Positions 1-64,000 of a stretch of 64,000 bases of DNA are shown in pieces; the first letter of the stretch is position 1; each line of letters opens with the position of its first letter. A program made the position numbers and the translations under genes. Under the pieces are notes generated by a model, which ran no database searches, was not told the DNA's origin, and saw nothing but the letters and a program-made list of their open reading frames with translations. The stretch spans positions 4,092,001 through 4,156,000 of the forward strand of contig OZ296648.1 of assembly GCA_965655095.1 (NCBI GenBank). Reading direction: 5' to 3'. This DNA comes from Haplodiscus bocki (taxonomy: Eukaryota).

Positions 1-344
1 CAGAAGAAGCTGTTCTTGCTCAAGCAAGAAGAAAAGAATACTTTCCAACTTCTGCTGGAGTTTTCTGGGTGCTCTGCTTGTTTTCGGGAGTTTTTTAAGG
101 AAAGATTACGGATGTATGTTTTTTTCTGACAGATTTGCGAGTTCTCAAAATTGATTTATGTTTCCCAAGTGTTGAGCGAGGCTAATGTTTGTTGCAAGAT
201 AACAGAAACATCTGTTTTAAGCAAAGTGACGTTTATACGATTGTGTGAGAACACTGATTTTTTTTCAGAGGGAAAAAGACTGGCAATTTTGACTATATTT
301 CACAAAATTTGAAACGGCTCGGCATGGCGGCTGACCTTTCAACA

Positions 345-3300
345 GAGCTCGAATTTGTAGAAACCCAAAAAGGTGTTTCCGAGACTATCATAAGTTCTGT
401 GAGTCTTGTGCTTTGTGGATGGGAGTTTTTGTAGAATTTGTCATGAAAAGATGTTTTTGCTGTTATACCGTCTCTGCAACTTTATATATTTCGAACTCAT
501 TTTTTTCATTGAGCCTCTTTTCTGTTAGAGAAAGTTTCAGAAAACAATTTTGATGAGCTTGAGTTGTACAAAAGACGATAGTAGGTTGTTTTAGTTTCCT
601 TCACCCAAAAAAAAAATAGAATGATTGGTACTTTTACCGTGGTATCTGATGGGCTGGAAAAAAATTATAGAACTCTCTAAGTTCACGAAAAGAGACGAAA
701 ATGGTATAGAAACGGTCCCTTGCAACTGTTGGTTTGATTTCCAAGACTTTTGAGGGTTTTCGAGTGACTTTTTGGTAACTTTAAGAGTTTTATTGTCAAT
801 GCAAACCTTGATCATTTTCAAAAAACTGGCTGTTTTCGGAAGTTTTCAGAGTTTTCCCTATCCGAAACTTTAAAATCATGTGACTCCAATCATCCGAAAC
901 CTTCAGTAGTTTCTGACCAAGACGAATTGAGGTAGTTCCAACCGTTGTGAGGTTTTCAATACTTTTCAAGGTCATTTCAATTTTATTTACCTTTGCCTAA
1001 ATAAGGGAAACTGCTCCGTTTACTTCTATGGTAAAGATCAAATTGGTATGGAATAATAGCTGACGAGATAGTTTGTGCTCTTGCAGTTAGAAAAGAGTAC
1101 TTCGGTCTTTTTGCTGGAGTGTTTTGGATGTTCTTCTGGTTTTGGCAATTTTTTGAAGGAAAGCTTGGAGAGGTATGTTTTTTTTCTGAATTTTGTGACA
1201 CCTTTGCTACTTTTCAAAATTGAAAAATCTCTTACATTTTTTACCAAAACGAGCTTCATTTTGGCTGCAGGAATAGAGGGAAAGCGGTTCAAACTCGGAG
1301 CAGTTTGCATACGCATGTTCAAGTAAACTCTACTTTCAGCGGCGCGAGAAATGGGATCTGCGACTTCCGAACTATATTTCGCAAACCACTAAACGGCTTG
1401 GCATAGCTGCTGACTTCTCAATAGAGCTCGAAAATGAGAAACACAGAAGAGCCGTTTCGAGTCTACGATAGCTCTTGCGAGTCTTGTGCTTCCTTGTAGG
1501 GAGTTTTCGGGAATTTGTCAAGAAAACCTTTTCCTGTTACATCATATCTGCAGACCTATATCTTTTCATCTCAGTATTTTTTAAGCTTCATTTTTGTCGG
1601 AGAATTTTTCAGGGAGCCATTTGGGAGAGCTTGGGGATTACGAAAGTCGATCTAAAAGTTTTATGTTACCTTCACTTAAGAAAAAATAATTTTTAGTAGT
1701 TTCACTTTGGTATCTGATGGGCTGAAAAAAGTTTTAGAAGTCTAACATTCCCAGAAATGAACAAATTGATAGAGAAACGGTCCTCTGCAACTGTTAGTTT
1801 GATTTTCAAGCGTTTAGAGGTTTTCCAGTGAGTTTTGGACTCTGTTCAAACTTTTATTTTGAATTCAAGCCTTGAGCTCATCTCAAAAAACTGGCTGTTT
1901 TTGAATTTTTGTAATGTTTTCTTTTTGGAAACTGTGAATACTGTGACTACGTTCTTGAACCGACTTCTCTATTGTCTGACCAAAACCAAACGATGCGCCT
2001 CCCACGCTTGTGGGATTTTCGGTGATTATCTTTATTGTTTTTACCATCGCCTGAACAAGGAAACGCTCTGTGTTTACATCCTTTGTTAAGTTCAAAACGG
2101 AGCGTGACAGCTGAGGATTCAGAAGAACATGTTCTTGCTCAAGCAATAAGAAAAGATTACTTTCCAGCCTCTGTTCGAGTTCTCCGGGTGCTCTGTTTTT
2201 TTAAGAGTTTTTTAAGGGAAGATTACGGATGTATGTTTTTTTCTGACAGATTTGCGAGTTCTCAAATTTGATTTATGTTTCCCAAGTGTTGAGCGAGCCT
2301 AATGTTTGTTGCAAGATAACAGAAACATCTGTTTCAAGCAAAGTGACGTTTATACGATTGTCCGAGAACACTGATTTTTTTTCAGAGGGAAAAAGACTGG
2401 CAATTTTGACTATATTTCACAAAATTTGAAACGGCTCGGCATGGCGGCTGACCTTTCAACAGAGCTCGAATTTGTAGAAACCCAAAAAGGTGTTTCCGAG
2501 ACTATCATAAGTTCTGTGAGTCTTGTGCTTTGTGGATGGGAGTTTTTGTAGAATTTGTCATGAAAAGATGTTTTTGCTGTTATACCGTCTCTGCAACTTT
2601 ATATATTTCGAACTCATTTTTTTCATTGAGCCTCTTTTCTGTTAGAGAAAGTTTCAGAAAACAATTTTGATGAGCTTGAGTTGTACAAAAGACGATAGTA
2701 GGTTGTTTTAGTTTCCTTCACCCAAAAAAAAAATAGAATGATTGGTACTTTTACCGTGGTATCTGATGGGCTGGAAAAAAATTATAGAACTCTCTAAGTT
2801 CACGAAAAGAGACGAAAATGGTATAGAAACGGTCCCTTGCAACTGTTGGTTTGATTTCCAAGACTTTTGGGGGTTTTCGAGTGACTTTTTGGTAACTTTA
2901 AGAGTTTTATTGTCAATGCAAACCTTGATCATTTTCAAAAAACTGGCTGTTTTCGGAAGTTTTCAGAGTTTTCCCTATCCGAAACTTTAAAATCATGTGA
3001 CTCCAATCATCCGAAACCTTCAGTAGTTTCTGACCAAGACGAATTGAGGTAGTTCCAACCGTTGTGAGGTTTTCAATACTTTTCAAGGTCATTTCAATTT
3101 TATTTACCTTTGCCTAAATAAGGGAAACTGCTGCGTTTACTTCTATGGTAAAGATCAAATTGGTATGGAATAATAGCTGACGAGATAGTTTGTGCTCTTG
3201 CAGTTAGAAAAGAGTACGTCGGTCTTTTTGCTGGAGTGTTTTGGATGTTCTTCTGGTTTTGGCAATTTTTTGAAGGAAAGCTTGGAGAGGTATGTTTTTT

Positions 3301-6300
3301 TCTGAATTTTGTGACACCTTTGCTTCTTTTCAAAATTGAAAAATCTCTTACATTTTTTACCAAAACGAGCTTCATTTTGGCTGCAGGAATAGAGGGAAAG
3401 CGGTTCAAACTCGGAGCAGTTTGCATACGCATGTTCAAGTAAACTCTACTTTCAGCGGCGCGAGAAATGGGATCTGCGACTTCCGAACTATATTTCGCAA
3501 ACCACTAAACGGCTTGGCATAGCTGCTGACTTCTCAATAGAGCTCGAAAATGAGAAACACAGAAGAGCCGTTTCGAGTCTACGATAGCTCTCGCGAGTCT
3601 TGTGCTTCCTTGTAGGGAGTTTTCGGGAATTTGTCAAGAAAACCTTTTCCTGTTACATCATATCTGCAGACCTATATCTTTTCATCTCAGTATTTTTTAA
3701 GCTTCATTTTTGTCGGAGAATTTTTCAGGGAGCCATTTGGGAGAGCTTGGGGATTACGAAAGTCGATCTAAAAGTTTTATGTTACCTTCACTTAAGAAAA
3801 AATAATTTTTAGTAGTTTCACTTTGGTATCTGATGGGCTGAAAAAAGTTTTAGAAGTCTAACATTCCCAGAAATGAACAAATTGATAGAGAAACGGTCCT
3901 CTGCAACTGTTAGTTTGATTTTCAAGCGTTTAGAGGTTTTCCAGTGAGTTTTGGACTCTGTTCAAACTTTTATTTTGAATTCAAACCTTGAGCTCATCTC
4001 AAAAAACTGGCTGTTTTTGAATTTTTGTAATGTTTTCTTTTTCGAAACTGTGAATACTGTGACTCCGTTCTTGAACCGACTTCTCTATTGTCTGACCAAA
4101 ACCAAACGATGCGCCTCCCACGCTTGTGGGATTTTCGGTGATTATCTTTATTGTTTTTACCATCGCCTGAACAAGGAAACGCTCTGTGTTTACATCCTTT
4201 GTTAAGTTCAAAACGGAGCGTGGCAGCTGATGACTCAGAAGAAGCTGTTCTTGCTCAAGCAAGAAGAAAAGAATACTTTCCAACTTCTGCTGGAGTTTTC
4301 TGGGTGCTCTGCTTGTTTTCGGGAGTTTTTTAAGGAAAGATTACGGATGTATGTTTTTTTCTGACAGATTTGCGAGTTCTCAAAATTGATTTATGTTTCC
4401 CAAGTGTTGAGCGAGGCTAATGTTTGTTGCAAGATAACAGAAACATCTGTTTTAAGCAAAGTGACGTTTATACGATTGTGTGAGAACACTGATTTTTTTT
4501 CAGAGGGAAAAAGACTGGCAATTTTGACTATATTTCACAAAATTTGAAACGGCTCGGCATGGCGGCTGACCTTTCAACAGAGCTCGAATTTGTAGAAACC
4601 CAAAAAGGTGTTTCCGAGACTATCATAAGTTCTGTGAGTCTTGTGCTTTGTGGATGGGAGTTTTTGTAGAATTTGTCATGAAAAGATGTTTTTGCTGTTA
4701 TACCGTCTCTGCAACTTTATATATTTCGAACTCATTTTTTTCATTGAGCCTCTTTTCTGTTAGAGAAAGTTTCAGAAAACAATTTTGATGAGCTTGAGTT
4801 GTACAAAAGACGATAGTAGGTTGTTTTAGTTTCCTTCACCCAAAAAAAAAATAGAATGATTGGTACTTTTACCGTGGTATCTGATGGGCTGGAAAAAAAT
4901 TATAGAACTCTCTAAGTTCACGAAAAGAGACGAAAATGGTATAGAAACGGTCCCTTGCAACTGTTGGTTTGATTTCCAAGACTTTTGAGGGTTTTCGAGT
5001 GACTTTTTGGTAACTTTAAGAGTTTTATTGTCAATGCAAACCTTGATCATTTTCAAAAAACTGGCTGTTTTCGGAAGTTTTCAGAGTTTTCCCTATCCGA
5101 AACTTTAAAATCATGTGACTCCAATCATCCGAAACCTTCAGTAGTTTCTGACCAAGACGAATTGAGGTAGTTCCAACCGTTGTGAGGTTTTCAATACTTT
5201 TCAAGGTCATTTCAATTTTATTTACCTTTGCCTAAATAAGGGAAACTGCTGCGTTTACTTCTATGGTAAAGATCAAATTGGTATGGAATAATAGCTGACG
5301 AGATAGTTTGTGCTCTTGCAGTTAGAAAAGAGTACGTCGGTCTTTTTGCTGGAGTGTTTTGGATGTTCTTCTGGTTTTGGCAATTTTTTGAAGGAAAGCT
5401 TGGAGAGGTATGTTTTTTTCTGAATTTTGTGACACCTTTGCTTCTTTTCAAAATTGAAAAATCTCTTACATTTTTTACCAAAACGAGCTTCATTTTGGCT
5501 GCAGGAATAGAGGGAAAGCGGTTCAAACTCGGAGCAGTTTGCATACGCATGTTCAAGTAAACTCTACTTTCAGCGGCGCGAGAAATGGGATCTGCGACTT
5601 CCGAACTATATTTCGCAAACCACTAAACGGCTTGGCATAGCTGCTGACTTCTCAATAGAGCTCGAAAATGAGAAACACAGAAGAGCCGTTTCGAGTCTAC
5701 GATAGCTCTCGCGAGTCTTGTGCTTCCTTGTAGGGAGTTTTCGGGAATTTGTCAAGAAAACCTTTTCCTGTTACATCATATCTGCAGACCTATATCTTTT
5801 CATCTCAGTATTTTTTAAGCTTCATTTTTGTCGGAGAATTTTTCAGGGAGCCATTTGGGAGAGCTTGGGGATTACGAAAGTCGATCTAAAAGTTTTATGT
5901 TACCTTCACTTAAGAAAAAATAATTTTTAGTAGTTTCACTTTGGTATCTGATGGGCTGAAAAAAGTTTTAGAAGTCTAACATTCCCAGAAATGAACAAAT
6001 TGATAGAGAAACGGTCCTCTGCAACTGTTAGTTTGATTTTCAAGCGTTTAGAGGTTTTCCAGTGAGTTTTGGACTCTGTTCAAACTTTTATTTTGAATTC
6101 AAACCTTGAGCTCATCTCAAAAAACTGGCTGTTTTTGAATTTTTGTAATGTTTTCTTTTTCGAAACTGTGAATACTGTGACTCCGTTCTTGAACCGACTT
6201 CTCTATTGTCTGACCAAAACCAAACGATGCGCCTCCCACGCTTGTGGGATTTTCGGTGATTATCTTTATTGTTTTTACCATCGCCTGAACAAGGAAACGC

Positions 6301-6697
6301 TCTGTGTTTACATCCTTTGTTAAGTTCAAAACGGAGCGTGGCAGCTGATGACTCAGAAGAAGCTGTTCTTGCTCAAGCAAGAAGAAAAGAATACTTTCCA
6401 ACTTCTGCTGGAGTTTTCTGGGTGCTCTGCTTGTTTTCGGGAGTTTTTTAAGGAAAGATTACGGATGTATGTTTTTTTCTGACAGATTTGCGAGTTCTCA
6501 AAATTGATTTATGTTTCCCAAGTGTTGAGCGAGGCTAATGTTTGTTGCAAGATAACAGAAACATCTGTTTTAAGCAAAGTGACGTTTATACGATTGTCCG
6601 AGAACACTGATTTTTTTTCAGAGGGAAAAAGACTGGCACTTTTGACTATATTTCACAAAATATGAAACGGCTCGGCATGGCGGCTGACCTTTCAACA
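345..6697. repeat. HOR domain 1: (A-B)x3 dimer, ~2117-bp period
   Basis: A at 345/2462/4580 and B at 1424/3540/5658; ORF offsets 591->2708->4826 (2117, 2118). Confidence 0.95.
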
Positions 6698-9600
6698 GAG
6701 CTCGAATTTGTAGAAACCCAAAAAGGTGTTTCCGAGACTATCATAAGTTCTGTGAGTCTTGTGCTTTGTGGATGGGAGTTTTTGTAGAATTTGTCATGAA
6801 AAGATGTTTTTGCTGTTATACCGTCTCTGCAACTTTATATATTTCGAACTCATTTTTTTCATTGAGCCTCTTTTCCAGGTTTTCCAGTGACTTCTGTGTT
6901 TTTTTGGAGAATTTTTGTGTCATTTAAAACCTTGAATTCATCTCAAAAAACTAGCTGTTTTCGGAAGTTTTCAGAGTTTTCCCTATCCGAACCTTTAAAA
7001 TCATCTTGTGACTACGATCATCCAAAGCCTTCACTAGTTTCTGACCATGACGAGTCGAGGCAGTTCCAACCGTTGTGAGGTTTTCAGTAGTTTTTAAGAT
7101 CCTTTCAATTTTCTCCACGTTTGCCTGAACAAAGAAAACTGCTCTGTTTACTTCTTTAGTAAAGATGAAATTGGTATGGAATAACACCTGACGAGATAAC
7201 GGAGCCTATTTGTGCTCTTGCAGTAAGAAAAGAGTACTTTCGCTTTTTTTGTTTGAGTGTTTTGGATTTTCTTTTGTTTTTGGCTATTTTTTGAAGGAAA
7301 GCTGGGAGAGGTATGTTTTTTTTCGGAATTTTGTGACAGCTTAGCTACTTTTCAAAATTGAGAAATCTCTTTCAACTTTTCAACGAGCTTCATCTTGCCT
7401 GCAGAAATAGAGGGACAGCGGTTGAAAATCAGAGCAAGTTGCCTGCGCAGGTTCAAGAAAAGTTTACTTTCAGCGGTGAGAGAAATGGAATTTGCGACTT
7501 CCCAACTATACTTCGCAAACCTGTAAACGGCTTGGCATAGCTGGTGGCCTCTCAACAGAGCTCGAAATTGTAGAAACTCAAAAAAGTGTTTTCGAGACTA
7601 TGATAAGTTCTGTGAGTCTTGTGCTTTTTGATGGGAGTTTTTGTAGAATTTGTCATGAAATTATGTTTTTCCTGTTATACCATCTCTGCAACTTTATATA
7701 TTTCGAACTGATTTTTTTCATTGAGGCTCTTTTCTGTTAGAGAAAGTTTCAGAAAGCAATTTTGATGAGCTTGAGTTGTACAAAAGACGATAGTAGGTTG
7801 TTTTAGTTTCCTTCACCCAAAAAAAAATAGAATGATTGGTACTTTTACCGTGGTATCTGATGGGCTGGAAAAAAATTATAGAACTCTCTAAGTTCACGAA
7901 AAGAGACGAAAATGGTATAGAAACGGTCCCTTGCAACTGTTGATTTGATTTCCAAGACTTTTGGGGGTTTTCGAGTGACTGTTTGGTAACTTTAAGAGTT
8001 TTATTGTCAATGCAAACCTTGATCATTTTCAAAAAACTGGCTGTTTTCGGAAGTTTTCAGAGTTTTCCCTATCCGAAACTTTAAAATCATGTGACTCCAA
8101 TCATCCGAAACCTTCAGTAGTTTCTGACCAAGACGAATTGAGGCAGTTCCAACCGTTGTGAGGTTTTCAATACTTTTCAAGGTCATTTCAATTTTATTTA
8201 CCTTTGCCTAAATAAGGGAAACTGCTCCGTTTACTTCTATGGTAAAGATCAAATTGGTATGGAATAATAGCTGACGAGATAGTTTGTGCTCTTGCAGTTA
8301 GAAAAGAGTACTTCGGTCTTTTTGCTGGAGTGTTTTGGATGTTCTTCTGGTTTTGGCAATTTTTTGAAGGAAAGCTTGGAGAGGTATGTTTTTTTTCTGA
8401 ATTTTGTGACACCTTTGCTACTTTTCAAAATTGAAAAATCTCTTACATTTTTTACCAAAACGAGCTTCATTTTGGCTGCAGGAATAGAGGGAAAGCGGTT
8501 CAAACTCGGAGCAGTTTGCATACGCATGTTCAAGTAAACTCTACTTTCAGCGGCGCGAGAAATGGGATCTGCGACTTCCGAACTATATTTCGCAAACCAC
8601 TAAACGGCTTGGCATAGCTGCTGACTTCTCAATAGAGCTCGAAAATGAGAAACACAGAAGAGCCGTTTCGAGTCTACGATAGCTCTTGCGAGTCTTGTGC
8701 TTCCTTGTAGGGAGTTTTCGGGAATTTGTCAAGAAAACCTTTTCCTGTTACATCATATCTGCAGACCTATATCTTTTCATCTCAGTATTTTTTAAGCTTC
8801 ATTTTTGTCGGAGAATTTTTCAGGGAGCCATTTGGGAGAGCTTGGGGATTACGAAAGTCGATCTAAAAGTTTTATGTTACCTTCACTTAAGAAAAAATAA
8901 TTTTTTAGTAGTTTCACTTTGGTATCTGATGGGCTGAAAAAAGTTTTAGAAGTCTAACATTCCCAGAAATGAACAAATTGATAGAGGAACGGTCCTTTGC
9001 AACTGTTAGTTTGATTTTCAAGCGTTTAGAGGTTTTCCAGTGAGTTTTGGACTCTGTTCAAACTTTTATTTTGAATTCAAACCTTGAGCTCATCTCAAAA
9101 AACTGGCTGTTTTTGAATTTTTGTAATGTTTTCTTTTTCGAAACTGTGAATACTGTGACTCCGTTCTTGAACCGACTTCTCTATTGTCTGACCAAAACCA
9201 AACGATGCGCCTCCCACGCTTGTGGGATTTTCGGTGATTATCTTTATTGTTTTTACCATCGCCTGAACAAGGAAACGCTCTGTGTTTACATCCTTTGTTA
9301 AGTTCAAAACGGAGCGTGACAGCTGAGGATTCAGAAGAACATGTTCTTGCTCAAGCAATAAGAAAAGATTACTTTCCAGCCTCTGCTCGAGTTCTCCGGG
9401 TGCTCTGCTTGTTTTTTAAAGAGTTTTTTAAGGGAAGATTACGGATGTATGTTTTTTTCTGACAGATTTGCGAGTTCTCAAAATTGATTTATGTTTCCCA
9501 AGTGTTGAGCGAGCCTAATGTTTGTTGCAAGATCACAGAAACATCTGTTTTAAGCAAAGTGACGTTTATACGATTGTCCGAGAACACTGATTTTTAGAGG

Positions 9601-12600
9601 GAAAAAGACTGGCAATTTTGACTATATTTCACAAAATTTGAAACGGCTCGGCATGGCGGCTGACCTTTCAACAGAGCTCGAATTTGTAGAAACCCAAAAA
9701 GGTGTTTCCGAGACTATCATAAGTTCTGTGAGTCTTGTGCTTTGTGGATGGGAGTTTTTGTGGAATTTGTCATGAAAAGATGTTTTTGCTGTTATACCGT
9801 CTCTGCAACTTTATATATTTCGAACTCATTTTTTTCATTGAGCCTCTTTTCCAGGTTTTCCAGTGACTTCTGTGTTTTTTTGGAGAATTTTTGTGTCATT
9901 TAAAACCTTGAATTCATCTCAAAAAACTAGCTGTTTTCGGAAGTTTTCAGAGTTTTCCCTATCCGAACCTTTAAAATCATCTTGTGACTACGATCATCCA
10001 AAGCCTTCACTAGTTTCTGACCATGACGAGTCGAGGCAGTTCCAACCGTTGTGAGGTTTTCAGTAGTTTTTAAGATCCTTTCAATTTTCTCCACGTTTGC
10101 CTGAACAAAGAAAACTGCTCTGTTTACTTCTATAGTAAAGATGAAATTGGTATGGAATAACACCTGACGAGATAACGGAGCCTATTTGTGCTCTTGCAGT
10201 AAGAAAAGAGTACTTTCGCTTTTTTTGTTTGAGTGTTTTGGATTTTCTTTTGTTTTTGGCTATTTTTTGAAGGAAAGCTGGGAGAGGTATGTTTTTTTTC
10301 GGAATTTTGTGACAGCTTAGCTACTTTTCAAAATTGAGAAATCTCTTTAAACTTTTCAACGAGCTTCATCTTGCCTGCAGAAATATAGGGACAGCTGTTC
10401 AAAATCAGAGCAAGTTGCCTGCGCAGGTTCAAGAAAAGTTTACTTTCAGCGGTGAGAGATATGGAATTTGCGACTTCCCAACTATACTTCGCAAACCACT
10501 AAACGGCTTGGCATAGCTGCTGACTTCTCAATAGAGCTCGAAAATGAGAAACACAGAAGAGCCGTTTCGAGTCTACGATAGCTCTTGCGAGTCTTGTGCT
10601 TCCTTGTAGGGAGTTTTCGGGAATTTGTCAAGAAAACCTTTTCCTGTTACATCATATCTGCAGACCTATATCTTTTCATCTCAGTATTTTTTAAGCTTCA
10701 TTTTTGTCGGAGAATTTTTCAGGGAGCCATTTGGGAGAGCTTGGGGATTACGAAAGTCGATCTAAAAGTTTTATGTTACCTTCACTTAAGAAAAAATAAT
10801 TTTTTAGTAGTTTCACTTTGGTATCTGATGGGCTGAAAAAAGTTTTAGAAGTCTAACATTCCCAGAAATGAACAAATTGATAGAGAAACGGTCCTTTGCA
10901 ACTGTTAGTTTGATTTTCAAGCGTTTAGAGGTTTTCCAGTGAGTTTTGGACTCTGTTCAAACTTTTATTTTGAATTCAAACCTTGAGCTCATCTCAAAAA
11001 ACTGGCTGTTTTTGAATTTTTGTAATGTTTTCTTTTTCGAAACTGTGAATACTGTGACTCCGTTCTTGAACCGACTTCTCTATTGTCTGACCAAAACCAA
11101 ACGATGCGCCTCCCACGCTTGTGGGATTTTCGGTGATTATCTTTATTGTTTTTACCATCGCCTGAACAAGGAAACGCTCTGTGTTTACATCCTTTGTTAA
11201 GTTCAAAACGGAGCGTGACAGCTGAGGATTCAGAAGAACATGTTCTTGCTCAAGCAATAAGAAAAGATTACTTTCCAGCCTCTGCTCGAGTTCTCCGGGT
11301 GCTCTGCTTGTTTTTTTAAAAGTTTTTTAAGGGAAGATTACGGATGTATGTTTTTTTCTGACAGATTTGCGAGTTCTCAAAATTGATTTATGTTTCCCAA
11401 GTGTTGAGCGAGCCTAATGTTTGTTGCAAGATAACAGAAACATCTGTTTTAAGCAAAGTGACGTTTATACGATTGTCCGAGAACACTGATTTTTTTTCAG
11501 AGGGAAAAAGACTGGCAATTTTGACTATATTTCACAAAATTTGAAACGGCTCGGCATGGCGGCTGACCTTTCAACAGAGCTCGAATTTGTAGAAACCCAA
11601 AAAGGTGTTTCCGAGACTATCATAAGTTCTGTGAGTCTTGTGCTTTGTGGATGGGAGTTTTTGTGGAATTTGTCATGAAAAGATGTTTTTGCTGTTATAC
11701 CGTCTCTGCAACTTTATATATTTCAAACTCATTTTTTTCATTGAGCCTCTTTTCCAGGTTTTCCAGTGACTTCTGTGTTTTTTTGGAGAATTTTTGTGTC
11801 ATTTAAAACCTTGAATTCATCTCAAAAAACTAGCTGTTTTCGGAAGTTTTCAGAGTTTTCCCTATCCGAACCTTTAAAATCATCTTGTGACTACGATCAT
11901 CCAAAGCCTTCACTAGTTTCTGACCATGACGAGTCGAGGCAGTTCCAACCGTTGTGAGGTTTTCAGTAGTTTTTAAGATCCTTTCAATTTTCTCCACGTT
12001 TGCCTGAACAAAGAAAACTGCTCTGTTTACTTCTATAGTAAAGATGAAATTGGTATGGAATAACACCTGACGAGATAACGGAGCCTATTTGTGCTCTTGC
12101 AGTAAGAAAAGAGTACTTTCGCTTTTTTTGTTTGAGTGTTTTGGATTTTCTTTTGTTTTTGGCTATTTTTTGAAGGAAAGCTGGGAGAGGTATGTTTTTT
12201 TTCGGAATTTTGTGACAGCTTAGCTACTTTTCAAAATTGAGAAATCTCTTTAAACTTTTCAACGAGCTTCATCTTGCCTGCAGAAATATAGGGACAGCTG
12301 TTCAAAATCAGAGCAAGTTGCCTGCGCAGGTTCAAGAAAAGTTTACTTTCAGCGGTGAGAGATATGGAATTTGCGACTTCCCAACTATACTTCGCAAACC
12401 ACTAAACGGCTTGGCATAGCTGCTGACTTCTCAATAGAGCTCGAAAATGAGTAACACAGAAGAGCCGTTTCGAGTCTACGATAGCTCTTGCGAGTCTTGT
12501 GCTTCCTTGTAGGGAGTTTTCGGGAATTTGTCAAGAAAACCTTTTCCTGTTACATCATATCTGCAGACCTATATCTTTTCATCTCAGTATTTTTTAAGCT

Positions 12601-15600
12601 TCATTTTTGTCGGAGAATTTTTCAGGGAGCCATTTGGGAGAGCTTGGGGATTACGAAAGTCGATCTAAAAGTTTTATGTTACCTTCACTTAAGAAAAAAT
12701 AATTTTTTAGTAGTTTCACTTTGGTATCTGATGGGCTGAAAAAAGTTTTAGAAGTCTAACATTCCCAGAAATGAACAAATTGATAGAGGAACGGTCCTTT
12801 GCAACTGTTAGTTTGATTTTCAAGCGTTTAGAGGTTTTCCAGTGAGTTTTGGACTCTGTTCAAACTTTTATTTTGAATTCAAACCTTGAGCTCATCTCAA
12901 AAAACTGGCTGATTTTGAATTTTTGTAATGTTTTCTTTTTCGAAACTGTGAATACTGTGACTCCGTTCTTGAACCGACTTCTCTATTGTCTGACCAAAAC
13001 CAAACGATGCGCCTCCCACGCTTGTGGGATTTTCGGTGATTATCTTTATTGTTTTTACCATCGCCTGAACAAGGAAACGCTCTGTGTTTACATCCTTTGT
13101 TAAGTTCAAAACGGAGCGTGGCAGCTGATGACTCAGAAGAAGCTGTTCTTGCTCAAGCAAGAAGAAAAGATTACTTTCCAGCCTCTGCTCGAGTTCTCCG
13201 TGTGCTCTGCTTGTTTTTGAGTTTTTTAAGGGAAGATTACGGATGTATGTTTTTTTCTGACAGATTTGCGAGTTCTCAAAATTGATTTATGTTTCCCAAG
13301 TGTTGAGCGAGCCTAATGTTTGTTGCAAGATAACAGAAACATCTGTTTTAAGCAAAGTGACGTTTATACGATTGTCCGAGAACACTGATTTTTTTTCAGA
13401 GGGAAAAAGACTGGCAATTTTGACTATATTTCACAAAATTTGAAACGGCTCGGCATGGCGGCTGACCTTTCAACAGAGCTCGAATTTGTAGAAACCCAAA
13501 AAGGTGTTTCCGAGACTATCATAAGTTCTGTGAGTCTTGTGCTTTGTGGATGGGAGTTTTTGTAGAATTTGTCATGAAAAGATGTTTTTGCTGTTATACC
13601 GTCTCTGCAACTTTATATATTTCGAACTCATTTTTTTCATTGAGCCTCTTTTCCAGGTTTTCCAGTGACTTCTGTGTTTTTTTGGAGAATTTTTGTGTCA
13701 TTTAAAACCTTGAATTCATCTCAAAAAACTAGCTGTTTTCGGAAGTTTTCAGAGTTTTCCCTATCCGAACCTTTAAAATCATCTTGTGACTACGATCATC
13801 CAAAGCCTTCACTAGTTTCTGACCATGACGAGTTGAGGCAGTTCCAACCGTTGTGAGGTTTTCAGTAGTTTTTAAGATCCTTTCAATTTTCTCCACGTTT
13901 GCCTGAACAAAGAAAACTGCTCTGTTTACTTCTATAGTAAAGATGAAATTGGTATGGAATAACACCTGACGAGATAACGGAGCCTATTTGTGCTCTTGCA
14001 GTAAGAAAAGAGTACTTTCGCTTTTTTTGTTTGAGTGTTTTGGATTTTCTTTTGTTTTTGGCTATTTTTTGAAGGAAAGCTGGGAGAGGTATGTTTTTTT
14101 TCGGAATTTTGTGACAGCTTAGCTACTTTTCAAAATTGAGAAATCTCTTTAAACTTTTCAACGAGCTTCATCTTGCCTGCAGAAATATAGGGACAGCTGT
14201 TCAAAATCAGAGCAAGTTGCCTGCGCAGGTTCAAGAAAAGTTTACTTTCAGCGGTGAGAGATATGGAATTTGCGACTTCCCAACTATACTTCGCAAACCT
14301 GTAAACGGCTTGGCATAGCTGGTGGCCTCTCAACAGAGCTCGAAATTGTAGAAACTCAAAAAAGTGTTTTCGAGACTATGATAGGTTCTGTGAGTCTTGT
14401 GCTTTTTGATGGGAGTTTTTGTAGAATTTGTCATGAAATTATGTTTTTCCTGTTATACCATCTCTGCAACTTTATATATTTCGAACTGATTTTTTTCATT
14501 GAGGCTCTTTTCTGTTAGAGAAAGTTTCAGAAAGCAATTTTGATGAGCTTGAGTTGTACAAAAGACGATAGTAGGTTGTTTTAGTTTCCTTCACCCAAAA
14601 GAAATAGAATGATTGGTACTTTTACCGTGGTATCTGATGGGCTGGAAAAAAATTATAGAACTCTCTAAGTTCACGAAAAGAGACGAAAATGGTATAGAAA
14701 CGGTCCCTTGCAACTGTTGGTTTGATTTCCAAGACTTTTGGGGTTTTTCGGGTGACTTTTTGGTAACTTTAAGAGTTTTATTGTCAATGCAAACCTTGAT
14801 CATTTTCGAAAAACTGGCTGTTTTCGGAAGTTTTCAGAGTTTTCCCTATCCGAAACTTTAAAATCATGTGACTCCGATCATCCGAAACCTTCAGTAGTTT
14901 CTGACCAAGACGAATTGAGGCAGTTCCAACCGTTGTGAGGTTTTCAATACTTTTCAAGGTCATTTCATTTTTATTTACCTTTGCCTAAATAAGGGAAACT
15001 GCTCCGTTTACTTCTATGGTAAAGATCAAATTGGTATGGAATAATAGCTGACGAGATAGTTTGTGCTCTTGCAGTTAGAAAAGAGTACTTCGGTATTTTT
15101 GCTGGAGTGTTTTGGATGTTCTTCTGGTTTTGGCAATTTTTTGAAGGAAAGCTTGGAGAGGTATGTTTTTTTTCTGAATTTTGTGACACCTTTGCTACTT
15201 TTCAAAATTGAAAAATCTCTTACATTTTTTACCAAAACGAGCTTCATTTTGGCTGCAGAAATAGAGGGAAAGCGGTTCAAACTCGGAGCAAGTTGCATAC
15301 ACATGTTCAAGTAAACTCTACTTTGAGCGGCGCGAGAAATGGGATGTGCGACTTCCGAACTATATTTCGCAAACCACTAAACGGCTTGGCATAGCTGCTG
15401 ACTTCTCAATAGAGCTCGAAAATGAGAAACACAGAAGAGCCGTTTCGAGTCTACGATAGCTCTTGCGAGTCTTGTGCTTCCTTGTAGGGAGTTTTCGGGA
15501 ATTTGTCAAGAAAACCTTTTCCTGTTACATCATATCTGCAGACCTATATCTTTTCATCTCAGTATTTTTTAAGCTTCATTTTTGTCGGAGAATTTTTCAG

Positions 15601-18600
15601 GGAGCCATTTGGGAGAGCTTGGGGATTACGAAAGTCGATCTAAAAGTTTTATGTTACCTTCACTTAAGAAAAAATAGTTTTTAGTAGTTTCACTTTGGTA
15701 TATGATGGGCTGAAAAAAGTTTTAGAAGTCTAACATTCCCAGAAATGAACAAATTGATAGAGAAACGGTCCTCTGCCACTGTTAGTTTGATTTTCAAGCG
15801 TTTAGAGGTTTTCCAGTGAGTTTTGGATTCTGTTCAAACTTTTATTTTGAATTCAAACCTTGAGCTCATCTCAAAAAACTGGCTGTTTTTGAATTTTTGT
15901 AATGTTTTCTTTTTCGAAACTGTGAATACTGTGACTCCGTTCTTGAACCGACTTCTCTATTGTCTGACCAAAACCAAACGATGCGCCTCCCACGCTTGTG
16001 GGTTTTTCGGTGATTATCTTTATTGTTTTTACCATCGCCTGAACAAGGAAACGCTCTGTGTTTACATCCTTTGTTAAGTTCAAAACGGAGCGTGACAGCT
16101 GAGGATTCAGAAGAACATGTTCTTGCTCAAGCAATAAGAAAAGATTACTTTCCAGCCTCTGCTCGAGTTCTCCGGGTGCTCTGCTTGTTTTTTTAAGAGT
16201 TTGTTAAGGGAAGATTACGGATGTATGTTTTTTTCTGACAGATTTGCGAGTTCTCAAAATTGATTTATGTTTCCCAAGTGTTGAGCGAGCCTAATGTTTG
16301 TTGCAAGATAACAGAAACATCTGTTTTAAGCAAAGTGACGTTTATACGATTGTCCGAGAACACTGATTTTTTTTCAGAGGGAAAAAGACTGGCAATTTTG
16401 ACTATATTTCACAAAATTTGAAACGGCTCGGCATGGCGGCTGACCTTTCAACAGAGCTCGAATTTGTAGAAACCCAAAAAGGTGTTTCCGAGACTATCAT
16501 AAGTTCTGTGAGTCTTGTGCTTTGTGGATGGGAGTTTTTGTAGAATTTGTCATGAAAAGATGTTTTTGCTGTTATACCGTCTCTGCAACTTTATATATTT
16601 CGAACTCATTTTTTTCATTGAGCCTCTTTTCCAGGTTTTCCAGTGACTTCTGTGTTTTTTTGGAGAATTTTTGTGTCATTTAAAACCTTGAATTCATCTC
16701 AAAAAACTAGCTGTTTTCGGAAGTTTTCAGAGTTTTCCCTATCCGAACCTTTAAAATCATCTTGTGACTACGATCATCCAAAGCCTTCACTAGTTTCTGA
16801 CCATGACGAGTCGAGGCAGTTCCAACCGTTGTGAGGTTTTCAGTAGTTTTTAAGATCCTTTCAATTTTCTCCACGTTTGCCTGAACAAAGAAAACTGCTC
16901 TGTTTACTTCTATAGTAAAGATGAAATTGGTATGGAATAACACCTGACGAGATAACGGAGCCTATTTGTGCTCTTGCAGTAAGAAAAGAGTACTTTCGCT
17001 TTTTTTGTTTGAGTGTTTTGGATTTTCTTTTGTTTTTGGCTATTTTTTGAAGGAAAGCTGGGAGAGGTATGTTTTTTTCGGAATTTTGTGACAGCTTAGC
17101 TACTTTTCAAAATTGAGAAATCTCTTTAAACTTTTCAACGAGCTTCATCTTGCCTGCAGAAATAGAGGGACAGCGGTTCAAAATCAGAGCAAGTTGCCTG
17201 CGCAGGTTCAAGAAAAGTTTACTTTCAGCGGTGAGAGCAATGGAATTTGCGACTTCCCAACTATACTTCGCAAACCTGTAAACGGCTTGGCATAGCTGGT
17301 GGCCTCTCAACAGAGCTCGAAATTGTAGAAACTCAAAAAAGTGTTTTCGAGACTATGATAAGTTCTGTGAGTCTTGTGCTTTTTGATGGGAGTTTTTGTA
17401 GAATTTGTCATGAAATTATGTTTTTCCTGTTATACCATCTCTGCAACTTTATATATTTCGAACTGATTTTTTTCATTGAGCCTCTTTTCTGTTAGAGAAA
17501 GTTTCAGAAAGCAATTTTGATGAGCTTGAGTTGTACAAAAGACGATAGTAGGTTGTTTTAGTTTCCTTCACCCAAAAAAAAATAGAATGATTGGTACTTT
17601 TACCGTGGTATCTGATGGGCTGGAAAAAAATTATAGAACTCTCTAAGTTCACGAAAAGAGACGAAAATGGTATAGAAACGGTCCCTTGCAACTGTTGATT
17701 TGATTTCCAAGACTTTTGGGGGTTTTCGAGTGACTTTTTGGTAACTTTAAGAGTTTTATTGTCAATGCAAACCTTGATCATTTTCAAAAAACTGGCTGTT
17801 TTCGGAAGTTTTCAGAGTTTTCCCTATCCGAAACTTTAAAATCATGTGACTCCGATCATCCGAAACCTTCAGTAGTTTCTGACCAAGACGAATTGAGGCA
17901 GTTCCAACCGTTGTGAGGTTTTCAATACTTTTCAAGGTCATTTCAATTTTATTTACCTTTGCCTAAATGAGGGAAACTGCTCCGTTTACTTCTATGGTAA
18001 AGATCAAATTGGTATGGAATAATAGCTGACGAGATAGTTTGTGCTCTTGCAGTTAGAAAAGAGTACTTCGGTCTTTTTGCTGGAGTGTTTTGGATGTTCT
18101 TCTGGTTTTGGCAATTTTTTGAAGGAAAGCTTGGAGAGGTATGTTTTTTTTCTGAATTTTGTGACACCTTTGCTACTTTTCAAAATTGAAAAATCTCTTA
18201 CATTTTTTACCAAAACGAGCTTCATTTTGGCTGCAGGAATAGAGGGAAAGCGGTTCAAACTCGGAGCAGTTTGCATACGCATGTTCAAGTAAACTCTACT
18301 TTCAGCGGCGCGAGAAATGGGATCTGCGACTTCCGAACTATATTTCGCAAACCACTAAACGGCTTGGCATAGCTGCTGACTTCTCAATAGAGCTCGAAAA
18401 TGAGAAACACAGAAGAGCCGTTTCGAGTCTACGATAGCTCTTGCGAGTCTTGTGCTTCCTTGTAGGGAGTTTTCGGGAATTTGTCAAGAAAACCTTTTCC
18501 TGTTACATCATATCTGCAGACCTATATCTTTTCATCTCAGTATTTTTTAAGCTTCATTTTTGTCGGAGAATTTTTCAGGGAGCCATTTGGGAGAGCTTGG

Positions 18601-19429
18601 GGATTACGAAAGTCGATCTAAAAGTTTTATGTTACCTTCACTTATGAAAAAATAATTTTTAGTAGTTTCACTTTGGTATCTGATGGGCTGAAAAAAGTTT
18701 TAGAAGTCTAACATTCCCAGAAATGAACAAATTGATAGAGAAACGGTCCTCTGCAACTGTTAGTTTGATTTTGAAGCGTTTAGAGGTTTTCCAGTGAGTT
18801 TTGGACTCTGTTCAAACTTTTATTTTGAATTCAAACCTTGAGCTCATCTCAAAAAACTGGCTGTTTTTGAATTTTTGTAATGTTTTCTTTTTCGAAACTG
18901 TGAATACTGTGACTCCGTTCTTGAACCAACTTCTCTATTGTCTGACCAAAACCAAACGATGCGCCTCCCACGCTTGTGGGATTTTTGGTGATTATCTTTA
19001 TTGTTTTTACCATCGCCTGAACAAGGTAACGCTCTGTGTTTACATCGTTTGTTAAGTTCAAAACGGAGCGTGACAACTGAGGATTCAGAAGAACATGGTC
19101 TTGCTCAAGCAATAAGAAAAGATTACTTTCCAGCCTCTGCTCGAGTTCTCCGGGTGCTCTGCTTGTTTTTTTAAGAGTTTGTTAAGGGAAGATTACGGAT
19201 GTATGTTTTTTTCTGACAGATTTGCGAGTTCTCAAAATTGATTTATGTTTCCCAAGTGTTGAGCGAGCCTAATGTTTGTTGCAAGATAACAGAAACATCT
19301 GTTTTAAGCAAAGTGACGTTTATACGATTGTCCGAGAACACTTATTTTTTCAGAGGGAAAAAGAATGGCAATTTTGACTATATTCCACAAAATATGAAAC
19401 GGCTCGGCATGGCGGCTGACCTTTCAACA
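6698..19429. repeat. HOR domain 2: mix of C-A-B (~2977 bp) and C-B (~1900 bp) units
   Basis: C monomers (859-860 bp) at 6698, 9674, 11577, 13476, 16454; spacings 2976, 1903, 1899, 2978, then 2976 to the next C at 19430. Confidence 0.93.
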
Positions 19430-22400
19430 GAGCTCGAATTTGTAGAAACCCAAAAAGGTGTTTCCGAGACTATCATAAGTTCTGTGAGTCTTGTGCTTTG
19501 TGAATGCGAGTTTTTGTAGAATTTGTCATGAAAAGATGTTTTTGCTGTTATACCGTCTCTGCAACTTTATATATTTCGAACTCATTTTTTTCATTGAGCC
19601 TCCTTTCCAGGTTTTCCAGTGACTTCTGTGTTTTTTTGGAGAATTTTTGTGTCATTTAAAACCTTGAATTCATCTCAAAAAACTAGCTGTTTTCGGAAGT
19701 TTTCAGAGTTTTCCCTATCCGAACGTTTAAAATCATCTTGTGACTACGATCATCCAAAGCCTTCACTAGTTTCTGACCATGACGAGTCGAGGCAGTTCCA
19801 ACCGTTGTGAGGTTTTCAGTAGTTTTTAAGATCCTTTCAATTTTCTCCACGTTTGCCTGAACAAAGAAAACTGCTCTGTTTACTTCTTTAGTAAAGATGA
19901 AATTGGTATGGAATAACACCTGACGAGATAACGGAGCCTATTTGTGCTCTTGCAGTAAGAAAAGAGTACTTTCGCTTTTTTTGTTTGAGTGTTTTGGATT
20001 TTCTTTTGTTTTTGGCTATTTTTTGAAGGAAAGCTGGGAGAGGTATGTTTTTTTTCGGAATTTTGTGACAGCTTAGCTACTTTTCAAAATTGAGAAATCT
20101 CTTTAAACTTTTTAACGAGCTTCATCTTGCCTGCAGAAATAGAGGGACAGCGGTTCAAAATCAGAGCAAGTTGCCTGCGCAGGTTCAAGAAAAGTTTACT
20201 TTCAGCGGTGAGAGCAATGGAATTTGCGACTTCCCAACTATACTTCGCAAACCTGTAAACGGCTTGGCATAGCTGGTGGCCTCTCAACAGAGCTCGAATT
20301 TGGGAAACACAAAAGAGCTGTCTCGGGTGTATGACAGCTCTTGCGGGTCTTGTGCTTCCTTGTAGAGAGTTTTCGGGAAAACATGTTCTTCCTGTTACAT
20401 CTCTGCAGACCTATATCTTTCCATCTCAGTATTTTATTAAGCTTCATATTCGTCGCAGATGGTTTCAGTGAGCCTTTTGAATGGCCTTGGGGATTACGAA
20501 AGACCATCAAAGAGTTTTAAGCTACCTTCATTTGAGAAAAAAATCCTTTTTGGTAGTTTTACTTTGGTATCTGATGGGCTGAAAAAAGTTGTAGAAGTCT
20601 TACATTCGCAGAAATGAACGAAATGGTAGAGAAACCGTCTTTTGCAACTGTTAGTTTGATTTGCAAAACATTCGGAGGTTTTCCGGTGACTTTTGGGTTC
20701 TTTTCAAAAGTTTTTTTTTCAAATCAAACCATGAGTTCATCTCAAAAAACTGGACATTTTTGATGTTTTGTATAGTTTTCTTTTTCGACACTATGAATAC
20801 TGTGGGTACGTTCTTGAACAGACTTCTCTATTGTCCGAAGAAAACCGAACGATGCGCCTCCCACCGTTGTGGGGTTTTCAAGGATCATCTTTATTGTTTT
20901 TACCAACGCCTGAACAATGAAACGTGTTGTGTTTACATCCTTTGTTAAGTTCAAAAAGGAGCGTGGCAGCTGATGACTCAGAAGAAGCTGTTCTTGCTCA
21001 AGCAAGAAGAAAAGAATACTTTGCAACTTTTGCTGGAGTTTTCTGGGTGCTCTGCTTGTGTTCGGGAGTTTTTTAAGGAAAGATTACGGATGTATGTTTT
21101 TTTCTGAATTTTGTTCACATTTTTGCCAATTCTCAAAAATGAATAATCTTTCCCAAGTTCTCATGGAGCCTAATGTTTGTTGCAGGACAACAGAAACATC
21201 TGCTGTGGGCAAAGTGACGTATATACGATTGCCCGAGAACACTTATTTTTTCAGAGGGAAAAAGAATGGCAATTGTGTTTTTCTAACTATACTTCACAAA
21301 ATATGAAACGGCTTGGCATGGTGGCTGACCTTTCAACAGAGCTCGAATTTGTAGAAACCCAAAAAGGTGTTTCCGAGACTATGATAAGTTCTGTGAGTCT
21401 TGTGCTTTGTGGATGGGAGTTTTTGTAGAATTTGTCATGAAAAGATGTTTTTGCTGTTATACCGTCTCTGCAACTTTATATATTTCGAACTCATTTTTTT
21501 CATTGAGCCTCCTTTCCAGGTTTTCCAGTGACTTCTGTGTTTTTTTGGAGAATTTTTGTGTCATTTAAAACCTTGAATTCATCTCAAACAACTAGCTGTT
21601 TTCGGAATTTTGAAGAGTTTTCTTTTCGAAACAGTTCATATTGTGACTCCGGTCATGAACAGGGTTAACTTTTGTGTGTCGGGCCGAGACGATGAGCCTC
21701 CCACTGTTTCGAGGTATTAGAGACTTTCCAAGATCGTGTGAATACTATTTACATTTGCCTGAGCAATGGAAACTGCTATTTGTACTTCTTTTTGGGCAAC
21801 TTGAGAGGAATTAATTCTTTGTTGGCAGCTGAGCTCCCAACAAAGCATAGTTGTGCATAAACATGTTGGAAAGTTGACTTCGAGCTCCTGTTGAGTTTTG
21901 TGGTAATCTGGGTTCTTCTAAAACCCAAAAAGGTGTTTTCGCGACTTTGATTAATTCTGTGAGTCTTGTGCTTTTTCGATGGGAGTTTTTGTAGAATTTG
22001 TCATGGAAAGATGTTTTTCCTGTTACACCATCTCTGCAACGGTATATATTTCATTGAGCTCATTTTTTCATTGAGCCTCTTTTTGTTGTCAGAGAAAGTT
22101 TCAGAAAGCCATTTTGATGAGCTTGAGTAAGACAAAAGTCGATTTCAGGTTGTTTTAGTTTCATTCACTCAAGAAAAAACTAGAATGATTGGTGCTTTTA
22201 CCGTGGTATCTGATGGGCTGGATAAAAATTATAGAACTCTCTAAGTTGACGAAAAGAGACGAAAATGGTATAGAAACGGTCCCTTGCAACTGTTGGTTTG
22301 ATTTCCAAGACTTTTGGGGGTTTTCGAGTGACTTTTTGGTAACTTTAAGAGTTTTATTGTCAATGCTAACCTTGATCATTTTCAGAAAACTGGCTGTTTT

Positions 22401-25400
22401 CGGAAGTTTTCAGAGTTTTCCCTATCCGAAACTTTAAAATCATGTGACTCCAATCATCCGAAACCTTCAGTAGTTTCTGACCATGACGAGTCGAGGCAGT
22501 TCCAACCGTTGTGAGGTTTTCAGTAGTTTTTAAGATCCTTTCAATTTTCTCCACGTTTGCCTGAACAAAGAAAACCGCTCTGTTTACTTCTATAGTAAAG
22601 ATGAAATTGGTATGGAATAACACCTGACGAGATAACGGAGCCTATTTGTGCTCTTGCAGTAAGAAAAGAGTACTTTCGCTTTTTTTGTTTGAGTGTTTTG
22701 GATTTTCTTTTGTTTTTGGCTATTTTTTGAAGGAAAGCTGGGAGAGGTATGTTTTTTTTCGGAATTTTGTGACAGCTTAGCTACTTTTCAAAATTGAGAA
22801 ATCTCTTTAAACTTTTCAACGAGCTTCATCTTGCCTGCAGAAATAGAGGGACAGCGGTTCAAAATCAGAGCAAGTTGCCTGCGCAGGTTCAAGAAAAGTT
22901 TACTTTCAGCGGTGAGAGCAATGGAATTTGCGACTTCCCAACTATACTTCGCAAACCTGTAAACGGCTTGGCATAGCTGGTGGCCTCTCAACAGAGCTCG
23001 AATTTGGGAAACACAAAAGAGCTGTCTCGGGTGTATGACAGCTCTTGCGGGTCTTGTGCTTCCTTGTAGAGAGTTTTCGGGAAAACATGTTCTTCCTGTT
23101 ACATCTCTGCAGACCTATATCTTTCCATCTCAGTATTTTATTATGCTTCATATTCGTCGCAGATGGTTTCAGTGAGCCTTTTGAATGACCTTGGGGATTA
23201 CGAAAGACCATCAAAGAGTTTTAAGCTACCTTCACTTGAGAAAAAAATCCTTTTTGGTAGTTTAACTTTGGTATCTGATGGGCTGAAAAAAGTTGTAGAA
23301 GTCTTACATTCGCAGAAATGAACGAAATGGTAGAGAAACCGTCTTTTGCAACTGTTAGTTTGATTTGCAAAACATTCGGAGGTTTTCCGGTGACTTTTGG
23401 GTTCTTTTCAAAAGTTTTTTTTTCAAATCAAACCATGAGTTCATCTCAAAAAACTGGACATTTTTGATGTTTTGTATAGTTTTCTTTTTCGACACTATGA
23501 ATACTGTGGGTACGTTCTTGAACAGACTTCTCTATTGTCCGAAGAAAACCGAACGATGCGCCTCCCACCGTTGTGGGGTTTTCAAGGATCATCTTTATTG
23601 TTTTTACCAACGCCTGAACAATGAAACGTGTTGTGTTTACATCCTTTGTTAAGTTCAAAAAGGAGCGTGGCAGCTGATGACTCAGAAGAAGCTGTTCTTG
23701 CTCAAGCAAGAAGAAAAGAATACTTTGCAACTTTTGCTGGAGTTTTCTGGGTGCTCTGCTTGTGTTCGGGAGTTTTTTAAGGAAAGATTACGGATGTATG
23801 TTTTTTTCTGAATTTTGTTCACATTTTTGCCAATTCTCAAAATTGAATAATCTTTCCCAAGTTCTCATGGAGCCTAATGTTTGTTGCAGGACAACAGAAA
23901 CATCTGCTGTGGGCAAAGTGACGTATATACGATTGCCCGAGAACACTTATTTTTTCAGAGGGAAAAAGAATGGCAATTGTGTTTTTCTAACTATACTTCA
24001 CAAAATATGAAACGGCTTGGCATGGTGGCTGACCTTTCAACAGAGCTCGAAATTGTAGAAACTCAAAAAAGTGTTTTCGAGACTATGATAAGTTCTGTGA
24101 GTCTTGTGCTTTTTGATGGGAGTTTTTGTAGAATTTGTCATGAAATTATGTTTTTCCTGTTATACCATCTCTGCAACTTTATATATTTCGAACTGATTTT
24201 TTTCATTGAGCCTCTCTCTGGTAGAGAAAGTTTCAGAAAGCAATTTTGATGAGCTTGAGTTGTACAAAAGGCGATAGTAGGTTGTTTTAGTTTCCTTCAC
24301 CCAAAAAAAATAGAATGATTGGTACTTTTACCGTGGTATCTGATGGGCTGGAAAAAACGTATAGAACTCTCTAAGTTCACGAAAAGAGACGAAAATGGTA
24401 TAGAAACGGTCCCTTGCAACTGTTGGTTTGATTTCCAAGACTTTTGGGGTTTTTCGGGTGACTTTTTGGTAACTTTAAGAGTTTTATTGTCAATGCAAAC
24501 CTTGATCATTTTCGAAAAACTGGCTGTTTTCGGAAGTTTTCAGAGTTTTCCCTATCCGAAACTTTAAAATCATGTGACTCCGATCATCCGAAACCTTCAG
24601 TAGTTTCTGACCAAGACGAATTGAGGCAGTTCCAACCGTTGTGAGGTTTTCAATACTTTTCAAGGTCATTTCAATTTTATTTACCTTTGCCTAAATAAGG
24701 GAAACTGCTCCGTTTACTTCTATGGTAAAGATCAAATTGGTATGGAATAATAGCTGACGAGATAGTTTGTGCTCTTGCAGTTAGAAAAGAGTACTTCGGT
24801 CTTTTTGCTGGAGTGTTTTGGATGTTCTTCTGGTTTTGGCAATTTTTTGAAGGAAAGCTTGGAGAGGTATGTTTTTTTTCTGAATTTTGTGACACCTTTG
24901 CTACTTTTCAAAATTGAAAAATCTCTTACATTTTTTACCAAAACGAGCTTCATTTTGGCTGCAGGAATAGAGGGAAAGCGGTTCAAACTCGGAGCAGTTT
25001 GCATACGCATGTTCAAGTAAACTCTACTTTCAGCGGCGCGAGAAATGGGATCTGCGACTTCCGAACTATATTTCGCAAACCACTAAACGGCTTGGCATAG
25101 CTGCTGACTTCTCAATAGAGCTCGAAAATGAGAAACACAGAAGAGCCGTTTCGAGTCTACGATAGCTCTTGCGAGTCTTGTGCTTCCTTGTAGGGAGTTT
25201 TCGGGAATTTGTCAAGAAAACCTTTTCCTGTTACATCATATCTGCAGACCTATATCTTTTCATCTCAGTATTTTTTAAGCTTCATTTTTGTCGGAGAATT
25301 TTTCAGGGAGCCATTTGGGAGAGCTTGGGGATTACGAAAGTCGATCTAAAAGTTTTATGTTACCTTCACTTATGAAAAAATAATTTTTAGTAGTTTCACT

Positions 25401-28400
25401 TTGGTATCTGATGGGCTGAAAAAAGTTTTAGAAGTCTAACATTCCCAGAAATGAACAAATTGATAGAGAAACGGTCCTCTGCAACTGTTAGTTTGATTTT
25501 GAAGCGTTTAGAGGTTTTCCAGTGAGTTTTGGACTCTGTTCAAACTTTTATTTTGAATTCAAACCTTGAGCTCATCTCAAAAAACTGGCTGTTTTTGAAT
25601 TTTTGTAATGTTTTCTTTTTCGAAACTGTGAATACTGTGACTCCGTTCTTGAACCGACTTCTCTATTGTCTGACCAAAACCAAACGATGCGCCTCCCACG
25701 CTTGTGGGTTTTTCGGTGATTATCTTTATTGTTTTTACCATCGCCTGAACAAGGAAACGCTCTGTGTTTACATCCTTTGTTAAGTTCAAAACGGAGCGTG
25801 ACAGCTGAGGATTCAGAAGAACATGTTCTTGCTCAAGCAATAAGAAAAGATTACTTTCCAGCCTCTGCTCGAGTTCTCCGGGTGCTCTGCTTGTTTTTTT
25901 AAGAGTTTGTTAAGGGAAGATTACGGATGTATGTTTTTTTCTGACAGATTTGCGAGTTCTCAAAATTGATTTATGTTTCCCAAGTGTTGAGCGAGCCTAA
26001 TGTTTGTTGCAAGATAACAGAAACATCTGTTTTAAGCAAAGTGACGTTTATACGATTGTCCGAGAACACTGATTTTTTTTCAGAGGGAAAAAGACTGGCA
26101 ATTTTGACTATATTTCACAAAATTTGAAACGGCTCGGCATGGCGGCTGACCTTTCAACAGAGCTCGAATTTGTAGAAACCCAAAAAGGTGTTTCCGAGAC
26201 TATCATAAGTTCTGTGAGTCTTGTGCTTTGTGGATGGGAGTTTTTGTAGAATTTGTCATGAAAAGATGTTTTTGCTGTTATACCGTCTCTGCAACTTTAT
26301 ATATTTCGAACTCATTTTTTTCATTGAGCCTCCTTTCCAGGTTTTCCAGTGACTTCTGTGTTTTTTTGGAGAATTTTTGTGTCATTTAAAACCTTGAATT
26401 CATCTCAAAAAACTAGCTGTTTTCGGAAGTTTTCAGAGTTTTCCCTATCCGAACGTTTAAAATCATCTTGTGACTACGATCATCCAAAGCCTTCACTAGT
26501 TTCTGACCATGACGAGTCGAGGCAGTTCCAACCGTTGTGAGGTTTTCAGTAGTTTTTAAGATCCTTTCAATTTTCTCCACGTTTGCCTGAACAAAGAAAA
26601 CTGCTCTGTTTACTTCTTTAGTAAAGATGAAATTGGTATGGAATAACACCTGACGAGATAACGGAGCCTATTTGTGCTCTTGCAGTAAGAAAAGAGTACT
26701 TTCGCTTTTTTTGTTTGAGTGTTTTGGATTTTCTTTTGTTTTTGGCTATTTTTTGAAGGAAAGCTGGGAGAGGTATGTTTTTTTTCGGAATTTTGTGACA
26801 GCTTAGCTACTTTTCAAAATTGAGAAATCTCTTTAAACTTTTTAACGAGCTTCATCTTGCCTGCAGAAATAGAGGGACAGCGGTTCAAAATCAGAGCAAG
26901 TTGCCTGCGCAGGTGCAAGAAAAGTTTACTTTCAGCGGTGAGAGCAATGGAATTTGCGACTTCCCAACTATACTTCGCAAACCTGTAAACGGCTTGGCAT
27001 AGCTGGTGGCCTCTCAACAGAGCTCGAATTTGGGAAACACAAAAGAGCTGTCTCGGGTGTATGACAGCTCTTGCGGGTCTTGTGCTTCCTTGTAGAGAGT
27101 TTTCGGGAAAACATGTTCTTCCTGTTACATCTCTGCAGACCTATATCTTTCCATCTCAGTATTTTATTATGCTTCATATTCGTCGCAGATGGTTTCAGTG
27201 AGCCTTTTGAATGGCCTTGGGGATTACGAAAGACCATCAAAGAGTTTTAAGCTACCTTCATTTGAGAAAAAAATCCTTTTTGGTAGTTTTACTTTGGTAT
27301 CTGATGGGCTGAAAAAAGTTGTAGAAGTCTTACATTCGCAGAAATGAACGAAATGGTAGAGAAACCGTCTTTTGCAACTGTTAGTTTGATTTGCAAAACA
27401 TTCGGAGGTTTTCCGGTGACTTTTGGGTTCTTTTCAAAAGTTTTTTTTTCAAATCAAACCATGAGTTCATCTCAAAAAACTGGACATTTTTGATGTTTTG
27501 TATAGTTTTCTTTTTCGACACTATGAATACTGTGGGTACGTTCTTGAACAGACTTCTCTATTGTCCGAAGAAAACCGAACGATGCGCCTCCCACCGTTGT
27601 GGGGTTTTCAAGGATCATCTTTATTGTTTTTACCAACGCCTGAACAATGAAACGTGTTGTGTTTACATCCTTTGTTAAGTTCAAAAAGGAGCGTGGCAGC
27701 TGATGACTCAGAAGAAGCTGTTCTTGCTCAAGCAAGAAGAAAAGAATACTTTGCAACTTTTGCTGGAGTTTTCTGGGTGCTCTGCTTGTGTTCGGGAGTT
27801 TTTTAAGGAAAGATTACGGATGTATGTTTTTTTCTGAATTTTGTTCACATTTTTGCCAATTCTCAAAAATGAATAATCTTTCCCAAGTTCTCATGGAGCC
27901 TAATGTTTGTTGCAGGACAACAGAAACATCTGCTGTGGGCAAAGTGACGTATATACGATTGCCCGAGAACACTTATTTTTTCAGAGGGAAAAAGAATGGC
28001 AATTGTGTTTTTCTAACTATACTTCACAAAATATGAAACGGCTTGGCATGGTGGCTGACCTTTCAACAGAGCTCGAATTTGTAGAAACCCAAAAAGGTGT
28101 TTCCGAGACTATGATAAGTTCTGTGAGTCTTGTGCTTTGTGGATGGGAGTTTTTGTAGAATTTGTCATGAAAAGATGTTTTTGCTGTTATACCGTCTCTG
28201 CAACTTTATATATTTCGAACTCATTTTTTTCATTGAGCCTCCTTTCCAGGTTTTCCAGTGACTTCTGTGTTTTTTTGGAGAATTTTTGTGTCATTTAAAA
28301 CCTTGAATTCATCTCAAACAACTAGCTGTTTTCGGAATTTTGAAGAGTTTTCTTTTCGAAACAGTTCATATTGTGACTCCGGTCATGAACAGGGTTAACT

Positions 28401-31400
28401 TTTGTGTGTCGGGCCGAGACGATGAGCCTCCCACTGTTTCGAGGTATTAGAGACTTTCCAAGATCGTGTGAATACTATTTACATTTGCCTGAGCAATGGA
28501 AACTGCTATTTGTACTTCTTTTTGGGCAACTTGAGAGGAATTAATTCTTTGTTGGCAGCTGAGCTCCCAACAAAGCATAGTTGTGCATAAACATGTTGGA
28601 AAGTTGACTTCGAGCTCCTGTTGAGTTTTGTGGTAATCTGGGTTCTTCTAAAACCCAAAAAGGTGTTTTCGCGACTTTGATTAATTCTGTGAGTCTTGTG
28701 CTTTTTCGATGGGAGTTTTTGTAGAATTTGTCATGGAAAGATGTTTTTCCTGTTACACCATCTCTGCAACGGTATATATTTCATTGAGCTCATTTTTTCA
28801 TTGAGCCTCTTTTTGTTGTCAGAGAAAGTTTCAGAAAGCCATTTTGATGAGCTTGAGTAAGACAAAAGTCGATTTCAGGTTGTTTTAGTTTCATTCACTC
28901 AAGAAAAAACTAGAATGATTGGTGCTTTTACCGTGGTATCTGATGGGCTGGATAAAAATTATAGAACTCTCTAAGTTGACGAAAAGAGACGAAAATGGTA
29001 TAGAAACGGTCCCTTGCAACTGTTGGTTTGATTTCCAAGACTTTTGGGGGTTTTCGAGTGACTTTTTGGTAACTTTAAGAGTTTTATTGTCAATGCTAAC
29101 CTTGATCATTTTCAGAAAACTGGCTGTTTTCGGAAGTTTTCAGAGTTTTCCCTATCCGAAACTTTAAAATCATGTGACTCCAATCATCCGAAACCTTCAG
29201 TAGTTTCTGACCATGACGAGTCGAGGCAGTTCCAACCGTTGTGAGGTTTTCAGTAGTTTTTAAGATCCTTTCAATTTTCTCCACGTTTGCCTGAACAAAG
29301 AAAACCGCTCTGTTTACTTCTATAGTAAAGATGAAATTGGTATGGAATAACACCTGACGAGATAACGGAGCCTATTTGTGCTCTTGCAGTAAGAAAAGAG
29401 TACTTTCGCTTTTTTTGTTTGAGTGTTTTGGATTTTCTTTTGTTTTTGGCTATTTTTTGAAGGAAAGCTGGGAGAGGTATGTTTTTTTTCGGAATTTTGT
29501 GACAGCTTAGCTACTTTTCAAAATTGAGAAATCTCTTTAAACTTTTCAACGAGCTTCATCTTGCCTGCAGAAATAGAGGGACAGCGGTTCAAAATCAGAG
29601 CAAGTTGCCTGCGCAGGTTCAAGAAAAGTTCACTTTCAGCGGTGAGAGCAATGGAATTTGCGACTTCCCAACTATACTTCGCAAACCTGTAAACGGCTTG
29701 GCATAGCTGGTGGCCTCTCAACAGAGCTCGAAATTGTAGAAACTCAAAAAAGTGTTTTCGAGACTATGATAAGTTCTGTGAGTCTTGTGCTTTTTGATGG
29801 GAGTTTTTGTAGAATTTGTCATGAAATTATGTTTTTCCTGTTATACCATCTCTGCAACTTTATATATTTCGAACTGATTTTTTTCATTGAGCCTCTCTCT
29901 GGTAGAGAAAGTTTCAGAAAGCAATTTTGATGAGCTTGAGTTGTACAAAAGGCGATAGTAGGTTGTTTTAGTTTCCTTCACCCAAAAAAAATAGAATGAT
30001 TGGTACTTTTACCGTGGTATCTGATGGGCTGGAAAAAACGTATAGAACTCTCTAAGTTCACGAAAAGAGACGAAAATGGTATAGAAACGGTCCCTTGCAA
30101 CTGTTGGTTTGATTTCCAAGACTTTTGGGGTTTTTCGGGTGACTTTTTGGTAACTTTAAGAGTTTTATTGTCAATGCAAACCTTGATCATTTTCGAAAAA
30201 CTGGCTGTTTTCGGAAGTTTTCAGAGTTTTCCCTATCCGAAACTTTAAAATCATGTGACTCCGATCATCCGAAACCTTCAGTAGTTTCTGACCAAGACGA
30301 ATTGAGGCAGTTCCAACCGTTGTGAGGTTTTCAATACTTTTCAAGGTCATTTCAATTTTATTTACCTTTGCCTAAATGAGGGAAACTGCTCCGTTTACTT
30401 CTATGGTAAAGATCAAATTGGTATGGAATAATAGCTGACGAGATAGTTTGTGCTCTTGCAGTTAGAAAAGAGTACTTCGGTCTTTTTGCTGGAGTGTTTT
30501 GGATGTTCTTCTGGTTTTGGCAATTTTTTGAAGGAAAGCTTGGAGAGGTATGTTTTTTTTCTGAATTTTGTGACACCTTTGCTACTTTTCAAAATTGAAA
30601 AATCTCTTACATTTTTTACCAAAACGAGCTTCATTTTGGCTGCAGGAATAGAGGGAAAGCGGTTCAAACTCGGAGCAGTTTGCATACGCATGTTCAAGTA
30701 AACTCTACTTTCAGCGGCGCGAGAAATGGGATCTGCGACTTCCGAACTATATTTCGCAAACCACTAAACGGCTTGGCATAGCTGCTGACTTCTCAATAGA
30801 GCTCGAAAATGAGAAACACAGAAGAGCCGTTTCGAGTCTACGATAGCTCTTGCGAGTCTTGTGCTTCCTTGTAGGGAGTTTTCGGGAATTTGTCAAGAAA
30901 ACCTTTTCCTGTTACATCATATCTGCAGACCTATATCTTTTCATCTCAGTATTTTTTAAGCTTCATTTTTGTCGGAGAATTTTTCAGGGAGCCATTTGGG
31001 AGAGCTTGGGGATTACGAAAGTCGATCTAAAAGTTTTATGTTACCTTCACTTATGAAAAAATAATTTTTAGTAGTTTCACTTTGGTATCTGATGGGCTGA
31101 AAAAAGTTTTAGAAGTCTAACATTCCCAGAAATGAACAAATTGATAGAGAAACGGTCCTCTGCAACTGTTAGTTTGATTTTGAAGCGTTTAGAGGTTTTC
31201 CAGTGAGTTTTGGACTCTGTTCAAACTTTTATTTTGAATTCAAACCTTGAGCTCATCTCAAAAAACTGGCTGTTTTTGAATTTTTGTAATGTTTTCTTTT
31301 TCGAAACTGTGAATACTGTGACTCCGTTCTTGAACCGACTTCTCTATTGTCTGACCAAAACCAAACGATGCGCCTCCCACGCTTGTGGGATTTTCGGTGA

Positions 31401-34400
31401 TTATCTTTATTGTTTTTACCATCGCCTGAACAAGGTAACGCTCTGTGTTTACATCGTTTGTTAAGTTCAAAACGGAGCGTGACAACTGAGGATTCAGAAG
31501 AACATGGTCTTGCTCAAGCAATAAGAAAAGATTACTTTCCAGCCTCTGCTCGAGTTCTCCGGGTGCTCTGCTTGTTTTTTTAAGAGTTTTTTAAGGGAAG
31601 ATTACGGATGTATGTTTTTTTCTGACAGATTTGCGAGTTCTCAAAATTGATTTATGTTTCCCAAGTGTTGAGCGAGCCTAATGTTTGTTGCAAGATAACA
31701 GAAACATCTGTTTTGAGCAAAGTGACGTTTATACGATTGTCCGAGAACACTGATTTTTTTTCAGAGGGAAAAAGACTGGCAATTTTGACTATATTTCACA
31801 AAATATGAAACGGCTCGGCATGGCGGCTGACCTTTCAACAGAGGTCGAATTTTTAGAAACCCAAAAAGGTGTTTCCGAGACTATCATAAGTTCTGTGAGT
31901 CTTGTGCTTTGTGGATGGGAGTTTTTGTAGAATTTGTCATGAAAAGATGTTTTTGCTGTTATACCGTCTCTGCAACTTTATATATTTCGAACTCATTTTT
32001 TTCATTGAGCCTCTTTTCCAGGTTTTCCAGTGACTTCTGTGTATTTTTGGAGAATTTTTGTGTCATTTAAAACCTTGAATTCATCTCAAAAAACTAGCTG
32101 TTTTCGGAAGTTTTCAGAGTTTTCCCTATCCGAACCTTTAAAATCATCTTGTGACTACGATCATCCAAAGCCTTCACTAGTTTCTGACCATGACGAGTCG
32201 AGGCAGTTCCAACCGTTGTGAGGTTTTCAGTAGTTTTTAAGATCCTTTCAATTTTCTCCACGTTTGCCTGAACGAAGAAAACTGCTCTGTTTACTTCTAT
32301 AGTAAAGATGAAATTGGTATGGAATAACACCTGACGAGATAACGGAGCCTATTTGTGCTCTTGCAGTAAGAAAAGAGTACTTTCGCTTTTTTTGTTTGAG
32401 TGTTTTGGATTTTCTTTTGTTTTTGGCTATTTTTTGAAGGAAAGCTGGGAGAGGTATGTTTTTTTTCGGAATTTTGTGACAGCTTAGCTACTTTTCAAAA
32501 TTGAGAAATCTCTTTAAACTTTTCAACGAGCTTCATCTTGCCTGCAGAAATAGAGGGACAGCGGTTCAAAATCAGAGCAAGTTGCCTGCGCAGGTTCAAG
32601 AAAAGTTTACTTTCAGCGGTGAGAGCAATGGAATTTGCGACTTCCCAACTATACTTCGCAAACCTGTAAACGGCTTGGCATAGCTGGTGGCCTCTCAACA
32701 GAGCTCGAAATTGTAGAAACTCAAAAAAGTGTTTTCGAGACTATGATAAGTTCTGTGAGTCTTGTGCTTTTTGATGGGAGTTTTTGTAGAATTTGTCATG
32801 AAATTATGTTTTTCCTGTTATACCATCTCTGCAACTTTATATATTTCGAACTGATTTTTTTCATTGAGCCTCTCTCTGGTAGAGAAAGTTTCAGAAAGCA
32901 ATTTTGATGAGCTTGAGTTGTACAAAAGGCGATAGTAGGTTGTTTTAGTTTCCTTCACCCAAAAAAAATAGAATGATTGGTACTTTTACCGTGGTATCTG
33001 ATGGGCTGGAAAAAACGTATAGAACTCTCTAAGTTCACGAAAAGAGACGAAAATGGTATAGAAACGGTCCCTTGCAACTGTTGGTTTGATTTCCAAGACT
33101 TTTGGGGTTTTTCGGGTGACTTTTTGGTAACTTTAAGAGTTTTATTGTCAATGCAAACCTTGATCATTTTCGAAAAACTGGCTGTTTTCGGAAGTTTTCA
33201 GAGTTTTCCCTATCCGAAACTTTAAAATCATGTGACTCCGATCATCCGAAACCTTCAGTAGTTTCTGACCAAGACGAATTGAGGCAGTTCCAACCGTTGT
33301 GAGGTTTTCAATACTTTTCAAGGTCATTTCAATTTTATTTACCTTTGCCTAAATGAGGGAAACTGCTCCGTTTACTTCTATGGTAAAGATCAAATTGGTA
33401 TGGAATAATAGCTGACGAGATAGTTTGTGCTCTTGCAGTTAGAAAAGAGTACTTCGGTCTTTTTGCTGGAGTGTTTTGGATGTTCTTCTGGTTTTGGCAA
33501 TTTTTTGAAGGAAAGCTTGGAGAGGTATGTTTTTTTTCTGAATTTTGTGACACCTTTGCTACTTTTCAAAATTGAAAAATCTCTTACATTTTTTACCAAA
33601 ACGAGCTTCATTTTGGCTGCAGGAATAGAGGGAAAGCGGTTCAAACTCGGAGCAGTTTGCATACGCATGTTCAAGTAAACTCTACTTTCAGCGGCGCGAG
33701 AAATGGGATCTGCGACTTCCGAACTATATTTCGCAAACCACTAAACGGCTTGGCATAGCTGCTGACTTCTCAATAGAGCTCGAAAATGAGAAACACAGAA
33801 GAGCCGTTTCGAGTCTACGATAGCTCTTGCGAGTCTTGTGCTTCCTTGTAGGGAGTTTTCGGGAATTTGTCAAGAAAACCTTTTCCTGTTACATCATATC
33901 TGCAGACCTATATCTTTTCATCTCAGTATTTTTTAAGCTTCATTTTTGTCGGAGAATTTTTCAGGGAGCCATTTGGGAGAGCTTGGGGATTACGAAAGTC
34001 GATCTAAAAGTTTTATGTTACCTTCACTTATGAAAAAATAATTTTTAGTAGTTTCACTTTGGTATCTGATGGGCTGAAAAAAGTTTTAGAAGTCTAACAT
34101 TCCCAGAAATGAACAAATTGATAGAGAAACGGTCCTCTGCAACTGTTAGTTTGATTTTGAAGCGTTTAGAGGTTTTCCAGTGAGTTTTGGACTCTGTTCA
34201 AACTTTTATTTTGAATTCAAACCTTGAGCTCATCTCAAAAAACTGGCTGTTTTTGAATTTTTGTAATGTTTTCTTTTTCGAAACTGTGAATACTGTGACT
34301 CCGTTCTTGAACCGACTTCTCTATTGTCTGACCAAAACCAAACGATGCGCCTCCCACGCTTGTGGGATTTTCGGTGATTATCTTTATTGTTTTTACCATC

Positions 34401-36935
34401 GCCTGAACAAGGTAACGCTCTGTGTTTACATCGTTTGTTAAGTTCAAAACGGAGCGTGACAACTGAGGATTCAGAAGAACATGGTCTTGCTCAAGCAATA
34501 AGAAAAGATTACTTTCCAGCCTCTGCTCGAGTTCTCCGGGTGCTCTGCTTGTTTTTTTAAGAGTTTTTTAAGGGAAGATTACGGATGTATGTTTTTTTCT
34601 GACAGATTTGCGAGTTCTCAAAATTGATTTATGTTTCCCAAGTGTTGAGCGAGCCTAATGTTTGTTGCAAGATAACAGAAACATCTGTTTTGAGCAAAGT
34701 GACGTTTATACGATTGTCCGAGAACACTGATTTTTTTTCAGAGGGAAAAAGACTGGCAATTTTGACTATATTTCACAAAATATGAAACGGCTCGGCATGG
34801 CGGCTGACCTTTCAACAGAGCTCGAATTTGTAGAAACCCAAAAAGGTGTTTCCGAGACTATCATAAGTTCTGTGAGTCTTGTGCTTTGTGGATGGGAGTT
34901 TTTGTAGAATTTGTCATGAAAAGATGTTTTTGCTGTTATACCGTCTCTGCAACTTTATATATTTCGAACTGATTTTTTTCATTGAGCCTCTCTCTGGTAG
35001 AGAAAGTTTCAGAAAGCAATTTTGATGAGCTTGAGTTGTACAAAAGGCGATAGTAGGTTGTTTTAGTTTCCTTCACCCAAAAAAAATAGAATGATTGGTA
35101 CTTTTACCGTGGTATCTGATGGGCTGGAAAAAACGTATAGAACTCTCTAAGTTCACGAAAAGAGACGAAAATGGTATAGAAACGGTCCCTTGCAACTGTT
35201 GGTTTGATTTCCAAGACTTTTGGGGTTTTTCGGGTGACTTTTTGGTAACTTTAAGAGTTTTATTGTCAATGCAAACCTTGATCATTTTCGAAAAACTGGC
35301 TGTTTTCGGAAGTTTTCAGAGTTTTCCCTATCCGAAACTTTAAAATCATGTGACTCCGATCATCCGAAACCTTCAGTAGTTTCTGACCAAGACGAATTGA
35401 GGCAGTTCCAACCGTTGTGAGGTTTTCAATACTTTTCAAGGTCATTTCAATTTTATTTACCTTTGCCTAAATGAGGGAAACTGCTCCGTTTACTTCTATG
35501 GTAAAGATCAAATTGGTATGGAATAATAGCTGACGAGATAGTTTGTGCTCTTGCAGTTAGAAAAGAGTACTTCGGTCTTTTTGCTGGAGTGTTTTGGATG
35601 TTCTTCTGGTTTTGGCAATTTTTTGAAGGAAAGCTTGGAGAGGTATGTTTTTTTTCTGAATTTTGTGACACCTTTGCTACTTTTCAAAATTGAAAAATCT
35701 CTTACATTTTTTACCAAAACGAGCTTCATTTTGGCTGCAGGAATAGAGGGAAAGCGGTTCAAACTCGGAGCAGTTTGCATACGCATGTTCAAGTAAACTC
35801 TACTTTCAGCGGCGCGAGAAATGGGATCTGCGACTTCCGAACTATATTTCGCAAACCACTAAACGGCTTGGCATAGCTGCTGACTTCTCAATAGAGCTCG
35901 AAAATGAGAAACACAGAAGAGCCGTTTCGAGTCTACGATAGCTCTTGCGAGTCTTGTGCTTCCTTGTAGGGAGTTTTCGGGAATTTGTCAAGAAAACCTT
36001 TTCCTGTTACATCATATCTGCAGACCTATATCTTTTCATCTCAGTATTTTTTAAGCTTCATTTTTGTCGGAGAATTTTTCAGGGAGCCATTTGGGAGAGC
36101 TTGGGGATTACGAAAGTCGATCTAAAAGTTTTATGTTACCTTCACTTATGAAAAAATAATTTTTAGTAGTTTCACTTTGGTATCTGATGGGCTGAAAAAA
36201 GTTTTAGAAGTCTAACATTCCCAGAAATGAACAAATTGATAGAGAAACGGTCCTCTGCAACTGTTAGTTTGATTTTGAAGCGTTTAGAGGTTTTCCAGTG
36301 AGTTTTGGACTCTGTTCAAACTTTTATTTTGAATTCAAACCTTGAGCTCATCTCAAAAAACTGGCTGTTTTTGAATTTTTGTAATGTTTTCTTTTTCGAA
36401 ACTGTGAATACTGTGACTCCGTTCTTGAACCGACTTCTCTATTGTCTGACCAAAACCAAACGATGCGCCTCCCACGCTTGTGGGATTTTCGGTGATTATC
36501 TTTATTGTTTTTACCATCGCCTGAACAAGGTAACGCTCTGTGTTTACATCGTTTGTTAAGTTCAAAACGGAGCGTGACAACTGAGGATTCAGAAGAACAT
36601 GGTCTTGCTCAAGCAATAAGAAAAGATTACTTTCCAGCCTCTGCTCGAGTTCTCCGGGTGCTCTGCTTGTTTTTTTAAGAGTTTTTTAAGGGAAGATTAC
36701 GGATGTATGTTTTTTTCTGACAGATTTGCGAGTTCTCAAAATTGATTTATGTTTCCCAAGTGTTGAGCGAGCCTAATGTTTGTTGCAAGATAACAGAAAC
36801 ATCTGTTTTGAGCAAAGTGACGTTTATACGATTGTCCGAGAACACTGATTTTTTTTCAGAGGGAAAAAGACTGGCAATTTTGACTATATTTCACAAAATA
36901 TGAAACGGCTCGGCATGGCGGCTGACCTTTCAACA
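19430..36935. repeat. HOR domain 3: C-D-E-F blocks interleaved with A-B and C-A-B; contains 6730-bp and 5095-bp offset duplications
   Basis: CDEF at 19430-22993 recurs at 26160-29723 (offset 6730). The private variant GAGGTCGAATTTTT occurs at 31841 and 36936 (offset 5095). Confidence 0.9.
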
Positions 36936-39900
36936 GAGGTCGAATTTTTAGAAACCCAAAAAGGTGTTTCCGAGACTATCATAAGTTCTGTGAGTCTTGT
37001 GCTTTGTGGATGGGAGTTTTTGTAGAATTTGTCATGAAAAGATGTTTTTGCTGTTATACCGTCTCTGCAACTTTATATATTTCGAACTCATTTTTTTCAT
37101 TGAGCCTCTTTTCCAGGTTTTCCAGTGACTTCTGTGTATTTTTGGAGAATTTTTGTGTCATTTAAAACCTTGAATTCATCTCAAAAAACTAGCTGTTTTC
37201 GGAAGTTTTCAGAGTTTTCCCTATCCGAACCTTTAAAATCATCTTGTGACTACGATCATCCAAAGCCTTCACTAGTTTCTGACCATGACGAGTCGAGGCA
37301 GTTCCAACCGTTGTGAGGTTTTCAGTAGTTTTTAAGATCCTTTCAATTTTCTCCACGTTTGCCTGAACGAAGAAAACTGCTCTGTTTACTTCTATAGTAA
37401 AGATGAAATTGGTATGGAATAACACCTGACGAGATAACGGAGCCTATTTGTGCTCTTGCAGTAAGAAAAGAGTACTTTCGCTTTTTTTGTTTGAGTGTTT
37501 TGGATTTTCTTTTGTTTTTGGCTATTTTTTGAAGGAAAGCTGGGAGAGGTATGTTTTTTTTCGGAATTTTGTGACAGCTTAGCTACTTTTCAAAATTGAG
37601 AAATCTCTTTAAACTTTTCAACGAGCTTCATCTTGCCTGCAGAAATAGAGGGACAGCGGTTCAAAATCAGAGCAAGTTGCCTGCGCAGGTTCAAGAAAAG
37701 TTTACTTTCAGCGGTGAGAGCAATGGAATTTGCGACTTCCCAACTATACTTCGCAAACCTGTAAACGGCTTGGCATAGCTGGTGGCCTCTCAACAGAGCT
37801 CGAATTTGGGAAACACAAAAGAGCTGTCTCGGGTGTATGACAGCTCTTGCGGGTCTTGTGCTTCCTTGTAGAGAGTTTTCGGGAAAACATGTTCTTCCTG
37901 TTACATCTCTGCAGACCTATATCTTTCCATCTCAGTATTTTATTATGCTTCATATTCGTCGCAGATGGTTTCAGTGAGCCTTTTGAATGACCTTGGGGAT
38001 TACGAAAGACCATCAAAGAGTTTTAAGCTACCTTCACTTGAGAAAAAAATCCTTTTTGGTAGTTTAACTTTGGTATCTGATGGGCTGAAAAAAGTTGTAG
38101 AAGTCTTACATTCGCAGAAATGAACGAAATGGTAGAGAAACCGTCTTTTGCAACTGTTAGTTTGATTTGCAAAACATTCGGAGGTTTTCCGGTGACTTTG
38201 GGTTCTTTTCAAAAGTTTTTTTTTCAAATCAAACCATGAGTTCATCTCAAAAAACTGGACATTTTTGAAGTTTTGTATAGTTTTCTTTTTCGACACTATG
38301 AATACTGTGGGTACGTTCTTGAACAGACTTCTCTATTGTCCGAAGAAAACCGAACGATGCGCCTCCCACCGTTGTGGGGTTTTTCAAGGATCATCTTTAT
38401 TGTTTTTACCAACGCCTGAACAATGAAACGTGTTGTGTTTACATCCTTTGTTAAGTTCAAAAAGGAGCGTGGCAGCTGATGACTCAGAAGAAGCTGTTCT
38501 TGCTCAAGCAAGAAGAAAAGAATACTTTGCAACTTTTGCTGGAGTTTTCTGGGTGCTCTGCTTGTGTTCGGGAGTTTTTTAAGGAAAGATTACGGATGTA
38601 TGTTTTTTTCTGAATTTTGTTCACATTTTTGCCAATTCTCAAAATTGAATAATCTTTCCCAAGTTCTCATGGAGCCTAATGTTTGTTGCAGGACAACAGA
38701 AACATCTGCTGTGGGCAAAGTGACGTATATACGATTGCCCGAGAACACTTATTTTTTCAGAGGGAAAAAGAATGGCAATTGTGTTTTTCTAACTATACTT
38801 CACAAAATATGAAACGGCTTGGCATGGTGGCTGACCTTTCAACAGAGCTCGAATTTGTAGAAACCCAAAAAGGTGTTTCCGAGACTATGATAAGTTCTGT
38901 GAGTCTTGTGCTTTGTGGATGGGAGTTTTTGTAGAATTTGTCATGAAAAGATGTTTTTGCTGTTATACCGTCTCTGCAACTTTATATATTTCGAACTCAT
39001 TTTTTTCATTGAGCCTCCTTTCCAGGTTTTCCAGTGACTTCTGTGTTTTTTTGGAGAATTTTTGTGTCATTTAAAACCTTGAATTCATCTCAAAAAACTA
39101 GCTGTTTTCGGAATTTTGAAGAGTTTTCTTTTCGAAACAGTTCATATTGTGACTCCGGTCATGAACAGGGTTAACTTTTGTGTGTCGGGCCGAGACGATG
39201 AGCCTCCCACTGTTTCGAGGTATTAGAGACTTTCCAAGATCGTGTGAATACTATTTACATTTGCCTGAGCAATGGAAACTGCTATTTGTACTTCTTTTTG
39301 GGCAACTTGAGAGGAATTAATTCTTTGTTGGCAGCTGAGCTCCCAACAAAGCATAGTTGTGCATAAACATGTTGGAAAGTTGACTTCGAGCTCCTGTTGA
39401 GTTTTGTGGTAATCTGGGTTCTTCTAAAACCCAGAAAGGTGTTTTCGCGACTATGATTAATTCTGTGAGTCTTGTGCTTTTTCGATGGGAGTTTTTGTAG
39501 AATTTGTCATGAAAAGATGTTTTTCCTGTTACACCATCTCTGCAACGGTATATATTTCATTGAGCTCATTTTTTCATTGAGCCTCTTTTTGTTGTCAGAG
39601 AAAGTTTCAGAAAGCCATTTTGATGAGCTTGAGTAAGACAAAAGTCGATTTCAGGTTGTTTTAGTTTCATTCACTCAAGAAAAAACTAGAATGATTGGTG
39701 CTTTTACCGTGGTATCTGATGGGCTGAAAAAACTTATGGAAATCGCAAGGTTCTCGAAAGTAAAGAAAATGGTATAGAAATGGTCTCCTGCAACTGTTGG
39801 TTTGATTTCCAACTCTTTCAGGGGTTTTCCAGTGAATGTTGCTTGTTTTTTTGTCAATGCAAACCTTGAAATCATTTTCAAAAAACTGGCTGTTTTCGGA

Positions 39901-42900
39901 AGTTCTCAGAGTTTTCCCTATCCGAACCTTTAAAATCATCTTGTGACTACGATCATCCAAAGCCTTGACTAGTTTCTGACCTTGACGAGTCGAGGCAGTT
40001 CTAACCGTTGTGAGGTTTTCAGTAGTTTTTAAGATCCTTTCAATTTTCTCCACGTTTGCCTGAACAAAGAAAACTGCTCTGTTTACTTCTATAGTAAAGA
40101 TGAAATTGGTATGGAATAACACCTGACGAGATAACGGAGCCTATTTGTGCTCTTGCAGTAAGAAAAGAGTACTTTCGCTTTTTTTGTTTGAGTGTTTTGG
40201 ATTTTCTTTTGTTTTTGGCTATTTTTTGAAGGAAAGCTGGGAGAGGTATGTTTTTTTTCGGAATTTTGTGACAGCTTAGCTACTTTTCAAAATTGAGAAA
40301 TCTCTTTAAACTTTTCAACGAGCTTCATCTTGCCTGCAGAAATAGAGGGACAGCGGTTCAAAATCAGAGCAAGTTGCCTGCGCAGGTTCAAGAAAAGTTT
40401 ACTTTCAGCGGTGAGAGCAATGGAATTTGCGACTTCCCAACTATACTTCGCAAACCTGTAAACGGCTTGGCATAGCTGGTGGCCTCTCAACAGAGCTCGA
40501 ATTTGGGAAACACAAAAGAGCTGTCTCGGGTGTATGACAGCTCTTGCGGGTCTTGTGCTTCCTTGTAGAGTTTTCGAGAAAACATGTTCTTCCTGTTACA
40601 TCTCTGCAGACCTATATCTTTCCATCTCAGTATTTTTTAAGCTTCATTTTTGTCGGAGATTGTTTCAGGGAGCCATTTGGGAGAGCTTGGGGATTACGAA
40701 AGTCGATCTAAAAGTTTTATGTTACCTTCACTTAAGAAAAAATAATTTTTTAGTAGTTTCACTTTGGTATCTGATGGGCTGAAAAAAGTTTTAGAAGTCT
40801 AACATTCCCAGAAATGAACAAATTGATAGAGAAACGGTCCTCTGCAACTGTTAGTTTGATTTTCACGCGTTTAGAGGTTTTCCAGTGAGTTTTGGACTCT
40901 GTTCAAACTTTTATTTTGAATTCAAACCTTGAGCTCATCTCAAAAAAACTGGCTGTTTTTGAATTTTTGTAATGTTTTCTTTTTCGAAACTGTGAATACT
41001 GTGACTCCGTTCTTGAACCGACTTCTCTATTGTCGGACCAAAACCAAACGATGCGCCTCCCACGCTTGTGGGATTTTCGGTGATTATCTTTATTGTTTTT
41101 ACCATCGCCTCAACAAGGAAACGCTCTGTGTTTACATCCTTTGTTAAGTTCAAAACGGAGCGTGACAGCTGAGGATTCAGAAGAACATGTTCTTGCTCAA
41201 GCAATAAGAAAAGATTACTTTCCAGCCTCGGCTCGCGTTCTCCGGGCGCTCTGCTTGTTTTTTTAAGGGAAGATTACGGATGTATGTTTTTTTCTGACAG
41301 ATTTGCCAGTTCTCAAAATTGATTTATGTTTCCCAAGTGTTGAGCGAGCCTAATGTTTGTTGCAAGATAACAGAAACATCTGTTTTAAGCAAAGTGACGT
41401 TTATACGATTGTCCGAGAACACTGATTTTTTTTCAGAGGGAAAAAGACTGGCAATTTTGACTTTCTAACTATATTTCACAAAATATGAAACGGCTCGGCA
41501 TGGCGGCTGACCTTTCATTAGAGCTCGAATTTGTAGAAACCCAAAAAGGTGTTTCCGAGACTATCATAAGTTCTGTGAGTCTTGTGCTTTGTGGATGGGA
41601 GTTTTTGTAGAATTTGTCATGAAAAGATGTTTTTGCTGTTATACCGTCTCTGCAACTTTATATATTTCGAACTCATTTTTTTCATTGAGCCTCTTTTCCA
41701 GGTTTTCCAGTGACTTCTGTGTTTTTTTGGAGAATTTTTGTGTCATTTAAAACCTTGAATTCATCTCAAAAAACTAGCTGTTTTCGGAAGTTTTCAGAGT
41801 TTTCCCTATCCGAACCTTTAAAATCATCTTGTGACTACGATCATCCAAAGCCTTCACTAGTTTCTGACCATGACGAGTCGAGGCAGTTCCAACCGTTTTG
41901 AGGTTTTCAGTAGTTTTTAAGATCCTTTCAATTTTCTCCACGTTTGCCTGAACGAAGAAAACTGCTCTGTTTACTTCTATAGTAAAGATGAAATTGGTAT
42001 GGAATAACACCTGACGAGATAACGGAGCCTATTTGTGCTCTTGCAGTAAGAAAAGAGTACTTTCGCTTTTTTTGTTTGAGTGTTTTGGATTTTCTTTTGT
42101 TTTTGGCTATTTTTTGAAGGAAAGCTGGGAGAGGTATGTTTTTTTTCGGAATTTTGTGACAGCTTAGCTACTTTTCAAAATTGAGAAATCTCTTTAAACT
42201 TTTCAACGAGCTTCATCTTGCCTGCAGAAATAGAGGGACAGCGGTTCAAAATCAGAGCAAGTTGCCTGCGCAGGTTCAAGAAAAGTTTACTTTCAGCGGT
42301 GAGAGCAATGGAATTTGCGACTTCCCAACTATACTTCGCAAACCTGTAAACGGCTTCGCATAGCTGGTGGCCTCTCAACAGAGCTCGAATTTGGGAAACA
42401 CAAAAGAGCTGTCTCGGGTGTATGACAGCTCTTGCGGGTCTTGTGCTTCCTTGTAGAGAGTTTTCGGGAAAACATGTTCTTCCTGTTACATCTCTGCAGA
42501 CCTATATCTTTCCATCTCAGTATTTTATTATGCTTCATATTCGTCGCAGATGGTTTCAGTGAGCCTTTTGAATGACCTTGGGGATTACGAAAGACCATCA
42601 AAGAGTTTTAAGCTACCTTCACTTGAGAAAAAAATCCTTTTTGGTAGTTTAACTTTGGTATCTGATGGGCTGAAAAAAGTTGTAGAAGTCTTACATTCCC
42701 AGAAATGAACGAAATGGTAGAGAAACCGTCTTTTGCAACTGTTAGTTTGATTTGCAAAACATTCGGAGGTTTTCCGGTGACTTTTGGGTTCTTTTCAAAA
42801 GTTTTTTTTTTTCAAATCAAACCATGAGTTCATCTCAAAAAACTGGACATTTTTGATGTTTTGTATAGTTTTTTTTCGACACTATGAATACTGTGGGTAC

Positions 42901-45900
42901 GTTTTTGAACAGACTTCTCTATTGTCCGAAGAAAACCGAACGATGCGCCTCCCACCGTTGTGGGGTTTTCAAGGATCATCTTTATTGTTTTTACCAACGC
43001 CTGAACAATGAAACGTGTTGTGTTTACATCCTTTGTTAAGTTCAAAAAGGAGCGTGGCAGCTGATGAATCAGAAGAAGCTGTTCTTGCTCAAGCAAGAAG
43101 AAAAGAATACTTTCCAACTTCTGCTGGAGTTTTCTGGGTGCTCTGCTTGTTTTCGGGAGTTTTTTAAGGAAAGATTACGGATGTATGTTTTTTTCTGAAT
43201 TTTGTTCACATTTTTGCCAATTCTCAAAATTGAATAATCTTTCCCAAGTTCTCATGGAGCCTAATGTTTGTTGCAGGACAACAGAAACATCTGCTGTGGG
43301 CAAAGTGACGTATATACGATTGCCCGAGAACACTTATTTTTTCAGAGGGAAAAAGAATGGCAATTGTGTTTTTCTAACTATACTTCACAAAATATGAAAC
43401 GGCTTGGCATGGTGGCTGACCTTTCAACAGAGCTCGAATTTGTAGAAACCCAAAAAGGTGTTTCCGAGACTATGATAAGTTCTGTGAGTCGTGCTTTGTG
43501 GATGGGAGTTTTTGTAGAATTTGTCATGAAAAGATGTTTTTGCTGTTATACCGTCTCTGCAACTTTATATATTTCGAACTCATTTTTTTCATTGAGCCTC
43601 CTTTCCAGGTTTTCCAGTGACTTCTGTGTTTTTTTGGAGAATTTTTGTGTCATTTAAAACCTTGAATTCATCTCAAAAAACTAGCTGTTTTCGGAATTTT
43701 GAAGAGTTTTCTTTTCGAAACAGTTCATATTGTGACTCCGGTCATGAACAGGGTTAACTTTTGTGTGTCGGGCCGAGACGATGAGCCTCCCACTGTTTCG
43801 AGGTATTAGAGACTTTCCAAGATCGTGTGAATACTATTTACATTTGCCTGAGCAATGGGAACTGCTATTTGTACTTCTTTTTGGGCAACTTGAGAGGAAT
43901 TAATTCTTTGTTGGCAGCTGAGCTCCCGACAAAGCATAGTTGTGCATAAACATGTTGGAAAGTTGACTTCGAGCTCCTGTTGAGTTTTGTGGTAATCTGG
44001 GTTCGTCTAAAACCCAAAAAGGTGTTTTCGCGACTATGATTAGTTTTGTGAGTCTTGTGCTCTTTCGATGTGAGTTTTTGTAGAATTTGTCATGAAAAGA
44101 TGTTTTTCCTGTTACACCATCTCTGCAACGGTATATATTTCATTGAGCTCATTTTTTCATTGAGCCTCTTTTTGTTGTCAGAGAAAGTTTCAGAAAGCCA
44201 TTTTGATGAGCTTGAGTAAGACAAAAGTCGATTTCAGGTTGTTTTAGTTTCATTCACTCAAGAAAAAACTAGAATGATTGGTGCTTTTACCGTGGTATCT
44301 GATGGGCTGAAAAAACTTATGGAACTCGCAAGGTTCTCGAAAGTAAAGAAAATGGTATAGAAATGGTCTCCTGCAACTGTTGGTTTGATTTCCAACTCTT
44401 TCAGGGGTTTTCCAGTGACTGTTGCTTGTTTTTTTGTCAATGCAAACCTTGAAATCATTTTCAAAAAACTGGCTGTTTTCGGAAGTTTTCAGAGTTTTCC
44501 CTATCCGAACCTTTAAAATCATCTTGTGACTACGATCATCCAAAGCCTTCACTAGTTTCTGACCATGACGAGTCGAGGCAGTTCCAACCGTTTTGAGGTT
44601 TTCAGTAGTTTTTAAGATCCTTTCAATTTTCTCCACGTTTGCCTGAACGAAGAAAACTGCTCTGTTTACTTCTATAGTAAAGATGAAATTGGTATGGAAT
44701 AACACCTGACGAGATAACGGAGCCTATTTGTGCTCTTGCAGTAAGAAAAGAGTACTTTCGCTTTTTTTGTTTGAGTGTTTTGGATTTTCTTTTGTTTTTG
44801 GCTATTTTTTGAAGGAAAGCTGGGAGAGGTATGTTTTTTTTCGGAATTTTGTGACAGCTTAGCTACTTTTCAAAATTGAGAAATCTCTTTAAACTTTTCA
44901 ACGAGCTTCATCTTGCCTGCAGAAATAGAGGGACAGCGGTTCAAAATCAGAGCAAGTTGCCTGCGCAGGTTCAAGAAAAGTTTACTTTCAGCGGTGAGAG
45001 CAATGGAATTTGCGACTTCCCAACTATACTTCGCAAACCTGTAAACGGCTTCGCATAGCTGGTGGCCTCTCAACAGAGCTCGAATTTGGGAAACACAAAA
45101 GAGCTGTCTCGGGTGTATGACAGCTCTTGCGGGTCTTGTGCTTCCTTGTAGAGAGTTTTCGAGAAAACATGTTCTTCCTGTTACATCTCTGCAGACCTAT
45201 ATCTTTCTATCTCAGTATTTTTTAAGGTTCATTTTTGTCGGAGATTGTTTCAGGGAGCCATTTGGGAGAGCTTGGGGATTACGAAAGTCGATCTAAAAGT
45301 TTTATGTTACCTTCACTTAAGAAAAAAATAATTTTTTAGTAGTTTCACTTTGGTATCTGATGGGCTGAAAGAAGTTTTAGAAGTCTAACATTCCCAGAAA
45401 TGAACTAATTGATAGAGAAACGGTCCTCTGCAACTGTTAGTTTGATTTTCAAGCGTTTAGAGGTTTTCCAGTGAGTTTTGGACTCTGTTCAAACTTTTAT
45501 TTTGAATTCAAACCTTGAGCTCATCTCAAAAAACTGGCTGTTTTTGAATTTTTGTAATGTTTTCTTTTTCGAAACTGTGAATACTGTGACTCCGTTCTTG
45601 AACCGACTTCTCTATTGTCGGACCAAAACCAAACGATGCGCCTCCCACGCTTGTGGGATTTTCGGTGATTATCTTTATTGTTTTTACCATCGCCTGAACA
45701 AGGAAACGCTCTGTGTTTACATCGTTTGTTAAGTTCAAAACGGAGCGTGACAACTGAGGATTCAGAAGAACATGGTCTTGCTCAAGCAATAAGAAAAGAT
45801 TACTTTCCAGCCTCTGCTCGCGTTCTCCGGGTGCTCTGCTTGTTTTTTTAAGAGAGTTTTTTAAGGGAAGATTACGGATGTATGTTTTTTTATGACAGAT

Positions 45901-48900
45901 TTGCGAGTTCTCAAAATTGATTTATGTTTCCCAAGTGTTGAGCGAGCCTAATGTTTGTTGCAAGATAACAGAAACATCTGTTTTAAGCAAAGTGACGTTT
46001 ATACGATTGTCCGAGAACACTGATTTTTTTTCAGAGGGAAAAAGACTGGCAATTTTGACTTTCTAACTATATTTCACAAAATATGAAACGGCTCGGCAAG
46101 GCGGCTGACCTTTCAACAGAGCTCGAATTTGTAGAAACCCAAAAAGGTGTTTCCGAGACTATCATAAGTTCTGTGAGTCTTGTGCTTTGTGGATGGGAGA
46201 TTTTGTAGAATTTGTCATGAAAAGATGTTTTTGCTGTTATACCGTCTCTGCAACTTTATATATTTCGAACTCATTTTTTTCGTTGAGCCTCTTTTCCAGG
46301 TTTTCCAGTGACTTCTGTGTTTTTTTGGAGAATTTTTGTGTCATTTAAAACCTTGAATTCATCTCAAAAAACTAGCTGTTTTCGGAAGTTTTCAGAGTTT
46401 TCCCTATCCGAACCTTTAAAATCATCTTGTGACTACGATCATCCAAAGCCTTCACTAGTTTCTGACCATGACGAGTCGAGGCAGTTCCAACCGTTTTGAG
46501 GTTTTCAGTAGTTTTTAGGATCCTTTCAATTTTCTCCACGTTTGCCTGAACAAAGAAAACTGCTCTGTTTACTTCTATAGTAAAGATGAAATTGGTATGG
46601 AATAACACCTGACGAGATAACGGAGCCTATTTGTGCTCTTGCAGTAAGAAAAGAGTACTTTCGCTTTTTTTGTTTGAGTGTTTTGGATTTTCTTTTGTTT
46701 TTGGCTATTTTTTGAAGGAAAGCTGGGAGAGGTATGTTTTTTTTCGGAATTTTGTGACAGCTTAGCTACTTTTTAAAATTGAGAAATCTCTTTAAACTTT
46801 TCAACGAGCTTCATCTTGCCTGCAGAAATAGAGGGACAGCGGTTCAAAATCAGAGCAAGTTGCCTGCGCAGGTGCAAGAAAAGTTTACTTTCAGCGGTGA
46901 GAGCAATGGAATTTGCGACTTCCCAACTATACTTCGCAAACCTGTAAACGGCTTGGCATAGCTGGTGGCCTCTCAACAGAGCTCGAATTTGGGAAACACA
47001 AAAGAGCTGTCTCGGGTGTATGACAGCTCTTGCGGGTCTTGTGCTTCCTTGTAGAGAGTTTTCGGGAAAACATGTTCTTCCTGTTACATCTCTGCAGACC
47101 TATATCTTTCCATCTCAGTATTTTATTATGCTTCATATTCGTCGCAGATGGTTTCAGTGAGCCTTTTGAATGACCTTGGGGATTACGAAAGACCATCAAA
47201 GAGTTTTAAGCTACCTTCACTTGAGAAAAAAATCCTTTTTGGTAGTTTAACTTTGGTATCTGATGGGCTGAAAAAAGTTGTAGAAGTCTTACATTCCCAG
47301 AAATGAACGAAATGGTAGAGAAACCGTCTTTTGCAACTGTTAGTTTGATTTGCAAAACATTCGGAGGTTTTCCGGTGACTTTTGGGTTCTTTTCAAAAGT
47401 TTTTTTTTTTCAAATCAAACCATGAGTTCATCTCAAAAAACTGGACATTTTTGATGTTTTGTATAGTTTTTTTTCGACACTATGAATACTGTGGGTACGT
47501 TTTTGAACAGACTTCTCTATTGTCCGAAGAAAACCGAACGATGCGCCTCCCACCGTTGTGGGGTTTTCAAGGATCATCTTTATTGTTTTTACCAACGCCT
47601 GAACAATGAAACGTGTTGTGTTTACATCCTTTGTTAAGTTCAAAAAGGAGCGTGGCAGCTGATGACTCAGAAGAAGCTGTTCTTGCTCAAGCAAGAAGAA
47701 AAGAATACTTTCCAACTTCTGCTGGAGTTTTCTGGGTGCTCTGCTTGTTTTCGGGAGTTTTTTAAGGAAAGATTACGGATGTATGTTTTTTTCTGAATTT
47801 TGTTCACATTTTTGCCAATTCTCAAAATTGAATAATCTTTCCCAAGTTCTCATGGAGCCTAATGTTTGTTGCAGGACAACAGAAACATCTGCTGTGGGCA
47901 AAGTGACGTATATACGATTGCCCGAGAACACTTATTTTTTCAGAGGGAAAAAGAATGGCAATTGTGTTTTTCTAACTATACTTCACAAAATATGAAACGG
48001 CTTGGCATGGTGGCTGACCTTTCAACAGAGCTCGAATTTGTAGAAACCCAAAAAGGTGTTTCCGAGACTATGATAAGTTCTGTGAGTCTTGTGCTTTGTG
48101 GATGGGAGTTTTTGTAGAATTTGTCATGAAAAGATGTTTTTGCTGTTATACCGTCTCTGCGACTTTATATATTTCGAACTCATTTTTTTCAGTGAGCCTC
48201 CTTTCCAGGTTTTCCAGTGACTTCTGTGTTTTTTGGAGAATTTTTGTGTCATTTAAAACCTTGAAGTCATCTCAAAAAACTAGCTGTTTTCGGAATTTTG
48301 AAGAGTTTTCTTTTCGAAACAGTTCATATTGTGACTCCGGTCATGAACAGGGTTAACTTTTGTGTGTCGGGCCGAGACGATGAGCCTCCCACTGTTTCGA
48401 GGTATTAGAGACTTTCCAAGATCGTGTGAATACTATTTACATTTGCCTGAGCAATGGAAACTGCTATTTGTACTTCTTTTTGGGCAACTTGAGAGGAATT
48501 AATTCTTTGTTGGCAGCTGAGCTCCCGACAAAGCATAGTTGTGCATAAACATGTTGGAAAGTTGACTTCGAGCTCCTGTTGAGTTTTGTGGTAATCTGGG
48601 TTCTTCTAAAACCCAAAAAGGTGTTTTCGCGACTATGATTAGTTTTGTGAGTCTTGTGCTCTTTCGATGTGAGTTTTTGTAGAATTTGTCATGAAAAGAT
48701 GTTTTTGCTGTTATACCGTCTCTGCAACTTTATATATTTCGAACTCATTTTTTTCATTGAGCCTCTTTTCCAGGTTTTCCAGTGACTTCTGTGTATTTTT
48801 GGAGAATTTTTGTGTCATTTAAAACCTTGAATTCATCTCAAAAAACTAGCTGTTTTCGGAATTTTGAAGAGTTTTCTTTTCGAAACAGTTCATATTGTGA

Positions 48901-51900
48901 CTCCGGTCATGAACAGGGTTAACTTTTGTGTGTCGGGCCGAGACGATGAGCCTCCCACTGTTTCGAGGTATTAGAGACTTTCCAAGATCGTGTGAATACT
49001 ATTTACATTTGCCTGAGCAATGGAAACTGCTATTTGTACTTCTTTTTGGGCAACTTGAGAGGAATTAATTCTTTGTTGGCAGCTGAGCTCCCGACAAAGC
49101 ATAGTTGTGCATAAACATGTTGGAAAGTTGACTTCGAGCTCCTGTTGAGTTTTGTGGTAATCTGGGTTCGTCTAAAACCCAAAAAGGTGTTTTCGCGACT
49201 ATGATTAGTTTTGTGAGTCTTGTGCTCTTTCGATGTGAGTTTTTGTAGAATTTGTCATGAAAAGATGTTTTTGCTGTTATACCGTCTCTGCAACTTTATA
49301 TATTTCGAACTCATTTTTTTCGTTGAGCCTCTTTTCCAGGTTTTCCAGTGACTTCTGTGTTTTTTTGGAGAATTTTTGTGTCATTTAAAACCTTGAATTC
49401 ATCTCAAAAAACTAGCTGTTTTCGGAAGTTTTCAGAGTTTTCCCTATCCGAACCTTTAAAATCATCTTGTGACTACGATCATCCAAAGCCTTCACTAGTT
49501 TCTGACCATGACGAGTCGAGGCAGTTCCAACCGTTTTGAGGTTTTCAGTAGTTTTTAGGATCCTTTCAATTTTCTCCACGTTTGCCTGAACAAAGAAAAC
49601 TGCTCTGTTTACTTCTATAGTAAAGATGAAATTGGTATGGAATAACACCTGACGAGATAACGGAGCCTATTTGTGCTCTTGCAGTAAGAAAAGAGTACTT
49701 TCGCTTTTTTTGTTTGAGTGTTTTGGATTTTCTTTTGTTTTTGGCTATTTTTTGAAGGAAAGCTGGGAGAGGTATGTTTTTTTTCGGAATTTTGTGACAG
49801 CTTAGCTACTTTTTAAAATTGAGAAATCTCTTTAAACTTTTCAACGAGCTTCATCTTGCCTGCAGAAATAGAGGGACAGCGGTTCAAAATCAGAGCAAGT
49901 TGCCTGCGCAGGTGCAAGAAAAGTTTACTTTCAGCGGTGAGAGCAATGGAATTTGCGACTTCCCAACTATACTTCGCAAACCTGTAAACGGCTTGGCATA
50001 GCTGGTGGCCTCTCAACAGAGCTCGAATTTGGGAAACACAAAAGAGCTGTCTCGGGTGTATGACAGCTCTTGCGGGTCTTGTGCTTCCTTGTAGAGAGTT
50101 TTCGAGAAAACATGTTCTTCCTGTTACATCTCTGCAGACCTATATCTTTCCATCTCAGTATTTTATTAAGCTTCATATTCGTCTCAGATGGTTTCAGTGA
50201 GCCTTTTGAATGACCTTGGGGATTACGAAAGACCATCAAAGAGTTTTAAGCTACCTTCACTTGAGAAAAAAATCCTTTTTGGTAGTTTAACTTTGGTATC
50301 TGATGGGCTGAAAAAAGTTGTAGAAGTCTTACATTCCCAGAAATGAACGAAATGGTAGAGAAACCGTCTTTTGCAACTGTTAGTTTGATTTGCAAAACAT
50401 TCGGAGGTTTTCCGGTGACTTTTGGGTTCTTTTCAAAAGTTTTTTTTTTCAAATCAAACCATGAGTTCATCTCAAAAAACTGGACATTTTTGATGTTTTG
50501 TATAGTTTTTTTTCGACACTATGAATACTGTGGGTACGTTTTTGAACAGACTTCTCTATTGTCCGAAGAAAACCGAACGATGCGCCTCCCACCGTTGTGG
50601 GGTTTTCAAGGATCATCTTTATTGTTTTTACCAACGCCTGAACAATGAAACGTGTTGTGTTTACATCCTTTGTTAAGTTCAAAAAGGAGCGTGGCAGCTG
50701 ATGACTCAGAAGAAGCTGTTCTTGCTCAAGCAAGAAGAAAAGAATACTTTCCAACTTCTGCTGGAGTTTTCTGGGTGCTCTGCTTGTTTTCGGGAGTTTT
50801 TTAAGGAAAGATTACGGATGTATGTTTTTTTCTGAATTTTGTTCACATTTTTGCCAATTCTCAAAATTGAATAATCTTTCCCAAGTTCTCATGGAGCCTA
50901 ATGTTTGTTGCAGGACAACAGAAACATCTGCTGTGGGCAAAGTGACGTATATACGATTGCCCGAGAACACTTATTTTTTCAGAGGGAAAAAGAATGGCAA
51001 TTGTGTTTTTCTAACTATACTTCACAAAATATGAAACGGCTTGGCATGGTGGCTGACCTTTCAACAGAGCTCGAATTTGTAGAAACCCAAAAAGGTGTTT
51101 CCGAGACTATGATAAGTTCTGTGAGTCTTGTGCTTTGTGGATGGGAGTTTTTGTAGAATTTGTCATGAAAAGATGTTTTTGCTGTTATACCGTCTCTGCG
51201 ACTTTATATATTTCGAACTCATTTTTTTCAGTGAGCCTCCTTTCCAGGTTTTCCAGTGACTTCTGTGTTTTTTGGAGAATTTTTGTGTCATTTAAAACCT
51301 TGAAGTCATCTCAAAAAACTAGCTGTTTTCGGAATTTTGAAGAGTTTTCTTTTCGAAACAGTTCATATTGTGACTCCGGTCATGAACAGGGTTAACTTTT
51401 GTGTGTCGGGCCGAGACGATGAGCCTCCCACTGTTTCGAGGTATTAGAGACTTTCCAAGATCGTGTGAATACTATTTACATTTGCCTGAGCAATGGAAAC
51501 TGCTATTTGTACTTCTTTTTGGGCAACTTGAGAGGAATTAATTCTTTGTTGGCAGCTGAGCTCCCGACAAAGCATAGTTGTGAATAAACATGTTGGAAAG
51601 TTGACTTCGAGCTCCTGTTGAGTTTTGTGGTAATCTGGGTTCTTCTAAAACCCAAAAAGGTGTTTTCGCGACTATGATTAGTTTTGTGAGTCTTGTGCTC
51701 TTTCGATGTGAGTTTTTGTAGAATTTGTCATGAAAAGATGTTTTTGCTGTTATACCGTCTCTGCAACTTTATATATTTCGAACTCATTTTCTTCATTGAG
51801 CCTCTTTTCCAGGTTTTCCAGTGACTTCTGTGTATTTTTGGAGAATTTTTGTGTCATTTAAAACCTTGAATTCATCTCAAAAAACTAGCTGTTTTCGGAA

Positions 51901-54140
51901 GTTTTCAGAGTTTTCCCTATCCGAACCTTTAAAATCATCTTGTGACTACGATCATCCAAAGCCTTCACTAGTTTCTGACCATGACGAGTCGAGGCAGTTC
52001 CAACCGTTGTGAGGTTTTCAGTAGTTTTTAAGATCCTTTCAATTTTCTCCACGTTTGCCTGAACAAAGAAAACTGCTCTGTTTACTTCTATAGTAAAGAT
52101 GAAATTGGTATGGAATAACACCTGACGAGATAACGGAGCCTATTTGTGCTCTTGCAGTAAGAAAAGAGTACTTTCGCTTTTTTTGTTTGAGTGTTTTGGA
52201 TTTTCTTTTGTTTTTGGCTATTTTTTGAAGGAAAGCTGGGAGAGGTATGTTTTTTTTCGGAATTTTGTGACAGCTTAGCTACTTTTTAAAATTGAGAAAT
52301 CTCTTTAAACTTTTCAACGAGCTTCATCTTGCCTGCAGAAATAGAGGGACAGCGGTTCAAAATCAGAGCAAGTTGCCTGCGCAGGTGCAAGAAAAGTTTA
52401 CTTTCAGCGGTGAGAGCAATGGAATTTGCGACTTCCCAACTATACTTCGCAAACCTGTAAACGGCTTGGCATAGCTGGTGGCCTCTCAACAGAGCTCGAA
52501 TTTGGGAAACACAAAAGAGCTGTCTCGGGTGTATGACAGCTCTTGCGGGTCTTGTGCTTCCTTGTAGAGAGTTTTCGAGAAAACATGTTCTTCCTGTTAC
52601 ATCTCTGCAGACCTATATCTTTCCATCTCAGTATTTTATTAAGCTTCATATTCGTCGCAGATGGTTTCAGTGAGCCTTTTGAATGACCTTGGGGAATACG
52701 AAAGACGATCAAAGAGTTTTAAGCTACCTTCACTTGAGAAAAAAATCCTTTTTGGTAGTTTTACTTTGGTATCTGATGGGCTGAAAAAAGTTGTAGAAGT
52801 CTTACATTCCCAGAAATGAACGAAATGGTAGAGAAACCGTCTTTTGCAACTGTTAGTTTGATTTGCAAAACATTCGGAGGTTTTCCGGTGACTTTTGGGT
52901 TCTTTTCAAAAGTTTTTTTTTCAAATCAAACCATGAGTTCATCTCAAAAAACTGGACATTTTTGATGTTTTGTATAGTTTTCTTTTTCGACACTATGAAT
53001 ACTGTGGGTACGTTCTTGAACAGACTTCTCTATTGTCCGAAGAAAACCGAACGATGCGCCTCCCACCGTTGTGGGGTTTTCAAGGATCATCTTTATTGTT
53101 TTTACCAACGCCTGAACAATGAAACGTGTTGTGTTTACATCCTTTGTTAAGTTCAAAAAGGAGCGTGGCAGCTGATGACTCAGAAGAAGCTGTTCTTGCT
53201 CAAGCAAGAAGAAAAGAATACTTTGCAACTTTTGCTGGAGTTTTCTGGGTGCTCTGCTTGTGTTCGGGAGTTTTTTAAGGAAAGATTACGGATGTATGTT
53301 TTTTTCTGAATTTTGTTCACATTTTTGCCAATTCTCAAAATTGAATAATCTTTCCCAAGTTCTCATGGAGCCTAATGATTGTTGCAGGACAACAGAAACA
53401 TCTGCTGTGGGCAAAGTGACGTATATACGATTGCCCGAGAACACTTATTTTTTCAGAGGGAAAAAGAATGGCAATTGTGTTTTTCTAACTATACTTCACA
53501 AAATATGAAACGGCTTGGCATGGTGGCTGACCTTTCAACAGAGCTCGAATTTGTAGAAACCCAAAAAGGTGTTTCCGAGACTATGATAAGTTCTGTGAGT
53601 CTTGTGCTTTGTGGATGGGAGTTTTTGTAGAATTTGTCATGAAAAGATGTTTTTGCTGTTATACCGTCTCTGCAACTTTATATATTTCGAACTCATTTTT
53701 TTCATTGAGCATCTTTTTCAGGTTTTCCAGTGACTTCTGTGTTTTTTGGAGAATTTTTGTGTCATTTAAAACCTTGAATTCATCTCAAAAAACTAGCTGT
53801 TTTCGGAATTTTGAAGAGTTTTCTTTTCGAAACAGTTCATATTGTGACTCCGGTCATGAACAGGGTTAACTTTTGTGTGTCGGGCCGAGACGATGAGCCT
53901 CCCACTGTTTCGAGGTATTAGAGACTTTCCAAGATCGTGTGAATACTATTTACATTTGCCTGAGCAATGGAAACTGCTATTTGTACTTCTTTTTGGGCAG
54001 CTTGAGAGGAATTAATTCTTTGTTGGCAGCTGAGCTCCCAACAAAGCATAGTTGTGCATAAACATGTTGGAAAGTTGACTTCGAGCTCCTGTTGAGTTTT
54101 GTGGTAATCTGGTTTCTTTTGTTGGGAGTTTTTCAATGAA
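36936..54140. repeat. HOR domain 4 (edge): C-D-E-F-B* units (~4.59 kb) then C-D-E units (~2.47 kb, one with tandem E-E); no class A
   Basis: C at 36936, 41521, 46119, 49159, 51632 (spacings 4585, 4598, 3040, 2473); E-E at 48028/48593; B* are D-head/B-body hybrids at 40493 and 45076. Confidence 0.9.
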
Positions 54141-54290
54141 GAAGAAGAATTTCCCTTGATAAGTCTCTTTGATATGGCTACACAAACTTTGAAACGTAGA
54201 TGCCTATATAAGGGATATCGACCTGGCAGAAATTTTCGAGTTACTCAAGAAGTTATTGAAGTTTCTTTTCAGGAGCAACCGATCGAAAAA

Positions 54291-54519
54291 ATGTCGGACC
54301 GCAACTAAATTTTTGTATGTGATGGAACAGAGTCTCAGCGTTAAGCCTGTTCTGAATTTAATTGATTTGGAGTCCTACATGCGAAAAATAACGATCTCTT
54401 TTTTGACAACTGTCACCAAGTTAGCCAAATTTAGCTCGATTCCATTTTTTATTTTGCAAAAAAACTATCAAGAATGTCGGACCCGAACCAAACTTTAGTA
54501 TGCGGCATATTAGAGTCTT
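54291..54519. repeat. Pair of imperfect ~45-bp direct repeats just outside the array, probably within a non-autonomous TE remnant
   Basis: ATGTCGGACCGCAACTAAATTTTTGTATG...AGAGTCT at 54291 vs ATGTCGGACCCGAACCAAACTTTAGTATG...AGAGTCT at 54474 (183 bp apart). Confidence 0.5.
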
Positions 54520-55496
54520 GTTTTAGCGTCTCGGCAAAAATTAAGATATATGTTAATTAGATAACGAGAAAGCTAGATTCTAACAAAAAATTTTGACTTG
54601 GAAGTGGAACGCAACAAGAATTGCTTCCGGTTTTTTTATTGTTGGTTAGTAAAAAGGCTTCGCCTAAAGATTGCAGTAATGTTTCGACCTTTACTTCGAG
54701 TTTTACTTTGTCAAAACGTTTCATCGTGATACCTCAGTGTCTAGTAGAAGTGAATTGATTTTTTCATGGCCGCTGCTTCAGGCGTGGAGCTTGTTTCTCG
54801 GGACTTGATTTGTTTCGGAAATTGAAAGTTGTTTCTTTGAGTTTGGACCTTTGTTTGCGCAAAATTGACCCTTGCGCGTTTTGTTAGTCGAAGCTTGTAA
54901 GGAAGCGCGACTATTGGTGTGTCTTTTCGTTTTTCTTCGAGCCTCTCGGTTTGACAGACTTAATGATTGGCCGCTAAGTAGCAACTGCTTTGCTAACAAG
55001 TAATAAACATATATACGTGTATATGCTGATTTTTTTTCGGTTCGAAAAGTTTCCTTTTCCCATTGTAAACCACTTTTAGTAGACCATTTTTTGAAAACCA
55101 GAACGTATGGAAAACTTAAACCTGGGCAATTAATTGCAAAAACGTCCGATCTCTCACCAATATTCTAAGGTTGGGGGACCGGGCCGATGTGGTCAGTTCC
55201 CGGCTTGCTCAAGTTGTGCTCAGATTCAGAGATCAAGTGTCGAGGAGAGAGAATATTTCTTGTTTACCCTCCCGGGTTGACTAATGGTCAACACGACGAT
55301 CATGCTATGACTTGGAATGATATTGGTGATTCATTCGCCGTGGCATTATCATATTCATCGTAGAATACAGAAACTCTTGAGGAGGCGTATATTAGAATTG
55401 ATCTATTCCCCTAAAAATTGGAATTTACCGAAATTAACGAAAAATTGTAATACGTATGCTACATTGAAACTTGTTGAGTAAAGACTGGCTGTATGG

Positions 55497-55915
55497 TAGG
55501 CATGTGCGGTTCATTGAATTGAGAATTGAAATTCAATTATTTCCCCTGGATTGAATTGAATTGACTAAATTGTTGAGAATTGAAAGTTTCAATTCAATTC
55601 ATTAACATTATTGTTGGCAACAAAATTGTCGTTAAGTATCACAAGTTTTTGTTTCCAGATTTGACTCAATTTAGACGACGTAAAATTAGTATTTGCCATC
55701 CAAAAACTAAAGATTTTGAATCAAAAAGTACCGCAGAAAACTACGGCCGGAATCGTAAAAGCAAATATATCCATAAAATAGTGATTTTCCAGGTGACTAT
55801 TTTGGAAATTTCAAGACGCCGTGCATTGAATTGATTTTGAATTGAATTGCAATTCATGCCCTCGAATTGGATTGGAATTGAATTGAATAAAACTTCCCTG
55901 GATCGTACATGCCTA
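55497..55915. mobile_element. Non-autonomous hAT-superfamily MITE (419 bp)
   Basis: TIRs TAGGCATGTGCGGTTCA / TGGATCGTACATGCCTA; perfect 8-bp TSD CTGTATGG at 55489-55496 and 55916-55923; clusters of subterminal GAATTG/CAATTC motifs at both ends. An 8-bp TSD with TAGG/CAGG-type termini is typical of hAT. Confidence 0.9.
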
Positions 55916-56061
55916 CTGTATGGTTATTACAGAAGAAAGCTCTAAGCCTCTCTGGAGTATTCTGCGTTCAATTTTGCTGACTTGGCAGTTTGGAGGCGAA
56001 ATTCTCTGTAAGGCAAGTCAAGTGTGAAAGAATTGGCAAGAAATTGAGTTGTTTTTCAAAA

Positions 56062-56463
56062 AAAAACATGGTGATCATACCATGAACATGGTTACACTTG
56101 CACAAGCAAGTGTTTTGTCACAGGCTTCCTTTTCTCTTTTCCGATCCGTTTAGAACTTGCTTTTGTGCCTAGCTTCTAATGATGCCTTGATTTTGTTCAT
56201 GCGTTCTCGCTTTCTCGCCAAAGTTCGTTCATTCTCTGTACTCAGTTGCAAAAATTTCTTCACTAGTCTTCCATTGGCGCAAGTATTGCGAAGCACAGCT
56301 TCGCCTCTGTGTACGAATAATAGAAAACGTGATCTTGCCTTGATTATGCCATGAATCATGGCGACCATGTCAGGAAACTTGGCCGCCATGCCGTCATCAT
56401 GGCGTGATCATGACCATGTTTCACCATGATCATAGCGTGGCAGCCATGTTTTTCCGACCCAGG
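56062..56463. mobile_element. CATG-rich element with imperfect inverted ends (probable non-autonomous DNA transposon, left end degraded)
   Basis: Left AAAAACATGGTGATCATACCATGAACATGG vs reverse complement of right end AAAAACATGGCTGCCACGCTATGATCATGG; dense CATG/TGATCA words at 56062-56092 and 56340-56452; no TSD recognised. Confidence 0.5.
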
Positions 56464-56513
56464 CTACGCGTAAGTGTGCTTGTAATGGTGATAGCTTTGC
56501 TCTTCATATTTAG

Positions 56514-56596
56514 GCACTTTCACGAAGGAGAAAGGCATTTGGATAGTGAAGCCAGTGGCCTCGTCTCGAGGAAGAGGAATATTCCTCATCAATCAT
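56514..56596 (+). CDS. TTLL5: Internal coding exon (83 bp) of a tubulin polyglutamylase, TTLL5-like (ATP-grasp TTL domain)
   Basis: Acceptor TCTTCATATTTAG|, donor |GTTAGT. After 2 nt of a split codon it reads [27 protein letters not shown], matching the TTLL WIVKP...SRGRG motif and, from memory, vertebrate TTLL5 [21 protein letters not shown]. Confidence 0.88.
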
Positions 56597-57011
56597 GTTA
56601 GTACCTTTACTCATAAACAAAAGGGTTTTCCCCCTCTTTCATTTGGAGCAATCTTTGCTGATTCAATTGCTATATTCCTGTTTTGCGAAAAAGTCGCCTT
56701 CAGATACAAAAATCATTCGTTTTTGCGTGCAACATGCTAACTGCATGGTAGATTACACGATTGTTTCTCACCCAAATTGAGGCGATATGAAATACTCGCT
56801 TCCTATTGGCTGATAGCGTTCAAAATGAATTTTTACGTGGGGCCTCAATGTCTCAAAGTTTAATGCAGTGATGGTGAACCGTGATTTTGCTGTCTAATTT
56901 TAGAGTAGTAAAACAGGGCTTGAACAATAGGTTTGTTGGACACTAAATACAGGGAGGAAGTTGTTATGCAATGAATTACCTAATTACTGTGTGTGTGTTT
57001 GTCGATTTCAG

Positions 57012-57081
57012 CCAAGCCAAGTGCCAATGGATGAGACTCTGATCGTGTCTCGCTACATCTCGAATCCTCTTCTCATTGACG
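57012..57081 (+). CDS. TTLL5: Next internal coding exon (70 bp) of the TTLL5-like gene
   Basis: Acceptor GATTTCAG|, donor G|GTCAGT. It joins the previous exon in phase 0 across a 415-bp GT-AG intron (56597-57011) and reads PSQVPMDETLIVSRYISNPLLID, matching the remembered TTLL5 [23 protein letters not shown]. No stops or frameshifts. Confidence 0.88.
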
Positions 57082-57338
57082 GTCAGTACTATCTAACTGC
57101 CTACTACTACTCTGGGCTTCTTGATAAATGCACGGAGAGGAGAGGTCATGCTTAGTGGAAGTGACTAAAAGATGCTTCCAAATCTTCAAAATTTGTATTG
57201 AAATCCTTTCATATCCGTTTTATTGTCAAGAGGAGGATCTTAACTCCCCCACCTTAAATGTGTTTGTTTTTTTTACACATCTGCAAAAGCTGATCATAAA
57301 TAATGCAGTCGGGCGAACAATATGCGGGTGCCAGCAGG

Positions 57339-58037
57339 CTGGGTTGGTATGTTTAAAACAAGACGTTTTAAACACATCGATAAAAAACATGTTTAAAACA
57401 ATTTTAAAAAAAAACACGTGTTTTTTTTAAACAACAGTGTATAGAGAATTCACTGCCTTGCCAGCCTTGAAATACGGTTCTCGTGCGAATGATTGCTGTG
57501 TAAATAAAACCCTCGGACAACAGCTGTGTGCTGTTTGTGTTCGCCTAGTTAATGAATGTCCATTGTTTGAACATTATTTTGTGGAAAATCTTTATCTCCA
57601 CTTGAAACAGCTGAAGCCAATTTTAAAGTCTAGGTGATGATTTAATACCAGAGACTGTTAAATTTATCGCCAAAGAACCACCATATTCTGCATCGTTGTT
57701 CGAGGGATTGAACCTTAAGGTGGACCCTGTTTCATGCTGGAAATCCGGAAAACGCTTGGGCTTCAGCGAGTCTTCGTCTGGATTAGAGCGCCCCTTCTCA
57801 AGAATGGGTTTAACCTACGGCTGTCTTCGTACGCGTCTTGGAGTTGCAAAAGCTCGAAAACTGGCATTTTTGCACCAGCAACTAAACCAGTGATTTTGTA
57901 ATTAAACATTGGTCAAATCCATCTTGTTTTGACTTAGAAAATAAAAAAGATAAAAAACAATAAAAATATGTTTTTTTTTCAATTAAAACAAGTTTTTTTG
58001 TTTAATTCCGTTAAAAGTGTTTAAAACACCAACCCTG
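57339..58037 (+). mobile_element. Internally deleted hAT element (699 bp) carrying a transposase C-terminal dimerization-domain remnant
   Basis: TIRs CTGGGTTGGTATGTTT / AAACACCAACCCTG; perfect 8-bp TSD CCAGCAGG at 57331-57338 and 58038-58045. ORF 57696-57893 DPVSCWK...SSSGLERPFSRMG...LRTRLG...KL fits the hATC pattern WW...SS..ER.FS......R..L. Subterminal AAAACA repeats. Confidence 0.88.
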
Positions 58038-58100
58038 CCAGCAGGCCGCCTTGTTTACCTTTTCATTCATTTTTAGTTCTGGCAAAATTTAGCATTGTGT

Positions 58101-58430
58101 CTCACTCGGATGTGCGGTTCATGGAAAAAAATTCGGAAACTCCCTTGCTTGGCGGAAAATGCGGATCTTTTCTGTTAATTCTCCCACCAGCAACAGCGAG
58201 AATTTTAACCCCCGCCCGGAAGCGAGCTCTTCTCTGATTGGTTGAAACGCACTCGCGCGTAAGTTGAATCATTACTCGGCTTATTTTTTCGCGTATCCTT
58301 GAGTTGTAGGATTTGAATCAATGGGGGCGGTAGGAAGAAGGGAGTTCACGGAAAAGATCCTGAGAAGAAATTTTTCCCGTTAATTTTTAACGTAAGAATT
58401 CCTCACTGATCTGAATGCATCAAAAATGAG
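58101..58430. mobile_element. Possible degenerate palindromic MITE
   Basis: Weak inverted ends CTCACTCGGATG..TTCA / TGAATGCATCAAAAATGAG and an internal inverted pair AACTCCCTT (~58138) / AAGGGAGTT (~58338); no TSD verified. Confidence 0.3.
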
Positions 58431-58646
58431 TATTTTTTTTACGCACTCTCCCACCTAGAAGCAGGGTTCACCTTGGCGGCAGTTGCCACAGTTTCAAGTC
58501 TGTCACAAAACACATGACCCCCGTTTTTTAGGAACAGTATCTACATCCATTTGGTTGATAAACATGAACCAGAGGGTCAACTCAAATCTCAATATCTGTT
58601 GAATCAATTGGGAGTGACTTTCTCAGAGGTTTTGAATATTCTTCAC

Positions 58647-59423
58647 CAGTGATGTCCAATATTACTAATGAGTTTAACTGAGTTTAACTAATGAGTTAAA
58701 GTTAAATTAATTCATATCGGGGAGTTAAACTAATTGAGGGAGTTAAATTGCATTTCGGGGACGGCATAGAATTGTGTTGTGAGTCACGCGCCGTTCAAAA
58801 GTGTTCACGTGTGGTAAAGTCATGAATGAATCATTGGTAGGCCACTCCAGCTCCCATGTATTAATACGTGGGATACTAGTTCAGCAATTTATTATATATT
58901 CATTTCGTTTTAAACATCAAAATGGTTTTTGAAAGTAAAAATTATGTAAATTTCTGTAACTGCCTTAACCTAACAAAGAATAATATTTGGGTACTTGATG
59001 CAAAAACCATATTTTATCGAAAAATAAAATATCACTAAGTGACACGAAAAATGTATGACGAAACAGCATACAATTATTTCAAGGAAAAAAGAACCGAGTA
59101 TCCCAAGCTCTCAGAACGCGCTCGGAAAATTATAGCCGTACTTCCATCGCGAGCAATCGCCGGGAGCAGTTTTTCGAAGGCCTCATTCATGACTGAGAAT
59201 CGGAAAAACAGACTGAAAATTGAAAATTTGAAAACTCGTTTGATTATATTTGGACATGATCCCAATATGGAATTCGAGTTGTGGTTAAACATAACCTTTT
59301 AAATAGCTCAACTCGCAAAAAAATTGGGAGTTTAACTACATAGCCAATAGTTAAACTAAAATTTAGCAGGATAAGTTTAACTGCAAAAAAAAGGGTTAAA
59401 TTGAATTTAACTGTACATCACTG
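58647..59423 (+). mobile_element. Internally deleted hAT element (777 bp) with a transposase dimerization-domain remnant
   Basis: TIRs CAGTGATGT / ACATCACTG; perfect 8-bp TSD TTCTTCAC at 58639-58646 and 59424-59431. ORF 59039-59302 YFKEKRTEYPKLSERARKIIAVLPS...SSFSKAS....RKNRL fits hATC (yP.L...Ar..l..p.s....FS......r.rL). Subterminal AGTTTAACT/AGTTAAACT repeats. Confidence 0.9.
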
Positions 59424-59504
59424 TTCTTCACCAAGTTTTTCGCCGAAGGCCGTGATGAGGCATACCGATAACTGATATGCAGTGACATTTGATATCAACA
59501 GACA

Positions 59505-59650
59505 ACTGATGTCAAGAATGAAAAGCTACTACTGATATCAAGTATGAAAAACGACAACTGATATCAAGTATGAAAAACGACAACTGATATTAAGTACGAA
59601 AAACGACAACTGATATTAAGTACGAAAAACGACAACTGATATTAAGTATG
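59505..59650. repeat. 26-bp minisatellite, ~5.6 copies
   Basis: Unit ACTGATATYAAGTAYGAAAAACGACA starting at 59505 (degenerate), 59531, 59557, 59583, 59609, 59635 (partial). Confidence 0.93.
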
Positions 59651-60097
59651 ATTAAATTGAACAAACACAGAAATTAAGTTACAAATGAGAGTAAAAACAA
59701 ATTAAAAATCCGGAAAGAAAAACGTTTGAAAAGCTTTCAAGCGAGGCTAGAATTCGTTTTCTTTATGACAAGTTGAGTACTCAGGTTTTCAGCGCAGTAT
59801 ATTTTCACCGTGATCATGTTTTGTTAAAAAGACATGGAACAGAGCGGGCATCAAAATCTCGAATTTCAGTACATGTGAGAAGTATTTGGTTGCTCAATCC
59901 ACTGCGCCGTCACAGCTGATTTCATGGCTACTTGATTTGAATAAAGTATGCTCCATTGTATTCGAAACGAGCGAATAATTAACACATTTTTCTCCAATCT
60001 TTCGATTTATAAATATAATTATATAATGAAATGACGGGATTTAAACTTGTGAATATTCAGTTTTCGTTGAGATCTGAAATAATAATAAATCTTTGTT

Positions 60098-60570
60098 CTG
60101 CTCAGTGGCGAGCCTGGTTGAATAAGTTTTGTGCGAATTTGCCCTTCTGTGGTCATGTTTCCACCGAGCGTGATTGCTTCAGGTTTTACTGCTGTTTATA
60201 ACAAGTTCTTTGTTCTGCTTAAGGAAGAAGAGAAATATTCTCAGATTTAGTTTGCAATAATCTAATCAAAACAGTTGTCTTTTGATAACTAGTCTGAGGA
60301 ATCAAATAAGGAGCCACGACAAGAAATTAAATTTTTTAATTTGAAGTGATGTCCATCCATCGTGCACTTCTTCCGTTCCCCGTTATTTAGCTAATCTCTA
60401 AGTTGAGAAAAATGTGCTTTTGCCAAACTATCAGTCGATGAAAAATGTTGACTGTTTCGAAGTCTGAAGCCTTCCAATTGTGTAGCCCAATTGAATCAAG
60501 CTAGATTGTCTGCTCCTGAAATTGCTTTTCCAGAAACTAATCTGGAGATTCCGGATAAAGACTACATTTT
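60098..60570 (-). mobile_element. Degenerate LINE (RTE-like) fragment, 3' part of the RT region; inverted homolog of 63535-63965
   Basis: Reverse-complement matches to 63535-63965, e.g. CTGCTCAGTGGC, TTTGATAACTAGTC, AAGCCTTCCAATTGTG. Family assignment rests on the partner copy. Confidence 0.55.
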
Positions 60571-60579
60571 GCCAAAACA

Positions 60580-61790
60580 ACCTAAGAGTCCGAGAATGAA
60601 TGCCTATTGCATCAATCTTTCACTAAATAAATGTATAAAATAACTCAAAACAATCTAAGTGTCCAAATATGTAATTATATTTTATGTATAATGCATCAAT
60701 CTCCCTTAATATAGATATCTAGAGTATGCTAGAGTAATGTGAATGTTCAAATGTGTACACCGATTCAATGTATATTACATCAATCTTTCATTTTATAGAT
60801 GTCTGGAGCATGGCAAAAAATTCTAGAGTCCAAGTTTGTGTTACTATGCTAAGTCTATTGCATCAATCTTTCACTCTTAAGATGTCCACAGGAACTCAAA
60901 ACAATCTACGAATCCAAATATATGTTCCGGTTCAATGTATAATGAATCAGTTTTTCACTACATAGCTGTCCACAGTAACCCAAAACAATCTAGGAGTTCA
61001 AATAGTCTAACGGTTCTAGATATAATGCGTCAATCTTTCACTATATAGATATATCCAGAACGCCAAGTAAATCGAAATGTCCAAATATGCATGCCCATTG
61101 CATCAATCTCTCAATATAGAGATTTATAAAGTAATTCAAAACTAAGTCTAAATATCTATACCTTTTCTATACATAATGCATCAATCTTTCACCATTTGGA
61201 CGTCTACAGTTTGTTAAAATAATTGACACGAGTCCAAGATGCATGCGTGTTGCATAATCTCTCTATTTCTAGATGTGCAAAGTAATGTGAAACAGTCTAA
61301 GAGTCCAAATAAGTCTACCTATTTTATGTATATTGCATCAACCTTTCAATATATAGACGTCTCCGCTATGACAAAGTAGTCTAGACTCCAAGTATTTGTG
61401 ACTTAATTCCATCAATCCTTCATTAATAGATGTCTACGGTAACCCGAAACAATTTAGGAGTCCAAATTTGTATGTCTATACTAGGGGTTCCCATTAATCT
61501 TTCATCATATAGATGCCTGCGGTTTGCCAAAACAATCAAAGGGCAGAGATCCCTACTTTTACACAAGTCATTGTCCATGAATTTTCCACAATGAAGAAGC
61601 TTACAGTATGGCAATATTTTCTACGAGTGGAAACACGTGAGGCTGTACTAGGCATTTTCCATCATTTTTTGTAGACATGCCTACGGTTTGTCACTGCAAT
61701 CTGGGAGTCCAATTTTGTTTTTCTATCTAACGTATGAAACGTCGACCTTTCACAATATGAAAGCCTCCGAGAGATCGAAAAATTCCAGAA
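60580..61790. repeat. Old diverged tandem repeat, ~74-85 bp period, ~14 copies
   Basis: TGCATCAATCTTTCAC-like core near 60608, 60692, 60776, 60859, 60943, 61026, 61099, 61177, 61251, 61334, 61408, 61490, 61575, 61658; most are followed by ATAGATGTC-like and AAACAATCTAAGAGTCCAAAT-like words. Confidence 0.85.
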
Positions 61791-61904
61791 CAAGAGCACT
61801 ACTGAATGAAAACACAAGCTTGTTTTTTTCATCAGTTTCGAACGTTCAGATTCCTCAATTTGATAAGTTTACTGAGAAACATTAAATGATGTTCGCAAAT
61901 TCTA

Positions 61905-61907
<3 letters not shown>

Positions 61908-61971
<64 letters not shown>
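61908..61971. repeat. (TC)32 microsatellite
   Basis: Uninterrupted TC dinucleotide run. Confidence 0.99.
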
Positions 61972-61974
<3 letters not shown>

Positions 61975-62338
61975 TCATGTCGTGTGTGTGCGTGCATGCT
62001 TTTTTGTGGTATGTGTTCCCGGCTACCCAAAACCACGCAAAGTTGTTCCCTGTCGCCGACCAACACCGCGGTTCTACCCGCGCTGACACATTTTGGTTCC
62101 CCATACTATCACTTGATCCTATGTCAATTAGTGAATGACCACTCCTGTGATAACAGTTGAGAACAAGCAGAAGGTAGAAAGTCGTAATTATTTTTGAGAG
62201 CATCTATTATTGCTACACAAACGCTTCAATGTAAAGTGGGATTATTACATTCCACTTTACAATGCCTAATGCCAGTCAGGAGCAGCATTTTGTTAGCTAC
62301 CGTTGAGCTTGATAATAGTAGAAAAGTGAAAATCTTCT

Positions 62339-62885
62339 CTAGTTTTTTTTTCGAAAATTATTTAATATCACAGGAGTTTGGAAGCACGAAGCACAGACAA
62401 ATGGCCGAATCTCTACCATTATCAACTGCTTCCTTTCGAGTTCTCCCAACACACACTCGTAAGTCCATCTTTTCAATACGGTCCCCATCTCCAACAAAAT
62501 TAATCTGTGCTCTGATCGTTTTTCTGCAATGAAGTGGCGGATTTGAAAAGTTGATGCTGCATCTCTGCATGTTTCTTTTTCCATTGGGAGCGTCGATGGC
62601 ATTTTAATATTTGATGCGTTTTCTTCAATTCTGTTGGCCTGCAAGGATGTTTTTGCAGATTCAAATGTTGACACGTTTCTTAAAACTTTCCGAGTGAGTT
62701 TTTTCAGTATTTTTGAGCGAGCAGACGATGTTCAAGTGTCTTATGAACTTCGCAAGCAGTGGAAATTGATGCTGAATTAATCTGTTCGTCGCATCTGCTC
62801 CATATTCCAATTGTTTGTCTACATTTGTACTACTTCTGACATATTATTCCTCAATGCCTCTTCCCTGACTGTGAATAGGTCATGA
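62339..62885 (-). mobile_element. Degenerate non-LTR retrotransposon (RTE-like) reverse transcriptase remnant
   Basis: Minus-strand ANRIEENA...TCRDAASTFQIRHFIAEKRSEHRLIL resembles the LINE RT segment NRI.....Q.GFR..RSC.D.IF.IR.I.EK..EH. Upstream fragments FTVREEAL and LEYGADA resemble IT..EV..AL and LKYGG. Multiple stops and frameshifts. Confidence 0.55.
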
Positions 62886-63534
62886 ACCAATTATTGCGAA
62901 CAAGGAGTTCAAAAAAGTAAAAAGTTTAGGTAATAATTACATGCGTGCGATTGCTAATTTTTCCTGGTGTCAAATAATCAAGTTTTGTCTCGAGCGTACC
63001 AAAGTTTTTCAACGAATTCGCCGATACGATTATTATCAAACGAGAATAGAATGAAGTTTGGGAGAACGAAAACAATGATGCCAATGGTTATTTACCTCCA
63101 AGCTAGATGCTTATATTCAAGATTTTTCTATTAACTAGTACGTTTTTTTTTCGGTTTCTCTCAGAGCGATTGAATTGTCTTCTGAGAGGACGTTAGATGT
63201 TGCTTGCATTTTGCATTTTTTCCAAAACTGATAGCTATTTTTGAGTATCCAAAAAAAGTAGACATCATTGTTTATAATTCGTATTAGCAGAAGCATCCTT
63301 TGCACTGAGCTTGTTTTGCGAAATTTAATTTTTGAGAAAATTTCAACGGCGATGGTAAAGTCACTGTGAGAAATATGGATCCAACTTTGATATGTTTCTC
63401 CAACGAAAATTCCAGGAAAACCTTCTACATTTGAGTTCCTACTTCGAACGCAATATACGTTTATAGTCTGCCAGAAGATGTACTGCAGAGCTATGAAAAC
63501 CCCCGGAAAAAATCGTCCATTTACTGCATTTGAA

Positions 63535-63965
63535 AATTATGTAGCTTTGGACCCAAAATGGCTAGACTTGATCACTTTCCAAAAAGTTAGAGAAACAGAC
63601 AACCTTGTTTGAATCATATCGGCTGCACAATTGGAAGGCTTTAGACTTAAAGGTGGCTTTTATGTTTTTTCATCCTAGAGATTTGCAAAATCGGGGGTAC
63701 AAAAGAAATGCAAGGTGGATAGACATAACGGTAAACAAATTTTGACTATTTTCTTTAGTCTTGGCTCCGTGATTGATTCTTCGGACTAGTTATCAAATGA
63801 AATTACTGAAGAATAAATCTCAGAATAATTCTGACTTTTTTTACAGAGGACAAATATATTGTTATAATTAGCTGTGAATGCTGAAATAATCACGCTTGGT
63901 TAAAGCTTGACCTTAGAACGGGGACTTTGCACAAACCCTATTCATCCACGCTTGCCACTGAGCAG
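63535..63965 (+). mobile_element. Degenerate LINE (RTE-like) fragment on the + strand; may extend beyond these bounds
   Basis: Reads FSLGSVIDSSD*LSNEI at ~63754-63805, like the RTE F.YLGS.I.......EI motif; inverted homology to 60098-60570. Confidence 0.5.
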
Positions 63966-64000
63966 TAGTAGAATGAGCAGATCAGGTGTGGGGGTCCCTA

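What the first reader, a model, noticed from the sequence alone, without database searches (positions are those of the whole stretch)
1..57081. A >=54-kb higher-order satellite array appears to lie inside an intron of a TTLL5 (axonemal tubulin glutamylase) gene
Seen: two intact, in-phase internal TTLL5-like exons start 2.4 kb right of the array on the + strand, and the first begins mid-codon. The preceding coding sequence (in known TTLL5, ...[11 protein letters not shown]...F..LPQTF.LP.E) is not recognisable in 54140-56513, which is partly TE, nor anywhere in the array. Inference: the upstream exons lie left of this window, so the intron is >56 kb, almost pure satellite, and must be transcribed through. 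Known parallel: Drosophila Y-linked axonemal dynein genes kl-3/kl-5 have giant satellite-filled introns that need dedicated RNA-binding factors in spermatocytes; TTLL5 likewise serves cilia and sperm flagella. The next expected exon (FKFD.R.YV) was not found before 64000 either, so that intron is >6.9 kb.
Basis: partly seen in the sequence, partly recalled or inferred. Interest (0 to 1): 0.85.

Follow-up and report, generated by a model that had tools for sequence, protein, structure and literature searches.

The report
Giant satellite-filled intron in TTLL5
A 120-kb block of repeated DNA really does sit inside one intron of a conserved cilia and sperm-tail enzyme gene (TTLL5), stretching that intron to 125 kb where a relative has 61 bases, though no RNA data exist to show how the cell reads through it.

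Summary
The observation and the main inference both hold, and the inference is now shown on DNA.

- **Array.** Window 1-54112 is the right end of a single-orientation higher-order satellite. Monomers are about 1.07 kb and 71-81% alike between types. They are copied as 2- and 3-monomer units of 1.9-3.2 kb at 97-100% identity.
- **Second assembly.** The window also lies in a public ENA contig of 397 kb that is near-identical to it. I walked left along that contig. The array runs about 65.6 kb beyond the window start, about 119.7 kb in all.
- **Upstream exons.** About 3 kb left of the array, on the same strand, are the missing TTLL5 exons (HMM E 1e-52 and 4e-24). The last one ends ...CAAA|GTAAGA. 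Its A joins GC at 56514-56515 to give Ser, and the spliced frame stays open.
- **Intron size.** The intron is 125,119 bp, about 96% satellite.
- **Downstream exons.** Three more follow at about 68.4-69.3 kb.
- **Relative.** The same phase-1 intron is 61 nt. Over 169 codons there are 97 synonymous-only and 10 amino-acid changes, so the gene is under constraint.
- **Copy number.** The exons are single copy in reads.

Not shown: transcription through the array, since no RNA run exists. Other unchecked notes of this scan report similar introns in this genome, so the sperm and cilia parallel is probably coincidental. This is a new member of a known kind.

The parts
1..54112 (+). Right 54.1 kb of a higher-order satellite array of about 119.7 kb. 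Monomers are about 1.07 kb. Units are 1.9-2.98 kb in the window and 2.13 and 3.2 kb further left. The array continues about 65.6 kb left of window position 1.
   Evidence: k-mer repeat fraction. Repeat families and unit spacings. Extension and single orientation. 96 monomer matches of 700 nt or more, all on plus, 71-100% identity. Right end at 54112/54113 from read contigs.
54113..56513 (+). Last 2.4 kb of the giant intron. It is non-satellite: single-copy DNA interrupted by interspersed repeats. It ends in a pyrimidine tract and AG at 56512-56513.
   Evidence: Single-copy depth at 54083-55522 and 55969-56298. About 120x single-copy depth at 55352-55942 and about 400x at 56140-56403. No TTLL5 match. 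Sequence read.
55497..55915 (.). 419-bp MITE-like element with terminal inverted repeats (TAGGCATGT...) and an 8-bp target-site duplication CTGTATGG (55489-55496 and 55916-55923), as in the hAT superfamily.
   Evidence: Sequence read directly. Read contigs from other copies break at 55496/55497, and depth is about 120x single copy.
56514..56596 (+). TTLL5 exon A, 83 nt. GC completes a split Ser codon begun by the A that ends the upstream exon 125 kb away. 27 codons follow ([27 protein letters not shown]). The donor is GTTAGT.
   Evidence: Pfam TTL positions 63-89, E 9e-6. TTLL5 HMM E 1.5e-13. Open frame across the giant intron. Single copy in reads.
56597..57011 (+). 415-nt intron between exons A and B (GT...AG).
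   Evidence: Sequence. DNA contigs run colinear through it. Homologues' genomic ORFs read into an intron at the same place, after ...LINH.
57012..57081 (+). TTLL5 exon B, 70 nt (PSQVPMDETLIVSRYISNPLLI D|). The last G joins AC of exon C to give Asp.
   Evidence: Pfam TTL positions 91-114. HMM E 3.6e-8. Junction with exon C reads ...[13 protein letters not shown].
57082..64000 (+). First 6.9 kb of the 11,337-nt intron between exon B and exon C. Exon C lies at 68419-68503, beyond the window. The stretch holds interspersed repeats, a 26-bp minisatellite and a hAT-like ORF remnant.
   Evidence: No TTLL5 match in 57082-64000. Exons C-E found in L001 beyond the window end.

Best explanation
The window holds the right 54 kb of a co-oriented higher-order satellite of about 119.7 kb. 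That satellite makes up about 96% of a single 125,119-bp phase-1 intron of this animal's TTLL5 (tubulin polyglutamylase) gene.

Shown on DNA:
- The gene runs left to right on the + strand.
- Exons U2 and U1 lie about 69 kb left of the window start and encode the conserved N-terminal part of the TTL core, ending ...NHFPR|[10 protein letters not shown]...EYGDFQ.
- About 3 kb of unique DNA, the array and 2.4 kb of unique and transposon DNA follow.
- Exons A (56514-56596) and B (57012-57081) come next.
- After 11.3 kb come exons C, D and E.
- The reading frame stays open across every junction.

Inferred:
- To make the only mRNA that encodes a complete catalytic core, RNA polymerase II must transcribe the whole array on its T-rich sense strand, which would take tens of minutes. 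The spliceosome must then pair a donor and an acceptor 125 kb apart.
- The gene still works. It is single copy, all seven exons seen are intact, and it shows strong purifying selection against a relative.
- The intron grew from a very short ancestral intron (61 nt in the relative) by insertion and tandem amplification of a sequence of about 1 kb. The satellite has no role in the gene and is tolerated.
For: 1. The exact ORF window:59051-59299 is on ENA contig ctg88066 of 397,312 bp. That contig is 100% identical to window 49051-64000. It is colinear with the rest of the window apart from 1-2-bp shifts.
2. A TTLL5 HMM search of the left extension finds only two matches. One covers HMM 50-145 (E 1.1e-52) and one covers HMM 142-189 (E 4.2e-24). 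Both are on the + strand, directly left of the array. Exon A starts at HMM 187.
3. The donor is CAAA|GTAAGA, and A + GC gives Ser. U2+U1+A+B+C translate as one open frame of 220 aa. The intron measures 125,119 bp.
4. The array is continuous from about -65,574 to 54,112. It has no inverted k-mers, and all 96 monomer matches are on the plus strand.
5. Downstream exons C, D and E (HMM 235-332) lie on the same strand.
6. The exon region has depth 0.9-1.0x single copy in three runs. The right junction is present in contigs of four runs from two samples.
7. The relative's contig L013 has an intron at the same position and phase, 61 nt long. Over 169 codons, 62 are identical, 97 differ only synonymously and 10 change the amino acid.
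8. Full-length hits are named TTLL5 in Saccoglossus, Diadema and Potamilus. Every named hit to the N-terminal profile is also TTLL5.
Against: - There is no RNA evidence. No public run on record as RNA holds the exons, so transcription through the array and U1-A splicing are untested.
- Both assemblies probably derive from the same long reads, so they are not fully independent.
- A second sample (run X4) shows higher and uneven depth over the array, so its length may vary between individuals.
- The start codon and the 3' two-thirds of the gene were not fetched, so 'intact gene' covers only about 330 codons.
Confidence: 0.88

Rival explanations
1. Assembly artefact. The array is real but is misplaced, or much over- or under-sized, between the TTLL5 exons. 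The true intron would then be short or of a quite different length.
For: Long tandem arrays are the commonest sites of mis-joins. The two assemblies that agree may share their reads. They differ by a few 1-bp indels and by mismatches at 39-47 kb. Only the right junction was checked in reads.
Against: Contigs from four runs of two samples carry the join of 30 nt of repeat to the unique flank at 54083-54113, at single-copy depth. For sample S1, depth ratios of the array's last 2 kb (6-8x and 17-24x) match the copy numbers in the window (6-8 and 13-17), so there is no gross collapse. Two assemblers gave the same order over about 139 kb with no conflict between overlapping loci. Both flanks carry exons of the same gene in the right order, strand and phase, which a random mis-join would not give.
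Confidence: 0.06
2. The array has functionally split or silenced the gene. Either the upstream and downstream exons are no longer joined in a mature mRNA (a young pseudogene), or the downstream part is expressed from a promoter right of the array.
For: There are no RNA data. Transcribing and splicing across 120 kb of satellite is demanding, and in Drosophila it needs dedicated factors (PMC6508621, PMC8248703). The 2.4 kb left of exon A carries transposon fragments that could supply promoters.
Against: All seven exons seen are intact, with consensus-like splice sites and exact phase continuity. There are 97 synonymous against 10 replacement codon changes relative to the other species. The exons are single copy, so no other TTLL5 copy could take over. 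Monomer types are 20-29% diverged, so the array is not brand new, yet the exons show no decay. A protein that started at exon A would lack about 190 conserved residues of the TTL core.
Confidence: 0.08
3. Orphan fragment. The two exons in the window are a duplicated or transposon-captured piece of TTLL5 with no partner exons.
For: Within the window alone no other TTLL5 exon exists.
Against: Upstream exons and downstream exons lie on the same strand in HMM order 50-145, 142-189, 187-218, 216-241, 235-268, 266-302 and 302-332. Exon depth is single copy.
Confidence: 0.01

Closest known systems
Drosophila Y-linked fertility genes kl-2, kl-3 and kl-5 with satellite-filled gigantic introns (Fingerhut et al. 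2019, PMC6508621; also PMC8248703, PMC11207136, PMC12965833)
   Same: A conserved gene of the axoneme and cilium has an intron made almost wholly of tandem satellite DNA that lies between coding exons. Polymerase would have to read through the satellite. The intron is about a thousand times longer than its counterpart in a relative.
   Different: This intron is 125 kb, not megabases. The satellite is a complex 1.07-kb monomer in higher-order units, not simple 5-10-bp repeats. Y linkage or heterochromatin, spermatocyte-specific expression and dedicated RNA-binding factors could not be tested. Other scan notes (unchecked) list similar introns in unrelated genes of this genome.
Alpha-satellite-type higher-order repeat arrays
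   Same: Diverged monomers (71-81% identity) are copied as multi-monomer units that are 97-100% identical. The array is head to tail in a single orientation, with domains of different unit length.
   Different: The monomer is about 1.07 kb rather than about 171 bp. The array is euchromatic and intragenic, with unique DNA and exons 2-3 kb from both ends. Nothing suggests a centromere.
TTLL5 (tubulin tyrosine ligase-like 5, an initiating polyglutamylase of alpha-tubulin and of RPGR; PMC13052805, PMC5701211)
   Same: The 220 spliced residues align without gaps to proteins named TTLL5, with 66-80% identity over the 51 residues of exons A and B. The family's ELTRKDRL and WIVKPxASSRGRG motifs are present.
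   Different: Only about 330 codons of an expected 1,200-1,500 were seen. The C-terminal cofactor and microtubule-binding regions were not fetched.

Membership tests
TTLL5 orthologue | TTL (ATP-grasp) domain, Pfam PF03133 | tested here: met
   Exons A and B hit PF03133 positions 63-89 and 91-114, at 25.5 and 19 bits.
TTLL5 orthologue | Closest full-length relatives are TTLL5 rather than another TTLL paralogue | tested here: met
   The full-length hits whose names were looked up (Saccoglossus, Diadema, Potamilus) are named TTLL5. The named hits to the N-terminal profile are TTLL5. The nearest solved non-TTLL5 chains (the top one unnamed, the next TTLL6) score only 13-19 bits. No explicit paralogue tree was built.
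TTLL5 orthologue | Complete gene, including the start codon and the C-terminal regions specific to TTLL5 | not tested
   Only HMM positions 50-332 were fetched.
Higher-order-repeat satellite | Head-to-tail monomers, with multi-monomer units far more alike than neighbouring monomers | tested here: met
   Monomer types are 71-81% alike, while units 2.1-3.2 kb apart are 97-100% alike. Single orientation.
Gigantic satellite-intron genes (Drosophila kl-3/kl-5 type) | Intron bounded by coding exons of one gene and composed mainly of satellite DNA | tested here: met
   125,119-bp intron, about 119.7 kb of it array.
Gigantic satellite-intron genes (Drosophila kl-3/kl-5 type) | Megabase scale and simple-sequence satellites | tested here: not met
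   0.125 Mb, with a complex 1.07-kb monomer.
Gigantic satellite-intron genes (Drosophila kl-3/kl-5 type) | Satellite transcribed as part of the pre-mRNA, with dedicated RNA-binding factors | not testable with these tools
   No RNA run holds the locus.

The most novel reading that the evidence does not exclude
This may be a working example, outside Drosophila and perhaps not on a sex chromosome, of a gene expressed through a satellite intron of over 100 kb. It may also be one of many in this genome, which would imply a general tolerance or machinery for transcribing and splicing across satellites. The array has almost no sense-strand AATAAA (2, against 182 on the antisense strand). That would then reflect selection for read-through rather than chance in the founding monomer.
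Probability: 0.15. Interest if true: 0.75.

Novelty: new member of a known kind. Interest (0 to 1): 0.5.

Why it matters
This is a verified case, with both bounding exons in hand, of a conserved single-copy housekeeping gene of cilia whose intron was inflated about 2,000-fold (61 nt to 125 kb) by one satellite, while the coding sequence stayed under strong constraint. Satellite-filled giant introns have been studied almost only on the Drosophila Y chromosome. An animal in which such introns may be common, as several unchecked notes of this scan suggest, would let three questions be tested. One is whether read-through of satellites needs special factors. Another is whether array length varies between individuals and affects expression. 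The third is how such introns arise. It also warns annotators that exons 125 kb apart across 'heterochromatin-like' DNA can belong to one gene.

Tried and rejected
- Tandem Repeats Finder found nothing in the array, because the period exceeds its 500-bp limit.
- Rfam and tRNA scans of the window were empty, so the array is not an RNA-gene array.
- Pfam on the longest ORFs gave only low-complexity noise.
- Two searches for RNA runs found only four DNA runs. The read contigs are colinear through the A-B intron, so they are DNA.
- The scan's own notes hold no TTLL entry for this genome. Places left of the window cannot be asked for.
- Ten guessed ORFs were tested for exact presence in the protein collection, and only one was on record. 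A guessed 74-aa ORF was not on record.
- The contig's gene calls turned out to use code 4 (TGA = Trp) and are spurious ORFs. Only TGA-free calls or stored protein ids could be used to walk along the contig.
- An N-terminal TTLL5 profile search for called ORFs over the upstream exons found none on this contig. It did find the relative's ORF, P0169.
- A 109-aa piece of an array ORF missed its 192-aa relatives through the length window. Searching with stored protein P0260 solved this.
- A PDB search with exon U2 found nothing.
The copies are not independent, and ATTAAA is depleted on both strands.
- The 18-nt gap between loci L006 and L007 was left as N.
Full report
**Coordinates.** Positive numbers are window positions. 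Negative numbers are positions left of window base 1. They are derived from ENA contig ctg88066_71.65x_l (assembly ERZ26859043, 397,312 bp), where the contig position is about 263,380 minus the window position, within 2 bp.

**1. The observation**

- The first 54 kb of the window is a tandem array. 91-100% of its 14-mers recur in every 2-kb bin, against 0-5% right of 54 kb.
- Tandem Repeats Finder sees nothing because the period exceeds 500 bp.
- Repeat families and a BLAST of one 2,976-bp unit show that all copies are on the + strand. Units of 1.9, 2.12, 2.47, 2.7 and 2.98 kb are 97-100% alike.
- Those units rest on a base period of about 1.08 kb whose monomer types are only about 80% alike. 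That is a higher-order repeat.
- The array holds no Rfam family, no tRNA, no ORF over 151 aa and no Pfam domain.
- To the right lie two exons. Exon A is 56514-56596 and starts with two bases of a split codon. Exon B is 57012-57081. Both have AG/GT borders.
- The exons match consecutive positions of Pfam TTL. They also match an HMM that I built from 12 full-length TTLL5 proteins, with E 1.5e-13 and 3.6e-8.
- No other part of the window matches that HMM on either strand.

**2. Is it TTLL5?**

- An exhaustive HMMER search with exon A found 138 proteins. The full-length hits are 1,000-1,500 aa and carry the match near residue 200.
- The ones whose names I looked up are called TTLL5 in Saccoglossus, Diadema and Potamilus.
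- The spliced 51 residues align without gaps at 66-80% identity. The best matches are an Actinostola protein (80%) and Saccoglossus TTLL5 (79%).
- Many genomic ORF fragments from other species read into an intron directly after ...LINH and out of one directly before [S/A/T]F.K.KG. Both exon borders are therefore old intron positions.

**3. Reads**

- Only four runs hold the locus, from one study and two samples. None is on record as RNA.
- Laid on 52200-58100, their contigs run colinear through the A-B intron, so they are DNA.
- The exon region and the unique flank have single-copy depth (ratio 0.9-1.1).
- A contig at about 7x depth (53779-54112) overlaps by 30 nt a single-copy contig that starts at 54083. 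The repeat-to-flank join at 54112/54113 is therefore present in all four runs.
- In sample S1, depth ratios over the array's last 2 kb (6-8x and 17-24x) match the 31-mer copy numbers in the window (6-8 and 13-17). That argues against gross collapse.
- Sample S2 gives higher and uneven ratios, so copy number may vary between individuals.

**4. Getting outside the window**

- One of ten guessed ORFs, window 59051-59299, is on record on ENA contig ctg88066.
- The fetched locus is 100% identical to window 49051-64000 and runs 5.3 kb further right. The rest of the window is colinear with the contig apart from 1-2-bp shifts.
- The contig's gene calls are spurious ORFs called with TGA read as Trp. 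I walked left in three ways:
  - with TGA-free ORFs;
  - with stored protein ids of array ORFs found by homology to P0260;
  - by look-up of those ids that are not encoded in the DNA already held.
- Overlapping loci never conflicted.

**5. Result**

- To the right, exon C lies at 68419-68503 ([28 protein letters not shown]). Exons D and E follow at about 68.97-69.28 kb on the same strand, covering HMM 235-332. The B-C intron is 11,337 nt.
- To the left, the array continues without a break and in one orientation to about -65,574. Units there are 2.13 kb and 3.2 kb. The whole array is about 119.7 kb, or about 110 monomers.
- About 3 kb further left, on the + strand, lie exon U2 (-69125 to -68832, HMM 50-145, E 1.1e-52) and exon U1 (-68736 to -68606, HMM 142-189, E 4.2e-24).
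- U1 encodes [43 protein letters not shown] and ends CAAA|GTAAGA. Its last A joins GC at 56514-56515 to give AGC (Ser). Homologues carry Ser, Thr or Ala at that position.
- U2+U1+A+B+C translate as one open frame of 220 residues.
- The U1-A intron is 125,119 bp. It consists of 3.0 kb of unique DNA, about 119.7 kb of satellite, and 2.4 kb of unique and transposon DNA.

**6. Comparison with a relative**

- The N-terminal profile search turned up P0169, an ORF 95% identical to exon U2, on contig ctg34836 (153,847 bp) of a different ENA assembly.
- There the same gene is compact. Exons U2 to E span 7.4 kb, against 138 kb here.
- Its U1-A intron has the same position and phase (CAAA|GTAAAT ... ttag|GT) and is 61 nt long.
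- That locus has no similarity to the satellite.
- Over 169 aligned codons, 62 are identical, 97 differ only synonymously and 10 change the amino acid. Nucleotide identity is 76% and amino-acid identity is 94%. The gene has been under strong purifying selection.
- The array's monomer types are 20-29% diverged, so the array is unlikely to be very young. Even so, none of the seven exons shows damage.

**7. Interpretation**

- Shown: the array lies within one intron of a single-copy, conserved, apparently intact TTLL5 gene.
- Inferred: the pre-mRNA must include about 120 kb of satellite on its T-rich sense strand (A 27%, T 35%), and the array is a tolerated passenger.
- The sense strand has 2 AATAAA against 182 on the antisense strand. 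This fits read-through, but it is not evidence for it. The copies descend from one monomer, and ATTAAA is rare on both strands.
- The parallel with Drosophila kl-3/kl-5 (PMC6508621) holds for architecture only. Scale, repeat type and chromosomal setting differ or are unknown.
- Other first-stage notes of this scan, all unchecked, report candidate satellite-filled introns in NFXL1-like, MSL3-like and dynein genes of the same genome. The phenomenon therefore looks genome-wide rather than tied to sperm or cilia genes.

**8. Verdict**

The array is larger than claimed: about 120 kb in an intron of 125 kb. This is a new member of a known kind, of moderate interest. The missing piece is RNA.

Noticed in passing
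window 55497-55915: A 419-bp MITE-like element with terminal inverted repeats and an 8-bp target-site duplication CTGTATGG (hAT-like). Read depth suggests about 120 copies in the genome.
   Followed up: partly
window 56140-56403 and 57339-58037: Two interspersed repeats. The first has about 400x single-copy depth and ends about 110 bp before exon A's acceptor. The second has contig break points at both ends (57339 and 58037).
   Followed up: no
window 59051-59299 (+): An 83-aa ORF with a weak hAT dimerisation-domain hit (PF05699), probably a transposase remnant inside the B-C intron. It served as the handle that found the ENA contig.
   Followed up: partly
window 59501-59651 and about 61900-61980: A 26-bp minisatellite of 5.8 copies (92% matches) and a run of a two-base repeat that translates as SLSLSL or ERERER.
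   Followed up: no
array, about -65,574 to 54,112: Strong strand asymmetry of the poly(A) signal hexamer AATAAA: 2 on the sense strand against 182 on the antisense strand. ATTAAA is rare on both strands (4 and 3). This may be chance in the founding monomer, because the copies are not independent.
   Followed up: partly
L009 (ENA ctg32756_26.91x, 9,381 bp) 558-6822: A second contig carries the same satellite family at only 89-90% identity to the left domain of the array. It is either a small array at another locus or a divergent haplotype.
   Followed up: partly
window 52200-54112, run X4 (sample S2): Depth over array variants relative to the flank is about 10-30x in sample S2, against 6-8x in sample S1. 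Array copy number may differ between individuals, but flank depth in X4 is uneven (26-83).
   Followed up: no
ENA contig ctg88066, all loci L001-L012: The public gene calls on this eukaryotic contig were made with genetic code 4 (TGA read as Trp). They are spurious ORFs, and none covers a TTLL5 exon in frame.
   Followed up: yes
array edges: -65,574 and 54,112: The array starts at about position 322 of the reference monomer. The last monomer match ends at position 922 (53991), about 120 nt before the repeat stops, so the two ends are not in the same register. No monomer-like sequence occurs in the unique flanks. The origin of the founding sequence is unresolved.
   Followed up: partly
L013 1-1104 (-): In the relative's contig, a reverse-transcriptase ORF (PF00078) lies about 9 kb upstream of TTLL5 exon U2.
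   Followed up: no
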